A DNA stretch of 64,000 bases from an uncultured Acidobacteriota bacterium (GTDB lineage: Bacteria; Acidobacteriota; Thermoanaerobaculia; Multivoradales; UBA5704): the NCBI GenBank assembly GCA_963770895.1, contig CAVYRF010000002.1, forward strand, positions 5,280,001-5,344,000, in the 5' to 3' direction. Below are positions 1 to 64,000 of this stretch, piece by piece. The translations under genes and the position numbers were made by a program. Within the stretch, counting starts at the first letter, position 1, and each line of letters starts with the position of its first letter. Under the pieces are notes generated by a model. That model saw nothing but the letters and a program-made list of their open reading frames with translations, did not search any database and was not told the DNA's origin.

Positions 1-90
1 GCCCAGCAGGAGCGCGCCGGCCTTCGCGAGCATCGGTCGAAAGGTGAGACCAACCTGGAGCGCCTGCGGCCTGGCGCGATCTGTGGACAT
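1..90 (-). CDS. 5' end of a gene running off the window, with a signal-peptide-like N-terminus
   Basis: GGAGA RBS, then ATG at 90 reading MSTDRARPQALQVGLTFRPMLAKAGALLLG, open to the window edge. Confidence 0.5.
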   Translation of the reverse strand, partial: MSTDRARPQALQVGLTFRPMLAKAGALLLG

Positions 91-349
91 CTCGGTTCTC
101 CCCTGGAAAGCGACACAAACACCGACAGGAACGGGCAAGGGTCTGCCCGACCGTCATCAGAAGACAAGCTGGATGAGGTGGAAATGTACTAAAGAGGGTA
201 TCACCGTGTCCAGGCCGGCCTGGACGGCCGGCGAGGGCATTCAAGAGCGCCACGCCGCCGGGTAGAGCAGTAAGCTGCGCCGCGGCGGTGGCCGGAAGTG
301 CGGCGGTGCGCCGGCTGGGCCTTGATGGGCTCTGTTCCGGCCCGCCGCC

Positions 350-700
350 TCACCTGGGCGGGTTTGCCGCCGGCAAGACGTGCTGGAGGACCAGGTCATC
401 GAAGTCGGCAACGACGACGTCGCGCTGCGCGCAGGCGAGCAGCGTCACGGCCACGTTGTAGGTCCCCGGCGGCGCCTCGAGCGGGCCTGCGGTGATCGTG
501 TCCCAGGTGCCCTCACCGCGCCGCCCTGTGGAGGCGTGGTCGCTGGACTTCAGGAACGGGCCGGAGCAGTTGTCGTAGGCCTTGCCGGAATAGAAGCTGA
601 AGAAGATACTGGCACTGCCGTTGCTGGAAGGGGTGAGCAGCAAGACCTTGGCGCTGAACTGGTAGGTGCCAGGACTGATGGGGAAGCACTGCTCCGCCAC
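350..700 (-). CDS. hypothetical beta-sandwich/CBM-like extracellular domain, possibly 5'-degraded
   Basis: Protein-like composition (EQCFPISPGTYQFSAKV...ADFDDLVL); in-frame TGA at 728-730 just upstream; no clear signal peptide in frame. Confidence 0.4.
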   Translation of the reverse strand: MAEQCFPISPGTYQFSAKVLLLTPSSNGSASIFFSFYSGKAYDNCSGPFLKSSDHASTGRRGEGTWDTITAGPLEAPPGTYNVAVTLLACAQRDVVVADFDDLVLQHVLPAANPPR

Positions 701-979
701 GGCGCAGGCCGGAGAGGAGGGAGCTCGTCATACTCTAAAGTAGGGTGCGTCGATGGCAGGCGATGGGACAGGCGGGCAGATGGTGGCCGGGTGACGCGGC
801 GCCGCGGACGGGCGAGCCGAAGAGCGCGAGTTCGTGATAGTAAATGCGTTTGAGCGCGAGCGCCCAGCGCGCGGCAGGGATCGACCAGGAGCAATGCTGC
901 CGGACTTTGACGAGGACCTGAGGGATCGGCGACGAGCGCGGGGGCGACCCTGGCCCGCGCGATCGATCCCGGCCTGACC

Positions 980-3424
980 ATGAGCGACTGGAAGCAGGTG
1001 CTGCGACGACTGGTGCGGGAGCCCGGCTTCTCGACCGTCACCGTGCTGACCCTGGCCCTCGCCCTGGCGACGGTGGTCACGGTGTTCACCCTGGTCGACG
1101 CCGTGCTGCTGCGCCAGCTGCCGTATCCGGAGTCCTCCCACCTGGTGGAGGTCAGCCACACCGCCCCGGGCCTCAAGCTCGAGACGATGGACATGTCGGC
1201 GCGGCTGTATCTCCATTACCTGGAGCACGCCAAGACCCTCGACGGCATCGCCCTCTGGAACAGCGTCGACGTCACCCTCAGCGGCAACGAAGAGCCGGTG
1301 CGCGTACCTGGGGCGGTGGTCTCTCCTTCCGCGTTCCGCATCCTGCGGGTCAAGCCGGAGCTCGGCCGCGCCTTCAGCGAAGAGGAAGGACGGCCCGGCG
1401 GCGCCGCGGTGGTGATGCTCAGCCATGACCTGTGGCAGAGCCGCTATGGGGGCAAGGCCGATATCCTCGGCCGGCCGCTCGACGTCAACGGCAAGCCGCG
1501 CGAGGTGGTGGGGGTGATGCCGGCCGGCTTCGACTTCCCCAACCCCAAAACCGAGCTGTGGGTCCCGCGGGTGCTCGATCCCGCCAAGGCACGGCTGGGC
1601 TACTTCTACGATCGTGCCATCGCCCGCGTCCGCAGCCAGGTGACGCCCGAGGCGGCACAGACCGAGCTCACCCAGCTGACCCGCGACCTGGTGGGCGCCT
1701 TCCCGGACGAGGAGGCGGCGAAGATGCTCCAGAACGGAGGCTTCCGTCCGGTGGTCAAGACCCTCCTGGAGCGCGCCGTCGGCAAGGTGCGGCCGGTGCT
1801 GTGGACGCTGCTTGCCGCGGCCGGGCTGATCCTCGCCATCGCCTGCGCCAACATCGCCAATCTGTTCCTGGTGCGCTTCGAAGAACGCTCCGCCGAGCTG
1901 GCGATCCGCGGCGCCCTGGGTGCCAGCCGCGGCCGGCTGGTGGGTGGGCTCTTCGCCGAGGGGCTGGCTCTCGCCGCCCTCGCCGGTGGGGTGGCCGTGG
2001 TCCTGACCTGGGAGACCTTGCGCCTGCTGGTCCGGCTCGGCGTGGGCATCGTGCCGCGCCTGCACCAGGTGGGCCTCGACGCCGGGGCGGTGCTGTTCAC
2101 CTTCGGCGCGGCGGTCCTGGCGGCGGTCCTGGCGTGTCTCCTGCCGGCCTTGCGAGCGAGCCGCATCGACCTCGCGGACGCGGTGCGCGACGGCGGCCGC
2201 GCCTCCGCCGGCCGCGATCGGCACCGCCTGCGCCATACCCTGGTGGGGGCCCAGGTCGCCCTGGGGATGGTGCTGCTGGTGGCTTGCGGGCTGGTGGTGC
2301 GGAGCCTCCTGGCCTTGCAGGCGGTCGACCCCGGCTTCAGGACGAACGGCGCGGCGACCTTCCAGCTGTTTCTGCCGCCGACGACGTATCCTGATGCGCA
2401 AGCCCGGGTGCGCTTCGTGGAGGAGACCGTGGGGCGGCTGGCGGCGCTGCCGGGGGTCGGGGCGGTGGGCCTGGCCAGCTACCTGCCGCTGTCCGACGCC
2501 CAGGGCGGCTCCGGGTTCGTGGTGGAGGAGTTCCCCCTGAGGCCGGGAGAGGTGCCGCCGGTCTTCATGGAGACGAACGCCAGCGCCGGCTATTTCGCCG
2601 CCCTGGGCATCCCGCTCCTGGAAGGACGGACCTTCGCGCCCGACGACTACCGCCAGCGCCTGGGTCGCATCGTGATCAGCCGATCGGTGGCTCGCCGCTA
2701 CTGGCCGAAGGGCAGCGCCCTGGGCAAGCGGATGACGTCGTGGGCGCCGCAGGCGGAACGGCAGGGCTGGTACACGGTGGTCGGGGTGGTGGGCGACGTG
2801 CGCCTGGCGGGCCTCGACCAGGAGCCGGTGGACGTGGTGTACGAGCCTCTCCTGGGCCTCGCCGACGGCAGCAAGGACCTCGGCGCCAGCCTCTCCTATG
2901 CGGTCGCGAGCAGCCTGCCGGCGGCGTCTCTGGCGCCGACCCTGCGCAACACCATGCGCAAGGTCGATCCCAGCCTGCCGATGACCCCGGTGCGGACGGT
3001 GGACAGCCTGGTGCGCGACTCCTGGGCCCACATGACGTTCACCGTCACGGTGCTGCTGCTGGCGTCGCTGATGGCGCTGGTGATCGCGGCGGTGGGGCTC
3101 TACGGGGTGGTGTCGTATCTCGTTACCCGGCGCACCCGGGAGCTTGGCATCCGCATGGCCCTGGGGGCCGACGGCGGCCGCATCCGCCGGCTGGTCCTCG
3201 GCCAGGGGCTCCTGGTCGCCGGCCTCGGCCTCCTCGCCGGCGTGCTGCTGGCGTTGGCTTCCACCCGGCTGCTGGCGTCGCTGCTGTTCCAGGTGGGGAG
3301 CCGGGATCCGCTGACGTTCGTCCTCGCGGCCCTGGTGCTTCTCCTGGTCGCTGCCGCGGCCTCGTACCTGCCCGCCGCGCGTGCTGCTCGCACGTCTCCT
3401 GCCGAGGCTTTGCGCACGACGTAG
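980..3424 (+). CDS. ADOP-family duplicated ABC permease (MacB_PCD + FtsX, twice)
   Basis: 814 aa; PGFSTVTVLTLAL, IACANIANLFL, ELAIRGALGASRGRL, RTRELGIRMALGA, PAARAARTSPAEALR; no adjacent ATPase. Confidence 0.9.
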   Translation: MSDWKQVLRRLVREPGFSTVTVLTLALALATVVTVFTLVDAVLLRQLPYPESSHLVEVSHTAPGLKLETMDMSARLYLHYLEHAKTLDGIALWNSVDVTLSGNEEPVRVPGAVVSPSAFRILRVKPELGRAFSEEEGRPGGAAVVMLSHDLWQSRYGGKADILGRPLDVNGKPREVVGVMPAGFDFPNPKTELWVPRVLDPAKARLGYFYDRAIARVRSQVTPEAAQTELTQLTRDLVGAFPDEEAAKMLQNGGFRPVVKTLLERAVGKVRPVLWTLLAAAGLILAIACANIANLFLVRFEERSAELAIRGALGASRGRLVGGLFAEGLALAALAGGVAVVLTWETLRLLVRLGVGIVPRLHQVGLDAGAVLFTFGAAVLAAVLACLLPALRASRIDLADAVRDGGRASAGRDRHRLRHTLVGAQVALGMVLLVACGLVVRSLLALQAVDPGFRTNGAATFQLFLPPTTYPDAQARVRFVEETVGRLAALPGVGAVGLASYLPLSDAQGGSGFVVEEFPLRPGEVPPVFMETNASAGYFAALGIPLLEGRTFAPDDYRQRLGRIVISRSVARRYWPKGSALGKRMTSWAPQAERQGWYTVVGVVGDVRLAGLDQEPVDVVYEPLLGLADGSKDLGASLSYAVASSLPAASLAPTLRNTMRKVDPSLPMTPVRTVDSLVRDSWAHMTFTVTVLLLASLMALVIAAVGLYGVVSYLVTRRTRELGIRMALGADGGRIRRLVLGQGLLVAGLGLLAGVLLALASTRLLASLLFQVGSRDPLTFVLAALVLLLVAAAASYLPAARAARTSPAEALRTT

Positions 3425-3468
3425 GGAATCCCTGGAGCGGGTGGGAGAGGGTAGGGCGAGGGATTCTT

Positions 3469-4827
3469 CTACAGCTCGCCGGCGGCCAGACTGCGCAGGG
3501 CGCCGAGCGACGGCACGAAGGCGTAGACCCCTCCCGCGGCGTGGACGTGGCGCTGGATGGACAGAGACTGGCGGCCGTGCAGGGGGCAGCGCAACGTGAC
3601 CGGGGCGGCGTCTTCGCCGATCAGCGGGTCGGGCCCGTCGTCGGCTTCGAAGAAGTCGGGGTCGTGAGCCCAGCCGCGCAGCAGAAACTCGAATTGCTGC
3701 TCGATGCTCGCCATGAACGAGTTCATCAGCAGGCCGCGCTCGACGTCGGGGCCGAAGCCGGGGCCGGCTTCGGGATCGTAGATCGGGCCGAAGGGCACGG
3801 CGCGCCGGATCAAACGGTGCCACTCGCGGTCGACCACCATGTTGGAGCGCGGGTACATCTTGCGGATGTGGGAAAAACGCGGCGTCTTGAGGCCGTGCGG
3901 ATCGTCTTCGTAATCGAAGACCGCGCCCGGCGCAGCGCCGTCGTCCACCTCGGGAGAGTGGACCAGGGGAGCGCCGCTCGGCCAGCGGCCGATCAGCCGG
4001 GCCGCCAGCTCGTCGGCCGACATCGGCACCCCGCGGCCGGCCAGCTCGGCACTCGCCGCGGTCAGCTGGGCGCGCCAGCCCGGCACGTCCTGATGGAAAC
4101 GCTTGAAGACCTGGAAGGTGCCGTCGTGCATCCACGCCGGACAGGCGATGGGCGGCCCGAGGCCGCCGGCGCCGTGGCGCGGGTGGCCGAGGACGAACTC
4201 CCCGGCCGGGGTCAGCCGGCGCTCCGGCTCGCCTGCCGCCGGATCGTCGTGGCCGAGCACCGCCGGCTGCGAGATGCCGTCGCGGAAGCCGAAGTGCTCG
4301 CGGCCGGCCATGGCTCCGGGGAGCAAGCCGCCACGCTCCACGTGCACGACGTCGACGCCGTCGCCGGCGCGCCGCCGCTCTTCTTCGAGGGCTCCCTCGA
4401 GACGCTCCAACGAGGTCGAAGCCAGGGTGAGGAGGGCGTCGACGGGTGCCTGGCCCGGACCGCCGAAAGCCCAGCGCTCCGGTGCCCCGGGGCCGCGGTC
4501 GCGCAGCTTGGCGGCGCGGGCGGCGGGACCCTGGCGGAATGCCTCGAACGATTCCAGGCCGGCGAGCGCCTCAGGCGCAAGCCGGCCCAGCCCGCGATGA
4601 CAGAGACCGAGGCTCCGGCAGACGGCACTATCGCCGCCGGCCGGAGCCGCATTCACCAACGCCGTGGCGGTGATCCCGGAGAGCACCCGCCGCAGCCAGC
4701 GGCGGGCACCTCCGGGGTCGGCCAGGGAGAGCATCAGGAAGGCCTGATGCTCCTCGGGAAACGGCGCCAGGACGTTGCCCTGGATCTCCTCCGAGGCGCG
4801 TAGCGGCGCCGCCGCGACGCCGGTCAT
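3469..4827 (-). CDS. Dyp-type heme peroxidase
   Basis: EIQGNVL, EHFGFRDGISQP (GxxDG), IGRWPSGAPL, SHIRKMYPR (proximal His), RLIRRAVPFG, GGVYAFVPS. Confidence 0.9.
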   Translation of the reverse strand: MTGVAAAPLRASEEIQGNVLAPFPEEHQAFLMLSLADPGGARRWLRRVLSGITATALVNAAPAGGDSAVCRSLGLCHRGLGRLAPEALAGLESFEAFRQGPAARAAKLRDRGPGAPERWAFGGPGQAPVDALLTLASTSLERLEGALEEERRRAGDGVDVVHVERGGLLPGAMAGREHFGFRDGISQPAVLGHDDPAAGEPERRLTPAGEFVLGHPRHGAGGLGPPIACPAWMHDGTFQVFKRFHQDVPGWRAQLTAASAELAGRGVPMSADELAARLIGRWPSGAPLVHSPEVDDGAAPGAVFDYEDDPHGLKTPRFSHIRKMYPRSNMVVDREWHRLIRRAVPFGPIYDPEAGPGFGPDVERGLLMNSFMASIEQQFEFLLRGWAHDPDFFEADDGPDPLIGEDAAPVTLRCPLHGRQSLSIQRHVHAAGGVYAFVPSLGALRSLAAGEL

Positions 4828-4836
4828 GTCCGGCGC

Positions 4837-5349
4837 TCAGAAGCGCAGCTTGGGCAGGACTTCGTGCAAGGGCTTGACCGCGCCCAGCTGCTGCAGCAGG
4901 CCGAGGGTGTCCATCTCCAGCCAGCCGGCCTGGAGGGTGCCCTCCGCCGCCCCCCCGTGGTTCTGGGGGTCGATGGGATCGATCGGCTTATGGGGGCCGG
5001 TGTAGACGCCGATGGCGGAGACGGTGACGTAGTTGCCGGTCGGCTGGATGCCGAGGAACGGGCCGGTGTGCTTGCCGCGCAGGGTCCAACGGATGGAGAC
5101 TTCGGCTTCGCCGCTCTCTTTCTCGGCGCCGAAGAGGTCGTTGACCTCGACATCGAAGCCGGGGAATCCCTTGTGGAATTCGCGCGAGAACTGCTTGATG
5201 CCCTCGGGGCCAGGCGCGAAGCCCGGGAAGGGGTACTGGAAGCGGAAGTCGGGGGTCAGGATGTTGTCCGCGAGGTCGTAGTTGCCGTCACGGAAAACCT
5301 GCGTGAACAACGCCTCGACTGCCTGGGTGCTCGCTTGAACGTTGGCCAT
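4837..5349 (-). CDS. SnoaL-like ester cyclase (NTF2 fold)
   Basis: GPEGIKQF...GFPGF, RWTLRGKHTGPFLGIQPTG, DTLGLLQQLG; AGGAG RBS. Confidence 0.85.
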   Translation of the reverse strand: MANVQASTQAVEALFTQVFRDGNYDLADNILTPDFRFQYPFPGFAPGPEGIKQFSREFHKGFPGFDVEVNDLFGAEKESGEAEVSIRWTLRGKHTGPFLGIQPTGNYVTVSAIGVYTGPHKPIDPIDPQNHGGAAEGTLQAGWLEMDTLGLLQQLGAVKPLHEVLPKLRF

Positions 5350-5460
5350 GTCGCCTGCTCCTTTAGGTAACGCGCGCGCGTTGCCTGAAAAGGCCTCCCT
5401 GACGTTGAGGGACGCCTCGATCCGCGGGGTCGGCGCAATTGGTGATCGTAAACCTACCCT

Positions 5461-7302
5461 TCATGATAGGTGCACGTCCTGGAACTGGCGTTGACAAAGC
5501 CGGGCGTAGAGGCCGGCTTGGGCCACGAGCTCATCGTGGCTGCCGAGCTCGACGATGCGGCCGCGGTCGAGGACGGCGATGCGGTGGGCGATGCGGACCG
5601 TGCTCAGCCGGTGGGCGACGACGATCGCGGTGCGGCCGGCCAGCAGCCGCGCGAGGGCCTCCTGCACCAGGTGCTCGCTCTCGCTGTCGAGGGCGGAGGT
5701 GGCCTCGTCCAGGAGCAGCATGCGCGGGTTCTTGAGCAGGGCGCGGGCGATCGCCAGGCGCTGGCGCTGACCGCCGCTCAGCTTGGTAGCCCGCTCGCCG
5801 ACCACCGTGTCGTAGCCCTCCGGCAGCTCGGTGATGAAGGCGTGGGCGTTGGCCGCCTCGGCCGCCGCGATCATCTCCTCTTCGCTCGCCTCGAGCCGGC
5901 CGTAGAGGATGTTCTCGCGCACCGTGCCGCCGAAGAGTTGCGTTTCCTGGGGCACCAGGGCGATCTGCAGCCGCAGGCTCGCGAGGCTCACCTTGCGGAG
6001 GTCGACGCCGTCGATCAGCACCCGACCCGCGGTGGGGTCGTAGAAGCGGGGTACCAGGTTGACCAGGGTGGTCTTGCCGGCCCCGCTGGGGCCCACCACG
6101 GCGAGGATCTCGCCCGGCTCGAGATCGAGGGAGACCTCGGCCAGCACCGGCGCCATCGCGACGCCGGGGGCCGGGGCTTCATAGGCGAAGCTCACCCGCT
6201 CGAAGGTCAGGCGGCCGGCCATGCGGGGCAGGCGCGGGGCGCCGGGCAGCTCGACCACCTCGGTGCGGGTGTCGAGCAGCTCGAGCAGCCGCACCGACGA
6301 GCCCACCGCCTGCTGCAGCCGGCTCCACAGGCCGCCGAACCAGTTGATGGCGCCGCCCATCATCGAGGTGAGGATGATGAAGGTCACGAGCTGCCCCGGG
6401 GTGAGCTTGCCCGCCAGCACCTGCTTGCCGCCGTACCAGATGACCAGCACCGTGCAGGTGAAAAACATCGCCGAGAGGAGCGGCCCGAAGAGCACCTCCA
6501 GGTACAGCCGGCGGAGCGCGAGGGTGAAGAGCTGGTGCAGCCGCGCCCCGAAGCGCCTGGACTCGTACTCCTCGCGGACGAAGGAGCGCACGATGCGGAC
6601 GCCGCTCAACGACTCCTCGAGCACCGTGGTCACGGCGGCGAACGCGTCGGTCAGGTCCTGGGACAGGTTGCGCAGGAAACGGCCGAGGATCACCGAGGTG
6701 ATCGACACGGTGGGCACCAGCAGCACCATCAGGAGGGTCAGGCGCCATTCGAGATAGAGGATCACCACCAGCGAGCCGGCAAACGTGAACATCTGCTGCA
6801 GCAGCCCGGCGACGTCGGCAGTGAGCACGCCGCGGATGTTCGAGACGTCGTTCATCACCCGCGACACCAGCTCGCCGGTGCGGCGCTGGTTGAAGAACGA
6901 CAGCGACAGGGTCTGCAGGTGCTCGTAGAGCTTCTGGCGCAGGTCGATGGTCAGGCGCACGCCGACGAAGCTCAGCAGGTAGCCCACCAGCAGCTGGGTG
7001 CCGCTCTGCAGGACGTAGATGCCGATGAGGGCGAGGGTCACCCGGGGCAGCAGCCGGGGATTGCCGCCGGGCACGATGGAGTCGACCAGGTAGCTCCAGG
7101 CGATGGGGCCGGCCAGGCCCAGGACGCTGCCGACGGCCACCCCCAGGAGGGCCAGGAGCAGTCGCCGGCGGTAAGGCCGGGCAAAGGCGAAGAGCCGCCT
7201 GAGGGGCGCGAGAGTGCTCGCCATGCGCCCCCCGCGCAGGCTGGCGAGCAGGGCCATGAGGCCGCCGAGGGTGGGTTGCGCGCTGTCCAGGGGTGTGGCC
7301 AT
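5461..7302 (-). CDS. ABC exporter, fused permease/ATPase (MsbA-like); start at 7302 or 7224
   Basis: Walker A GPSGAGKTT, LSGGQRQR, LLLDEATSALD, VAHRLST; N-terminal TM helices. Confidence 0.9.
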   Translation of the reverse strand: MATPLDSAQPTLGGLMALLASLRGGRMASTLAPLRRLFAFARPYRRRLLLALLGVAVGSVLGLAGPIAWSYLVDSIVPGGNPRLLPRVTLALIGIYVLQSGTQLLVGYLLSFVGVRLTIDLRQKLYEHLQTLSLSFFNQRRTGELVSRVMNDVSNIRGVLTADVAGLLQQMFTFAGSLVVILYLEWRLTLLMVLLVPTVSITSVILGRFLRNLSQDLTDAFAAVTTVLEESLSGVRIVRSFVREEYESRRFGARLHQLFTLALRRLYLEVLFGPLLSAMFFTCTVLVIWYGGKQVLAGKLTPGQLVTFIILTSMMGGAINWFGGLWSRLQQAVGSSVRLLELLDTRTEVVELPGAPRLPRMAGRLTFERVSFAYEAPAPGVAMAPVLAEVSLDLEPGEILAVVGPSGAGKTTLVNLVPRFYDPTAGRVLIDGVDLRKVSLASLRLQIALVPQETQLFGGTVRENILYGRLEASEEEMIAAAEAANAHAFITELPEGYDTVVGERATKLSGGQRQRLAIARALLKNPRMLLLDEATSALDSESEHLVQEALARLLAGRTAIVVAHRLSTVRIAHRIAVLDRGRIVELGSHDELVAQAGLYARLCQRQFQDVHLS

Positions 7303-7325
7303 CGGCGTCTGTCGCTCGACTCGAT

Positions 7326-7601
7326 CTATTCCTTCACGCGGGCAGCGCTGACAAGAGGATAGGCTTCGGGGCGCTCGATCGAGTCCACGTGCAGATCCAC
7401 GTCCAGATCCGGCCAGTAGAGGTGGTGGGGCTGCGGCCTCTCCACCTTCGCCAGGTGTGCGATGGTGGCATGAGCAAACCAGGGGAACGCCCGGAACGCC
7501 AGGAAGAGCTCCCGCTCGTCGAGCAGCAGCCAAAAGCCGTGCTGGGACACGTTTGTGACCTCAAGATTCGAAATGTGCGCTCCAGGCTGCCCTGATCTCA
7601 T
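7326..7601 (-). CDS. DUF2442-family protein (putative antitoxin)
   Basis: [14 protein letters not shown]...FPWFAHAT...HLYWPDLDVDL; overlaps the DUF4160 gene. Confidence 0.8.
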   Translation of the reverse strand: MRSGQPGAHISNLEVTNVSQHGFWLLLDERELFLAFRAFPWFAHATIAHLAKVERPQPHHLYWPDLDVDLHVDSIERPEAYPLVSAARVKE

Positions 7602-7824
7602 TGTCGTGCTCCATGATGAGCCGCAAGGCCACGCGGATCGTGTGCTCACTCAGTCCGTAGTTCTTCGCGAGCTCGATGTCGGGCTCCATCCAGAACTTTG
7701 CCTCGCCGTCTTCGCCCACGACATGTACGTGCATCCTCTTCTCTTCTCGGGAAAAGAAAAAGAAGCGCAGCCCAGCGGCTCGAAGATCGTCAGGCTCGCA
7801 TAGCGAGTCTAGCATCCGGCGCAA
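7561..7824 (-). CDS. DUF4160-family protein (putative toxin); start uncertain
   Basis: [18 protein letters not shown]...EAKFWMEP...IRAAWSAHF. Confidence 0.8.
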
Positions 7825-8075
7825 TCAGGCCCGTCCCGCGGCATGGCCAGGTGCTGGATCATCGCGTCCCTCCTGTGTTTGCGGCTCTCCAGCCGCTCGC
7901 CAGGCCGTCGCCGCCGATCCAGAGCTCGCCCGGGACGCCCGGCGTCGGCCAGGCTGAAGATCGTGGTGTTGGCGCCGATCCCGAGCCCCAGCGACAGCCC
8001 CGCCACCAGGGTGAAGCCGGGCCGCCTCGCCATGGTGCGGATCGCGTATCGCAGGTCGGCAAGCAGGCTTTCCAT
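7809..8075 (-). pseudogene. mosaic remnant: ADOP permease N-terminus + NRPS adenylation-domain fragment + orphan gene start
   Basis: [42 protein letters not shown] from 8075; then in another frame [17 protein letters not shown] (~7892-7942); then AGGAGG-ATG at 7862. Confidence 0.7.
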
Positions 8076-8275
8076 CGCGCGTCCCCCTATCTGGCCGCGA
8101 CCAACGGGCCAGGCTTCCTGCAGGTACCCTGGTGCACGAACACGGGGCCGCGAAGGGGTGGTCCGCCACGGGCCGCCGCGAAATCCGCATTCCGCGCACT
8201 TCATTTTTCAAGAGAGTAGCTCGGCGCGCATGCCTGGCGCTGCTGAATGTACGCCGCTTCCCGCAAGGAGAGACC

Positions 8276-8446
8276 ATGAAGAAGACCGCGAAGCGCCTGA
8301 TGCTGTGCCGCGAAACCGTGCAGACCCTGGCCAGTGGTGAGTTGCTGCATCGTGCAATGGGCGGCGTCAACACCGTCCCGACCTACTGCAAGGACTTCTG
8401 CTCGGAGCGGACCGTCTGCTCCGTGACCTGCGCCAAGAGCTGCTAG
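8276..8446 (+). CDS. putative RiPP (lanthipeptide-like) precursor, 56 aa
   Basis: AAGGAG RBS; MKKTAKRLMLCRETVQTLASGELLHRAMGG-VNTVPTYCKDFCSERTVCSVTCAKSC. Confidence 0.8.
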   Translation: MKKTAKRLMLCRETVQTLASGELLHRAMGGVNTVPTYCKDFCSERTVCSVTCAKSC

Positions 8447-8457
8447 CCGCTGGCCAG

Positions 8458-8473
8458 TGGCGCGGGGTTTGCT
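8458..8473 (+). promoter_or_regulatory. sigma54 (-24/-12) promoter upstream of GH15
   Basis: TGGCGC-GGGGT-TTGCT with canonical spacing, about 55 nt before the ATG. Confidence 0.6.
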
Positions 8474-8527
8474 AGGATCTGGGCGGGCGCCAGCTGCGCG
8501 CCGCCCATCGTCCACCTGCCCTGTCCG

Positions 8528-10492
8528 ATGCCACCCGATTCCGTCCCGACGTATGCGCCGATCCGCGACTATGCGCTGATCGGGGATTGCCGGACCGCGG
8601 CCCTGGTTTCGCGCTGGGGGTCGGTGGATTTTCTGTGTCTGCCGCGGTTCGACGGGGCCTCGGTGTTTGCGGCGCTGCTGGATGCGGAGGGCGGCGGCAG
8701 GTTTTTCGTGCGGCCGGCGGACGGGCCGTTCGAGGCGCGGCGGTGCTACGTGGACAGCACCAACGTGCTGCAGACCACCTTCCGCACCGCCGGCGGCGAG
8801 CTGCGGCTGACCGACGCGATGAGCGTTTCCGGGCACGACGAGCGGCGGGGGGAGCTGCTGCCCGAGCACGAGCTGCTGCGCTGTATCGAGTGCACCGCCG
8901 GCCAGGTCGCAGTCGAAGTGGGGTGCGATCCGCGTTTCGATTGGGGGCGCGCGGTGCCGATGCCGCGCGACCGGCGAGCCCTGGGTTTCATCTGGGAGCA
9001 CTCCGACCAGCTGCTGGTGTTGCGCAGCGAGGTACCGGTCGCGGCGGCGCCCGCCCGCTCCGGCGACGGCGGTGGCGGTGGGGGCGGTGGCGACGGGCGG
9101 CGCGCCGGTGTGTACGGCCGCGAGGTGCTGTCGGCGGGCGACCGGCGGTTTGTGTCGCTGGCTTCGATCAGCGGCGAGCCGGGCGTCTTCCTGCCGCTGG
9201 GGGAGGCCGCGGCGGCGCGGCTGGCGCGGTCGGTGCGGTGGTGGGAGCGATGGATCGCCGACTGCGTGTACTCCGGCCCGGCGCGGGCGGCGGTGGTGCG
9301 GAGCCTGCTGGCGCTCAAGCTGCTGACCTACTCGCCGTCGGGCGCGGTGATCGCTTCGCCCACCACGTCGCTGCCGGAAGAGATCGGCGGCGTGCGCAAT
9401 TGGGACTATCGCTACTGCTGGCTGCGCGACGCGTCGTGGACGCTGACCGCCTTTTTCGACCTGGGCTATCGCGACGAAGGACAGGCGTTCTTCTCGTGGT
9501 TGCTGTACGCCACGCGCATGCGCACGCCGGCACCCGCCAGCCACCGCTGGACGCCGCGGCTGCGCATCCTGAACGTGCTCTACGACGTGCATGGCGAAGT
9601 GCGGTTGCGCGAGCGCGAGCTGTCGTGGCTGTCCGGCTACGCGGGCTCGCGGCCGGTGCGGGTGGGCAACGGCGCCAGCGGCCAGCTGCAGCTGGACATC
9701 TTTGGCGAGGTGGTGCAGGCGGCGTTTGAGTTCGTCGAGCGCGGCGGCACTTTGGACGCCACCGAAGGCAGGCTGTTGCGGCAGCTCGGCGACACCGTGA
9801 GCCGGTTGTGGCGCGAGCCCGACCAGGGGATCTGGGAGAAGCGCTCGGGCCGCTTCCACCACACCTATTCCAAGGCGATGTGCTGGGTGGCGCTGGATCG
9901 CCTGCTGCTGCTCGGGGAGCGCGGCGCCATCCGCCTGCCGTCCAGGAGCGCGGCGGGCTTCCGGCGCGAGCGCGAGGCGCTGCGCGCCGCCATCGAGGGC
10001 GAAGGGTGGAGCGAGCGGTTGGGCAGCTACGTCGACGTGCTGGGCGGCGACGAGCTGGATGCCAGCCTGCTGCTGCTCGGTCTGCGCGGCTTTGACGACC
10101 CGGCGCGTTCGCCGCGCCTGCAGGCGACGCTCGCCCAGGTGCGCACCCGCCTGGAGAGCGGCGGCCTGCTGTACCGCTACCCGCCGGGGGACGACGGGAT
10201 TGCCGGCGGCGAGGCGGCGTTCGGCATCTGCAGCTTCTGGCTGGCGGAGTTTCTGGCGCGCATGGGCCGCGTCGCGGAAGCCCAGGCGCAGTTCGACCGC
10301 GTCGTCGGCCACGCCAACGACGTCGGCCTGTTCAGCGAAGAGATCGAGCCGGCAACGGGCGCGCACCTGGGCAACTTCCCGCAGGCCTTCACCCATGTCG
10401 GCTTGATCTCGGCGGCGCTCGCCATCGCCGCCGCCACGGACGGCGAAGTGGCGCGCGCGGCGCCGGACGCGGCAAAGGGGGTGCGCCTGTGA
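8528..10492 (+). CDS. glycoside hydrolase family 15 (trehalase/glucoamylase-like)
   Basis: [64 protein letters not shown]. Confidence 0.95.
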
Positions 10493-10971
10493 ACATCGGC
10501 AGCGTCCTGCTGGCAGGCTTTTGCGCCACGCTGGTGCTGACCAGCTGCCTGGCCGCCAGCCAGGGTTTGGGCCTGTCGCGGCTGTCGCTGCCGCTGGTTC
10601 TGGGCGCCGCCTTTTCGCCCGACCGCCAGCGTGCCAACCTGATCGGGTTTGTGCTGCACATGGTCAACGGCTGGCTGTTCGCGCTGGTCTACGCGCTGGC
10701 TTTCGAAAGCCTGCGCCGCGCCAACTGGTGGTTGGGCGCCGGCTTCGGCCTGGTGCAGGCGCTGTTCATCCTGACGGTGGTGATGCCGTTGCTGCCGGCG
10801 CTGCATCCGCGCATGGCCGGCGAGGACTACGGGCCCAGCCCCACGCGCCAGCTGGAACCGCCCGGCTTTCTGGCGCTCAACTACGGCCGCCACACGCCGC
10901 TCGCGACCCTGATCGCTCACCTCTTGTACGGCGCCATCCTGGGCGCCTTCTACACCCTGGCGCCGCGGTAG
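10489..10971 (+). CDS. small integral membrane protein
   Basis: About 4 hydrophobic helices, C-terminal [10 protein letters not shown]; GTGA overlap with GH15. Confidence 0.75.
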
Positions 10972-11024
10972 CCGGCGCGCCTCGGCCCGCGGCCAGCAGA
11001 CCCTACGGAAGTGGAGGATACCTG

Positions 11025-11942
11025 ATGACAGACAAGACCCATTCGCATACCGCCGCCCCTCACGCCGCCGCCCACCAGGGCGAACGGCCGATCGCGGCCA
11101 GCGGCACCATCCACCTGGGCGACCTGCAAGTCCATCGCCTGGGGTACGGCGCCATGCAGCTGACCGGCCGCGGCGTCTGGGGACCGCCCAAGGACCACGA
11201 CGAAGCCATCCGCGTGCTGCGGCGGGCGATCGACCTGGGGGTCGATCTGATCGATACAGCCGACTCGTATGGACCGTACGTCTCCGAGGAGCTGATCCGC
11301 GAGGCGCTGCATCCCTATCCGTCACACCTGTCGATCGCCACCAAGGCTGGCTTCGTGCGCACGGGGCCGGGGGACGGGTGGGTTCCCGTCGGCAGGCCGG
11401 AATACCTGCGGCAGGAATGTGAGATGAGCCTGCGCCGCCTGGGCGTCGAACGGCTCGACCTGTTCCAGCTGCATCGCATCGATCCCAAGGTGCCGGCGGA
11501 CGAGCAGTTCGGCTTGCTCAAGGAGCTGCGCGACGAGGGCAAGGTGCGCAACGTCGGCCTTTCCGAGGTGAACGTCGACGAGATCCTGGCGGCGCAGGCG
11601 GTGGTGCCGATCGTGTCGGTGCAGAACCGTTACAACTTGATCGATCGCCAACACGAAAAGGTGTTGGACCACTGCGCCGCGCACGGCATCGCCTTCATCC
11701 CCTGGTACCCCATCGCCAGCGGCGCGCTGGTCAAGCCGGGCGGGCCTCTGGACGAGATCGGCAAGGCCGTCGGCGCGACCCCGCCGCAGGTGGCGCTCGC
11801 CTGGCTGCTGCACCGCGCGCCGGTGATGCTGCCGATCCCCGGCACCTCGACCGTGGCCCACCTGGAAGAGAACTGCGCCGCCGCCACGATCAAGCTGACC
11901 GATGCCCAGGTCGCGAAGCTGAGCAGCGCCAAATTCTCCTAG
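11025..11942 (+). CDS. aldo/keto reductase
   Basis: [43 protein letters not shown]; GGAGG RBS. Confidence 0.95.
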
Positions 11943-12046
11943 TCTGGCGGCCAAACCGCCCATCGGTCGCGTCCGTCCGGAGCGCCGTGGCGGGGGTGCG
12001 CCTCTGCGAGCCCGCGGTGGACGCGGCGGTTTGCCTCTCGGCTTGC

Positions 12047-12061
12047 TGGCACCTTTCTTGC
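12047..12061 (+). promoter_or_regulatory. sigma54 promoter upstream of the DUF4142 gene
   Basis: TGGCAC-CTTTC-TTGC, consensus match. Confidence 0.7.
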
Positions 12062-12168
12062 CTTAGTACAAAGAGTGGGGGTGATCCGGGCCGGGCCCCC
12101 GCAGCGATGGAATGCGATGGGAAGTCCGCAAGCTCGCGGGCTTCGCCGGCCAAGGAAGGAGATGGATC

Positions 12169-12798
12169 ATGCGCAACTTGGTAAAACCTTTCCTTTTTGC
12201 TTCCGGGGTGGCGCTGGCCGCGGTCCTGGCGGCGGCTCCCTCTCTGGGGCAGGGGATGGCACACAATGCTCCCAGCCCCGGCGACTTGAACGCGCCGGCC
12301 AGCCCCGGCGACATGAACGCGCCGGCACGCATGGACCAGATGGACAACAACACCGCCAGCGCCCTGCACGGACGCGACCGCGACTTCGTGATGGACGCGG
12401 CGCGCGGCGGCCTGGCCGAGGTCGAGCTGGGCAAGCTGGCCGTGGCCAAGGGCACCAGCCCCGACGTCAAGCAGTTCGGCCAGCGGATGGTCGACGATCA
12501 CAGCAGGGCCAATGACAAGCTGCGCGAAGTGGCCCTTTCGAAGGGCGTGACGCTGCCGGCCGACATGGACAGGAAGAGCCGCGACGAATATCGCAAGCTG
12601 GACCAGCTGTCCGGCGAGCGGTTCGATCGCGCCTACGTCGACATGATGGTCAAAGACCACAAGAAGGACGTCGCCGACTTCGATCACGAGGTCAAGCGCG
12701 GCAACGATCCCGACGTGCAGCGCTTCGCTTCGATGACCCTGCCGACCCTCGAGGAGCATCTCACCATGGTCAAGGGTCTGCAGGGCATGCAGCACTGA
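12169..12798 (+). CDS. secreted DUF4142 (ferritin-like) protein
   Basis: Signal peptide; DRDFVMDAARGGLAEVELGKLA, FGQRMVDDH, FDRAYVDMMVKDH, TLPTLEEHL; short NAPxSPGD duplication. Confidence 0.9.
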   Translation: MRNLVKPFLFASGVALAAVLAAAPSLGQGMAHNAPSPGDLNAPASPGDMNAPARMDQMDNNTASALHGRDRDFVMDAARGGLAEVELGKLAVAKGTSPDVKQFGQRMVDDHSRANDKLREVALSKGVTLPADMDRKSRDEYRKLDQLSGERFDRAYVDMMVKDHKKDVADFDHEVKRGNDPDVQRFASMTLPTLEEHLTMVKGLQGMQH

Positions 12799-13063
12799 CG
12801 CCAGGCCACCAGGCTGGCTCGGCCACTGGCCGGCCGGCCAACGACCAACCCGCATTCGCCGAACCGGGCCGTGGGGCGCGCGCGGCAGATCTGAGCCCAA
12901 GTCTGCCGTGCGCCCTGCAGCCTCGCATAAGCGGCCTTCTCTCCTGCTCCGGGCACGAGTGATCCCGCTCTCCCGCCCCGTCACCCCCATTTCACGCGGG
13001 GTGCTTTTTCGTAGCACCACCCATCCCGGCTGTTGCGCGCCGCCTATATAGCTGCTGCAGGCG

Positions 13064-13369
13064 GTGCTCGAAGGCGCCAAGCGCCAGGATCTGCAGGGCG
13101 CCACCTATCTTTCGCTGGAGGCCTGGGATCTCGGTACCGCCAGGGTCGGCGACACGACCTACAAGCACCGCGGGAGCTTTGTCACCGACCAGAGCGGTGA
13201 GCCGGCCTTCCTGTTCGTGGTCGAAAACGCCAAGGATGGTTCAACCGTGACCTACTCCGGCAGGATCGGCGCAAAGGGCAGCAGCGTTTCCTATAAGAAG
13301 GTCGCTATGAGCGCGCCCAACGCCACGCCCGAGGTCAGCAACGGGTCCTGGAGCCAGATCGCGGATTGA
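13064..13369 (+). CDS. hypothetical protein, probably 5'-truncated
   Basis: Globular composition; GTG start without RBS; in-frame TAG at 13049-13051. Confidence 0.4.
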   Translation: MLEGAKRQDLQGATYLSLEAWDLGTARVGDTTYKHRGSFVTDQSGEPAFLFVVENAKDGSTVTYSGRIGAKGSSVSYKKVAMSAPNATPEVSNGSWSQIAD

Positions 13370-13567
13370 GGCGGCCGGCAACCGGCATGCCCAGCCGGAG
13401 GCAACCCCCGCGGGGTGGCGGTGGCGCAGCGGTCTCCAGGAGCGGCGACGGCTCGGGGGGGCAGGGGGTTGCCTCTGGATTGGAAGAGCATGATCCCAGT
13501 TCGGATCGACTCATCGAGCCAGCCATGCAGCGCGGCCGGGGCTGAGAATTACTCTCGCTCAAGTGCC

Positions 13568-13622
13568 AGTGTCCCGCCCGGTTCATTCGCATAGTCCAAG
13601 CGAATGAACCGGGCGGGACACT
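13568..13622. repeat. perfect 23-bp inverted repeat with 9-nt loop, matching the MITE ends at 50994-51156
   Basis: AGTGTCCCGCCCGGTTCATTCGC-atagtccaa-GCGAATGAACCGGGCGGGACACT. Confidence 0.9.
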
Positions 13623-13809
13623 TCCAATGCTCGTTAAATGACGGCGGAAGAGAAGGCGACCGGCGCCTTTCTCGGCATGATCGGCTGCCGAGAGATATAG
13701 GGCGCGGCGAGAGCGCGGAGGTGGAGTTGTTTTTCGGGCGGCGCCGGCTTCGTCGACCGGTGCCGGCCCGCCCCGCGAGGGGGCGGACCGGCGGGATGCC
13801 AGGGATGGG

Positions 13810-16800
13810 CTAGTTGCGGCCGAGGCGGAAGGCGCCGGCCAGGGCGAGCAGGGAGGCCAGGGCGATCAAGCCGAAGGTGCCGAGGGTCGGGACCTGCGCC
13901 GCCGGGTCGATGGGGACGTTGACGGCCTGGCTGGCCGAACAGCCGGTGGTGGTGGTGACGGTGACCTGGATCGACGCCGTGCCGGTTGTGCCGGTGGTGA
14001 AGGTGATGTGGTTGGTTCCGGCGCCACCGGTGATCGAGCCGCCGGTGATCGACCAGCTGTAGGTTGCGCCGACGCCGGCGTCGGCTACCGAGGCGCTGCC
14101 GGTGCTCTCCGGCGCCAGGCCTGTCGGCGCGGTGATGGTGGCATCGGTGATGGCGTCGCCGACGGTGCCCGTCTGGTTGCCGTAGTTGGCATTGGTGAAG
14201 GTCCAGGGATCGGCGGCGTAGGTGCCGACGGCGGAGTGGGTGGTGCCGCTCAGGACCAGGCCGGTGAGGGTTTCGCTGATCACCCCGGTAGCCGAGCCGG
14301 TCGCGGTATGGGGGGCGCCGTCGAAGGCCGCGCAGTAGGCGGTGACGCCGATGGTGGCCGTGGCCTTGTTGATGGTGAGCGCCGCGGCAGACTTTGCGGC
14401 GCCGGCACTGTTGTTGGCGTCACCGGCGGTGCTGGCCGCGACCAGGTAGGTGCCGGCGTTGGTGGGCGCCGTGCCGGTGGGGCCGTAGACGGTCGAGCCG
14501 GTGCCGCTGTAGTTCAAAACCAAGGTCAGGGATTCGCCGGCGCCGCCGGTGGCCGAGCCGCTGCCGCCCTGCGGGCTGCCGTTGTAGGTGAAGGTGCCGC
14601 CGTTGACGGCCACGACCGGGGTCGCCTTGTTGATGGTGAGCGCCGCGGCGGTGGGCGAGGTGCCGGCATTGTTGTTTTCGTCGCCGACGGTGCTGGCGGA
14701 GATGAGGTAGCTGCCGGCGTCGACGGGGGCGGAAGTCGTTGGTCCGTAGATCGTCGAGCCGGTGCCGCTGTAGGAGAGCGTCAGCGGCAGGGATTCGCCG
14801 GCGCCGCCGGTGGCGGAGCCGCTGCCGCCGTGCGGGTTGCCGTCGTAGGTGAAGGTGCCGCCGGTGGCAGCCACCGTCGAGGTCGCCTTGTTGATGGTGA
14901 GCGGCGCCGGGGTGGCGGCGGTGCCGGCGTTGTTGTTGCTGTCGCCGGTGGTGCTGGCCGACACCTGATAGGTGCCGGCGTCGGTGGGCGCCGTGCCGGA
15001 GGGACCGTAGGTGGTCGCGCCGGTGCCGGTGTAGGTGAGCGTCACCGGCAGCGTCTCGTTGAGCGCGCCCAAGGCGGTGCCGCTGCCGCCGTGCGGGTTG
15101 CCGTTGTAGGTGAAGGTGCCGCCGGCGTTGGTGAGCGTGGGATTGGCCTTGGCGATGGTGATGGTCTGGTTGTTCGACACCGGCGCCGAGTAGTTCGGGT
15201 CGTTCAGCGTCGCCGTCATGGTGTGGACGCCGGCGGTCATCTTGTTGGTCAGCGACGACTGCCAGAGGCCGAGGCCGCCGGCGGCCGCGGTGACGATGCT
15301 GAACGACTGCGGCGAGCCGAGAGGCGAGGCGCCGTCCAGGAACTGCATGGTGCCGGTGACTCCCGGCACCACCGTCCCGGCCAGGCCGAGGGCGCCGCTC
15401 ATGGTGAAGTTCTGGCCGTAGGTGCCGGCGTTTTTCGCGGTGAGCTGGATGGTGGTCGCCGTCTGGTTGAACGTCTGCGAGAACGGCGCCGAGGTGCTGG
15501 AATTGAACGTCGCGTTGCCGGCGTAGACCGCGGTGATCATGTGGACGCCGGCGAGCAGGCTGACGGTCGCCGCCGGACGGAAGGTGGCGGTGTGGGCGGC
15601 GCCGACCGTGCCGCTGCCCAGCAAAAGGTTGCCGTCGAAGAAGTTGACGGTGCCGCTGGTGACCGTGGTCGGGGTCATCGTCGCGGTAAAGGTCGGCCGG
15701 CCGCCGACCGCCGCGGGGTTGGTGTTGGACGTCACCGCGACGGAGGTGGCGGTGCCGCCCTGCACGGTCACCGTGACGGCGGTCGAGGTCAGCGGGCCGT
15801 AGTTGGTGTCGCCCGCCCAGCTGGCGACGATCGAGTGCGCGCCGGCGCTGGTGATCGCGGTGGTGGTCAGGACGGCCCGCGCCGAACCGACGGCCGCGCC
15901 GGGGGCCAGCGTGGCGGTGCCCAGAGCGGTCGCGGTCGTGTTGTCGGTGAAGGTCACCGTGCCGGTGGGGCTGAGGGTGCCAGGCCCCGCTCCCGACAGG
16001 CCGGTCAGCGTATAGGTGAGCTGCACCGAGCCGGCGGAGGAGATGTTGGTGGCGCTGGTGGCCAGCGCCTGGGTGACCGTGCCCTGGCCGATGATGACGG
16101 TGACCGTGGCCGCGGTGGCGGCGCCGAAGCTGGTGTCGCCCGAATAGGAGCCGCCCAGCACGTGGCTGCCGACGGTGAAAGGCGCGAAGTCCTGGAAGGT
16201 GTAGCCGCTGACGCACGAGGTCGTGGGGATGGCACCCGACAGGAAGTGCCCGACGCCGTTGGAGTTGAGCGTGACGGTCAGGAGCGGGTTGCCGTTGTCG
16301 GTGATCGCGACGGTGCCGGTCGGCGAGCCCTGCCCCGAAGCGCCGGCGACCGTGACGTCGGTCCACACGTAGCTGCCGTAGGTGAAGGCGGTCTGCGGCG
16401 TCTCAACGCAGGTGGTGCCGTTGAAGGCGTTCGGCGCGATGGTGACGGTGGCCGACTCCTGCGTCACGGTGAGGGTGAGCGGCGCCGAGGTGCTGGAGGA
16501 GAAGGTGCCGTCGCCGCTGTAGCGGGCGACCAGGCTGTAGGTGCCGGCCGGCAGGTTGGTGACGGCGATCGAGTAGTTGCCGCTGCCGTCCAGGGTCGCC
16601 AGCGGCACGGCGTTGAGGAACGCCCCGGTGTTGGGGTCCATGGGGTTGCCCAGGGCGCCGCTGCTGGGGATGAAGGTGACGGTGCCGGTCGGCGTGCCGG
16701 TGCCGGTTCCCGGAGTGACCGAGCCGCTCATCGTCACCGCCTGACCGTGAGTGATGCCGGTGGTCTGCGACGCGCCCAGGGTGATGTTGGTGCTGCGGAA

Positions 16801-18981
16801 CGTCACCGTGTTCCACAAGGTGGCCAGCTGGTAGACGTTGGGCGAGCCCAGGCCGGTTGCCATGTCGTAGCCGGGGGTCGCGGTCCAGCCCAGCTTGGTG
16901 GCGGTGGTACAGGCGGAGTTGCCGCAGATCAGGGTGTTGCCGGCGATGATGTCGTGAAACGCGCAGTTGGCGTTGAGCGTCGCCGAGGTGGAGCCGCAAT
17001 CCAGTCCCGCGGTGTGCTGCGCGTCGGCGAGCGAGTAGTAGACGTAGTTGGGCATGCCCTGGCGGCCGCCGTTGTAGGCGTCGATCAGGGCCTGGACGCC
17101 GGCCATGGTCGGCGCGGCGACCGAGGTGCCGCCGACGATGCCGGCGTTGACGATGGCGCCGGTGCTGCTCAGCTGGCAGATGCCTTCGTTGCAGTACAGC
17201 GTGCCGTCGTGTTGGGCGGCCGCCGCCATGGCGACGTCAGGCATGTAGCGGTGCGGACCCGGCACGAACGGCGTCGCAGGGTCGCTCTTGAAGGCGTTGG
17301 GATAGGCGGGGTCGGAAGCGGGGACGCCGAAGCCGTGCTGCCAGGCCGGCGTCGGGATGTAGGCGCTGATGCCGCCGCTGCCCGACCAGAGGCCGGCGGC
17401 GCCGACCGCGCCGCTTCCCTTCGCTTCGTTCCAGGGCTGCTCGGGGATGTAGCCCAGGGCGGAGGCGAACGGCGCGGTGGTGGTTGCCGTCGTGCCCCAC
17501 CAGGGACCGCCGGTGGTGTCGGCGAAGATGGTGCCGCCGACCGCAACGTTGTAGGGCGACGACGCCAGACCGCTGACGGCGTAGCCGAAGGAAGAGAAGT
17601 TGCTGTTGGAGTTGTCGCACGAGGCCGGGCCGTTGTCGCCCGAGGAGACGAAGACCGATTCGCCCTGCGCCGCCGCCTGCCCCCAGAGGTTGGAGTAGAA
17701 GCTGATCGACGCGGCGGTGAAGTTGGCCTCGCACTGGCCGTAGCTCTCGCTGACGACGTCGGTCAAGTTGTTGTCGACGATATACATGGCGGACAGGTCG
17801 ACGCCGTCGGTGGTCAGCGTCGCGCGGGAGACGACGAAGTCGACGGTCGCGCCGGGAGCGGCGCCGCCCGAAACCTCGACGTCCAGCGACGACTCGCCGT
17901 CGTCGCCCGGCACCAGGCCGGGGTCCTCGCCGACGACGATGAAGTGGGGGTCGTTGACCTTCAGGCCGAACATCTGCCGGTACAGCTGGACGTCTTCGAG
18001 CGAGATGTCGGTGCGGCCGACGATGCCGATCGAGATGCCGGTGCCGTCAAAACCGCCGGTCAGCAGGGGCGTGGTGTTGTAGATCGACGCGAAGTCGCCG
18101 GCGCCGACGAAGTGCGTGGTGCCGTTGGTGTAGGCGGGCGCGCTGAAGGGGACGCTCGCGGGGTCCAGAAAGTAGAACTTGCCGGTGGGCAGGTTGGGCG
18201 CGTCGCTGCTGCTTGCCGCGGCCGCCTGGCTCTTGCCGTTGGCGATCCCCGCCGCCGCCACCGAACCCAGGGCGCGGAAGTCGGAGGTCTTGAAAAAGTC
18301 GTTGAGCGTCGGCACGCCGGCGATCACCTGTCGCAGCGCGGCCGGCACCGAGATGTCGGAATTGTTGGAAACGTGCTTGGCGCCGTTGACGTTGTAGGAG
18401 TGCATCTCGGTGCGGAACGCCGTTTCCACCTGCGTCACCTTGCCGCTGAACTGGATGAAGCGCTTGCTGTTGGCAACCTTTTCGACCTTGAAGCCCTGCC
18501 GCGTCAGCCAGTCGGTGACCTTGGCGACGTCGGCGTCGGCGACTCCGAAGCGGGCGCCGAACTCTTCCGGCGTCACCCACTTGTGCCAGTTGGGCGAGCC
18601 CTTGTCCAGCTGCTGGTCGAGCAGGGTTTGCAGCGCATGGTCCTGTTCGGGCGCCGGCTGCAACACCATCACCATGTGGTCGAGCGCCGTCTGCGACGAA
18701 AGCCGCCCGGTGTCCTGGGCGTTGTGCAGTGCCGGCGACACATGGCCCGCCAGCACGCTGCGCAGGCCGTCGTCGACCGGCGTCGTGACACGCGCCACGG
18801 GCCGGCTTTCCGCCGTCTGTGCCCAGGCCGTCGCGGTGGAGGCCGTCAGGGCCGCCACCAGCGCCAGGACCAGGGCGACGGCCCCCAGCGCGGAGTGCGC
18901 CGGCCGGCCGCGGCCTGCGGGGGCCTGCGGGGCGGAGCGAAGAAGCGCTGCTGCGGCATCGATGTCTTGCGGGTGTTGCAT
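13810..18981 (-). CDS. large surface S53 (sedolisin/kumamolisin) protease with pro-domain, Ig-like and MBG-like repeats and IPTL-CTERM-like anchor
   Basis: Pro-domain WVTPEEFGARFG; catalytic ESSLD, SSGDNG, GGTSVAAP; Ca site GYDMATGLGS; tail VPTLGTFGLIALASLLALAGAFRLG; exact start uncertain. Confidence 0.9.
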   Translation of the reverse strand: MQHPQDIDAAAALLRSAPQAPAGRGRPAHSALGAVALVLALVAALTASTATAWAQTAESRPVARVTTPVDDGLRSVLAGHVSPALHNAQDTGRLSSQTALDHMVMVLQPAPEQDHALQTLLDQQLDKGSPNWHKWVTPEEFGARFGVADADVAKVTDWLTRQGFKVEKVANSKRFIQFSGKVTQVETAFRTEMHSYNVNGAKHVSNNSDISVPAALRQVIAGVPTLNDFFKTSDFRALGSVAAAGIANGKSQAAAASSSDAPNLPTGKFYFLDPASVPFSAPAYTNGTTHFVGAGDFASIYNTTPLLTGGFDGTGISIGIVGRTDISLEDVQLYRQMFGLKVNDPHFIVVGEDPGLVPGDDGESSLDVEVSGGAAPGATVDFVVSRATLTTDGVDLSAMYIVDNNLTDVVSESYGQCEANFTAASISFYSNLWGQAAAQGESVFVSSGDNGPASCDNSNSNFSSFGYAVSGLASSPYNVAVGGTIFADTTGGPWWGTTATTTAPFASALGYIPEQPWNEAKGSGAVGAAGLWSGSGGISAYIPTPAWQHGFGVPASDPAYPNAFKSDPATPFVPGPHRYMPDVAMAAAAQHDGTLYCNEGICQLSSTGAIVNAGIVGGTSVAAPTMAGVQALIDAYNGGRQGMPNYVYYSLADAQHTAGLDCGSTSATLNANCAFHDIIAGNTLICGNSACTTATKLGWTATPGYDMATGLGSPNVYQLATLWNTVTFRSTNITLGASQTTGITHGQAVTMSGSVTPGTGTGTPTGTVTFIPSSGALGNPMDPNTGAFLNAVPLATLDGSGNYSIAVTNLPAGTYSLVARYSGDGTFSSSTSAPLTLTVTQESATVTIAPNAFNGTTCVETPQTAFTYGSYVWTDVTVAGASGQGSPTGTVAITDNGNPLLTVTLNSNGVGHFLSGAIPTTSCVSGYTFQDFAPFTVGSHVLGGSYSGDTSFGAATAATVTVIIGQGTVTQALATSATNISSAGSVQLTYTLTGLSGAGPGTLSPTGTVTFTDNTTATALGTATLAPGAAVGSARAVLTTTAITSAGAHSIVASWAGDTNYGPLTSTAVTVTVQGGTATSVAVTSNTNPAAVGGRPTFTATMTPTTVTSGTVNFFDGNLLLGSGTVGAAHTATFRPAATVSLLAGVHMITAVYAGNATFNSSTSAPFSQTFNQTATTIQLTAKNAGTYGQNFTMSGALGLAGTVVPGVTGTMQFLDGASPLGSPQSFSIVTAAAGGLGLWQSSLTNKMTAGVHTMTATLNDPNYSAPVSNNQTITIAKANPTLTNAGGTFTYNGNPHGGSGTALGALNETLPVTLTYTGTGATTYGPSGTAPTDAGTYQVSASTTGDSNNNAGTAATPAPLTINKATSTVAATGGTFTYDGNPHGGSGSATGGAGESLPLTLSYSGTGSTIYGPTTSAPVDAGSYLISASTVGDENNNAGTSPTAAALTINKATPVVAVNGGTFTYNGSPQGGSGSATGGAGESLTLVLNYSGTGSTVYGPTGTAPTNAGTYLVAASTAGDANNSAGAAKSAAALTINKATATIGVTAYCAAFDGAPHTATGSATGVISETLTGLVLSGTTHSAVGTYAADPWTFTNANYGNQTGTVGDAITDATITAPTGLAPESTGSASVADAGVGATYSWSITGGSITGGAGTNHITFTTGTTGTASIQVTVTTTTGCSASQAVNVPIDPAAQVPTLGTFGLIALASLLALAGAFRLGRN
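14364..15147 (-). repeat. three tandem 261-bp (87-aa) MBG-like domain repeats inside the S53 gene
   Basis: Recurring TI(N/A)KA...GGTFTY(N/D)G.P.GGSG...AP.(D/N)AG.Y units at 261-bp spacing. Confidence 0.85.
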
Positions 18982-19226
18982 GGCGGTCACCACCTTGGGT
19001 TCATGAAGGCCAGCCGTTGCGGCGGCGGGGGCGCTAAGGAAACGGCGCTCGACCACCGTCGGACATGACTTTCGTCGATTGGACGAAACCCCCCTCTGCT
19101 GGCTAGGCAGGGCGATTACACTGTACAAATGAACGCAGGGATCTTCTACCGGCCGTCACATCATGTCAAGGCCGCATGAACGTACTTGACGCATAGCCGT
19201 TCGCGCATGTGTCAAGGTCCGCGACC

Positions 19227-20105
19227 ATGAAGAGCGACGTGATCCTGCGCCAGCTGGCTGGCGCCGCGGACTACCAGGCGTGCTTCGAGCTGCAGCTGCG
19301 CACCTGGGGCGCTGATTTTCGCGAAGCCGTGCCGCCCAGCTTTCTCAAGATCTCGCAATACGTGGGCGGCGTCGCGGCCGGGGCGTTCGCGGCGGATGGG
19401 CAGCTGCTCGGCTTCGTCTACGGCCTGACCGGAGTGCGGCCGCCGGGAGGCGGGCGCCTGCTGCCGCCGGTGCCGGCGCCGGCGCCGGCAGCGGGTGCGG
19501 CGGCGCAGCTGGTGCACTGGTCGCACATGCTGGCGGTGGTGCCGGAGGCGCGTGACCTGCGTCTGGGGATGCGGTTGAAGCTCTATCAGCGCGACCTGCT
19601 GGCGTCCCTGGGCGTGCCGGACATGGAGTGGACGTTCGACCCGCTGGAAGCGCGCAACGCCAACCTCAATCTCAACCTGCTGGGCGTCCAGGTGATCGAG
19701 CACGTCCAGGACATGTACGGCGGCGACATGGGCAGCCAGCTGGCAGAGGGCATCGGCACCGACCGCTTCGTCGTCCGCTGGCACCTTGCCGGCGGCACGG
19801 GCGGTGCTGCGCCGGCAGACGGCGCCGGGCGTTCGGCAGCCACCGCGGCCGAGTTTTCTACGGTGCCCTGCGCACCGCTGGCGGTGGCGGGCACGGAGCG
19901 GCTGCCTGCCGCGCCGCGCGTGCGGGTCGAGGTGCCGGCGCGCATTCAGGAGCTGAAGGCCGCGGAGCCGGAGCGGGCTCTGGCGTGGCGTTTGGCGACG
20001 CGGCAGGCATTTACCTGGTACCTGGCCGGCGGCTACCGGGTGGCGGGCTTTTATCGCGACGCCGACGGACGGTGCTTTTACGCTGTGGAAAGAGGCGCGG
20101 CATGA
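19227..20105 (+). CDS. GNAT-fold acyltransferase of the type linked to NSAR/OSBS genes
   Basis: GGVAAGAF, HWSHMLAV, LKLYQR, WTFDPLEARNANLNL, TDRFVVRW, WRLATRQAF. Confidence 0.85.
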   Translation: MKSDVILRQLAGAADYQACFELQLRTWGADFREAVPPSFLKISQYVGGVAAGAFAADGQLLGFVYGLTGVRPPGGGRLLPPVPAPAPAAGAAAQLVHWSHMLAVVPEARDLRLGMRLKLYQRDLLASLGVPDMEWTFDPLEARNANLNLNLLGVQVIEHVQDMYGGDMGSQLAEGIGTDRFVVRWHLAGGTGGAAPADGAGRSAATAAEFSTVPCAPLAVAGTERLPAAPRVRVEVPARIQELKAAEPERALAWRLATRQAFTWYLAGGYRVAGFYRDADGRCFYAVERGAA

Positions 20106-20533
20106 CGACGGGTGGCGAGGCGGAGGTGCCGGCGCTGCCGGAGGTACCGGAAGCGCCGGCGGCGCGACAGGTGGCGGCGGCGGTGCCGCGGGTCGACCGC
20201 GTGGTGTTGCGCGAGATCGGGCTGGTTGGGCGGCGTGCGCCAGCGTATCGCGGTGGACGTGTCGCTGGGATTGCAAGACAGCCCCGCGGCGCTGGTGGCG
20301 CAGGCGAGCGCTGCGGCCACAACGTCGCCCTGGCGTCGCTCGCCAACTTCACGTTGCCGGGCGACCTGTCGCCGAGCGACCGCTATTGGGAGCGCGACAT
20401 CGTCGAGCCCGCCTGGACCATGGACAGCGGCGGCTGGATGCGGGTGCCGCACGACCGCCCCGGCATCGGCGTGACGGTGGATACCGCCCGCGTCGAGGCG
20501 CTGACGGTGCGCCGCGAGGAGCTGCGTGGGTGA
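20102..20533 (+). pseudogene. internally deleted o-succinylbenzoate synthase / N-succinylamino acid racemase (menC-like)
   Basis: N-terminal VDRVVLREIGL; middle LGGVRQRIAVDVSLGLQDSP in another frame; C-terminal HNVALASLANFTLPGDLSPSDRYWERDIV...PGIGV; only 143 codons. Confidence 0.8.
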
Positions 20534-20915
20534 CGGGACCTGGCGCCTGCTCGCCGGTGCGGTGGTCGTGCTGCACTTCTGCTTTGTGCTCTTTGTCGCC
20601 CTGGGCGGATTGCTGGTCTGGCGGCGGCCCCGCCTGGCCTGGGCGCACCTGCCGGCCGTCGCCTGGGGCATCTGGATCGAGGTGTCCGGCGGCATCTGCC
20701 CTCTGACCCCGCTGGAAAACCACCTGCACCGGCTGGGCGGCGCGGCGGGATACAGCGGCGACTTCATCGGTCACTACCTGCTGCCCGTGCTCTACCCCGC
20801 GGGGTTGGACCGGCCGCTGCAATTCGCGCTTGCGGCGCTGGTGCTGATCCTGAACCTGGCGGTGTACGGCCGTCTGGCATGGCGCCGTCTGCCGGCCGGC
20901 GGCCGCCGTCGCTGA
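20526..20915 (+). CDS. DUF2784-family membrane protein
   Basis: LHFCFVLFVALGG, HLPAVAWG, ICPLTPLEN, FIGHYLLPVLYP. Confidence 0.85.
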   Translation: MGDGTWRLLAGAVVVLHFCFVLFVALGGLLVWRRPRLAWAHLPAVAWGIWIEVSGGICPLTPLENHLHRLGGAAGYSGDFIGHYLLPVLYPAGLDRPLQFALAALVLILNLAVYGRLAWRRLPAGGRRR

Positions 20916-20966
20916 TCCCCTGGCCTGTCGGCTGCCCAGCGCTGACACGATGGCTAGTCTGGCTAA

Positions 20967-21590
20967 TCACTGCAATCGGTGATCGAGGAGCTTGCCGGCC
21001 TGTTCCAGGCACACGGCGCCGGCGGCTTCCAGCAGGTAGGCGAGCGCGGCCGGCGAGCGGGCAAGCATCGCGGCGACGTGCAGCGCCGCCACGAAGTCCT
21101 CGTCGAAGTCGCGCAGGTGACCGGCTGCAGGGGGCTGCGGCGGTCGGTGACCGGCGACGGGTGCGGGGTCTGGATGGGTGGTGGCGTTGGGCGGTGCAGG
21201 AGGGGCGGGCAGAGCGGGTTGGGGGCTGCCGGCGGGGGTGATGTCGCCGGGGGTAGCGGTGTCGTGGGTACGCAAGGCGAAGCCTGCCGGTTCGGGGTCG
21301 GTCTGCAGGCGGAAGAGGGGATCGCGGCCCGAGCCGGGCAGCACGGCCGCGGCCAGCAGGGCGGTCTGCCTGCGGCGGAAGACGGCATACGGCTGGTCGC
21401 CGGCGGCCAGGCTCTCACCCTGGCGCAACAGGGCGAAGCCGGATGCTCCCAGATAGCCGACCGGCGTCACCGTCCAGGGGCCTGCGGTCCACGCTTCGTG
21501 GGCGCCCTCGGGTTCGGGCAGGCGGTCCAGGCGCCGCAGGAAGTCGGCGGCGAATGCATTGTGGGACGGGGCGCTGCGGGTGGGCGGCAT
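20967..21590 (-). CDS. hypothetical protein with a Pro-rich insertion
   Basis: AAGGAG RBS; NAFAADFLRRL...AGPW...ALLAAAVLPG.GRDPLFRL...LAYLLEAAG; own sigma70-like promoter. Confidence 0.7.
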   Translation of the reverse strand: MPPTRSAPSHNAFAADFLRRLDRLPEPEGAHEAWTAGPWTVTPVGYLGASGFALLRQGESLAAGDQPYAVFRRRQTALLAAAVLPGSGRDPLFRLQTDPEPAGFALRTHDTATPGDITPAGSPQPALPAPPAPPNATTHPDPAPVAGHRPPQPPAAGHLRDFDEDFVAALHVAAMLARSPAALAYLLEAAGAVCLEQAGKLLDHRLQ

Positions 21591-21676
21591 GGCGCGCGGG
21601 CTCCTTCGGCGGCGGTGGCTTGGGTCGCGCCGGGGTGTGGCTGCGGCGGCGCGACTTACGCTCTGTTTACGCCATG

Positions 21677-21705
21677 AGCATATGAGGAGAGGGGGCGGCA
21701 GTCAA
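21677..21705 (-). promoter_or_regulatory. sigma70-type promoter for the 20967-21590 gene
   Basis: TTGACT-17 nt-TATGCT on the minus strand. Confidence 0.55.
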
Positions 21706-21898
21706 CCGGCCGGGGCGCGGATGTCGCGTGCGGCGTACAGGTCGAAACCTGGCGGCGGCCGGCAGGGACATACAGGCCGAACACATTGCGCCGGGTGCGG
21801 TCCGCGGTCGCCGTCCACCGCTCGATCGCCGCCCCGCCTTACCGCCTGGCGTGCGCCGTCTAGCCGCCGCCGGGAGCCCCAAGGAGATTCCGATCACC

Positions 21899-23319
21899 AT
21901 GCGCCTCTTTCGCACCAGCGCCTTGACCGCCTTCGCACTGCTCCTGCTGCTCGGCGTTTGCGCCGTGCCGTCGCAGGCCGCCAATCACATGATCGTGACC
22001 GGGCCGGGCCTGACGTTCACGCCCTCGACCCTGACCATCACCGCCGGCGACACCGTGACCTTTTCCAACCCGTCGGTGGGCTTCCACGACGTGCACGCCG
22101 ACGACAACAGCTTCCGCTGCGCCAACGGCTGCGACGGCAGCGGCGGCAACGGCGATCCTTCGACCAACGACTGGAGCTTCACCCTCACCTTCAACCAGGC
22201 CGGCACCGTCGGCTATCACTGCGAGATCCACGGCTCCCCCGGCGCGGGGATGCACGGCACCATCACGGTCCAGGCCGGATCGGCGCCGCCGCCGCCCCCC
22301 GCCGCCGGCGCCCTCGGTTTCACCCGCACCGGCTACGGCGTCGCCGAGAACGCCGGCAACGTCACCATCGTCGTGGCTCGCACCTCGGGCACCGGCGGCG
22401 GGGTTTCGGTGCAGTACGCCACGGCCAACGGCTCCGGCACCGCCGGCGCGCAGTACAGCAGCGCCTCGGGCGCTCTCCACTGGGCTGACGGCGACGGCGC
22501 CAACAAGACTTTCCAGGTGCCGGTGCTCGACGACGGCAAGGTGGACGGCAGCCACACCGTCAATCTGTCGCTGTCCAACCCCACCGGCGGCGCCACCCTC
22601 AGCACCGCGACCAGCGTGCTGACGATCACCAATACCGACAGTTCCACGCCGCCGCCGCCGCCCCCCCCACGGCGCCCGCGGCGCCGACCGGCCTGACCGC
22701 GACCCCGGTCGATACCGCCGACATCGCTCTGTCCTGGACTCTCAACTCAACCGACGACACCAACGTGCACGTGCAGAGCAAGCCGCTCGACGGCAGCGCC
22801 TTCCAGGATTTGCCGCTGCTGCCGGCGGGCACCACCACGCTGACGGTATCCGGCCTGTCGCCGGCCACCGGCTACGGCTTCCAGGTGCGGGCCGAAAATT
22901 CGTCGGGCGCTTCCGCCTACACCGCCGAGACGGACGCGGCGACCTTTGCCACGCCGGGAGCGTGCACGGCCGACGCCAATACTCTCTGCCTGGGCACCAA
23001 CGGGCGCTACAAGGTGACGGTGAACTGGACGGGCAACGGCCAGACAGGCCTGGGCAGCGCCATCCCGCTCGCCTCCAACCCCGATTCGGGTCTCTTCTAC
23101 TTCTTCAGCCAGAGCAATATCGAGATGCTGGTCAAGGTGCTCAACGCCTGCACGCCGCCGTTCAACGACTACTGGGTGTTCTTTGCCGCGACCACCAACG
23201 TGCAGTTTGCGGTGACCGTCGTGGACACCACGTCGAACCAGACGCGCGTCTACTTCAATCCCCTCAACCAGGCAGCCCTGCCGGTCCAGGACACGGCGGC
23301 CTTTGCCACCTGTCCGTAG
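21899..23319 (+). pseudogene. secreted cupredoxin + Calx-beta + FN3 + conserved Cys-containing C-terminal domain protein, frameshifted at a C8 tract (22661-22668)
   Basis: Signal peptide; type-1 Cu ligands FHDVH...YHCEIH...GM; Calx-beta VAENAG...VQYAT.NGS; after the tract another frame continues TAPAAPTGLTAT...LCLGTNGRYKV...DTAAFATCP. Confidence 0.8.
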
Positions 23320-23515
23320 GCGACGCCGGCCGCGACGTCCCGGTGCCCCGCCTTCCATCGCCGGCAGCGATGGAGGGCGGGGACTGCCGCGGGAGCCGGG
23401 AGAGCCGGCGCCTTCACGACCCCCTCGGGTGAGGGACGGAGACCAACGGCGTATGGTAAAGCCCCAACAACGTTGGGGATGGGAAGCGGAATTATTCTCT
23501 GGTAGCATAGTGCGC

Positions 23516-24250
23516 ATGCTTGGGCTCCGCGCCGCCACACCCTTCGAAAAACGTTTGGGCTACCGTTTTCGCCACCCGGGCCTGCTTGAGCTGGCGCTGA
23601 CCCACCGTTCCCATGCCAACGAGCGCGGGCGCGACGCCCACTACGAGCGGCTGGAATACCTGGGCGACGCGGTGCTCGGCCTGGTGACGGCGGACTGGCT
23701 GTACCGCAACCATCCGACGCTTCCCGAAGGCGAGCTGTCGCGGCTGAAAGCGCAGCTGGTCAGCCGCGGCGCCCTGGCCCGCCACGCCGCCGACCTGCAG
23801 CTGGGCGAAGCCCTGCGGCTGGGTGTGGGGGAGGAGCGCTCCGGTGGGCGCGCCAAGCCCTCGCTGCTCGCCGATTCGCTCGAAGCGGTCTTTGGCGCCG
23901 TCTACCTGGACGGCGGCCTGGCGCCCGCGGCCAAGGTCATCACCCGCATGCTGCAGCCGCTGATGGAGATGGGGGAGGGGCGCACGCAGCTGCTGGGGGC
24001 CGACGCCAAGACCAACCTGCAGGAGCTCGCCCAGGCCCGCGCCTGGGCGTTGCCGGAATATCGCCACACCGGCGCTTCCGGCCCGGACCACAGCCGTACC
24101 TACAAAGTCGAATGCTGGCTGGAGGGCCGGCGGGTGGGTGACGGCGAAGGGTCCAGCAAGAAGCTCGCCGAGCAGCGCGCCGCCGCCGCCGCTCTGACGG
24201 CGCTGGCGGAGACGACGCGAAACGCCGAGTCGGCTACAATCGCGCCCTGA
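23516..24250 (+). CDS. rnc: ribonuclease III
   Basis: ALTHRS, ERLEYLGDAVL, ADSLEAVFGAVYLD, dsRBD DAKTNLQE...SKKLAEQRAA. Confidence 0.95.
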   Translation: MLGLRAATPFEKRLGYRFRHPGLLELALTHRSHANERGRDAHYERLEYLGDAVLGLVTADWLYRNHPTLPEGELSRLKAQLVSRGALARHAADLQLGEALRLGVGEERSGGRAKPSLLADSLEAVFGAVYLDGGLAPAAKVITRMLQPLMEMGEGRTQLLGADAKTNLQELAQARAWALPEYRHTGASGPDHSRTYKVECWLEGRRVGDGEGSSKKLAEQRAAAAALTALAETTRNAESATIAP

Positions 24251-25647
24251 TGAGCCAGCCCGCCCAGCCCACGTCTCCGACGCCCCAGCCTCCGCCCCAG
24301 TCGCCTTCGCCGCAGCCTCCGGATGCGGCCGATCAGCCGGCGGCGCCGATCTCCGTCGAGTCCATCCGGGATCTGCGCCACCACCTCGGCCGCGAGATCG
24401 AGCTGCCCGGCTGGCTCGACAACAAGCGCTCCAGCGGCAAGATCGCCTTCCTGCAGATCCGCTCGACCGGCGGCACGGTCCAGGCGGTGGCCAGCCGCGC
24501 CGAGCTGCCGCCGGCGGAGTGGGAGCAGATCGAGCGCGTCACCCAGGAATCGACGGTGCGGCTGCGCGGCCTGGTCAAGGAGGACCGGCGCGCGCCCTCC
24601 GGCGTCGAAGTCCAGCTGCTCGGCTTCACCATCCTGGCGTCGACGCAGGACTTCCCGATCACGCCCAAGGAGCACGGCACGGCGTTCCTGATGGAGCACC
24701 GCCACCTGTGGCTGCGCTCCACCCGCCAGCGCTCCGCCCTGCGGGTGCGCAGCGAAGTCGAGCAGGCGGTGCGCGACTTTTTCTACCAGCGCGACTTCAC
24801 CCTGATCGATTCGCCCATCCTCACGCCGGCGGCATGCGAAGGCACCTCGACGCTTTTTGAAACCGATTACTTCGGCGACAAGGCGTACCTGTCGCAGTCC
24901 GGCCAGCTCTACCTTGAGCCGGCGGCGGCGGCGCTCGGCAAGGTGTACTGCTTCGGGCCGACGTTCCGCGCCGAAAAGTCGAAGACCCGGCGCCACCTGA
25001 TGGAATTCTGGATGGTCGAACCGGAAGTGGCGTTCCTGGAGTTCGACGGCCTCTGCCGGCTGGCCGAAGAGTTCGTGCGCTTCCTGACCGGGCGGGTCCT
25101 GGAGCGCTGCCAGCCGGAGCTCAAGGCGCTGGAGCGCGACACCACGCGGCTCGAGCGCGTGCTGGCACCCGAGCCGTTCCCGCGGCTCACCTACACCGAG
25201 GCGGTGGACATCCTGCGCCAGGGCGGCGGCGCCATCCAGTGGGGCGACGACTTTGGCGGCGACGACGAGACCAAGCTGGCCAGCCGCGGCGATCGGCCGC
25301 TGCTGGTGACCCACTTCCCGACCTCGTTCAAGGCGTTCTACATGCAGCCGGCGGCGGACAACCCGGACGTCGTCCTGGGTCTGGACCTGCTGGCGCCGGA
25401 AGGCTACGGCGAGATCATCGGCGGCAGCCAGAGGATTCACGACCCCGAGCTGCTGCGGCGGCGCATCCAGGATCACAACCTGCCGCTGGCGGCGTTCCAG
25501 TGGTACCTCGACGTGCGGACCTACGGCGCCTTTCCGCACAGCGGCTTCGGCATGGGGATCGAGCGCTTCGTCGCCTGGATGTGCGGCCTGACCCACCTGC
25601 GCGAAACCATTCCGTATCCGCGCATGCTGTACAAGATCTACCCCTGA
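24250..25647 (+). CDS. asnS: asparagine--tRNA ligase
   Basis: OB-fold RSSGKIAFL, AYLSQSGQLYLE, GPTFRAEKSKTRRHLMEFWMVEPE, EIIGGSQR, HSGFGMGIER. Confidence 0.95.
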   Translation: MSQPAQPTSPTPQPPPQSPSPQPPDAADQPAAPISVESIRDLRHHLGREIELPGWLDNKRSSGKIAFLQIRSTGGTVQAVASRAELPPAEWEQIERVTQESTVRLRGLVKEDRRAPSGVEVQLLGFTILASTQDFPITPKEHGTAFLMEHRHLWLRSTRQRSALRVRSEVEQAVRDFFYQRDFTLIDSPILTPAACEGTSTLFETDYFGDKAYLSQSGQLYLEPAAAALGKVYCFGPTFRAEKSKTRRHLMEFWMVEPEVAFLEFDGLCRLAEEFVRFLTGRVLERCQPELKALERDTTRLERVLAPEPFPRLTYTEAVDILRQGGGAIQWGDDFGGDDETKLASRGDRPLLVTHFPTSFKAFYMQPAADNPDVVLGLDLLAPEGYGEIIGGSQRIHDPELLRRRIQDHNLPLAAFQWYLDVRTYGAFPHSGFGMGIERFVAWMCGLTHLRETIPYPRMLYKIYP

Positions 25648-25648
25648 C

Positions 25649-26770
25649 ATGGCGCCGGCGGCGGCGGGCTCCGCCCGCGGCGCGGGCACCAGGGAGTACC
25701 TGACCCTGGCGCTGCTGGCGCTCATCTGGGGCACCACCTGGGCGGCGATCCGCATCGGCCTGGGCGGCATCGCGCCGTTCACCGGCGTCGCCCTGCGCTT
25801 CGCCATCGCCGCGGTGGTGCTGGCCGCCGTGGCGCGGTGGCTCGGTGTGCCGGTGGCGAGCGCCGGCGGCCGCGGCGGGGCCGCGGGCGATCAAGGCAAA
25901 GCCGCCGGCGATCGCGGCACGGCGGCAGGCGAGCTGAGCACGGCCGCCGGTCATCGCGGCGGGGCCGCAAGCGATCGGCGCGGGGCCGGTACGCGGCCGT
26001 GGCGGGTGTGGCTGGCCAACGGCGCGCTCACCTTTTTTGTTGCCTATGGCGTGCTCTATTGGGCGGAGCAGTGGGTGCCGTCGGGCCTTGCCGCCGTGCT
26101 GTTTGCGACCTCGCCGCTGTGGGTGTCGCTGTGGGCGCACCTGGCACTTCCCGGCGAGCGCTTCAACGCCGCCACCGTGGCCGGAGTGGTGGTCGGTTTC
26201 GCCGGCGTCGCGGTGATCTTTTCGCAGGACCTCGCGGCGCTGGGCGGCCCGCGGGTGGCCGGCGCCGCGGCGCTGCTGCTGCTGTCGCCGCTGGCTTCGG
26301 CGCTGGGGGTGGTCGCGGTCAAGCGGTGGGGAGGCGGGCTGCACCCGCTGACCATCACCACCGTCCCCATGGCGCTGGCGGCGATCGCCATGGGCTGCAT
26401 CGCCGCGGCCGTGGAAGGCGGGCGGCCGCCGCGCTGGGACGCCGTGTCGGTCGCGGCGCTGCTCTACCTGGCGCTGGTCGGCTCGGCACTGCCGTTTGCG
26501 CTGTATTTCTGGCTGCTCGGCCGGCTGCCGGCGACCACCACGTCGCTGATCAACTACGTCACGCCGCTGGTGGCGCTGCTGCTGGGGAGCGCGGCGCTGG
26601 GCGAGAGGGTCACCCTGCGCACGCTGAGCGGCGCGGCGCTGGTGGTGGGCGGCGTCGCCGTGGCGCTGCGCGGGCGGGGCGCCGGCAGCGGCGGCAGCCG
26701 CGGCGCGGCAGCAGCGGCAGCAGCGGCGGCCAGCCCGGAAGCGATCCCGGCACCGCTGGGCGACCGATGA
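25649..26770 (+). CDS. EamA/DMT family transporter
   Basis: IWGTTW...ALRF, VPSGLAAVL, YFWLL...NYVTPLVALLLG...GE. Confidence 0.9.
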   Translation: MAPAAAGSARGAGTREYLTLALLALIWGTTWAAIRIGLGGIAPFTGVALRFAIAAVVLAAVARWLGVPVASAGGRGGAAGDQGKAAGDRGTAAGELSTAAGHRGGAASDRRGAGTRPWRVWLANGALTFFVAYGVLYWAEQWVPSGLAAVLFATSPLWVSLWAHLALPGERFNAATVAGVVVGFAGVAVIFSQDLAALGGPRVAGAAALLLLSPLASALGVVAVKRWGGGLHPLTITTVPMALAAIAMGCIAAAVEGGRPPRWDAVSVAALLYLALVGSALPFALYFWLLGRLPATTTSLINYVTPLVALLLGSAALGERVTLRTLSGAALVVGGVAVALRGRGAGSGGSRGAAAAAAAAASPEAIPAPLGDR

Positions 26771-26811
26771 GCGCCGGCGGCACCGCCGAACCGCGATAGG
26801 ATCTGCCGGCG

Positions 26812-28698
26812 ATGCCTACCCGCGAACACAGCCGGCGGAAGCCGGCCCCGCATGGCACTCACCTGGCCGGCCTGGCGCTGGCAGCGCTGGGCGTCGTCTA
26901 TGGCGACATCGGCACCAGCCCGCTGTACTCGCTGCAGGAGTGCTTCCGCGGCGCGCACCCGTTTGCGCCGACGCCGCCAAATATCTACGGCATCATTTCC
27001 CTGGTCTTCTGGACGCTGGTGGTGGTGGTGGCGGTCAAGTACCACCTGTACGTGCTGCGCGCCGACAATCACGGTGAGGGCGGCATCCTGGCGCTGATGG
27101 CCCTGGTGCGCAGCAAGGTGCGCAAGCGGCGCGGCCTGTTCGTCGGGCTGGGGCTGTTCGGCGCGGCGCTGCTCTACGGCGACGGCGCGATCACGCCGGC
27201 GATCTCGGTGCTGTCGGCGATCGAAGGGGTGGTGCTGATCGCGCCGGCCGCGGCGCATTGGGTGGTGCCGGCGACGGTGGCGATCCTGGTGGCGCTGTTC
27301 GCGATCCAGCGCGGCGGCACCGGCGGCATCGGGCGCATCTTCGGACCGATCATGGTGGTGTGGTTCCTGATCGTGGGGCTGCTCGGCCTGCGCGCGGTGA
27401 TCCACCATCCGGCCATCCTGGCGGCGCTCAATCCGCTGCACGCGGTGCGCTTCTTCACCCACCATGGGATGCCGGGCTTCCTGGTTTTGGGCGGGGTGTT
27501 CCTGGTGGCGACGGGCGGCGAAGCGCTCTATGCCGACATGGGCCACTTCGGCGAGATGCCGATCCAGATCGACTGGTTTTCGCTGGTCGGCGTGTCGCTG
27601 GTGCTCAACTACTTCGGCCAGGGGGCGCTGCTGCTGGAAAACCCTGCCGCCATCGATCGCCCGTTCTATCACCTGGCGCCGGATTGGGCGCTGGTGCCGC
27701 TGGTGGTGCTCGCCACCCTGGCGACCATCATCGCCTCGCAGGCCATCATCTCGGGGGCCTTCTCGCTGACCCACCAGGCGATCCAGCTGGGCTACCTGCC
27801 GCGCATGAAGACCATCCACACCTCGGCGGAGGAGACCGGACAGGTCTACCTGCCCGGCATCAATTGGGTGCTGATGGTCGCCACCGTCGGCCTGGTGATC
27901 GGCTTCGGCTCGTCCGACAACCTGGCGGCCGCCTACGGCATCGCGGTCAGCTTGACCATGCTGATCACGACGCTGCTGGCGGCGATCGTCGCCCGCCTCA
28001 TCTGGCGCTGGCCGCTGGTCGCCGTCCTCGGCGTCACCGCTCTGTTTCTCACCTTCGACCTTGCCTTCGTCGTCGCCAATCTGGCCAAGATCGCCGCCGG
28101 CGGCTGGTTCCCGCTGCTGGCCGGAGGCTTGGTGTTCGCCCTGATGTCGAGCTGGCGCCACGGGCGCGAGCTGCTCGAAAGCCGGCAGCACATGGGCTCG
28201 CTCAAGGACTTTGTCGCCGGCGTCGAGGAGCTGCACGTGACGCGCGTTGCCGGCACCTCGGTGTTCCTGTCGCGCCACGGCGCCCGCGTGCCGCCGGCGC
28301 TGCTGCTCAACGAGCAGCACAACCACGTGCTGCACGAGCGGGTGGTGATCCTCACCGTCCTCAACCAGGACGTTCCGTACGTGCCGGACGGGCGGCGCGC
28401 CGAGGTCGAGGAGCTGGGCAAGGGCTTTTTCCGCGTCTCGGTCCGCTACGGCTTCCTGCAATATGCGCGGTTCTCGGACCTGCTGCGCCAGATCGCCCAT
28501 CGCGGTCTGGATCTGCGCGTCGACGGCACGACGTTCTTCATCGGCCGCGAGATGCTGGTGCCCAACCGCCAGCATCCCTGGATGCAGCTGCGCGCCCGCG
28601 TCTTCTCGCTGATGGCGCGGCTGGCGCTGCGTCCCGCCGACTACGTGCTCATCCCCTGCGGGCGCGTGGTGGAAATCTGGTCCCAGGTCGAGCTGTAG
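26812..28698 (+). CDS. kup: Kup potassium transporter
   Basis: GVVYGDIGTSPLY, ADNHGEGG, TGGEALYADMGHF, LAAAYGIAV. Confidence 0.95.
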   Translation: MPTREHSRRKPAPHGTHLAGLALAALGVVYGDIGTSPLYSLQECFRGAHPFAPTPPNIYGIISLVFWTLVVVVAVKYHLYVLRADNHGEGGILALMALVRSKVRKRRGLFVGLGLFGAALLYGDGAITPAISVLSAIEGVVLIAPAAAHWVVPATVAILVALFAIQRGGTGGIGRIFGPIMVVWFLIVGLLGLRAVIHHPAILAALNPLHAVRFFTHHGMPGFLVLGGVFLVATGGEALYADMGHFGEMPIQIDWFSLVGVSLVLNYFGQGALLLENPAAIDRPFYHLAPDWALVPLVVLATLATIIASQAIISGAFSLTHQAIQLGYLPRMKTIHTSAEETGQVYLPGINWVLMVATVGLVIGFGSSDNLAAAYGIAVSLTMLITTLLAAIVARLIWRWPLVAVLGVTALFLTFDLAFVVANLAKIAAGGWFPLLAGGLVFALMSSWRHGRELLESRQHMGSLKDFVAGVEELHVTRVAGTSVFLSRHGARVPPALLLNEQHNHVLHERVVILTVLNQDVPYVPDGRRAEVEELGKGFFRVSVRYGFLQYARFSDLLRQIAHRGLDLRVDGTTFFIGREMLVPNRQHPWMQLRARVFSLMARLALRPADYVLIPCGRVVEIWSQVEL

Positions 28699-28788
28699 CG
28701 GCGGGGGCCAGGCGCCGCCTGCGCGATGGCCGCGATGGGCGGCGCGCGGGCGGCGAGTCCTGACGCCAGGGGTGGCGATCCCCGATGG

Positions 28789-29373
28789 CTAGCCGATGCT
28801 GCCGGGGCCGGTGCGGCCGCTGACCACCATGTGGGCGCGGCGGTTCTGCGACCAGCAGCTCTCCTGGTGCTCGCTGCACACCTGGCGCTCGGAGCCGTAG
28901 CTCACGGTGCGCATGCGGTTGGCGGCGACGCCCAGCGAGGTGAGGTAGCCCTTGACGGCGTTGGCGCGACGCTCGCCCAGCGCCAGGTTGTACTCCTCGG
29001 TGCCGCGCTCGTCGCAATAGCCTTCGATCATCAGGTCGAAGCGGTCGTGCGTCTTGAGCAGGCTGGCGTTGCGCTCGAGGTGCGAGCGGCTGTCGTCCTT
29101 GAGGCCGCTCTTGTCGAAATCGAAATAGACGTCGGGGCTGAAGCCCAGCCGGCGCAGCTCCGCGTTGACCACCGCCATGTCGGACGACATCAGCGGGTCC
29201 TCGGGGGCGTGCGTGGCGGGAGTGCTGGCCGGCCGCACCTGCGGCGCGGCTGGCGCCGGCGCGTTGTTCTGCGCCGCGGCGGCCGTCGGAGCCGTGACCG
29301 GCTTCTTCTTCGGACAGCCGTAGAGCACCGTGACCACGGACAGCAGAGCGACCCAGATTGCAGCCTTGCGCAT
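28789..29373 (-). CDS. pal: peptidoglycan-associated lipoprotein (OmpA-like)
   Basis: Lipobox LYGC; VYFDFDKS, EGYCDERGTEEYNLALGERRA, VSYGSE, WSQNRRA. Confidence 0.9.
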   Translation of the reverse strand: MRKAAIWVALLSVVTVLYGCPKKKPVTAPTAAAAQNNAPAPAAPQVRPASTPATHAPEDPLMSSDMAVVNAELRRLGFSPDVYFDFDKSGLKDDSRSHLERNASLLKTHDRFDLMIEGYCDERGTEEYNLALGERRANAVKGYLTSLGVAANRMRTVSYGSERQVCSEHQESCWSQNRRAHMVVSGRTGPGSIG

Positions 29374-29657
29374 CAGGACAGTCCTCCTTTCGAAATGGCG
29401 ACGCCTGCGACAGCGGTCGACGCGGCGGGCGCGACCGCTGGGGCAATCCCAGGCGCCGCCGCGAGCCACTGTACCAGGAATTGAATCGCAAGACGATAGG
29501 ATCGCAAGGCGATCTACTGCCGCCACCGCCGCCCGGCGCGATGGCCCGGAGCAGGGGAGCGGCTCGCCTGCGTCGTGGTGGTGTCGGGGGGGCGGCCGGC
29601 CTTCGCCGCGGCCGCGTCATGAGGGCGGCTGGCTTTCGTCGCGGTGGTGGGGGCTGA

Positions 29658-31391
29658 TCAGATGCGCGGTGCTTCGACGCCGTGGCGCAGCAGATCCAGG
29701 CCCTGGACGGCGGTCGAGGCGATGACGGCGGTCAGGCGGTCGCCGGCGCGCAGGATGGTGTCGCGCGAGGGAACCTCGTCGCGGTTGCCGCGCTGGATCG
29801 TCACCAGCAGGCAGCCCGGCGGCAGGCCGAGGTCGGCGACGCGCCGGCCGTCGAAGGGGGCGCCGGCCTCGACCAGGAGCTCGACGAGCTCGGTCGCCGC
29901 CGCTTGGCCGCCGGCGGCCATGCGGCCGCGCATCAGGTCGCGCTCGAGCAGCGCCTCGTAGATGGGCTGGTCGCGCATCAGGTCGGCGATGGCGTAGGCG
30001 ATGAAGCAGGCGGCGATCAGCGGCAGCATCAGCGAGTAGCTTTCGGTCATCTCCAGCAGCAGCACGATGCCGGTGAGCGGCGCCCGCACGATGGCGGTGA
30101 AGAGCGCCGCCATGCCGACGACGGCAAAGGCGGTGTGGTATCCCGCCGCGCTGGGCAGCAGGTGCTGGCCGACGAGCGCCACCAGCAGGCCGGTCTGGGC
30201 GCCGATGACCAGCAGCGGCGCGAAGATGCCGCCCGCCGTGCCGGTGCCGTAGCTCAGCATCGTCATGCCAAACCGCAGCACCAGCAGGACGACGAGCGTT
30301 CCCAGCGCCACCTGGCCGGCCAAGGTGTCCTGGACCAGCCGGCCGCCGCCGCCCAGGGCGGTCGGCGCGAACCAGCCGACGATGCCGACGGCGGCGCCCA
30401 CCAGTCCGGCGGACAGGCCGAGCGGCCAGCGGGCGGCGCGCTCGAACAGCCGCAGGCTGCCGAGCAGCGTGCGGTTGAAGGCGATGCCCAGCAGGCCCGC
30501 CAGCACGCCGAGCAGCAGGAACAGCGGCAGGCTGGAGATGGGCGGCACGGGCGGGCTGGCGACGTGGAAGACGGGCGACTGGCCCATCAGCAGCCGTTCG
30601 ACGACGTCGGCGGTGACCGAGGCGACGAACGCGCCGGTCAGCGCCCCCGGCGCGAAGTCGCGGCGCAGCTCTTCGAGGACGAAGATCACGCCGGCGAGCG
30701 GGGCGTTGAACGCCGCCGCCAGGCCGGCGCCGGCGCCGGCGGCGATCAGGGTGTGGCGCTCGCGGGCGTTGCCGCGGAACCACAGGCTGACCATCTGGCC
30801 GAGCGCGCCGCCCATCTGGACGGTGGGGCCTTCGCGGCCGAGCGCCAGGCCGCTGCCGATGCCGAGCGTGCCGCTGAGGAACTTGACCCACAGGACGCGC
30901 CGCCACTTGATGCCGCGCAGCCGGTGCAGCACCGCCTTGAGGTGCGGGATGCCGCTGCCGCCGGCCTCCGGGGCGAAGCGGCGCACCAGCCACAGCGCCG
31001 CCGCCGAGCCGGCGCCGCAGGCCGCCATGATGAGCAGGATCCCCGCCGGTGCCGGCAGGCGATGCGCCACGTAGAAGAGCCGTTCGCGCAGCCGGTCGGC
31101 CGCATCCAGGGTGTAGCGGAAGGCCGAAGCGGTGAGCCCGGCCAGCACGCCGACCAGGGCGGCGCGCGGCACGACGCGGCGGCGGCGCTCCTGGCGGCGG
31201 GCGAAATCGCGGATCTCGCGGCGGATGTCGCCCTGGGTGATGGCGGCGCCCGCGGCCGTCGGTTCCGCCGCGGCGGCGGAGTCCGCTTCGCCCGCCGCCC
31301 TGGCGGCCGCGGCAGACCCCGGCGCAGCCAGGTCGCCCCGGCCCTGCTGCCGCGAAGCAGCGGGGGTGGAGAGCGGGTGCGGCCGCGGCAT
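29658..31391 (-). CDS. clcA: ClC H+/Cl- antiporter with C-terminal TrkA_C (RCK_C) domain
   Basis: GSGIP, GREGP, AAFNAPLAG, GIFAP, PIYEAL; start approximate. Confidence 0.9.
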   Translation of the reverse strand: MPRPHPLSTPAASRQQGRGDLAAPGSAAAARAAGEADSAAAAEPTAAGAAITQGDIRREIRDFARRQERRRRVVPRAALVGVLAGLTASAFRYTLDAADRLRERLFYVAHRLPAPAGILLIMAACGAGSAAALWLVRRFAPEAGGSGIPHLKAVLHRLRGIKWRRVLWVKFLSGTLGIGSGLALGREGPTVQMGGALGQMVSLWFRGNARERHTLIAAGAGAGLAAAFNAPLAGVIFVLEELRRDFAPGALTGAFVASVTADVVERLLMGQSPVFHVASPPVPPISSLPLFLLLGVLAGLLGIAFNRTLLGSLRLFERAARWPLGLSAGLVGAAVGIVGWFAPTALGGGGRLVQDTLAGQVALGTLVVLLVLRFGMTMLSYGTGTAGGIFAPLLVIGAQTGLLVALVGQHLLPSAAGYHTAFAVVGMAALFTAIVRAPLTGIVLLLEMTESYSLMLPLIAACFIAYAIADLMRDQPIYEALLERDLMRGRMAAGGQAAATELVELLVEAGAPFDGRRVADLGLPPGCLLVTIQRGNRDEVPSRDTILRAGDRLTAVIASTAVQGLDLLRHGVEAPRI

Positions 31392-31478
31392 GGCGGCATC
31401 ATGGCCGAATTGCGCCGACTTGTCGAAGCGCCGCCGACAGAGGTCAGCGGCGAAGCAGCTTCGGATAAGCTTCGCCGC

Positions 31479-31946
31479 GTGGAGTCCCTGCACGTGGTGC
31501 TGGTCGAGCCGGAGATTCATTGGAACACCGGCAACGCCGGCCGCACCTGCCTGGCCGCGGGGGCTCGCCTGCACCTGGTGCAGCCGCTGGGGTTTTCGCT
31601 CGACGATCGGGAGGTGCGCCGAGCCGGTCTCGACTACTGGCCGCGGGTCCAGCCGCGGCTGTGGCCCAACTGGGAGAGCCTGGAAGCGCGGCTCCCGGAG
31701 CTGGGGGAGCCCTGGTTTTTCAGCAGCGAAGGGACGCGCGACCTGTGGAGCGTGCGGTTTGGCGAGCGGGTGGCGCTGGTGTTCGGCAAGGAGAGCGTCG
31801 GGCTGCCGATGGGCGTGCGCAAGCGCTACAGCGAGCGGCTGCTGGCGATCCCCATGGCGGACCCGGCGCTGCGCTCGCTCAACCTGTCGAGCGCCGTCGC
31901 CGTGGCGCTGTACGAGGTCCTGCGCCAGCGCGCCGCGGGTCAGTGA
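31479..31946 (+). CDS. trmL: tRNA (cytidine/uridine(34)-2'-O)-methyltransferase
   Basis: HVVLVEPEIHWNTGN.GRTC, RRAGLDYW, FGKESVGL, RSLNLS. Confidence 0.9.
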   Translation: MESLHVVLVEPEIHWNTGNAGRTCLAAGARLHLVQPLGFSLDDREVRRAGLDYWPRVQPRLWPNWESLEARLPELGEPWFFSSEGTRDLWSVRFGERVALVFGKESVGLPMGVRKRYSERLLAIPMADPALRSLNLSSAVAVALYEVLRQRAAGQ

Positions 31947-32605
31947 TGGGCCAGGACCTTCGCCGCGGCCTCTTCGGCGGGGACCAGCTGGTTGCCGGGG
32001 GTGCCGCGGGTGCCGCTGATGACCAGCCAGCGGTTGCCGGTCAGGACGTTGAGCGTCGAGATGATGCCGCCGGCCCAGTAGGCGCGCTCGCCCAGGTTGG
32101 GGACGTTTTCGGGCGCCTGACCCGCGATGCTTTGCGACATCGCGTGGGCGTGCTCGAAGTCGGCGCGCGTCTCCTCCGCGGTCTTGCGCTGCAGGACCAG
32201 CAGCGACACCACCCTGGCGGGCGGGCCGGCCACCGACACGTAGCCGCAGCGCGCCGCCACCTTGCCGGCGGTGCCGAACTCGACGTGGGTGATCGGCGGC
32301 TTCACCGGGCCGCCCAGCAGCGCCTCGGCGTCGTCCTGGGTGAGCAGGTCGCAGGCGGGGTTGATGGCGGTCTTCATGCCGGCCGGGAGCGGTCCCCTGG
32401 GCGTCTGGGAATCGCCGATCGTCGGCGGCGGCTGGTGGCGATGGCAGCCGCCGAGCGCGACCGTCAGAGCCATCAGAGCCATCAGAGCCAGCAGAGGCAG
32501 CAGAGCCAGAAGGGCCGGCCGCGCCAGGAGCGCCGGCAGGGCAGGCAGCGCCGGCAATGCGGGCAATGCCGGCAGCCATCGCTTGCGGGAAGGGGTCGTA
32601 TGCAT
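31940..32605 (-). CDS. lipoprotein with a PACDLL-type domain
   Basis: Lipobox LGGC after a repeat-expanded signal peptide; NPACDLLTQDD...CGY...VPNLGERAYWAGG. Confidence 0.75.
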   Translation of the reverse strand: MHTTPSRKRWLPALPALPALPALPALLARPALLALLPLLALMALMALTVALGGCHRHQPPPTIGDSQTPRGPLPAGMKTAINPACDLLTQDDAEALLGGPVKPPITHVEFGTAGKVAARCGYVSVAGPPARVVSLLVLQRKTAEETRADFEHAHAMSQSIAGQAPENVPNLGERAYWAGGIISTLNVLTGNRWLVISGTRGTPGNQLVPAEEAAAKVLAHH

Positions 32606-32609
32606 GGCG

Positions 32610-34061
32610 TTATCGTCCCGGCGCGGCGGCTGGCGCGGTGGGCGCCAGCGCCCGCACCAGCTCAGGGAAGCTGTCGAAGTCGTCGGCGCTGGATTGCTGG
32701 GAGGTGTCGCGCATCTGGCGCACGGCGACCAGGTTGGCGCCGGGGATGACCACGATGTACTGCCCGAGGTAGCCGTTGGCGTCAAAGCCGTAGGCCGGAC
32801 CGGCCTGGACCTTCGGTGTCGGCAGGTCGCGGCCGGCCACGTTGTGCACCCACATCGCGCCCGCCTGTTCGTGGCCGAACGCGCGGTCGAGGGTGTTGAA
32901 CAGTTCGTCGCGCGCGATGTCGCGCCCGGCAAGCGGCGTCACCGCCGCCAGGAACGCGGGGTCCGCGCCGCCGCGCCGCCAGGTGTCGAGCAGTGCCTGG
33001 TCGATGCGCATCCTGGTCCACTCGGGCAGCACCCACCACAGCAGTCCGCCGGTCGGCACATAGGGCTGGGCGGTGTGCACCGCCTCGCTGACGAAGGCCG
33101 GCGAAACCAGGCGCTTGCCGGCGTAGGTGCCGCCCTGGAGCATCAGCTGGCCGATGCGCGCGGCGTCCAGGGCGTCCAGCTGCAAGCCGGCCATGACGTG
33201 CGGATTGCCGGACGGGTCGCGCATCCACGAGAAGCGGGTGATGCCCAGCGGCGCGAAGATTTCGTCCTTCATGTAGACGTCGAGCTTGCGGCCGCTCGCC
33301 TTCTCGACGATGCCGGCGAGCAGGTTGACCGCCTTGTTGTTGTAGAAAAAGTGGCTGCCGGGGAAGTGCGCCAGGTCGGCGTCGAGGGCGAGCTGCACCA
33401 GGTTGGGCGAGGCGTAGACCTCTTCGGCGCTCGCCTGGGCCTGGATGCCGGACGTCTGATTCATCAGCTGGCGCAGGGTGATCGGCTGCTTGGAGGTTTT
33501 TTGCCACTGCGGGTACCAGGTGGCGACCAGCTGGTCGAGCGAGCGGATGCGCCCGGTTTCGAGCAGGCGTCCGATGGCCAGCGCGGCCACCGACTTGGTT
33601 GCCGACATCAGCTCGATCGGCGCCGCCGCCTTGCCGAACCGCTGGTTGGCGACCAGGCGTCCGTCCTTCAACACCACCACGGCGTCCGAATGGAAGAACC
33701 GCGCCCGCAGCATCAGGTGGGTAAACGCCTCCGCATCCAGCCCGGCGCTCCTGGCGTCGGGAAAGGCGGGCAGCATCGGATCGGGGCCGGACGGCCGCGG
33801 CAGCGTGTAGTCCTCGTAAGCGTGGGGCACGCGCAGCGCCGCCGGCACCTGGTCGGACATCGCCGCGGCACCGCCGCCGCCAGGGGCGGGGGCGGCGGAA
33901 GGCGAGACGCCGCCGGCCGGTTGGCCCGCCGGCTGGGCGATGGCCGCGGCGGCGGCGCGTGCGTCGATCACGGAATCCGGTAAGCCCGGCAGAATGGCGG
34001 CAAGCGCCGCAAAGGCGGCTGCCGCCAGCGGCGCGGCCAGCCAACGGTGGCGAACGGTCAT
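32610..34061 (-). CDS. secreted serine hydrolase (class C beta-lactamase / S12 family)
   Basis: SxxK SATK, ITLRQLMNQTSG, YxN YNN, ARIGQLML, ANGYLGQ. Confidence 0.9.
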   Translation of the reverse strand: MTVRHRWLAAPLAAAAFAALAAILPGLPDSVIDARAAAAAIAQPAGQPAGGVSPSAAPAPGGGGAAAMSDQVPAALRVPHAYEDYTLPRPSGPDPMLPAFPDARSAGLDAEAFTHLMLRARFFHSDAVVVLKDGRLVANQRFGKAAAPIELMSATKSVAALAIGRLLETGRIRSLDQLVATWYPQWQKTSKQPITLRQLMNQTSGIQAQASAEEVYASPNLVQLALDADLAHFPGSHFFYNNKAVNLLAGIVEKASGRKLDVYMKDEIFAPLGITRFSWMRDPSGNPHVMAGLQLDALDAARIGQLMLQGGTYAGKRLVSPAFVSEAVHTAQPYVPTGGLLWWVLPEWTRMRIDQALLDTWRRGGADPAFLAAVTPLAGRDIARDELFNTLDRAFGHEQAGAMWVHNVAGRDLPTPKVQAGPAYGFDANGYLGQYIVVIPGANLVAVRQMRDTSQQSSADDFDSFPELVRALAPTAPAAAPGR

Positions 34062-34696
34062 GATTTCTCCCTGGGTGTCTGCGGTGGCGCCGAGCCGGCG
34101 GCTGGTGGGCGGGCGGCTGGCGGGGCAGCATGCGGCCGTGCCGGGGCGGGGTGCGCCAGGCGGGCCAGGACGCGCGCCGCCAGCCCCTGCGCCGCGCGCT
34201 GCTGGTCCTGGTCGAGCTGCGCCGTGACGATCAGCACCAGGTTGCCGCGCAGCACGTGCAGCTGATCGATCTGGCCGCCCACCCAGAAGGCGCCTTCGCC
34301 CAGCCCCTGCACGTCTACCACCGGTGCCGCCGGGCCGAGCGAGCGCAGGCCGGCTTGCGTCGCCTCCTGCCGCTCCGCCGCCTGTTCGACGCTGGCCGAC
34401 TGCCGCACCGCCAGGCTGATCACCTTGGGCGGCTGTCCGGCGAGCGCGTAGGTGCACAGCGACGGGTCCCTGCCGACCGCGTCGTCGAGCGTGCTGCTGA
34501 GCGATCCCGCCACGTCCCTGGTGACCGTTTCGACGTCCTTGGACGTCAACAGCTGGCACGCATCCGGCGGCGGCACGATCGCCGCCGGCGCTGCGTGCCC
34601 GCCGCCGCACCCCAGGGCAGCGCCCCACAGCACGCCCGCCGCCATCGCCAGGCCGGCCCGAACCATCGCTCCCGCTGATCTGTGGGTGGCGCTCAT
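34058..34696 (-). CDS. lipoprotein, paralog of 31940-32605
   Basis: Lipobox ALGC; DACQLLTSKD...CTY...VQGLGEGAFWVGG. Confidence 0.75.
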   Translation of the reverse strand: MSATHRSAGAMVRAGLAMAAGVLWGAALGCGGGHAAPAAIVPPPDACQLLTSKDVETVTRDVAGSLSSTLDDAVGRDPSLCTYALAGQPPKVISLAVRQSASVEQAAERQEATQAGLRSLGPAAPVVDVQGLGEGAFWVGGQIDQLHVLRGNLVLIVTAQLDQDQQRAAQGLAARVLARLAHPAPARPHAAPPAARPPAAGSAPPQTPREKS

Positions 34697-34858
34697 CGTC
34701 GCTCGTTTCCGCCGTTCGCGGCGCCCCATTCTAAGTGGCGCGCGCCCCGATGGGAACCGCTGCGGGCCACTGGACACGGGTGCCGCCCTGGCAGGTCGTG
34801 GATCGACCTGCCCGGACGGCGGGAATCGGGGACGGTGGCGGGGAGGACTGCTAATGTT

Positions 34859-35017
34859 TTAGCAGGCGCTACAGGAGCGGCTCTGGATCGTGGTCTGCAC
34901 GCACACGGGAGTATCGGTGACGCAGCAGGCGGAGCCGAAGCCTGCCGTCACGACGCCGGACTCCAGGCTGTGGATGGTTTCCCGCGAAAGCCGCAAACTC
35001 ATCTGATTCTTCTTCAT
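34859..35017 (-). CDS. putative RiPP (lanthipeptide-like) precursor, 52 aa, absent from the ORF track
   Basis: AAGGAG RBS; hand translation MKKNQMSLRLSRETIHSLESGVVTAG-FGSACCVTDTPVCVQTTIQSRSCSAC. Confidence 0.8.
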   Translation of the reverse strand: MKKNQMSLRLSRETIHSLESGVVTAGFGSACCVTDTPVCVQTTIQSRSCSAC

Positions 35018-35431
35018 TTTACATCTCCTTTTTTCAACTCAGGATCATTCCTGAGCAGGGTCCAAAGTGCCAGTTATTAATACGTACGGGGTTGTAAATT
35101 CGTTTGGTTGTGGTAATCATCATGTTTTATGTAGACGATCAATATGCCATGACTATACCACCATCTGAGAACACAGAAAACCATCCAGGTGCGGGAGCGG
35201 CCAGGAGCGTCCGGGGCCGGTGCCTGGGGCGGCCGGGGCGCATCCAGGAGCGGCGCCTGAGGTGCGGGCCGGGCGCGTCCTAGACCGGCGCCTGGGGGGC
35301 GGGCCGGCGCGGCATGGATCGGCGACCGGCGCCGGCCGGGCCAGACCCGCAAAAGCAGGGGGCTACCGCTGCGTGCGCTGGGCCGGATCGTGTGGCGCGG
35401 GAGGCGGCGGTGCGGCTAAGATGCCGGCACT

Positions 35432-35884
35432 ATGAAAGTGCGCACTTGCAACCAGTCGGACGCGCCGGCGATCGCGGCGCTGGCGGTGGAGCTGGGGTAT
35501 CCCAACGATGCCGCCCAGGTGGCGCCGCGTCTGGCCAGCTTGATGGCGCGGCAGGATGACACGGTGTTGGTGGCGGAAGTGGACGCGGCTGACGGCGGCG
35601 CGCCGGCGGGTGCGGTCGTCGGATGGCTCCACCTGCGCGAGGAGCGCTCGGTGGTCAGCGAGCCGGTGGCTGAGATCGCCGGCTTTGTCGTGGCGAGCAG
35701 CCACCGCGGCAGGGGGATCGGCAAGGCGCTGCTGGGCGCCGCCGTCGCCTGGGCCGAGGCGCGAGGGATCGGCAGGGTGCGGGTGCACAGCAACATGGTG
35801 CGCACCGAAGCGCACAGCTGGTACCGCGCCGCCGGCTTCGCCCTGCAGAAGACCCAGGGAGTGCTGATCCGCAACACGGTCTGA
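35432..35884 (+). CDS. GNAT acetyltransferase
   Basis: ELGYP, HRGRGIGKALL, AHSWYRAAGF. Confidence 0.9.
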   Translation: MKVRTCNQSDAPAIAALAVELGYPNDAAQVAPRLASLMARQDDTVLVAEVDAADGGAPAGAVVGWLHLREERSVVSEPVAEIAGFVVASSHRGRGIGKALLGAAVAWAEARGIGRVRVHSNMVRTEAHSWYRAAGFALQKTQGVLIRNTV

Positions 35885-35906
35885 ACGGGCGGCGCCGTTC
35901 AGCGGT

Positions 35907-37658
35907 TCAGAGGTAGCCCAGGGAGTGCAGCAGGTCGCGGGTCTTGGGGTCCATCGGCTGCCGCCACTGGTTGGGGCCGCAGGTGGCGGACGGCGGGTCG
36001 GTTTCGACGTCGAACTTGGGAGCGTTCTGGCGGCTCCACAGGGCGCGGGTCAGGCGCTCCAGGTCGGCGGGAAAGCGGTCGGCGACGTTGGTGGTCTCCC
36101 CCGGATCGTGCAGCAGATCGTAGAGGGTGAAGCGCACGCCTTCGCCGCCGATCCAGCGCTGCTCGGTGCGGGTCTGGGCCAGGATCAGCTTGAAGCGCTC
36201 ATCGCGGACGATCTTTTGCCACTTGTCGTTGGTTTCCCAGCCGGCTTCTGAAAAGGCCAGGCCGGGGTGCTCGGGCGGCGGCGTGGAAGCCGATGCGACC
36301 CCCGCGGCAACCGCCGCCGGCATGGTGGGGGAGGCCGGCGGCGGCGGCGCCAGGCCGCGCAGGCGCGGCGTCAGCGACCGCCCCTGCTTCCAGACGCCGC
36401 CCGGCAGGGCGACGCCCGCCGCCTCGAGCAGCGTCGGCGCGACGTTGATCAGCTCCACCGGCGCGCGGTCGACGCGCGGCGCCAGCACGCCGGGATACGA
36501 CAGGATGAGCGGCACGCGCAGGCAGGTCTGAAAGCCGAAGCGGCCGTGATCGAAGTAGTACTGGTGCTCCCCCAGCGATTCGCCGTGGTCGGCGGTGAAG
36601 GCGGTCAGGGTGTGGGCCAGCAGCCCGCGCTGCTGCATCTGATCCAGCAGCCGGCCGATCTGCGCGTCGTCGTAGGCGATGGCGGCGTCGTAGCGGGCGA
36701 CGTAGAAGGGCAGATCGTGGTGACCTTCCAGCACCTGGTCGCGGCCGATGCCGCCCATCTGCAGCGTCGGCCGGTCGCCGACGAAGAGCTTCTGGGAGCG
36801 GTCGAAGTAGCGGTCGCCCTGGAAGCGATTGCGCCAGGCGCCGGGCGGCCGGTAGGGGAAGTGCGGGTCCAGGTAGTGCACCCAGAGGAAATACGGCTTG
36901 CCGGCGTGCGCCATGCCGTCGAGCAGGCCGATCGCCAGATTGGTCACCGCTTCGGCGCGGTTGGGGTCGGCGTCGCCGTGCACCGGCAGCTTCCAGGTTT
37001 CGATGTAGCTGTCAAAGCCCTGGTTGAACAGGAACTCCTTGCCCAGCGCGCCGTTGGCGACCACGGCCTGGGTCGAGTAGCCCTGCCGCTGCAGCACTTC
37101 GGCCAGCATCTCGAAGCCGCAGGAGACCGGGATGCCGACGCGGCGGACGATGCCGTTGTCCTTGGAATAGGTGGCGGTGAACAGCGAGGCGAACGACGGC
37201 GTGGTCTTGGGCCACTGCACGCTGGGCTGGTCGAAGCGTACGCCCGCCGCGGCCAGGCGGTCCAGGTTGGGCGACGTCGCCCGCGGATAGCCGTAGCTGG
37301 ACAGGTGGTCGGCGCGCAGGGTGTCGACGGTGATCAGCAGGATGTTGCTGCGCGCCGGCAGCGGCGGTACCGCCGGGGCCTGGGGCGCCGCGGCGCCTGC
37401 CGGGGCGTTCGCCGTGGCGGTGGCGGTCGTGCCGTGGCGCTGGCCGCAGGCGGTGAGAACCGCCAGGAGCAGACCAGGAACCAGAGCCAATGCCAGGGCC
37501 GGCACCGCCGCCGCGGCGCGCAGCGAGCTGCACAAGCCGCGGGTCGCCGACGCCGCGACGGGCGCACCCGCGCCGCCTTCTGCCTGCGCCCGGACGCGGC
37601 ATGGCCGTGTGGCGCCGCGGGCAGTCGCGGCGCCTGTCGTCCGCCGTCCTTGCGGCAT
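35907..37658 (-). CDS. sulfatase-like (alkaline phosphatase superfamily) lipoprotein
   Basis: LTAC lipobox; ITVDTLRADH, KTTPSFASLFT, HYLDPHFPY, ADHGE, LHSLGYL. Confidence 0.9.
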   Translation of the reverse strand: MPQGRRTTGAATARGATRPCRVRAQAEGGAGAPVAASATRGLCSSLRAAAAVPALALALVPGLLLAVLTACGQRHGTTATATANAPAGAAAPQAPAVPPLPARSNILLITVDTLRADHLSSYGYPRATSPNLDRLAAAGVRFDQPSVQWPKTTPSFASLFTATYSKDNGIVRRVGIPVSCGFEMLAEVLQRQGYSTQAVVANGALGKEFLFNQGFDSYIETWKLPVHGDADPNRAEAVTNLAIGLLDGMAHAGKPYFLWVHYLDPHFPYRPPGAWRNRFQGDRYFDRSQKLFVGDRPTLQMGGIGRDQVLEGHHDLPFYVARYDAAIAYDDAQIGRLLDQMQQRGLLAHTLTAFTADHGESLGEHQYYFDHGRFGFQTCLRVPLILSYPGVLAPRVDRAPVELINVAPTLLEAAGVALPGGVWKQGRSLTPRLRGLAPPPPASPTMPAAVAAGVASASTPPPEHPGLAFSEAGWETNDKWQKIVRDERFKLILAQTRTEQRWIGGEGVRFTLYDLLHDPGETTNVADRFPADLERLTRALWSRQNAPKFDVETDPPSATCGPNQWRQPMDPKTRDLLHSLGYL

Positions 37659-38746
37659 CAGCGGATGCGCCTCCGGCGGTGGCGGATGTAGTCGGCCAGG
37701 ATGAACTCGCCGAGGTTGTACGGCGAGGCGAAGTAGGCGCGGCCGCGGTTGATCTGGGTCAGCTTCTCCACGAACTGGGTGAGCATCGGGTCTGTCGCCA
37801 GCATGAAGGTGGTGATCACCACCTTCTGCCGGCGGCAGATGTCGGCCTCTTCCAGAGTGAGATTGACGATCCGCATGTCGAGCCCGAACGGGTTCTTGTA
37901 GATGTGCCCGTTTTCGGTGATCGCCGAGGGCTTGCCGTCGGTGACCAGGAAGATCTGCTTGTTGGGCTGCTTGCGGCGCGCCAGCAGGCTCCTGGCCAGC
38001 TGCAGCGCTTCCCGCGTGTTGGTGTGGTAGGGGCCGGCTTCGATGTAGGGGATGTCGGCCAGCGGCACTTCCTGCGCGCGGTCGCCGAACAGGATGACGC
38101 CCAGGTGGTCCTTGGGATAGCGCGTGGTGATCAGCTCGGTGAGCGCCAGCGCCACCGTCTTGGCGGGGGTGATGCGGTCCTCGCCGTAGAGGATCATCGA
38201 ATGGCTGATGTCGATCGCCACCACCGTGGCGCACGAGGTGAGGTGCTCGGTTTCGAAGACTTCGAGGTCTTCCTCGGCCAGGGCCAGCTCGCCCTTGGTG
38301 CGGCGCATGGCGTTTTCGAACGAGCGCGGCGCGTCGATCAGGTGCAGGTCGTCGCCGAAGGCGTAGGGGCGCGTTTCGGGCAGGCGTTCGATGCCTTCGC
38401 CGGCCTGCTGCACCGGGTGGTAGCCTGGGCCGGCGCGATCGAGGCCGGCGAAGATCTCTTCGAAGGCGCTGCGGCGGATGTGGCGCTCGCCGCCGCTGGT
38501 CAGCTGCAGCCCGCCCTCGGAGTCGCGGCCCACCAGGTCCTGGTCTTCGAGGGAAGCGAAGAACTTGTCCAGGTCCAGGCCCTCCGGCAGGTAGCCCTGG
38601 CGCTGCAGGTAGCGCATCCAGTCCATGGCTTCTTCGACGTTGCCGCCGGATGCCAGCACCAGCTGGTTGAAGAGACGCAGCAGGTCCAGGCCGGCCAGGA
38701 TCTGCCGGATCAGCTCGGGGTCGAGATAGAGGTACTGGTGGCGCAT
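37658..38746 (-). CDS. VWA-domain protein
   Basis: MIDAS DISHS, YHTNT, LVTDGKPS. Confidence 0.9.
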   Translation of the reverse strand: MRHQYLYLDPELIRQILAGLDLLRLFNQLVLASGGNVEEAMDWMRYLQRQGYLPEGLDLDKFFASLEDQDLVGRDSEGGLQLTSGGERHIRRSAFEEIFAGLDRAGPGYHPVQQAGEGIERLPETRPYAFGDDLHLIDAPRSFENAMRRTKGELALAEEDLEVFETEHLTSCATVVAIDISHSMILYGEDRITPAKTVALALTELITTRYPKDHLGVILFGDRAQEVPLADIPYIEAGPYHTNTREALQLARSLLARRKQPNKQIFLVTDGKPSAITENGHIYKNPFGLDMRIVNLTLEEADICRRQKVVITTFMLATDPMLTQFVEKLTQINRGRAYFASPYNLGEFILADYIRHRRRRIR

Positions 38747-40266
38747 CAGTTCACGTCGCCGCGCCCACCTCCGCCGCGCTTGCTGCCGCCGCGCGGTTTG
38801 AGCAGCTGGAACTTGACCATCTCTTTGTAGTTCACCTGGCTGTCCAGGTCGGCGCGCGCCAGCTTGAGGTGCTGGTGCAGCCCTTCGAGCACCAGCTCCG
38901 CGGCCAGCGCCCGCTCTTCGCGCTCGAGGTGGCCGGTGGAGTGGCGGGCGGCCATGTCGGTCAGGTTGGGCACGCGCCCGATCTCGGCTTCGTAGTCGGC
39001 GAACGATTGCTCGTCCGACAGGGTGATCGAGTTGCCCTCGGCAAACCAGTGAATGATCGCGGCGTAGGGCCCCTTGTCGTCTTCGCCGCCGCTGCCCAGC
39101 TCCTTGCCGACTTCGGGGAAGCGGCGGTCGAACGCCTTGCGGACGGCCTGGCCGATGAGGCGGCGCGCCACCACTTCGGCGCCCTGCTGCTCGCCTTCGT
39201 ACACCATTTCCACCTTGCCGGTGATGGCGGGCAGGAGCATCTGCAGGTCGCACAGGCGCGGATAGACCCGCGGGTCGCCGCTCGCCAGCGCCCGCCGTTC
39301 CAGGTTGGAGGCGAGCAGCTCCAGCGCCGAGATGGCGACGCGCGCGCTCACCCCCGAGGACTGGTCCACCAGGTCGCTTTCGCGCGCCGCGAAGCTGATC
39401 TCTTCGACCAGCAGGCGGAATTCGTCGGGGATGACGACATTGGCGACGCCGCGCTCGGTCCACGCTTCCTGCCGGGTGATGTCGGCGGCGATCTGCACGT
39501 CGGCCGGGTAGTGGGTGAGGATCTGCGACGAGATGCGGTCCTTGAGCGGCGTGATGATGCTGCCGCGGTTGGTGTAGTCCTCGGGGTTGGCCGAAAACAC
39601 CATCAGCAGGTCGAGCGGGATGCGCACCGGGAAGCCGCGGATCTGCAGGTCGCGCTCTTCGAGGATGTTGAACAGGCCGACCTGGATGCGCGGCGACAGG
39701 TCGGGCAGCTCGTTGATGGCGAAGATGCCGCGGTTGGTGCGCGGCACGATGCCGAAGTGGATGACTTCCGGGTCGGCAAAGGTGAGCTTGCGCGTCGCCG
39801 CCTTGATCGGATCGATGTCGCCCAGCAGGTCGGCGATCGAGACGTCGGGGGTGGCGAGCTTTTCGTTGTAGCGCTCGTCGCGGTGCAGCCATTCCACGGG
39901 AGCGTCGTCGCCGGCGGTTGCGACCAGGCGCTGGCCCGGCACCGAGATGGGCGCCAGCGGATCGTCGTTGAGCTCGGTGCCGGCGAGCACCGGGATCTGC
40001 TCGTCGAGCAAGGTGACCAGCGAGCGCAGCAGGCGCGTCTTGGCCTGGCCGCGCAGCCCCAGCAGGATGAAGTCGTGGCCGGCGAGCAGCGCGTTGGCAA
40101 CCGCCGGCAGCACGGTGCGGTCGTAGCCCAGCACGCCTGGGAACAGCGGTCCGCCTCCGGCCAGGCGCTCGCGCAGGTTGTCGCGCAGCTCCTGCTTGAC
40201 CGAGCGCGAGCGGTAACCCGTCGCCTTGAGAGCGCCGAGGGTCTTGATCCGGGACACTTTGGGCAT
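38746..40266 (-). CDS. Mg-chelatase-like AAA+ ATPase (partner of the VWA protein)
   Basis: Walker A GLRGQAKT, YNEKLATPD, FAINELPDL, SANPEDYTNRG. Confidence 0.9.
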   Translation of the reverse strand: MPKVSRIKTLGALKATGYRSRSVKQELRDNLRERLAGGGPLFPGVLGYDRTVLPAVANALLAGHDFILLGLRGQAKTRLLRSLVTLLDEQIPVLAGTELNDDPLAPISVPGQRLVATAGDDAPVEWLHRDERYNEKLATPDVSIADLLGDIDPIKAATRKLTFADPEVIHFGIVPRTNRGIFAINELPDLSPRIQVGLFNILEERDLQIRGFPVRIPLDLLMVFSANPEDYTNRGSIITPLKDRISSQILTHYPADVQIAADITRQEAWTERGVANVVIPDEFRLLVEEISFAARESDLVDQSSGVSARVAISALELLASNLERRALASGDPRVYPRLCDLQMLLPAITGKVEMVYEGEQQGAEVVARRLIGQAVRKAFDRRFPEVGKELGSGGEDDKGPYAAIIHWFAEGNSITLSDEQSFADYEAEIGRVPNLTDMAARHSTGHLEREERALAAELVLEGLHQHLKLARADLDSQVNYKEMVKFQLLKPRGGSKRGGGGRGDVN

Positions 40267-41216
40267 CAGTCGTGAAGCTCCTCAAGCCAGCGTTCGGCGT
40301 CCAGGGCGGCGCGGCAGCCGGTGCCGGCGGCGGTGATCGCCTGGCGGTAGATCGGGTCCATGGCGTCACCGGCGGCGAAGACGCCGGGCAGGTTGGTCCT
40401 GCTGGTCGGCTCCTGGACGCGGATGTAGCCCATGTCGTTCATGTCCACCTGGCCGGCGAACAGGGCGGTGTTGGGTTGGTGGCCGATGGCGTAAAACACC
40501 CCCTGCGTGGGGTATTCGCTATCCAGGCCGGTCTTTTTGTTGTGCGTCTTGACCGCGGTGACGCCGTGATCGCGGGTACCCACGATGTCGGTCACCACGG
40601 TGTTCCAGATCCAGGCGATCTTGGAGTTGGCGAAGGCGCGATCCTGCATGATCTTGGAGGCGCGCAGCTCGTGGCGGCGATGGATCACGGTGACCTTGCT
40701 GGCGAACTTGGTCAGGTAGATGGCTTCTTCCATCGCCGAGTCGCCGCCGCCCAGGATGACCACTTCTTTATCACGGAAGAAGAAGCCGTCGCAGGTGGCG
40801 CACGCCGAAAGGCCGTAGCCCATGAGCTCGCGTTCCGCCGGCAGGCCGGCCAGCTTGGCGGTGGCGCCGGTGGCGACGATCACCGCGTCGGAGCGATAGG
40901 TGGTCTCATCGGTGCGGATGGTGAACGGGCGCTTGTGCAGGTCGATCTCCACCGCGGCGTCGAACTTCACCTGGGCGCCGAAGCGGCGCGCCTGCTCGCG
41001 CATGCGATCGACCAGCTCGGGCCCCAGGATGCCCTCGGGAAAGCCGGGGAAGTTTTCCACGTCGGTGGTGATGGTCAGCTGGCCGCCGGGCTGGTTGCCC
41101 TCCAGCACCAAGGGAGCCAGGTCGGCGCGGGCGGTGTACAGGGCTGCGGTCAGGCCGGCCGGCCCGGAGCCGAGGATGACGACCCGGTGGTAGGAGCCCT
41201 GATCGGGGTTGGACAT
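40266..41216 (-). CDS. trxB: thioredoxin-disulfide reductase
   Basis: [39 protein letters not shown]. Confidence 0.97.
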
Positions 41217-41454
41217 CGAGCGGAAATCTCCTCTGGGTGATCGCGGACGACGGTTCGGCAGGCGGAGCGAGTATACCAGCGCGGCTGGCGCGGTCGGCTG
41301 GGTTGGCTCGGGAACGCTGCGGGCGGAACCGCTGCTGACCGGTGCAACGGCCTCGCGGCAGCGGGAATTCCGCGATCGAACGGGTAGCCGGGGCTGGGCG
41401 GGCCCGGCAGGGGTGGGGTGTGGGGGTAGAATCGCCGCGGTAGAGGGGGGGACG

Positions 41455-42834
41455 ATGGCGATCAGCATTTTCGACTTGTTCACGATTGGGATTGGGCCTT
41501 CCAGCTCGCACACGGTGGGACCGATGCGCGCGGCGCGGCGGTTTGCCGGGCGGCTGGAGCGCGACGGGGCGCTGGCGGCGGTGGCGCGGGTGCAGGTGGA
41601 GCTGTTCGGCTCGCTGGCGATGACCGGCAAGGGCCACGGCACCGACCGGGCGGTGCTGATGGGCCTGGAGGGGGAGGTGCCCGAAGAGGTCGATCCGGAG
41701 TGGATGCCGCGGCGGGTGGAGGAGATCCGCGCCAGCGGGCGGCTGCGCCTGCTGGGGGCGCATGAGATCGCCTTCGCGGAGAAGGCGGACCTGGTGTTCA
41801 ACCGCCGGCAGCTGCTGCCGCTGCACTCCAACGGCATGCGCTTCACCGCCTTCGACGCGGCCCAGGAGGTGCTGGCCGAGCGGATCTACTACTCGGTCGG
41901 CGGCGGCTTCGTGGTCAACGAAGAGACCGCGGGGCAGGACCGCCTGGTGGCCGACGAAACCCCGCTGCCGCTGCCGTTCAAGAGCGGCGCCGAGCTGCTG
42001 GCGGTGTGTCGCCGCGAGCGCAAGGCCATCTGGCAGGTGATGCTGGCCAACGAGGAGAGCTGGCGCGAGGAGCCGGAGGTGCGCGCCGGTCTGCTGCGCA
42101 TCTGGGAGGCCATGCAGCGCTGCGTCGAGCGCGGCTGCCGCCAGACCGGGGTACTGCCGGGCAGCCTGAAGGTGCCGCGCCGGGCGCCCAAGCTCTATGC
42201 GGAGCTGACGATGCGGCCCGAAGAGTCGCTGCGCGACCCGCTGAGCATCCTCGATTGGGTGAACCTGTACGCCCTGGCGGTCAACGAGGAAAACGCCGCC
42301 GGCGGCCGGGTGGTGACGGCGCCGACCAACGGCGCCGCCGGCATCGTGCCGGCCGTGCTCCACTACTATCGCCGGTTCGCGCCCGGCGGCGGCGACGAAG
42401 GCGTGGTGCGCTTCCTGCTGACCGCCGGCGCCATCGGCATCCTCTATAAGGAGAACGCCTCCATCTCCGGCGCCGAAGTCGGCTGCCAGGGCGAAGTGGG
42501 CGTCGCCTGCTCGATGGCGGCGGCCGGCCTGGTGGCGGCGATGGGCGGCACCGCGGCGCAGGTCGAAAATGCCGCGGAGATCGGCATGGAGCACAACCTG
42601 GGCCTGACCTGCGACCCGGTCGGCGGCCTGGTGCAGATCCCCTGCATCGAGCGCAACGCCATGGGCTCGGTCAAGGCCATCAACGCCGCCCGCATCGCCC
42701 TGCGCGGCGACGGCTCGCACAAGGTCTCGCTCGATCGCGTCATCAAGACCATGCGAGAAACCGGCGCCGACATGAAAACCAAATACAAGGAAACCTCCCG
42801 CGGCGGCCTGGCCATCAACGTCATCGAGTGCTGA
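41455..42834 (+). CDS. sdaA: L-serine ammonia-lyase (Fe-S)
   Basis: [49 protein letters not shown]. Confidence 0.97.
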
Positions 42835-42958
42835 GCGGCCCCCGCCGAGGCGGAGTCGCGCCGATCTGGGCCGCGCTGCGCGGATGGGGGAAGCAAATGG
42901 GGGCTACGGCTGGACCGGCTGCAGGCGCTGATATGCTCCGACCGGTCAGGAGGTCGCA

Positions 42959-44152
42959 ATGGAGCCCGTGATCCGAAGCCTCGTGCTCAAGAGGTTTCGC
43001 AGCGTACCGTCCGAAGCAGTCGACCTTGTGAACCCCACTTTCCTGGTGGGCCAGAACGGCTCGGGAAAGAGCAACTTCGTCGATGCCTTTGCCTTTTTGG
43101 CCGAGGCAATGGGCACTCCGCTGCAGGCAGTGTTCGATAATCGAGGTGGCATCTCGGCGGTGCGCAACCGGACGTCCGGCAGGGGCTATCCCCCCAACCT
43201 CGGCCTCGCAGTGCGATTCGGTGCGATCAACGGCGAGATCGCCAGCGGTAACTACGCCTTCGAGGTGCGGGCGTTGCCTAACTACGCCTTCGAGGTCGTG
43301 CGGGAGCAGTGCTCCATCTCTTTCAAATCTGGCCAAAGAAGCTGGTTCGACCGCAAGGGGATGGATTTCAAGTCGAATGTCCCCGGATTGGCCCCATCTC
43401 TCGATCCTGCATCGCTGGGTTTGCCGGTGGTCGGCGGTCACGCAAGCTTTGCGCCGATTCTGCGCACCCTGTCCGCGATGCGGGTCTATTCGATCGAGCC
43501 GGCACAGCTCAGGGAGATGCAGGAGGCCGATAGCGGCCTGGGCCTCAAGCCGGATGGCAGCAATGCAGCCAGTGTTCTGCAGGAGATCGCCCGCCGTGCC
43601 AACGGCGACATCGATCGTATCGGCGAGATCCTGGCCACGATCGTTCCCAATACGACGAACGTGGGAACCATCAAGCACGGCAAGAAGCTATCGCTGGAAT
43701 TCACCCAGGAGTGGGGACCGAACAAGCGCCTCAAATTCGAAGCGTTCAGCATGTCGGATGGGACGCTCCGTGCCCTCGGCCTGTTGACCGCCGTCTTCCA
43801 GAACCCGGTGCCGTCCTTGATGGTTATCGAGGAGCCGGAGGCGAGGATCCATCCGGGTGCGTTGGGGGCGGTGCTGGATGTCCTGCGCACTGCCAGCCAA
43901 AGGGTGCAGATCGTGGTGACGACGAACAGCCCGGAGGTCCTGGACGCGAAGTGGATCGGCGATTCAAATCTGCGGATCGTGACCTGGCAGGAGGGGGCGT
44001 CGCACGTTACGCGGCTTTCCGAGCCCTCTCGTCAGGCGCTGCTGCAGCACCTCATGGGTGCAGGAGAGCTCCTGCGCTCGAACGCGCTCACGGCGCCGCC
44101 CTTTTTTCACGGCACCATGGCCCAGGACGAGCTGTTTGAGGCGCTGTCTTGA
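42959..44152 (+). CDS. AAA_21/AbiEii-like ABC-fold ATPase
   Basis: Walker A GQNGSGKS, MSDGT, Walker B IEEPE, H-loop reads TTNSP; visibly lower GC than the flanks. Confidence 0.85.
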   Translation: MEPVIRSLVLKRFRSVPSEAVDLVNPTFLVGQNGSGKSNFVDAFAFLAEAMGTPLQAVFDNRGGISAVRNRTSGRGYPPNLGLAVRFGAINGEIASGNYAFEVRALPNYAFEVVREQCSISFKSGQRSWFDRKGMDFKSNVPGLAPSLDPASLGLPVVGGHASFAPILRTLSAMRVYSIEPAQLREMQEADSGLGLKPDGSNAASVLQEIARRANGDIDRIGEILATIVPNTTNVGTIKHGKKLSLEFTQEWGPNKRLKFEAFSMSDGTLRALGLLTAVFQNPVPSLMVIEEPEARIHPGALGAVLDVLRTASQRVQIVVTTNSPEVLDAKWIGDSNLRIVTWQEGASHVTRLSEPSRQALLQHLMGAGELLRSNALTAPPFFHGTMAQDELFEALS

Positions 44153-44660
44153 GGGTGCAGCCCATCGTGGAGGGACACGGAGAAGTCGCTGCCGTTCCCG
44201 AATTGCTCCGCCGCCTGAGCCATGAGGCCGGCATTTTCGTCGAAGTCTGCCGCCCGATCCGACGGAAGCGATCAGAGCTGGTTGGCGAAACCTCGCTGCG
44301 CCGCTCGATTCGACTCGCCCTGCTGCAAGACTGCGACGCGATCCTGGTGATCTTCGACGGCGATGACGACTGCCCCAAGACCATCGGGCCGCAAGCTCAG
44401 GCGTGGGCACAAGCGGAAGCGCGCCAGGTCCCTTGCGCTGTCGTCATCGCTCATCGAGAGTACGAGGCGTGGTTTCTGGGGGCGCTCGAATCCCTCCGCG
44501 GCCTGCGCGGGGTCCGCTCCGATGCGGTGCCGCCGCCGCGGCCCACCGCCGCTGCCGATCCTTCCGCCGCCTGGTCAAGGCCTTTGGCTCGTTGCTGGAG
44601 GTGAGCGGGGCGGCCCTTCCGCCATGGCCACCCCCGTCATGGCAGAGCGATCGGGGCTAA
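44149..44660 (+). pseudogene. DUF4276-family (TOPRIM-like) protein, apparently deleted/frameshifted near 44540
   Basis: IVEGHGE, FDGDDDCP, REYEAWFL; the C-terminal AHRRCRSFRRLVKAF lies in a different frame ending at 44660. Confidence 0.75.
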
Positions 44661-44679
44661 GGGGCAGTGCCTGGCGGGA

Positions 44680-45615
44680 TCAGGTGGCGACATCGCCGGC
44701 GGCGGTGGCGCGGGTGCCGAGCTTGTTGAAGCCCAGGCGGGTGAAGAGGGCGGTGGCGGCGGCTTCGTCGGCGCCGCGGTAGGTCAGGCGGGCCAGGTCG
44801 GTGCGGACGGGGGCGTCGGTGGCCAAGGTGGCCAGGGTGCGCGACAGGAAGGCGGTGGCGCGGGCGTCGCGGAGCTTGCCGTAGAGGGATTTGGCGCCGC
44901 GCAGGCGGCTTTGGGGGAGCTCTTCGAGGCGGCGGTAGAGGTCGTCCAGGGTGCCGAAGGCGGCGAGCAGCTCGGCGGCGGTCTTGCGGCCGATGCCGGC
45001 GACGCCGGGGATGTTGTCGACGGGATCGCCGGCCAGGGCCAGCAGGTCGACGATCTGGTCGGGGCGGACGCCGAAGGTGGCGGCGACCTCGGCCGGGCCG
45101 TAGCGCTGCTGTTTGGCGAAGTCGTAGAGGGTGACGCCGGCGGCGACCAGCTGGGCCAGGTCCTTGTCGCCCGAGACCACGACCGCCTGGTGGCCGGCGG
45201 CCGTCGCCTGGCGGCAGAGGGTGGCGATCAGGTCGTCGGCTTCGTAGCGGTCGTCGATAAAGGTGGCGGCGCCCAGGGCCGCAGCGGCGCGGCGGCAGTC
45301 GTCGAGCTGCGCCACCAGCTCGGGCGGTGGCGCGTCGCGATGGGCCTTGTAGGCGGGGTAGAGCTGGTTGCGGTAGAAGCTGCCGTTCAAGTCGCGGTCG
45401 AACGCCACGCCCAGGTGCGTCGGACGCTCGTCGGCGATCAGCTTGAGCAGGAACGACGCGAACCCGTACACCGCCCCCGCCCGCGCGCCGTCCGGGCTCT
45501 TGATCGACGAGGGAATCGAAAAGTGAGCGCGGAAGACGTAGGGGCTGGCGTCGACGAGGTACACGGTGGCGATGCCGGCCGCGCCATCCGGGCTGGCGCC
45601 GGTGGAGGTCGGCAT
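44680..45615 (-). CDS. stand-alone 5'-3' exonuclease / flap endonuclease
   Basis: YLVDASPYVFRA, YPAYKAHR, EADDLIATL, SGDKDLAQ, GDPVDNIPGVAGIG.KTA. Confidence 0.9.
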   Translation of the reverse strand: MPTSTGASPDGAAGIATVYLVDASPYVFRAHFSIPSSIKSPDGARAGAVYGFASFLLKLIADERPTHLGVAFDRDLNGSFYRNQLYPAYKAHRDAPPPELVAQLDDCRRAAAALGAATFIDDRYEADDLIATLCRQATAAGHQAVVVSGDKDLAQLVAAGVTLYDFAKQQRYGPAEVAATFGVRPDQIVDLLALAGDPVDNIPGVAGIGRKTAAELLAAFGTLDDLYRRLEELPQSRLRGAKSLYGKLRDARATAFLSRTLATLATDAPVRTDLARLTYRGADEAAATALFTRLGFNKLGTRATAAGDVAT

Positions 45616-45647
45616 GGGCGGCGGGGGGGCGGGGCGGTCCGTCGCGG

Positions 45648-46469
45648 TCAGTCCAGGAAGAGATCGGGGATCAGCGGCTGGCCCGGCTTGATGGCGTAGC
45701 GGTCGAAGTCGGTCGTGCCGGCTTCGCGCAGCACCTCTTCGTCGAGCAGGAAGCGGCCGGTGGCGGCGCGGCTGTCGCGGGTGAGCATGGCGTGGGCGGC
45801 GTCGGCCATGATCTCGGGTTTGCGGCAGTTGTCGGGCGGCACCATGTCGCCGAGCGCGCCCAGGGCGGCGGTGAGGATGACGGTGCGCGGCCACAGGGCG
45901 TTGACGGCGACCCCCTGCTCGCGCAGCTCCTCGGCCAGGCCCAGGACCGTCAGGCTCATGCCGTACTTGGACATGGTGTAGGCCAGGTGCGCCGCGAACC
46001 ACCTGGGGTTCAGATTGAGCGGCGGCGCCACGGTGAGGATGTGGGGATTGGCGGCCTTCAGCAGGTAGGGGACCGCCGCCTGCGAGCAGGCGAAGGTGGC
46101 GCGCCCGTTGACCCCCCACATGAGGTCGAAGCGCTTCATCGGCGTCGCCATGGTGGGGGTCAGGCCGATCGCGCTGGCGTTGTTGACCAGGATGTCGATG
46201 CCGCCGAAGCGGTCCGCCGCCTGCGCCATCGCCGCGGCGATCCCCGCGTCGTCGCGCACGTCCAGCACCACCGGCAGCGCCTTGCCGCCCGCCGCCTCCA
46301 TCTCGGCGGCGGCGCTGAACACGGTGCCGGGCAGCTTCGGATGCGGCTCCGCCGTCTTGGCCGCGATGACGACGTTGGCGCCGTCGGCCGCCGCGCGCAG
46401 GGCGATCGCCTTGCCGATGCCGCGGCTGGCGCCGGTGACAAACAGGGTCTTGCCGTGTAGGGATGCCAT
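45648..46469 (-). CDS. SDR oxidoreductase (HSDL2-like)
   Basis: TGASRGIG, PHPKLPGT, NNASAI, YTMSK, NALWP. Confidence 0.9.
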   Translation of the reverse strand: MASLHGKTLFVTGASRGIGKAIALRAAADGANVVIAAKTAEPHPKLPGTVFSAAAEMEAAGGKALPVVLDVRDDAGIAAAMAQAADRFGGIDILVNNASAIGLTPTMATPMKRFDLMWGVNGRATFACSQAAVPYLLKAANPHILTVAPPLNLNPRWFAAHLAYTMSKYGMSLTVLGLAEELREQGVAVNALWPRTVILTAALGALGDMVPPDNCRKPEIMADAAHAMLTRDSRAATGRFLLDEEVLREAGTTDFDRYAIKPGQPLIPDLFLD

Positions 46470-46658
46470 GGCCGGGGATCTTAGCAGGTCGCCCCACCCC
46501 GACCGCCGCATCCTGAGCCCGGTCCCCGCGTGAGATCTGCCGGGTTCGCCAGGGTCGGGAGCGCCATACTGGAAAGTTGCATATGCCAATGTCTCTGTTG
46601 CGCAAGCGCTACATTGATAGTACGGTGATCGGCTGGACAAAAAGGCGCTCCGCCCATC

Positions 46659-47750
46659 ATGGCTCTACTTCGCTTCTCGGCTCGGCCGGCAGGGTCTGCC
46701 GGTATCGTTTTGGCCGCGGCCCTGGCGCTGACCTTGCCAGGTGGTGCGGCGGCGTCCGCTGCCGACACTTTCGCCAGCGGCTTCTGCCAGGGGGCCCCTA
46801 CCAAGCTCTTTACCGTGCCGCCCTGCCGGGTCTACGACAGCCGGACAGGCGATCCTCTCGCTGCCGGCGTCAACCTGCTGCAGGTGGCTGGCCGATGCGG
46901 GATTCCTACCGATGCCACCGCGGTGTCGGCAAACCTCACCGTCGTCGGGCCGCGGGCCGCGGGCTCCCTGACGGTCTATGCCGGTGACGCCGTCCAGCCG
47001 CCGACCGCCACGATCGATTTCAACCCCGGCCAGATTCGCGCCAACAATGCCGTGGTGCAGTTGGCCGGCGACGGCTCGGGCACCGTCGCGGTCTATTTTG
47101 CCGCCGACGGTCCAGGCACCGCCGCCGTCGACCTGGTCGTGGACGTGAATGGCTACTTCGCGCGCGGCCCGGTCGTGGTCAGCATGGCGCCGCCGGCCGG
47201 TGGCCAGTCCGGCGGCACCCTGGTGACGGCCAGCGGCACCTTTCGCGATCCCTTCAGCACCCAGGTTCAATTCAACCACCAGGCACCGGTGCAGCCAACA
47301 GGTTGGACCGCCAGCATGCTGTGGGTGACCACGCCGCCTTACAGCGGCATCTTCCCGACCGGGCCCTGTGGCGCGGCCGGCTTCGTCGGCACCATCAACC
47401 TGCCGGTCAGCGTCGACGTCACGGTGACCGATACGATCACCGGGTGCTCCTCCACCTTGACCGGCGGCTTCTCCTACCTGCCGACGGACGCCAGCTGCCA
47501 CCTGCCGCCGCCGCCCGTGGCGGGATTTACCGTGCTCACGTCCAGCGCCAATGACGTCGCCAGCTTCGCCGACACGTCGACGGGCACGCCGACCAGCTGG
47601 TTGTGGGACTTCGGCGACGCCCGCACGAGCAACCTGCAGAACCCGATCCACGACTACATAGTGCCCGGCAGTTTCATGGCGACGCTGACCGCCTGCAACC
47701 CGGCCGGTTGCTCCATGACCGGCCAGTTGGTGGTCGTTCCGGGCTCGTAG
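46659..47750 (+). CDS. secreted protein with PCR(V)xD(S/T)R domain, IPT/TIG and PKD domains
   Basis: Signal peptide; TVPPCRVYDSR...CGIP.DATAVSANLTVV...VDVNGYF; TSWLWDFGD. Confidence 0.85.
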   Translation: MALLRFSARPAGSAGIVLAAALALTLPGGAAASAADTFASGFCQGAPTKLFTVPPCRVYDSRTGDPLAAGVNLLQVAGRCGIPTDATAVSANLTVVGPRAAGSLTVYAGDAVQPPTATIDFNPGQIRANNAVVQLAGDGSGTVAVYFAADGPGTAAVDLVVDVNGYFARGPVVVSMAPPAGGQSGGTLVTASGTFRDPFSTQVQFNHQAPVQPTGWTASMLWVTTPPYSGIFPTGPCGAAGFVGTINLPVSVDVTVTDTITGCSSTLTGGFSYLPTDASCHLPPPPVAGFTVLTSSANDVASFADTSTGTPTSWLWDFGDARTSNLQNPIHDYIVPGSFMATLTACNPAGCSMTGQLVVVPGS

Positions 47751-48802
47751 CCAGCAACGCGGGTCAGCGGCGGGGTTTCCGCTTCCGCATCGTCCTGGGC
47801 GCCGGCATCGTCGGTCGGGGCCGCCGCGGTCGAGGCGTCGTCGTTTGCTGCATCGTCCGCACTGTCCGTGCATCCGGCGCCGTCGTTGGCGGCTGCGGCC
47901 TCCGGCTGGTCTTCGTTCTGCGGCGCATTGACCGTCACTTCCAGCGTGGCGCAGAAGTTGACGGGCGTGCCGTCGCGCAATACCGGCTCAAAGGTGAGGC
48001 CGGTCAGGACGGCGTTGACGAATTCTGGCGAACCCTGCTGGCGGGTCACCATCGTCTGGGTCACCTCTCCGGAGGAGTCGAGCACGACCTTGGCTTCGAC
48101 CACTCCCGGCCCGGACGGCAGCTCGGATCGCGCCATGGTGAACTGACTTGGGGCTTGCGAATCGCTGATGTAGGGGGCGTCAGGTGCGAAGGCGTGGATC
48201 AGGTCGTTGACCCTGTCGTTCGAATCGTTGCGGGAGGCCACGTCGTCGGGGGTGTCGCCATCCTTGGTCCCTGACAGGTACCACATCGCCAGGCACAGGC
48301 TCAGGCCGCCGTGGTCCCGCGAGCCGAGACTCTGCATCTCCTGCGCGGCATCGCCGTCACGATAGGGGCTCTGGGCCAGGAGGGTCGCGATCAGCCCGGC
48401 CTCGGCTTGCTCCGCCGCGCTGCCGGTGTCGCCCGCCGTATCGCGGAAGACCTGCTCGGCGTCGCGCAGATCGGCGGCCGCGGCTGCGGCGCCGCCGCCG
48501 GCACCCTGTGTGGCGCGGCGGAGCAGGGCAAAGCCAAGGTCCACCGCGGCGTCAGCCTGTGCCGCCGAGCCCGGCGTCGCTTCGGCATAGGCCAGCCGCG
48601 CCGCGGCCGCGTCGTCGAGATCCTGGCCGCCGGCGGCAGCGGCAGCCAGCAGGGCCAGGCTAAAGACGGCGGCTGCGACGGTGGGGGCTGAAGCAGCGTG
48701 GTGACGCGGTGGGCGGCGAGCATCTGGCTTCCTTCCTGGCCGCGTCGTTGCAGCTCTGGCGTGGCCGGAGACCAAGAATTGCTTCTTTTGCGACTCTATC
48801 AC
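47654..48802 (-). CDS. secreted protein with helical N-terminus, TonB-C-like domain and acidic tail
   Basis: Hydrophobic signal; GVVEAKVVLDSSGEV...FEPVLRDGTPV; 3' end overlaps the convergent gene. Confidence 0.6.
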   Translation of the reverse strand: MIESQKKQFLVSGHARAATTRPGRKPDARRPPRHHAASAPTVAAAVFSLALLAAAAAGGQDLDDAAAARLAYAEATPGSAAQADAAVDLGFALLRRATQGAGGGAAAAAADLRDAEQVFRDTAGDTGSAAEQAEAGLIATLLAQSPYRDGDAAQEMQSLGSRDHGGLSLCLAMWYLSGTKDGDTPDDVASRNDSNDRVNDLIHAFAPDAPYISDSQAPSQFTMARSELPSGPGVVEAKVVLDSSGEVTQTMVTRQQGSPEFVNAVLTGLTFEPVLRDGTPVNFCATLEVTVNAPQNEDQPEAAAANDGAGCTDSADDAANDDASTAAAPTDDAGAQDDAEAETPPLTRVAGYEPGTTTNWPVMEQPAGLQAVSVAMKLPGTM

Positions 48803-48956
48803 GTCAATCTACCGATTCTGCAATCACGATGTTATCCAGGGTTGTTTCTGCGACCCCGTAGCCGGATCAAAGTGGAGGGCTGTAAGGACTGCCGGCGCCC
48901 CCAGGGCGAGTCGCCATGGCAGCGCCGGCTTTGGGACGTGTGATCCGCGGCTTGTC

Positions 48957-49121
48957 TTACCAGGGGTTCGGCTCTGGCTCTTTCTTCGCCCAGGGGTTCG
49001 GCTCGGGCTCGAAAAAGATCGGCAGGGACGTGAGCCGTGCCGGGCGCACCCCACCGTGGGCGCCGGTCAGCTGGCGGCCGGCGATCTCGGCCAGTTGCCG
49101 TGAAGCGGTGATCTTCTTCAT
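48957..49121 (-). CDS. putative peptide precursor with GG leader and tandem EPEPNPW repeat, 54 aa, absent from the ORF track
   Basis: AAGGAG RBS; hand translation MKKITASRQLAEIAGRQLTGAHGG-VRPARLTSLPIFFEPEPNPWAKKEPEPNPW. Confidence 0.75.
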   Translation of the reverse strand: MKKITASRQLAEIAGRQLTGAHGGVRPARLTSLPIFFEPEPNPWAKKEPEPNPW

Positions 49122-49320
49122 CTCAATCTCCTTTCGATCCTGCGTCGTTCAACCTTCGAGATAAGATGCGTGATCCCGTGACGAACGGTGACACATCGGG
49201 CGCTATCGCTTCCTCGGATGCAGGCCATCAGTTGCTGCTGTCAGGGCCGATCGGCGGCCGAGGGCTCGCCTGAGGACCTTTCCGGCGCGGGACGGCGGCG
49301 AGTTGGCCAGGGGGACGACG

Positions 49321-51012
49321 ATGCTGATTCGGAGGGCTGTTTTGCTGCTCGGCCTGGGGTCCGTCTGCTTTGCTCACGCGGCGCTGCCGGCTGGGATGGC
49401 GGCTGCTCAGGATGGGGCTGCCGCGGCGGCGCGGGCGGCGCGGGTGTGGCGACAGGAGCATGAGCGGGAGGTGCTGCGGGAGTTCGTGGACCTGCTGGCG
49501 ATTCCCAACCTGGCCAGCGATACGGCGAACATCGGCCGCAACGCGGCGGCGATCCGGACGCTGATGGAGCGGCGCGGGCTGGTGGTGCGGGTGCTGACGC
49601 TGCCGGGGGAGCCGGGTGTGCCGCCGCTCCTGGTGGGTGACCTGGGGCCTGGGGCAACGGTCGGGCCGGCGGAGTCGGCTGGGTCGCCGGGACCTGCGGG
49701 GGTGCCGGGCGCGGCGGGCGGCGGCCCGGCGACCGCGGCGCCGGCGACAGCGACGGCTGGCGGCGGGGTGGGACGGCGGCTACGGACGGTGGCGTTTTAC
49801 GCCCACTACGACGGCCAGCCGGTGGACGCGGCGCAGTGGCGCAGTCCGCCGTGGACGCCGGTGATGCGGGATGCGCACGGCGGAGCGGTGGATTGGCAGG
49901 CGGCGCCGGCGATCGATCCCGAATGGCGGCTGTACGCGCGCTCGGCGGGCGACGACAAGGCGCCGGTGGTGGCGATGCTCGGGGCGCTCGATGCGCTGCG
50001 GGCCGGCGGGCGCGCGCCGGGGTTCCACCTGCGGCTGGTGTTCGAGGGCGAAGAGGAGGCGGGGTCGCCGCACCTGGCGGCCTACCTGGCGAAGTATCCC
50101 GAGGTGCTGCGGCCGGACGCGTGGGTGCTGTGCGACGGGCCGGTGCACCAGAGCCGGCGGGCGGAGCTGTTCTTCGGCGCCCGCGGCACGACGTCGGTCG
50201 ACCTGACGGTCTACGGGCCGATCAAGGGGCTGCACGACGGCCACTACGGCAATTGGGTGCCGAACCCGGCGGCGCGCCTGGCGCGGCTGCTGGCGGCGAT
50301 GCGCGACGACGACGGGCGCATCCTGATTCCGGGCTTCTACGACGACGTCAAGCCGGCCACGGCCGCCGAGGTGGCGGCGGCGGATGCGGTGCCGGCGGTC
50401 GAAGCCGACCTGCGGCGCGAGTTCGAGATCGCCAGCGGCGAGGGCGGCGGCAAGCCGCTCAACGAGCTGTTGATGCTGCCGGCGCTCAACATCCGCGGGC
50501 TGCTGGCGGGGCACGTGGGCGAGATGGCGTCGAACACCATCGAGACCGAGGCGCGGGCGTCGATCGACTTCCGCCTGGTGCCGGCGGAGACGCCCGATTC
50601 GGTGCGCCAGCGGTTCGAGCGCTTTGTGGCGGCGCAAGGATGGACGGTGGTGCGCGACACACCCGACGCCGCGGCGCGCGCCGCCCATGCCAAGCTGATC
50701 AAGCTGCAGTGGGGATCCGGTTATCCGCCGGCGCGCACGCCGCTCAGCCTGCCGCTGTCGCGCGACATCGCCGCGGCGATGACCGCCGCCGGCCACGACC
50801 CGGTGCGCCTGCCGACCGTCGGCGGCAGCATCCCGATGTATCTGTTCCAGGAGCCCGACGACACGCCGGTGATCGGCCTGCCGATCGCCAACCACGACGA
50901 CAATCAGCACGCCGCCGACGAGAACCTGCGCCTGCAGAATCTGTGGGACGGCATCGAGATCTACGCCGCGATCTTCGCCTCGCTGGACCGCGGTAGTGTC
51001 CCGCCCGGTTAA
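49321..51012 (+). CDS. secreted M20/M25/M40 metallopeptidase
   Basis: YAHYDGQP, ARSAGDDK, EGEEEAGS, DNQHAADEN. Confidence 0.9.
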   Translation: MLIRRAVLLLGLGSVCFAHAALPAGMAAAQDGAAAAARAARVWRQEHEREVLREFVDLLAIPNLASDTANIGRNAAAIRTLMERRGLVVRVLTLPGEPGVPPLLVGDLGPGATVGPAESAGSPGPAGVPGAAGGGPATAAPATATAGGGVGRRLRTVAFYAHYDGQPVDAAQWRSPPWTPVMRDAHGGAVDWQAAPAIDPEWRLYARSAGDDKAPVVAMLGALDALRAGGRAPGFHLRLVFEGEEEAGSPHLAAYLAKYPEVLRPDAWVLCDGPVHQSRRAELFFGARGTTSVDLTVYGPIKGLHDGHYGNWVPNPAARLARLLAAMRDDDGRILIPGFYDDVKPATAAEVAAADAVPAVEADLRREFEIASGEGGGKPLNELLMLPALNIRGLLAGHVGEMASNTIETEARASIDFRLVPAETPDSVRQRFERFVAAQGWTVVRDTPDAAARAAHAKLIKLQWGSGYPPARTPLSLPLSRDIAAAMTAAGHDPVRLPTVGGSIPMYLFQEPDDTPVIGLPIANHDDNQHAADENLRLQNLWDGIEIYAAIFASLDRGSVPPG

Positions 51013-51156
51013 TTCGCATGGTAGTCGCGCCGCAATCCGGTCCTCTGGCAAGGCGCGCCGACGCAGGCATAGTCGAACCTATGTCGAGGAGGCGCAACGC
51101 CGCCAGGGGGCCGGAGGGCAAGCGAATACTATGCGAGTTAACCGGGCGGGACACTA
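50994..51156. mobile_element. 163-bp MITE-like element; 26-bp inverted ends (1 mismatch) including terminal TA
   Basis: TAGTGTCCCGCCCGGTTAATTCGCAT ... ATGCGAGTTAACCGGGCGGGACACTA; no transposase. Confidence 0.85.
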
Positions 51157-51260
51157 GCCCTGAGCCGGGGCGCGGTTGCGCTCCGGCGCGCCGGCATGGG
51201 CGCCGGGCGCCTTCCATACCCGCTTGGATGGCGTCGTGCTTGTGGTGCGGGGGGGTGGGC

Positions 51261-51300
51261 TTGACGGCGGCCTGCCGGATGCTTACTATACGGCGTATAG
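51261..51300 (+). promoter_or_regulatory. sigma70 promoter with overlapping palindromic operator (probable TetR site)
   Basis: TTGACG-17 nt-TACTAT; perfect palindrome CTATACG-G-CGTATAG at 51286-51300. Confidence 0.8.
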
Positions 51301-51315
51301 CAGGTGCCGCCGCCC

Positions 51316-51993
51316 ATGGAATCCGAAGCCAATCCCAACTCCCAGCCAGGCCGCCGGTGCCGCGCCGATCACAAGGAATCGGTGCGGCGGGTGATCCTGG
51401 ATGCGGCTCGCGAGCTGTTCGTCTGCGAGGGATATGGCAATGTTTCGCTGCGCAAGATCGCGGCACGGATCGGCTACACGCCCATGGCGATCTATGTTCA
51501 CTTTCGTGACAAGTCAGAGATTCTGGACTGTATCTGCGAGGAGACTTTCAGCTGCTTTCAGGCCAATGCGGAGCGGCTCGACGCCCTGGCGCTGCCGCCG
51601 CTGGAGCGGTTGGCGGCAGGTCTGCGCTTCTTCATCGACTTCGGCTTGCAGCACCCACACCACTACCAGCTGACGTTCATGACTCCGCACTGCGGCGAAC
51701 AACCGCTCGGGCGGCGCAGGGACATCGGCATCGGCTGCTACGAAAAGATGCGTCAGCGGGTGGGCCGCTGCATGGGGATGGGCGGCAACGCGGAGCATCC
51801 CGCGGCGGCGGACGATCCGGCGGTCGAGCGGGCGGCGCAGGCGATCTGCACCTCGGTGCACGGGTTGGTGTCGCTGCTGATCGCGTGGCCCGAATTCCCG
51901 TGGGTGGAGCGTGAGAAGCTGATCGAAACTGTGATCCAGGGGGCGTTGCAGCAAACCCAGCCTGGGCGGATGTTGCAGCGCGCCGCATCCTGA
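51316..51993 (+). CDS. TetR/AcrR family regulator
   Basis: ILDAARELF..EGY..VSLRKIA..IGYTPMAIYVHFRDK. Confidence 0.95.
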   Translation: MESEANPNSQPGRRCRADHKESVRRVILDAARELFVCEGYGNVSLRKIAARIGYTPMAIYVHFRDKSEILDCICEETFSCFQANAERLDALALPPLERLAAGLRFFIDFGLQHPHHYQLTFMTPHCGEQPLGRRRDIGIGCYEKMRQRVGRCMGMGGNAEHPAAADDPAVERAAQAICTSVHGLVSLLIAWPEFPWVEREKLIETVIQGALQQTQPGRMLQRAAS

Positions 51994-52053
51994 CGCCCGC
52001 CGTCTCCCCGTCATTTCTGAACCTGTCGCGCTGCCTTCAGCGAGGCCTTTGCG

Positions 52054-53652
52054 ATGACCAGTGCCGCCGTCGCCGCACCTCTTCCCGAGGAGCGGCTGCT
52101 GAACCCCTGGCTGGTGTCGATGATCGTGGTGCTCGCCACGTTCATGGAGGTGCTCGACACCAGCATCGCCAACGTGTCGCTGCCGCACATCGCGGGCAGC
52201 CTCGCGGCGAGCACCGACGAAAGCACCTGGGTGTTGACCTCCTACCTGGTGGCCAACGCCATCGTGCTGCCGCTGTCGGGGTGGTTTTCCAACACCTTCG
52301 GCCGCAAACGCTTTTACATGACGTGCGTGGTGCTGTTCACCGCCAGCTCGTTTCTGTGCGGCCTGGCGCCCAGCCTGCCGCTGCTGATCTTTTTCCGCGT
52401 GCTGCAGGGGTTGGGCGGCGGCGGCCTGCAGCCCAGCGCCCAGGCCATCCTGGCCGACGCCTTCCCGCCCGAAAAGCGCGGCATGGGCTTTTCGGTGTAC
52501 GCCATGGCGGTGGTCTTCGCGCCGGCGATCGGCCCGACCCTGGGCGGCTGGATCACCGACAACTTCAATTGGCGCTGGATCTTTTACATCAACGTGCCGG
52601 TCGGCATCGTGTCGTTCGTGCTCACCGGCGCGCTGATCAAGGACCCGGCCTACCTGGTGGAACGCGTCAAGCAGCTGCGCGGCAGGATCCGCGTCGACTT
52701 CATCGGCATGGGGCTGCTCACCCTCTGCCTGGGCTTCCTGCAGGTGGTGCTGGACAAGGGGCAGGAAGACGACTGGTTCGGCTCCAACCTGATCGCCTGG
52801 TCGTCGGCGATCTCGCTGGCGGCGTTTCTGGCGGTGATCTGGTGGGAGCTGCGGATCGAAAACCCCATCGTCGACCTGCGGCTGTTCCGCGAGCGCAACT
52901 TTGCCATGTCCAACGTGCTGATCTTCGGCCTGGGCTTTGCCCTGTTCGGCAGCACCGTGCTGGTGCCGCAGTTCCTGCAGGCGCTGATGGGATACTCGGC
53001 GACGGAAAGCGGCAAGGTGCTGTCGCCGTCGGGCGTGGTGGTCATGCTGATCCTGCCGATCACCGGCCTGGCGATCAATCGGGTGGGGCCGCGGGCGCTG
53101 ATCGCCGTCGGGCTGGTGATCGCCGGCGTCTCGCTGTGGCTGACCTCGCACATCGACCTGCAGGTCGACTACTGGACGGTGACCTGGTACCGCATCCTGC
53201 AGGGCGTCGGCATCGCGTTCCTGTTCGTGCCGATCAGCACCGTGTCGTTTTCGCGCCTGCCGCCTGAAAAGAGCAACGCCGCGTCGGCGCTGTTCAACCT
53301 GGCGCGCAACCTGGGGGCCAGCTTCGGCATCGCCACGGTGACGACGCTGGTCGTGCGACAGACCCAGGTTCACACCAACCGCCTGGTGTCGCACATCGCG
53401 GCGGGCAACCCGCAATACAACCAGCTGATCGCCGGGTTGACCCAGCGGTTGACGCGAGCCGGCGCTTCGGCGTACGACGCCGGCCGCCAGGCCACGGCCC
53501 TGGTGGCGCAGACGGTCGGGCAGCAGGCGGGGGCGCTCGCCTACCTGGATGCCTTCCGCTTCGTATCGATCGCCTGCTTCGTCATGCTGCCGCTGGCGTT
53601 TCTGATCAAGAAGGTCCCGCTTGGCAAGGGGGGACCGGTACACGTCGACTGA
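52054..53652 (+). CDS. DHA2 (EmrB-like) MFS efflux permease
   Basis: FMEVLDTSIANVSLP, WVLTSYL, FRVLQGLGGG, GPTLGGWITD.F.WRWIFYINVPVG. Confidence 0.95.
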   Translation: MTSAAVAAPLPEERLLNPWLVSMIVVLATFMEVLDTSIANVSLPHIAGSLAASTDESTWVLTSYLVANAIVLPLSGWFSNTFGRKRFYMTCVVLFTASSFLCGLAPSLPLLIFFRVLQGLGGGGLQPSAQAILADAFPPEKRGMGFSVYAMAVVFAPAIGPTLGGWITDNFNWRWIFYINVPVGIVSFVLTGALIKDPAYLVERVKQLRGRIRVDFIGMGLLTLCLGFLQVVLDKGQEDDWFGSNLIAWSSAISLAAFLAVIWWELRIENPIVDLRLFRERNFAMSNVLIFGLGFALFGSTVLVPQFLQALMGYSATESGKVLSPSGVVVMLILPITGLAINRVGPRALIAVGLVIAGVSLWLTSHIDLQVDYWTVTWYRILQGVGIAFLFVPISTVSFSRLPPEKSNAASALFNLARNLGASFGIATVTTLVVRQTQVHTNRLVSHIAAGNPQYNQLIAGLTQRLTRAGASAYDAGRQATALVAQTVGQQAGALAYLDAFRFVSIACFVMLPLAFLIKKVPLGKGGPVHVD

Positions 53653-53737
53653 ATCGGAAGCTGGCCAGGCCGGCGGCGCTCCGGCATGGGCGCGCCGCCT
53701 GGTGCGGCGCCGGCAACGTGGAGGGGACAACGCTGTG

Positions 53738-55246
53738 ATGGATACCTTTACAACCAGGACCTTGAGGGGGGCGCTCGGCGCCGCCGCCTTATGCGTGTGC
53801 GCATTGGCGGCGGTGGCGGCGGCGACGGCGCCGCTTGCCGCGCAGGGCCCTCCGGGCCTCAACCTGAGCAATATCAATACGCCGATCCCGGCGGCGCCGT
53901 CGGCGCAGGCGATCGTCGGCGGCGACGCCAAGTACCAGGGGAGCGTGCCCAAGGGCCTTGCCACCGGCGAGGTGTTGCAGCTGTCGCTCGCCGAGGCGCT
54001 GGAGCGCGGCCTGCAAGCCAACCTGGGAGTGATCAGCCACGGGCTCGACAGCCAGGTGGCCCAGGCCGAGCGTGCGCGCCAGCTGTCGGCGCTGCTGCCG
54101 CAGGTGGGGGCGGCGGTGCGCCACCAGACCGGCACCCTCAGCCTGGTGACGTTCGGTTTTCACCTGCCGGGCTTCCCGGAGGTGATCGGACCGTTCAGCT
54201 ACCAGGATGCGCGCGTCCAGTTGACCGAGCAGCTCAACCTCAACGGCATGCGCGCGTTCGAATCGGCCAAGGAATCGGCGCGCGCCGCCGACCTGACGTT
54301 TGCCGACGCGCGCGAGCTGGTGGTGGTGGTGGTGGGCGGCGCCTACTACCAGGTGGTGGCGAGCGCGGCGCGCGTCGAATCGACGCAGGCGCAGCTCGAC
54401 GCGTCGCAGTCGCTCGAATCGCTGGCGACCAACCAGGTGCAGTCGGGCCTGACGCCGAACATCGACAGCTTTCGCGCCACGGTGCAGCGGCAGACCGACC
54501 AGCAGCGGCTGGCGGTGGCCCAGGCGCAGTTCGAAAAGGACAAGCTGACCCTGGGCCGCCTGATCGGCCTGCCGGCCGGCCAGCGCGTGGCGCTCACCAC
54601 GCCGGTGCCCTACGTGCCGTGGAACGGTCCCGGCGAGGACGACGCGATCAAGCTCGCGTATGGTGCGCGCTACGACCTGAAGAGCGCCGAGGCGGCGGTC
54701 AAGGCGGCCCAGCTGGCGCACGACGCGGCGTCGGCCGAGCGCCTGCCGAGCCTGATGCTGGAGGGCGACTACGGCCGCGTCGGCCACAACCTGGGCACGA
54801 CCGACGGCACCTATACGCTGATGGCGGGCGTCTCGGTGCCGATCTATGAAGGCGGGCGCATCAAGTCGGAGGTGGCGCGCGCCCAGGCGACGCTCGACCG
54901 CCGGCGCGCCGAATACGCCGACATCAAGAGCAAGGTGGACTACGAGGTGCGCAGCAACTTTTTGGACCTGCGGGCGGCGGAGACGTCGGTCGAGGTGGCG
55001 CGCCGCAACGTCGAGCTGGCGGAACAGACGCTGACCGTGGCAAAGGATCGCTTCGCCAACGGCGTCACCAACAACGTCGAGGTGGTGCTCGCCGAGCAGG
55101 ACGTGGCGGCGGCGCACGAAAACTATATTGCCAGCCTCTTCTCGCACAACTACACCAAGCTCGCGCTGCTGCGGGCAATGGGGCAGGTCGAGCAGGGGAT
55201 CAAGCAGTTCCTGAGTGGACAGGTTCCCCAGGGAGGGACACAGTAG
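53738..55246 (+). CDS. TolC-family outer membrane efflux protein
   Basis: Signal peptide; LSLAEALERGLQAN, LLPQV, VSVPIYEGG, DRFANGV. Confidence 0.9.
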   Translation: MDTFTTRTLRGALGAAALCVCALAAVAAATAPLAAQGPPGLNLSNINTPIPAAPSAQAIVGGDAKYQGSVPKGLATGEVLQLSLAEALERGLQANLGVISHGLDSQVAQAERARQLSALLPQVGAAVRHQTGTLSLVTFGFHLPGFPEVIGPFSYQDARVQLTEQLNLNGMRAFESAKESARAADLTFADARELVVVVVGGAYYQVVASAARVESTQAQLDASQSLESLATNQVQSGLTPNIDSFRATVQRQTDQQRLAVAQAQFEKDKLTLGRLIGLPAGQRVALTTPVPYVPWNGPGEDDAIKLAYGARYDLKSAEAAVKAAQLAHDAASAERLPSLMLEGDYGRVGHNLGTTDGTYTLMAGVSVPIYEGGRIKSEVARAQATLDRRRAEYADIKSKVDYEVRSNFLDLRAAETSVEVARRNVELAEQTLTVAKDRFANGVTNNVEVVLAEQDVAAAHENYIASLFSHNYTKLALLRAMGQVEQGIKQFLSGQVPQGGTQ

Positions 55247-55248
55247 CC

Positions 55249-56559
55249 ATGGCACAGGCAGAGGTTGAAACGCAAAGTCCGCCGCCAGCCGGCGGCCCCG
55301 CCGGCGCGCAGGGTGCGCCGCGGCCCCAGCAGGGCGGCGGCGGCGCGGCGGCTCCGGCAGCTCCCGGCGGTGGCAGCGCCCCTCGCAAGGGTATGTCTCC
55401 ACGCTTCCGGTTGATCGTCGGCATCGGTCTGGCGGTGGTGGTGATCGCGGGGCTGCTCTACTGGCTGCACGCGCGCCACTTCGAGGATACCGACGACGCC
55501 CAGGTGGACGGACACATCCACCCGATCAGCGCCCGCATCAACGGCACGGTGCTGGCGGTCGGCCCGGAGGTGGAGGAGAACCGCTACGTCGCCGCCGGCA
55601 CGGTGCTGGTGGACGTCGATCCGGCGGATTTCAAAGCCGAGGTGGCGCGGGCGCAGGCCGAGGTGGACCGGCTGAACCAGTCCGCCACGGCGTCGCGCGC
55701 CGACGTGCCGGTGCAGACCGCCAACGCGGTCGGCACGCTGCACGTCGCCGAAGCGATGGTGACCGAGGCGCGCCAGCAGGTCGAAGCGGCGCTGGCCAGC
55801 CTGGTGTCGGCCAAGGCGCGGGTGGCGCAGGCGCAGGCGACCGCCACCAAGACGGAGGCGGATCGCCAGCGCTATGCCAAGCTGCTCGACAAGCAGGAGA
55901 TCTCGCGCTCCGAGTACGACCAGCGGGAGACCGACGCGCGCAACGCCCAGTCGGCGCTCGACGGATCGAGCGCCGATCAGGTGGGGGCGATGGCCAAGGT
56001 GGCGCAGCAGCGCGCGGCGCTGGCGCAGCAGGAGGCGAACCTGACCAAGGCGCGCACCGCGCCGCAGCAGATCGAGGAGTCGCAGGCGCGTTCGGGGTCG
56101 GCCAACGCCGACCTGGCGCGCGCCCAGGCGCAGCTGGAGACGGCCAAGCTCAACCTGTCCTACACCCACATCGTGGCGCCGGTGTCGGGCATCATCGGCC
56201 GCAAGGCGGTCGAATCGGGGCAGCGCGTGCAGCCCGGCCAGGAGCTGGTGACCATCGTGCAGACCGACGACGTGTGGATCACCGCCAACTTCAAGGAAAC
56301 CCAGCTGCGGTTCATGCGGCCCGGCCAGCCGGCCGACATCCACGTCGACAGCTACGGCGCCAACCTGACGGGCAAGGTGGAGAGCATCGCCGCCGCCACC
56401 GGCGCCCGCTTCAGCCTGCTGCCGCCGGAGAACGCCTCCGGCAACTTCGTCAAGGTGGTGCAGCGCCTGCCGGTGCGCATCCGGCTGGACCAGGCGCCGG
56501 ACCCGCAGCACCCGCTGCGGCCCGGCATGTCGGTGGACGCGACGGTCAGGGTGCGGTGA
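55249..56559 (+). CDS. EmrA/HlyD-family membrane fusion protein
   Basis: TDDAQVDG, IVAPVSG, ANFKETQL, FSLLPPENASGNFVKVVQRLPVRI. Confidence 0.95.
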   Translation: MAQAEVETQSPPPAGGPAGAQGAPRPQQGGGGAAAPAAPGGGSAPRKGMSPRFRLIVGIGLAVVVIAGLLYWLHARHFEDTDDAQVDGHIHPISARINGTVLAVGPEVEENRYVAAGTVLVDVDPADFKAEVARAQAEVDRLNQSATASRADVPVQTANAVGTLHVAEAMVTEARQQVEAALASLVSAKARVAQAQATATKTEADRQRYAKLLDKQEISRSEYDQRETDARNAQSALDGSSADQVGAMAKVAQQRAALAQQEANLTKARTAPQQIEESQARSGSANADLARAQAQLETAKLNLSYTHIVAPVSGIIGRKAVESGQRVQPGQELVTIVQTDDVWITANFKETQLRFMRPGQPADIHVDSYGANLTGKVESIAAATGARFSLLPPENASGNFVKVVQRLPVRIRLDQAPDPQHPLRPGMSVDATVRVR

Positions 56560-56575
56560 GCGACGGGACGGTGGC

Positions 56576-56590
56576 GGCGAGCGTATTGCA
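56576..56590 (+). promoter_or_regulatory. possible sigma54 promoter
   Basis: GG-N10-GC with TTGCA (GGCGAGCGTATTGCA) upstream of a GGAGG RBS. Confidence 0.4.
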
Positions 56591-56621
56591 TGGACTGTGA
56601 CGGATGGGAGGTAGAGCGAAC

Positions 56622-56939
56622 ATGACGACCCACAAAAAGCCGCCGCACGACGACCGCGACCCGGCCGGTGCGCGCGGCGAAGACTGGACGGTTGCGCCGA
56701 CGCCGCGGGGGCGCGGTCTGGGTCCTGAGTCGGCCGGCCAGTCCGGCGACACCATGGGGCTGTCGCGCGACGAAGAGGCGGATGGCGAAAGCGTCGAAGA
56801 GCTGGTCGAAGAGGGGCAGGCCTACGAAGCCTCGGTGATCAGCGGCGTCGAAAACGCCCCCGATGCCGACCGCGGCGGCGTGCGCACCCACCAGGTGCCC
56901 GAAGACGACGTGCCGCAGGAGTACCTGGACCAGGATTGA
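56622..56939 (+). CDS. small acidic hypothetical protein
   Basis: GGAGG RBS; SAGQSGD..GLS..EEAD.ESVEELVEEGQAYEA...VPEDDVPQEY. Confidence 0.75.
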   Translation: MTTHKKPPHDDRDPAGARGEDWTVAPTPRGRGLGPESAGQSGDTMGLSRDEEADGESVEELVEEGQAYEASVISGVENAPDADRGGVRTHQVPEDDVPQEYLDQD

Positions 56940-56985
56940 GGCGGGCGGCACTTGGGCAGGGCCGGTGTGCCGCTGCCGCGCCGGC

Positions 56986-58302
56986 TCAGGGCGCCCGCTC
57001 TGGGCTCCCGAACAGCAGACTCAGGTCATTGGGGTGGCCGGCAGCGGGCGCCAGGGTGATGTCCTGCGGCAGGTAGCGACCGCGCACCCAGACGACCTGC
57101 TGGGTGTCGACGTCGTCGGTCAGGCGTTGCTCGGCGCTCCTCAAGGATTCGGGGCGGTTCACCTGGGTGACGTCGCCCCAGGCGGCGAAGCGCGAGGGGT
57201 CGCCCGGAGTCCACACGAAGAGCGGCACGCCGGTGGCTTTCAGGTAGGCGCGCACCAACTCCGGAGCAAAATCGCTATGGTCCGTGGTGGCGTCGGCACC
57301 CAGCAGCAGCAGCACGGCGCGGGCGGTCTGGTAGCCCAGGGCGTGCACGCCGGCGGCGGCCACGGCGTCGGCCAGGCGCGGCGGGCCGGTGGGCCCGGGC
57401 TTCATGTCGGGCAGCAGCGTCATCTCGTAGAACGGCTTGGCGAAGGGGAAGCCCTTGGTCATGTCGAATATTTCGGCCAGGCCGTCGGGGCTCTTGTAGA
57501 CCCGCGCCGCCGGCGACACGTAGTGAAATAGAAAAGGACGGTTAAAGTCCGGCGTGTGCCAGAGCCCCAGCCGGCGGATCTGGTTGAGCGCCATGACAAA
57601 TTCCTGGGCGAATCCGGGCGAGCGCACGATGAACACGTGCGGCGCTTCCTGCTGCACGGTGGCGATTTCGAGCGGCTGGCCGGCGGCTGCAAAACGGCCG
57701 CGCAGGCTGTCCGGCCGGCGCGGCCGCTCCTGGCGCGGCGTGCGCACCGGCACCGCGGTCAGCTCGCTGGCGACGCCGCTGGCGTCGTCGCTGGTCAGCA
57801 CCAGCTCCTTGCGCGCCTCGACGTCGCCGGGAAACAGCACGCGCGCCGCCAGCACGTGGGCGGCGCCGACGGCGGGAAGCCGCACCTTGGCGCGTCCTTC
57901 GGCGTCGAGCGCGACGGGAGCGTCGTCGATCGTCAGGTGGATCTCGGTCGGCTGCTGGCCGGTGAAGCTGGTGGCGACCACGTGCGCCGTGCGCACCTCG
58001 CCGGCGTCCCCTTCCAGCAGGATCTGCGCCGCGCCGAGCGGGCGCGGCAGGTTGATCCACTGCCCGGTGTGCGCCACCTGGCTGCCGTCGGCCGCCAGGC
58101 CGCGCGCCTCCAGGTGGTGGGGCAGCAGCGCGGCACCCAGGTCGACGTCGGCCTGCCAGGGCGGATGGGCGATCCGGGCGACGCTCTTGCCGTCCAGCAC
58201 CAGCTCGATCGCCGCCACGCCGGGGCCTGCCGACAGCGCCACCGGCCGCGCGCCGTGCACCAGCCCCAGAAACAGCGTCAAAAAGGCGATTTCGGTTCCC
58301 AT
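56986..58302 (-). CDS. hypothetical protein (Ig-like N-terminus, degenerate VWA-like C-terminus)
   Basis: IAFLTLFLGLV.G, PPWQADVDLG..LLPH.L, LADAVAAAG, RAVLLLLG, GVPLFVW. Confidence 0.7.
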   Translation of the reverse strand: MGTEIAFLTLFLGLVHGARPVALSAGPGVAAIELVLDGKSVARIAHPPWQADVDLGAALLPHHLEARGLAADGSQVAHTGQWINLPRPLGAAQILLEGDAGEVRTAHVVATSFTGQQPTEIHLTIDDAPVALDAEGRAKVRLPAVGAAHVLAARVLFPGDVEARKELVLTSDDASGVASELTAVPVRTPRQERPRRPDSLRGRFAAAGQPLEIATVQQEAPHVFIVRSPGFAQEFVMALNQIRRLGLWHTPDFNRPFLFHYVSPAARVYKSPDGLAEIFDMTKGFPFAKPFYEMTLLPDMKPGPTGPPRLADAVAAAGVHALGYQTARAVLLLLGADATTDHSDFAPELVRAYLKATGVPLFVWTPGDPSRFAAWGDVTQVNRPESLRSAEQRLTDDVDTQQVVWVRGRYLPQDITLAPAAGHPNDLSLLFGSPERAP

Positions 58303-58408
58303 GCGGTCTGCCGCTCCCGGCCTCCCGGCCCCTTGTACCATTTCGAAATGCCGAAGAACCTGACGAGTTCCCAACGGCCCGGTGGCCGCCCGTGCCCGCG
58401 GGCGCGCT

Positions 58409-59968
58409 TCAGGCCAGTTGGACGGTGGCGGGCAGCGGCTGGTGCGGCGGCTGGGGATCGCCGGCGGCGCCCAGCAGGGCGGCCAGGCGGGCGCGGTCCA
58501 GGGAGCGGGGCAGGGCGACGCGGCCGAGGACGGTGCCGTCGGGGGCGGCGGCGCGCAGCTCGGTCCACAGCAGCGCCGACGACAGGCTGAGGCTGCCGCC
58601 GGCGGCGCCCGGCCCGGCGCCGGTTGCGGCGGCGGCCGGCGACCCGGTGGCGACGCCGGCCGCGGCGGCCGCAGGGGCGGCCAGCAGCGGCCAGGCGCGG
58701 CGGCGGCCGAAGGGCGAAACGGTGACGAAGGAGATCCCCTGGGGCGTGCGCAGCAGGCAGCCGTGGGTGCGGCGCGGCAGGCGAGCTACTTGGAGGGCGA
58801 TGGCGTCGGCGGCCACGACGACGCCGGCGATCTGGGTCTGGCTGGCCGGCGCGCGCTGGGCGAGCGGCGCGGCCAGCAGGTCGGCGGCGGCGCGGCGCGC
58901 CGCGGGATCGGTGCCGTAGTGGGCGACCAGGTGCGGGTCCAGGATCTGCGGGCGTAGCGCCGGCAGCAGCCAGGCCAGGCCGGGGCGCAGCAGGACGTGG
59001 AAGGCGAAGCTGAGCACGCGCAGCGCCCAGGGGGCGATCGCCAGCGCCGGCAGCAGCAGCAGGAAAGCCAGCACCGCGGCGGCGCCGGGGGCGAACAGGT
59101 AGAGGCAGAGGAAGCCCACGGTGAGGAGCTTTTTCACCGCTTCGAAGCCGAAGTCGATGAACGGCACGGGAATCAGCCAGATCAGCACGTCGCAGGCGTA
59201 GCGCGTCACCATCATCGCCGCCAGGCCGATGGACAGGCCCAAGGCGATCAGGGTGGCGATCGAGCCGTCGACAAATCCCATGTGCACGGCTGCCGTGTGC
59301 ACGGCGGCAAGGGTTCCCGCGGTTGCGGTCGGGGCCTCGGCGCCGGACGCGCCCGCTGCCGCGGTGGCCGCCGGCGCCGCGGCGGCAACTTTGAGCGCGC
59401 CGACCGACAGCGCGAAGTAGATGAGGGTCGAGGAGCTGTCCTCGATGACGCGCAGGAGCTTGCCGGCGACGCCGCGCACCTTGCCGGAGTTGGCCAGGAA
59501 GGTGATCAGCGCCAGCGCCAGAAACGTCAACAGCAGAGGCCAGCTCGCGTAGCGCTGCGATTCGCGGATCAGGGCGTTGTCGCGGAAGGCGCGGACCCAC
59601 GGATGGCGGGCGGCCTGGACGGTCTCCGAGCGCGCCGCGAGCCCCGCCGCCGACAGCGCCGCCAGGCCGAAGAAGGGCGTCGCCGCCACCGCCGGCAGCG
59701 GGCCGAGCAGCATTTCCGCGGTGCGGCGCAGGTCGTCGATGCGCCGCGCGTGGCGATCCAGCAGGTCCTGCTGCGCGCCGGCCGCGGTGTCGCCGGCGGG
59801 TGCGCCGGCGGGCGTGGCGGCCACGGCGCCCGCGGCGGCCGTACCGTCGCCGCCCGCGGCGCGGGCCATGCCGGCTGCCGCCGCGGGCGGACCGGCCAGG
59901 GCGATCGCCAGGACGAGCGCCAGGGCCGCCGGCCGGCAGAAAGCCCTGTGCCAGGGTGGGTTGCGCAT
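58409..59968 (-). CDS. hypothetical multi-pass membrane protein
   Basis: Signal peptide, several TM segments, LIWLIPVPFIDFGFE. Confidence 0.7.
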   Translation of the reverse strand: MRNPPWHRAFCRPAALALVLAIALAGPPAAAAGMARAAGGDGTAAAGAVAATPAGAPAGDTAAGAQQDLLDRHARRIDDLRRTAEMLLGPLPAVAATPFFGLAALSAAGLAARSETVQAARHPWVRAFRDNALIRESQRYASWPLLLTFLALALITFLANSGKVRGVAGKLLRVIEDSSSTLIYFALSVGALKVAAAAPAATAAAGASGAEAPTATAGTLAAVHTAAVHMGFVDGSIATLIALGLSIGLAAMMVTRYACDVLIWLIPVPFIDFGFEAVKKLLTVGFLCLYLFAPGAAAVLAFLLLLPALAIAPWALRVLSFAFHVLLRPGLAWLLPALRPQILDPHLVAHYGTDPAARRAAADLLAAPLAQRAPASQTQIAGVVVAADAIALQVARLPRRTHGCLLRTPQGISFVTVSPFGRRRAWPLLAAPAAAAAGVATGSPAAAATGAGPGAAGGSLSLSSALLWTELRAAAPDGTVLGRVALPRSLDRARLAALLGAAGDPQPPHQPLPATVQLA

Positions 59969-60075
59969 ACCCCATTGTAACGCTCGCCGCCGGCGGCGGC
60001 GCCGGGGCTTGTAACAATCGCGACGGCGCTGCGTAGCTCAGCCGTGATGCGGCGACGGGCCGGGAGGGTGCTGAG

Positions 60076-60972
60076 ATGGCGCGGTTGACGATCGAAAACC
60101 TGGGAAAGACCTATCGCGGCGGCTTGCAGGCGCTGGCGGACTTCAGTCTGGACCTGTCGCCCGGCGTGCTGGGGCTGCTGGGGCCGAACGGCGCCGGCAA
60201 GTCGACGCTGATGCGCATCCTGGCGACCATCACGCGGCCGACCAGCGGGCGGGTGCTGTGGGAGGGCGCCGACGTGTTCGCCGCGCCGCTCGCCTTGCGC
60301 AAGGCGCTCGGCTACCTGCCGCAGGATTTTGGCGTCTATCCCAATCTGAACGCGGTCGAGTTCCTGGAGTACCTGGCGGCGGTCAAACGGGTGCCGGCGC
60401 GGCAGGCGCGGGCCCGCATTCCGGAACTGCTGCAGCTGGTGGGGCTGACGGCGGCGGCGCGGCGGCCGCTGGGCGGCTTTTCGGGCGGCATGCGGCAGCG
60501 GGTGGGGATCGCGCAGGCGCTGCTGTCGGACCCGCGGCTGCTGATCGTGGACGAGCCGACGGTGGGGCTCGATCCCGAAGAACGGCTGCGCTTTCGCAAC
60601 CTTTTATCGGAGCTCGGCGGCGAGCGCATCGTGATCCTTTCCACCCACATCGTCTCCGACGTCGAGGCTGCCGCCTCGGCGATCGCGCTGATCGACCGCG
60701 GCCGCCTGCTGGCGCACGCGGCTCCCGAAGCGCTGCTGGCGGCGGTCGACGGCAAGGTCTGGGAGTGGGTGGTGGCGAGCGAACAGCTGGCGGCGGTCAA
60801 GGCGCGCTATCGCGTCACCGGCACGCTGCGGCGCGGCGACGGCGTGCACGTCCGCGTCGTGGCGGACGCCCCGCCGGATACGCCGGCGGTCGGCGCGGTC
60901 GCCGTGCCGCCGACCCTGGAAGACGCGTACCACTTCTACCTGGACCGCCACCGTGCGCCGGTGGCCGCATGA
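60076..60972 (+). CDS. ABC transporter ATP-binding protein
   Basis: GPNGAGKST, FSGGMRQR, IVDEPTVGLD, STHIVSD. Confidence 0.95.
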   Translation: MARLTIENLGKTYRGGLQALADFSLDLSPGVLGLLGPNGAGKSTLMRILATITRPTSGRVLWEGADVFAAPLALRKALGYLPQDFGVYPNLNAVEFLEYLAAVKRVPARQARARIPELLQLVGLTAAARRPLGGFSGGMRQRVGIAQALLSDPRLLIVDEPTVGLDPEERLRFRNLLSELGGERIVILSTHIVSDVEAAASAIALIDRGRLLAHAAPEALLAAVDGKVWEWVVASEQLAAVKARYRVTGTLRRGDGVHVRVVADAPPDTPAVGAVAVPPTLEDAYHFYLDRHRAPVAA

Positions 60973-62588
60973 GCGCCGTCCTGCGGGCCCTGGTCCAGGT
61001 CGCCGGGGCCGACCTGCGCGAACGGATGCGGCGCACCAGTTTTCTGGCCGCGGTCGCCGGCGCCGTCTACTTCGGCTACCTGATCGAGGCGGGCTACGTG
61101 TCGCTGACGGTCGAGCGTCAGCGCGGCATCATGAGCTCGGCGTGGGTCGGCATCCTGACGGCGCAGTCGCTGGCCCTGGTGTTGCCGCTGTTCGGCTTCT
61201 ACCTGGTCAAGAACACGCTCGAGCGCGACCGCCGTACCGGTGTCGGCGAGATCCTGGCCGCGTCGCCGCTCGGCAACCTGACCTACGCGGCAGGCAAGGC
61301 GCTGAGCAACCTGGCGGTGCTCGCGGCCCTGGCGCTGGTGCCGGCCGCCGGCGCGTTGCTGCTGCAGCTGACCGCCGGCGAAGAGCGGCACCTGGCGCTG
61401 GGCGCGCTGCTGTCGCCGCTGGTGTCGATCACCCTGCCGCCGCTGGCGCTGGTGGCGGCGGTGGCGGTGCTGTTCGAGACCCTGCCCTGGCTGCGCGGCG
61501 CTTTCGGCAACGTGGCCTTCTTCATCGGCTGGAACGTGCTGCTGGTGGCACCGCTGGAATCCGGCGCGCGCGCCTTCGACGTCATGGGCTTGAGCTTCGT
61601 GCGCGACGGCCTGTATCGCTCGCTGGGCCGGCCGGTCCCGACCACCATGCAGGCCAGCAACATGTCGCTGCAGATCGGGCCGGACCACGAGGCCCTGGTG
61701 GGGAGCTTTCACTGGCGGGGGCTCCTGTGGACCTGGCAGTTCGGCATGCGGATCGCGGCGGTCCTGGGCGTGGCGCTGGCCGTGGTCGCCGCCGCGGCGA
61801 TGCTGTCCGACCGTTTCGATCCTGCTCGCCGCCGGCCGCGCCGCGCCCGCCGCCGCCCCGACGGCGCGCCCGGTGCGGCCGGCGCGGCGGGCGCGGCGGT
61901 GGTGGCGGACGCCGACGGTGCCGCGGTGGCGCTGCCGGGGCGGCCGCGGCGCGCCCTGCTGCGGCTGCCGCACTGGAGCCCCGGCACCTCCTTCGGCGGC
62001 CTGGTCGTCGGCGAGCTGCGCCTGATGGTCGAAGGGCGCAACGCCTGGTGGACGCTGGCCGCGCTGGGCCTGCTGCTGGCCGGCTGGCTGGCGCCGCTGG
62101 AGGCGGTGCGCGACGGGCTGCTGCAGGTCGCGTGGCTGTGGCCGCTCGCCCTGTGGTCCGAGATGGGGGCGCGCGAGGCGCGCAACGGCACCGGCCCGCT
62201 GGTGTTCTGCGGTCCCTGGCCGCCGGCGGTCCACGCCCTGGCGATTTGGTGCGCCGGGGTCCTGGTCACCGCCGTCGCCGCGCTGGGTCCCGGCGTCCGG
62301 CTGGCGGCGGCGGGCGACGCGCGGGGCGCGCTCGCCTGGGCGGCGGCCTGCGCGTTCATCCCCAGCCTGGCCCTGGCGCTCGGCTCGTGGAGCGGCAGCA
62401 CCCGGCTGTTCGAGATCGCCTACCTGTCGCTGTGGTACATCGGCCCGATCAATCACGCCGCCGGGCTCGACTTCATGGGCGTCACCGCGGCGGCGCGCGC
62501 CGCCGGCAGCGGCTGGCTTTGGCTGGGCCTGGCGGCGGTGCTGCTGGCGGCCGGCATCGCCGGCCGCCGCAGGCTGGCGCAGAGCTGA
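60969..62588 (+). CDS. ABC-2-type permease
   Basis: ATGA overlap with the ATPase gene; many TM helices; ERDRRTGVGEILAASP. Confidence 0.8.
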   Translation: MSAVLRALVQVAGADLRERMRRTSFLAAVAGAVYFGYLIEAGYVSLTVERQRGIMSSAWVGILTAQSLALVLPLFGFYLVKNTLERDRRTGVGEILAASPLGNLTYAAGKALSNLAVLAALALVPAAGALLLQLTAGEERHLALGALLSPLVSITLPPLALVAAVAVLFETLPWLRGAFGNVAFFIGWNVLLVAPLESGARAFDVMGLSFVRDGLYRSLGRPVPTTMQASNMSLQIGPDHEALVGSFHWRGLLWTWQFGMRIAAVLGVALAVVAAAAMLSDRFDPARRRPRRARRRPDGAPGAAGAAGAAVVADADGAAVALPGRPRRALLRLPHWSPGTSFGGLVVGELRLMVEGRNAWWTLAALGLLLAGWLAPLEAVRDGLLQVAWLWPLALWSEMGAREARNGTGPLVFCGPWPPAVHALAIWCAGVLVTAVAALGPGVRLAAAGDARGALAWAAACAFIPSLALALGSWSGSTRLFEIAYLSLWYIGPINHAAGLDFMGVTAAARAAGSGWLWLGLAAVLLAAGIAGRRRLAQS

Positions 62589-62595
62589 CCCTGCG

Positions 62596-62624
62596 TTGAC
62601 GCCGGCGGCCGGGCGAGACATGAT
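62596..62624 (+). promoter_or_regulatory. sigma70-type promoter
   Basis: TTGACG-17 nt-CATGAT, about 30 nt upstream of the ATG at 62656. Confidence 0.5.
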
Positions 62625-62655
62625 GTCACTGGCTCTGGTGGGGAGAAGGGGAGCG

Positions 62656-64000
62656 ATGCGAACAAGCGCCAAGCTGCTTTGCCTCGGCCTGCTGCTGGCG
62701 GCATCCACCTCTCCGGCCTGGCCGCGCGCCGCGGGCTGGATTGCCGCCGCGGCGCCGGACGCAGCGGGGCCGACGCTCGCGATCGACCCGTCGAGCGGCC
62801 GCATCTACACCGCCACCGATGGCGAGCTGCGCCAATCGGCCGACGGCGGCGGCACCTGGCTCGCCAACCCAGCCGCCTTTCCCGCCGAGACCGCGATCGA
62901 AGCGCTGGCGCTCGACCCGTCGCAGCCGGCAACGATGTATGCCGGCAGCGACGACGGCATCTTCAAGACAACCGACGGCGGCGTCCACTGGAGCGCCGCC
63001 AACGCCGGCCTCCCGCCCGATCCCAAGATCGCCGCCCTGCTCGTCGATCCGGCGCGGCCCTCCACCGTGTATGCCGCGAGCGCCTACGGCGTCTTCAAGA
63101 CGACCGACGGCGGCGTCCACTGGAGCGCCGCGAGCGCCGGGCTTCGCGACACGACCTACGCTTACAGCCTCGCCCTTGCGCCCACCAATCCGGCCACCCT
63201 CTACGCCGGCGCCTACGATGGCCTCTACCGCAGCACCGACGGTGGCACCTCGTGGAGGGCCGTCGAATCGGGGCTCAGCGGCGAATCCGAGTTTCTGCAG
63301 TTCGATGGCCTGGCGATCGATCCTTTACACCCCGCGACGGTCTATGCCGGCAGCCGCTGCGCGATCTTCAAGTCCACCACCGCCGGCGCCACCTGGAGCC
63401 ACCTCTCAGGCGGCCTCCCGCCCTGCGCCGAGATGAACGACTTGGTCGTCGATCCGGCGCATCCAGCCGTCGTCTATGCGGGCTCCGACAGCGGCATCTT
63501 CAAGACGACCGACGGTGGCGCCACCTGGCACGCGCTCACCGCCCTCCGCACGCGCAGCCTGGCCCTCGATCCCGCGCACCCGGGCACGATCTACGCCAGC
63601 GCCGAGCGCGGCGTCTTCAAGAGTGTCGATGGCGGCATGAGCTGGAGCAACGCCGGCGGGCAGGTAACCGGCATCTTCACCCTGGCGATCGACTCCGCTC
63701 ATGGCAACCTTTATGCGAGCGCCTTGGATCACCTTTTCAAGAGCACGGACGGCGGCGCCAGCTGGCGCGACGCCATCGACGACGGCCGCGGCGGCCGCCC
63801 GCGAAGCCCCCACGTCGGCGCGATTGCGATCGACCCGGCGCGCCCCGGCACCCTCTACGCCGGCGCCCGCGAGGGCCTGTTCAAGAGCACGGACGGCGGC
63901 GCCACCTGGGCGATGCTCGAAAACGGCCCGCTCGACGAGTTCTCTCCGGTCCTGGCGCTGGCGCTCGATCCCTCGCACCCGACGACCTTGTACGCCAGCA
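62656..64000 (+). CDS. secreted BNR/Asp-box (VPS10/YCF48-like) beta-propeller protein, runs off the window
   Basis: MRTSAKLLCLGLLL signal; repeated LA.DP..P.T.YA...G.FK(S/T)TDGG..W units; missing from the ORF track because there is no stop codon. Confidence 0.9.
   Translation, partial: MRTSAKLLCLGLLLAASTSPAWPRAAGWIAAAAPDAAGPTLAIDPSSGRIYTATDGELRQSADGGGTWLANPAAFPAETAIEALALDPSQPATMYAGSDDGIFKTTDGGVHWSAANAGLPPDPKIAALLVDPARPSTVYAASAYGVFKTTDGGVHWSAASAGLRDTTYAYSLALAPTNPATLYAGAYDGLYRSTDGGTSWRAVESGLSGESEFLQFDGLAIDPLHPATVYAGSRCAIFKSTTAGATWSHLSGGLPPCAEMNDLVVDPAHPAVVYAGSDSGIFKTTDGGATWHALTALRTRSLALDPAHPGTIYASAERGVFKSVDGGMSWSNAGGQVTGIFTLAIDSAHGNLYASALDHLFKSTDGGASWRDAIDDGRGGRPRSPHVGAIAIDPARPGTLYAGAREGLFKSTDGGATWAMLENGPLDEFSPVLALALDPSHPTTLYAS

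Follow-up and report, generated by a model that had tools for sequence, protein, structure and literature searches.

How might a peptide precursor be put to use when no enzyme that could modify it is encoded beside its gene? This question is raised by a window of 64,000 nucleotides (C2:5280001-5344000; C1 and C2 are contigs, and positions without such a prefix count from the first letter of the window) in the 8.16 Mb genome of a soil acidobacterium (Acidobacteriota, Thermoanaerobaculia; here G000). A reading made from the sequence alone had pointed to three small ORFs in the window as precursor genes of one kind, and had proposed that they belong to a genome-wide family matured by distant enzymes, as are the prochlorosins. 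Re-read from the sequence, the coordinates, strands and translations given for all three ORFs are correct. ORF1 (8276..8446, + strand) encodes a LanA-like precursor of 56 residues, laid out as a 30-residue leader, MKK..LMLCRETVQTL..GG, and a core of 26 residues that ends in Cys and contains 5 Cys and 7 Ser/Thr; its Shine-Dalgarno site, AAGGAG (8265..8270, + strand), lies 5 nt ahead of the ATG. ORF2 (34859..35017, - strand; 52 residues) has the leader MKK..LRLSRETIHSL..AG and likewise a 26-residue core that ends in Cys, with 5 Cys and 8 Ser/Thr; here too an AAGGAG (35025..35030, - strand) lies 5 nt ahead of the ATG, and the intergenic stretch before it is unusually A+T-rich. For these two ORFs the description had been accurate throughout, from the shared leader and its GG or AG end to the core lengths and the Cys and Ser/Thr counts. 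None of the three ORFs matches anything in Pfam or NCBIfam (for ORF1 and ORF2, 0 matches at E<=10), and when ORF1 and ORF2 were each searched against 5.8 billion proteins, the only match was the query itself. ORF3 (48957..49121, - strand; 54 residues) is likewise intact and preceded by a Shine-Dalgarno site; its peptide has GG at residues 23-24 and a tail in which EPEPNPW occurs twice. Because it has no match to the leader HMM, no Cys, no paralogue in the genome and no homologue in 40 related genomes, we reject it as a family member; it is an unrelated singleton, and two of the small ORFs, not three, belong together.

Does the leader shared by ORF1 and ORF2 recur outside the window? A scan of the genome with the leader regular expression gave 18 matches (0 in the reversed genome), and the leader HMM found 99 stop-to-stop frames at E<0.1, again vs 0 in the reversed genome, which places the sharing of the leader well outside chance. 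The predicted genome-wide family thus exists, as about 97 intact, leader-sharing small ORFs, with ORF1 (E=5e-10) and ORF2 (E=7e-10) among them; a leader alignment (A1) also matches both, ORF1 at C2:5288276-5288383 with 48.7 bits and ORF2 with 49.1 bits. Translation would begin at ATG in 91 copies and at GTG in 6, and a Shine-Dalgarno-like site precedes 95 of the 97. The leader of about 30 residues reads MKK..L.L.RETL..L....L..AAGG and ends in GG or AG in 82 of 93 copies (the leader/core split being automated and approximate), followed by a core of about 26 residues composed of 16.3% Cys, 15.0% Thr and 8.4% Ser. The cores are far more diverse than the leaders: median identity is 0.24 for the former and 0.41 for the latter, and at 60% identity 92 of 93 cores are distinct.

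Where, then, are the enzymes? That none is encoded in the 64 kb was borne out for the six Pfam families searched (PF05147, PF04738, PF14028, PF13575, PF03412 and PF04055), all of whose matches in the genome fall outside the window. The immediate neighbours of the small ORFs are, by Pfam, an ABC exporter, a GH15 hydrolase, a beta-lactamase-fold protein, a GNAT, an M20 peptidase and one protein without a Pfam family. The exporter (5461..7533, - strand), divergent from ORF1, has ABC_membrane and ABC_tran domains and no C39 domain; it falls into one blastp cluster with an exporter that adjoins a LanM gene (LanM2, below) and with four other exporters near family members, and a 95%-identical copy lies in a related genome (G005:C436), where its neighbours are a LanC-like gene and a family-type peptide. 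From these surroundings it is possible that it serves as an accessory export or immunity gene.

Lanthipeptide enzymes are present elsewhere in the genome, as the sequence-only reading had expected, at a median distance of 197 kb from the precursors; for 75 of 96 precursors the nearest Lan enzyme is over 50 kb away. The only full-length LanB (C2:5180050-5183583) lies 105 kb from ORF1, with a LanC adjoining it and no family precursor alongside. About seven stand-alone LanC genes retain the zinc-binding residues, and a LanC gene stands directly beside five family members. Three cassettes consist of an intact LanC and a precursor with no dehydratase gene alongside (C1:1011293, C1:1568272 and C2:3323047), and at least nine such cassettes occur among the matches listed for relatives; judging by this gene content, the three cassettes would need a dehydratase acting in trans. 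A peptidase-containing ABC exporter (PCAT; C2:2970304-2972412) is encoded 2.3 Mb away, beside an HlyD-like adaptor and the cyclase LanC5, and a second PCAT lies at C1:1782768-1784978. The TIGR03796/TIGR03797 exporter pair was also considered as the family's exporter and was downgraded because a Nif11-type precursor adjoins it. Additionally, the genome encodes two LanM enzymes, of which LanM2 (C2:4307702-4310992) has its own ABC exporter, and two LanKC/LanL-like proteins of about 1030 residues each.

To which class of lanthipeptide does the family belong? Judged by sequence, its leader is a divergent branch of the NCBIfam class I lanthipeptide model NF038153 (lant_leader_L1a). The model's cut-off of 22 bits is passed by only 3 of the approximately 97 copies (C2:2396513, C2:5020187 and C1:2212676); several copies in G000 score 11-18 bits, while the relatives P0012, P0013 and P0101 score 26-29 bits, and NCBI names two relatives class I lanthipeptide. 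ORF1 and ORF2 show leader homology and a core with Ser/Thr and Cys; they are of the same leader type without matching NF038153, and neither adjoins LanB or LanC. What connects them to class I is that one leader profile unites ORF1 and ORF2 (E about 1e-10) with the copies that pass NF038153 and with the precursors found in LanC-LanB operons. When loci of relatives were surveyed with LanB as the query, matches to the leader profile lay less than 8 kb from the LanB homologue at 30 of 80 named loci (Acidobacteriota, Myxococcota, Verrucomicrobiota and Actinomycetota); at LanM loci of relatives, taken as a control, a family precursor was found at 1 of 20, and WKDP-type precursors occur there instead. 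In three relatives' loci (G027:C11, G027:C7 with six precursors, and G030:C127) PCAT, precursors, LanC and LanB form one cluster within about 10 kb, and in the first two of these the order PCAT-precursors-LanC-LanB is kept on one strand. Co-occurrence across 41 genomes, which are kin and not independent, follows the same line: a strong LanB match (over 470 bits) is present in 21 of the 25 precursor-bearing genomes, is split or fragmented in three more (G013, G020 and G024), and is found in only 1 of the 16 genomes that lack the family. G005, with 69 precursors and 84% completeness, has a weaker LanB match of 228 bits. A lanthipeptide-linked PCAT subtype is likewise present in 23 of 25 bearing genomes vs 2 of 16 others; the same subtype also occurs beside LanM genes in some relatives.

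Together, gene content and the operons of relatives argue strongly for maturation in trans. Our main reading, to which we assign a probability of roughly 0.6, is that ORF1 and ORF2 belong to a dispersed set of about 97 class I LanA genes whose products are handled in trans by a LanB, LanC and PCAT pathway. With both a family and distant enzymes found, the sequence-only reading holds, in a class I form; its likening of the library to that of ProcM was right about the scattered genes and remote enzymes and not about the chemistry, which points to LanB and LanC. In molecular terms, the single full-length LanB would bind the shared leader and dehydrate Ser and Thr by way of glutamyl-tRNA, on which class I dehydratases are described as depending (PMC9993889). 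One of the zinc-keeping stand-alone LanC proteins would then add Cys thiols to form thioether rings, drawn from a cyclase set in which one member adjoins LanB and at least three are paired with a precursor of their own in two-gene cassettes. The PCAT at C2:2970304-2972412 would finally cut past the GG/AG motif and export the product. In other words, the pathway would be fully unclustered and would parallel, in class I, the way prochlorosin genes are arranged.

A structure prediction bears on the first of these steps. For LanB residues 1-845 with ORF1 the predicted complex scored 0.53 vs 0.01 for the best control. Of 80 solved complexes 58 reach this mark, as do 2 of 110 mismatched pairs; those that reach it with a score of 0.60 or under are only 7 of the 80 solved complexes and both mismatches. 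At least 29% of contacts are shared between runs, with a partner pLDDT of 39-42. Because NisB has been solved in complex with the nisin leader, a similar pairing, the score may come from the predictor's memory, and we take the prediction as weak support for leader recognition by LanB.

A bolder form of the main reading is tentative, and we lean slightly against it: one tRNA-dependent dehydratase would serve about 100 species-specific precursors scattered over the genome, the ring pattern would be set by a panel of stand-alone cyclases, some of them in two-gene cassettes with a precursor of their own, and a side branch of zinc-less LanC-like proteins and Cys-free peptides would carry out further modification. 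If true, the lanthipeptide repertoire of this one genome would exceed every such figure we met in the literature and would form a natural combinatorial system of one dehydratase and many cyclases, and the zinc-less LanC-like proteins with their same-leader, Cys-free peptides would mark a further, undescribed modification.

Could a class II enzyme do the work instead? A single LanM, most likely LanM2, might mature the whole family in trans as ProcM does, and the best-scoring family member (C2:4304002, with 9 Cys) is a near neighbour of LanM2, at 3.5 kb, so some copies may undergo class II processing. LanM is also present in 18 of the 25 precursor-bearing genomes, and a Thermoanaerobaculia LanM is described as modifying a Cys-rich precursor (PMC13083261). 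Against this, our searches found no LanM in five bearing genomes: G018 (35 precursors, 100% complete), G022 (35), G008 (28), G027 (7) and G040 (3). Both LanM enzymes of G000 carry WC..CHG zinc motifs, not the three Cys zinc ligands that we take to characterize the cyclase domain of ProcM-type generalists, and LanM1 is paired with its own WKDP-type precursor. With a leader that is neither Nif11 nor NHLP, and with family precursors at far fewer LanM than LanB loci of relatives, we judge this explanation distinctly unlikely for the family as a whole. Another view, unlikely but slightly less so, is that the leader is an address label common to several tailoring systems (LanB/LanC, LanKC-like proteins, thiazole-making GMC oxidases, zinc-less LanC-like proteins and perhaps NRPS-linked enzymes) and that the family yields several product classes. 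Such contexts do exist: two Cys-free peptides with a KETLLPL-type leader adjoin LanC-like genes that lack both zinc-Cys motifs, members C2:2153424 and C2:4970417 have GMC-oxidoreductase-like ORFs no more than about 3 kb away, three members are 13-14 kb from a LanKC-like gene and eight of the 97 are within 4 kb of NRPS genes. They account for fewer than 20 of the 97 copies, however, and Ser plus Thr equals or exceeds Cys in 91 of 93 cores, a lanthipeptide-like make-up. Moreover, NRPS genes are so abundant in this genome (at least 113 condensation domains) that their adjacency is at most weakly above chance.

Two further alternatives remain. Might the orphan copies be relics of a decaying or mobile family, silent except for the few beside enzymes? 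The patchy distribution could be read in that way: the syntenic GH15 locus in six genomes of the same genus holds no family member where ORF1 sits, the protein collection contains no close homologue of either ORF1 or ORF2, and copy number ranges from 1 to 94 across species of one genus. Yet the 97 copies have intact starts, Shine-Dalgarno sites and stop-free cores, compared with about four start-less fragments, and their median GC3 of 0.83 is gene-like for G000. Furthermore, a wide range of synonymous codons is used for the leader's invariant Arg, Glu and Thr (GAA 45 and GAG 44, for example), a variety that indicates purifying selection on the peptide. We consider decay a very improbable account. 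The slimmest chance we give to unmodified or disulfide-bonded double-glycine peptides, bacteriocin-like or signalling, that are merely cut and exported by a PCAT. The GG/AG leader end, the two PCAT systems and the HTH_31+TPR regulators that flank three members would suit such peptides, but the same leader occurs in the LanC-LanB operons of relatives, LanC adjoins five members here, and disulfides alone would leave the enrichment of Ser/Thr alongside Cys unexplained.

How does the class I reading compare with known systems? The closest in layout are the prochlorosins (ProcA/ProcM) and SyncA/SyncM of marine picocyanobacteria, in which, as in G000, many dispersed precursors with a conserved double-glycine-type leader and diverse cores stand against a few enzymes encoded at other sites, and repertoires are strain-specific. 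Up to 79 SyncA substrates are reported (PMC9872173), and precursors are noted to lie far from their LanM (PMC7268733); the 97 copies here exceed the repertoire numbers we met for prochlorosin-type systems. The differences are considerable: ORF1 and ORF2 match neither TIGR03793 nor TIGR03798, the genome has 0 NHLP leaders and a single Nif11 leader (C1:1793310) unrelated to the family, the enzymes associated with the leader are a separate tRNA-dependent LanB and several LanC in place of a bifunctional LanM, relatives of G000 can do without LanM, and the host is a soil acidobacterium. Gram-negative class I systems, among them Ped15.1/15.2, the thalassomonasins, the viridisins (VdsA1-3/VdsCB) and the pinensins, share separate LanB and LanC, several GG-leader precursors and Cys/Ser/Thr-rich cores (PMC9680876), and relatives G027 and G030 have operons of this layout. 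As described there, those systems are compact operons with 1-3 precursors beside LanBC, whereas G000 has about 90 orphan precursors, a LanB without an adjacent precursor and a multiplied cyclase, a distinction that rests on the published descriptions. The tha/the clusters (ThaA, ThaM, ThaO) of the same bacterial class, in which a LanM and a GMC oxidase are described as maturing a Cys-rich precursor of lanthipeptide type (PMC13083261), recall the GMC-oxidase-like genes near two members here; those clusters are compact, of class II, and include a GMC oxidase that forms thiazoles, unlike LanM2, which has no GMC neighbour. The GG/AG site together with a C39-ABC exporter in the genome is what is found for double-glycine PCAT peptides.

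In class II, substrate-tolerant RiPP enzymes (ProcM, SyncM) are known to produce large natural libraries, and such libraries serve in peptide engineering. What a class I equivalent would contribute is a LanB that tolerates many substrates, several cyclases from whose pairing with cores one could learn what decides ring topology, and thousands of unexplored cores, as 7016 cluster representatives in public data carry this leader. Our search of the open literature, with subscription journals and supplements outside its scope, found no paper on a dispersed class I precursor family in Acidobacteriota. With only three copies above the NF038153 cut-off, routine annotation hardly registers the library; almost all of these genes are overlooked both by genome mining that looks for clusters and by the curated leader model, and the ribosomal peptides of soil Acidobacteriota are therefore probably undercounted.

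There are also smaller observations on the surroundings of the family. An ADOP-type MacB/FtsX permease lies near 9 of the 97 members, which, with 127 MacB_PCD matches genome-wide, is near chance. A shared sigma-54 promoter is unsupported, 1 of 97 upstream regions having passed a scan whose -12 GC index was mis-set. The HTH_31+TPR regulators mentioned above recall peptide-sensing regulators, and a GGCAC hexamer occurs upstream of 10-12 of the 97 copies, where about 2.5 would be expected, which we regard as a lead only.

The three small ORFs lie where the sequence-only reading placed them and translate as it stated, but they hold together as one set only in part. ORF1 (8276-8446, + strand; leader MKKTAKRLMLCRETVQTL...GG) and ORF2 (34859-35017, - strand; leader MKKNQMSLRLSRETIHSL...AG) match a common leader profile, have AAGGAG 5 nt upstream of the ATG, and end in 26-residue cores with 5 Cys each and, respectively, 7 and 8 Ser/Thr. 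ORF3 (48957-49121, - strand) has a ribosome-binding site, a GG at residues 23-24, and a doubled EPEPNPW at its end; its leader is unlike that of ORF1/ORF2, it contains no Cys, and it has neither a match to the leader profile nor a paralogue in the source genome, and none of 40 related genomes has a homologue. ORF3 is a singleton outside the precursor family. No Pfam or NCBIfam model matches any of the three ORFs, even at E ≤ 10. The 382-aa gene downstream of ORF3 (window 47654-48802) also has no Pfam match and no homologue in the 40 relatives.

Does the ORF1/ORF2 leader recur across the genome (8.16 Mb, 70.7% G+C, three contigs; the window is C2:5280001-5344000), as had been predicted? It does. 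The regular expression proposed at the outset finds 18 small ORFs, a relaxed version gives 83 matches, 68 of which are small ORFs with Cys-rich tails, and an HMM built from the leaders so found detects 99 stop-to-stop frames at E < 0.1; start-codon choice yields 97 intact genes of 42-75 codons, about four other rows being start-less fragments. On the reversed genome, the strict expression gives 0 matches, the relaxed one 5, and the HMM 0 at E < 0.1, and an independent query, a 31-sequence leader alignment, gives 94 matches in the genome itself. The start codon is ATG in 91 copies and GTG in 6, a Shine-Dalgarno-like word precedes 95 of the 97, and median GC3 is 0.83. The near-invariant leader Arg-Glu-Thr is written with many synonymous codons (six for Arg; GAA 45 and GAG 44 for Glu; ACC 54, ACG 27, ACT 5, and ACA 2 for Thr), and therefore it is the peptide, not the DNA, that is conserved. 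By composition, cores are 16.3% Cys, 15.0% Thr, and 8.4% Ser, and leaders 0.6% Cys; in 91 of 93 cores, Ser and Thr together equal or outnumber Cys, and in 71 of 93 a Cys is among the final three residues. Leaders are more alike (median pairwise identity 0.41) than cores (0.24), and clustering at 60% identity splits the 93 cores into 92 groups. Two tandem members (75 and 56 aa; contig C2:5269261-5269828, locus L032:7264-7828) lie 10-11 kb before the window start.

Among 5.8 billion proteins, ORF1 and ORF2 each match only themselves. The GH15 gene adjoining ORF1 has orthologues in 9/9 same-genus genomes at 72-80% DNA identity, and at the six same-genus GH15 loci inspected there is no family member, homology ending at the GH15 start. 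By these observations, the precursor repertoire is species-specific. Between an ABC exporter and ORF1 (window 7941-8088) is a stretch of ∼115-150 bp with dozens of matches, at 72-85% identity, across all ten genus members; several run across the 5' ends of ADOP-type MacB/FtsX permease genes, and the stretch seems to be what is left of one. An ADOP-type MacB_PCD/FtsX permease is encoded at window 980-3424, and the genome-wide count of MacB_PCD domain matches is 127.

What kind of leader is this? Searched with the leader profile, 1.84 billion cluster representatives yield 7016 proteins at E ≤ 0.001, nearly all of 40-90 residues with the leader match N-terminal. Two matches in the 5.8-billion-protein collection bear the NCBI name 'class I lanthipeptide [Thermoanaerobaculia bacterium]', and these two and one more pass NF038153 (lant_leader_L1a), the NCBIfam class I lanthipeptide leader model, with 26-29 bits against a cut-off of 22. 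In the source genome, just 3 places pass this model (5 at E ≤ 0.01), and several copies reach 11-18 bits. Given so few passes here and relatives above the cut-off, the family is a divergent branch of the curated class I leader type, mostly missed by routine annotation.

Gene order in relatives points the same way. One contig of relative G027 (C11) carries a peptidase-containing ABC exporter (PCAT), a precursor, the cyclase LanC, and the class I dehydratase LanB, in that order on one strand; another (C7) carries a PCAT, then six precursors, then LanC and LanB; and G030:C127 has precursor, LanC, LanB, and a PCAT. At least one leader-profile match occurs in 30 of 80 named LanB-homologue loci (flanks up to 8 kb), among them loci from Archangium, Cystobacter, Myxococcus, Kofleriaceae, Holophagales, Acidobacteriaceae, a Chthoniobacteraceae MAG, and Actinomycetota MAGs. 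As a control, just 1 of 20 loci of the class II enzyme LanM in relatives (about 6 kb either side) has such a match, and three of the 20 carry WKDP-type precursors instead. The leader profile matches in 25/41 related genomes, including 20/24 of the same taxonomic family, with 1-94 precursors per genome, a range also spanned within the genus (1 in G002, 94 in the source genome). A strong LanB is present in 21/25 precursor-bearing genomes versus 1/16 without the family, counts that describe 41 kin genomes and are not a statistical test; LanB is split or in fragments in three further precursor-bearing genomes (G013, G020, and G024), and G005 (84% complete) has a LanB match of 228 bits only. A search for LanM found none in G018 (35 precursors, 100% complete), G022 (35), G008 (28), G027 (7), or G040 (3).

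The enzymes themselves could be located in the source genome, and most precursors lie far from them. Lant_dehydr_N (PF04738) is matched twice: by a full LanB (C2:5180050-5183583; 1177-aa gene; Lant_dehydr_N 553 bits, Lant_dehydr_C 241 bits), with a convergent LanC (C2:5178405-5180015), and by a 925-aa protein that has this N-domain alone. Also present are a single separate Lant_dehydr_C protein, two LanM enzymes, two LanC-containing proteins of about 1030 aa, and eight further stand-alone LanC-like genes. LanB homologues at 59-73% identity all come from soil MAGs labelled Thermoanaerobaculia or Acidobacteriota. LanB has no family precursor beside it; ORF1 and ORF2 lie 105 and 131 kb away, respectively. 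LanM1 is accompanied by its own precursor with a WKDP-type leader, and LanM2 is followed by an ABC exporter, with one family member 3.5 kb off on the opposite strand. For the 96 copies on contigs bearing any Lan enzyme, the median distance to one is 197 kb; 75 copies are more than 50 kb away, 13 within 20 kb, 6 within 5 kb, and 5 within 1 kb, each time of a stand-alone LanC.

Such a layout resembles that of the prochlorosin/SyncA systems, as does the species-specific repertoire, and the sequence-only reading had proposed a family matured by distant enzymes on the ProcM model. That proposal is supported, the family being real and the enzymes distant; however, the enzyme class is probably class I (LanB/LanC) rather than ProcM-like. 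What defines the prochlorosin/SyncA systems is lacking: the leader is neither Nif11 nor NHLP, linkage to LanM is absent, and the three-Cys set occurs in neither LanM. By leader and enzymes, the family belongs with the Gram-negative class I lanthipeptides with double-glycine leaders (Ped15, thalassomonasins, viridisins, and pinensins), whose genes form compact operons with one to three precursors (PMC9680876). Our searches of openly searchable article text met no account of a class I precursor family dispersed over an Acidobacteriota genome. A 2026 study describes compact LanM-plus-GMC-oxidase clusters of Thermoanaerobaculia acting on a Cys-rich precursor, and shows the GMC oxidase to make thiazoles in RiPPs of this class (PMC13083261). 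GMC-oxidoreductase-like ORFs in the source genome (C2:2150007-2150846 and C2:4969289-4969558) lie within about 3 kb and about 1 kb, respectively, of family members C2:2153424 and C2:4970417.

We aligned the 13 LanC-like domains for zinc motifs, with His, WC, and CH(G) assigned after NisC. All are intact in LanC_B (adjoining LanB), LanC3, LanC5, LanC6, LanC7, and LanC10; three Cys are present in LanC12 and in one ∼1030-aa protein. Three intact-LanC/precursor cassettes, at C1:1011293 (LanC10), C1:1568272 (LanC12), and C2:3323047 (LanC3 and LanC7), have no dehydratase alongside, and relatives have at least nine LanC/precursor pairs, among the matches listed, with LanB far off or on another contig. 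A cyclase needs dehydro-residues as substrate and would be idle without them; these cassettes thus argue for a dehydratase working in trans. In LanC8 and LanC9 (C1:1579906-1581435, L025:4906-6435; C2:2707932-2709301, L026:7932-9301), both zinc Cys positions are gone (WC to WA; CH to GF or GY), and each adjoins a family-type peptide whose leader is a 'KETLLPL' variant and whose core lacks Cys but has His/Thr/Val motifs. Such pairs may carry out a different, undescribed modification; a third is found at G005:C436.

For export, the genome has two peptidase-ABC systems. One is a PCAT (C2:2970304-2972412; full-length TIGR03796 match 659 bits, C39 domain 107 bits) that adjoins an HlyD-like adaptor and LanC5. 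Full-length PCATs of its score band (about 556-660 bits) occur in 23/25 precursor-bearing genomes versus 2/16 others; they include the PCATs of the G027 and G030 operons and also stand beside LanM in some relatives. The other, a TIGR03796/TIGR03797 pair (C1:1782768-1787964; 1073 and 919 bits), probably serves a substrate of its own, because a Nif11-type precursor lies ∼5 kb away. The surrounding locus (C1:1782768-1793516, L156), with a TolC-like gene, the pair, a cyclic-nucleotide-binding transport-associated protein, and the Nif11-leader ORF ∼5 kb downstream, looks to be a Nif11-type RiPP export system in its own right.

The gene family itself is established, and so is its association, in relatives, with operons of LanB, LanC, and PCAT; the evidence supports two of the three ORFs as class I lanthipeptide-type precursors; maturation in trans we infer. 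LanB would bind the common leader and dehydrate Ser/Thr, one LanC paralogue would close the rings, and the PCAT would cut the leader off after GG/AG and export the product. Structure prediction for ORF1 with LanB residues 1-845 lends only weak support (score 0.53, best control 0.01; at least 29% of contacts shared between runs; partner pLDDT 39-42): the mark is reached by 58/80 solved complexes and 2/110 mismatched pairs, and at 0.60 or under by just 7 of the 80 and both mismatched pairs. This pass may reflect memory in the predictor, because a similar complex has been solved already.

Directly beside the LanC12 cassette are genes for a TPR-repeat Ser/Thr kinase and a sigma-54 activator with an FHA domain (C1:1561510-1567048, L024:1510-7045), and a GGCAC hexamer precedes 10-12 of 97 precursors versus about 2.5 expected; a subset may be under sigma-54 control. 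HTH_31+TPR regulators flank three members (C2:4268194-4271921, C2:3750528-3756581, and C2:1042152-1043645). The genome is also extremely NRPS-rich (e.g. C2:4068172-4095366 and C2:2177993-2205325): condensation domains match at least 113 times, and open frames reach 12,745 aa. Eight family precursors lie <4 kb from NRPS genes, some within 90-530 bp, which is only weakly above chance.
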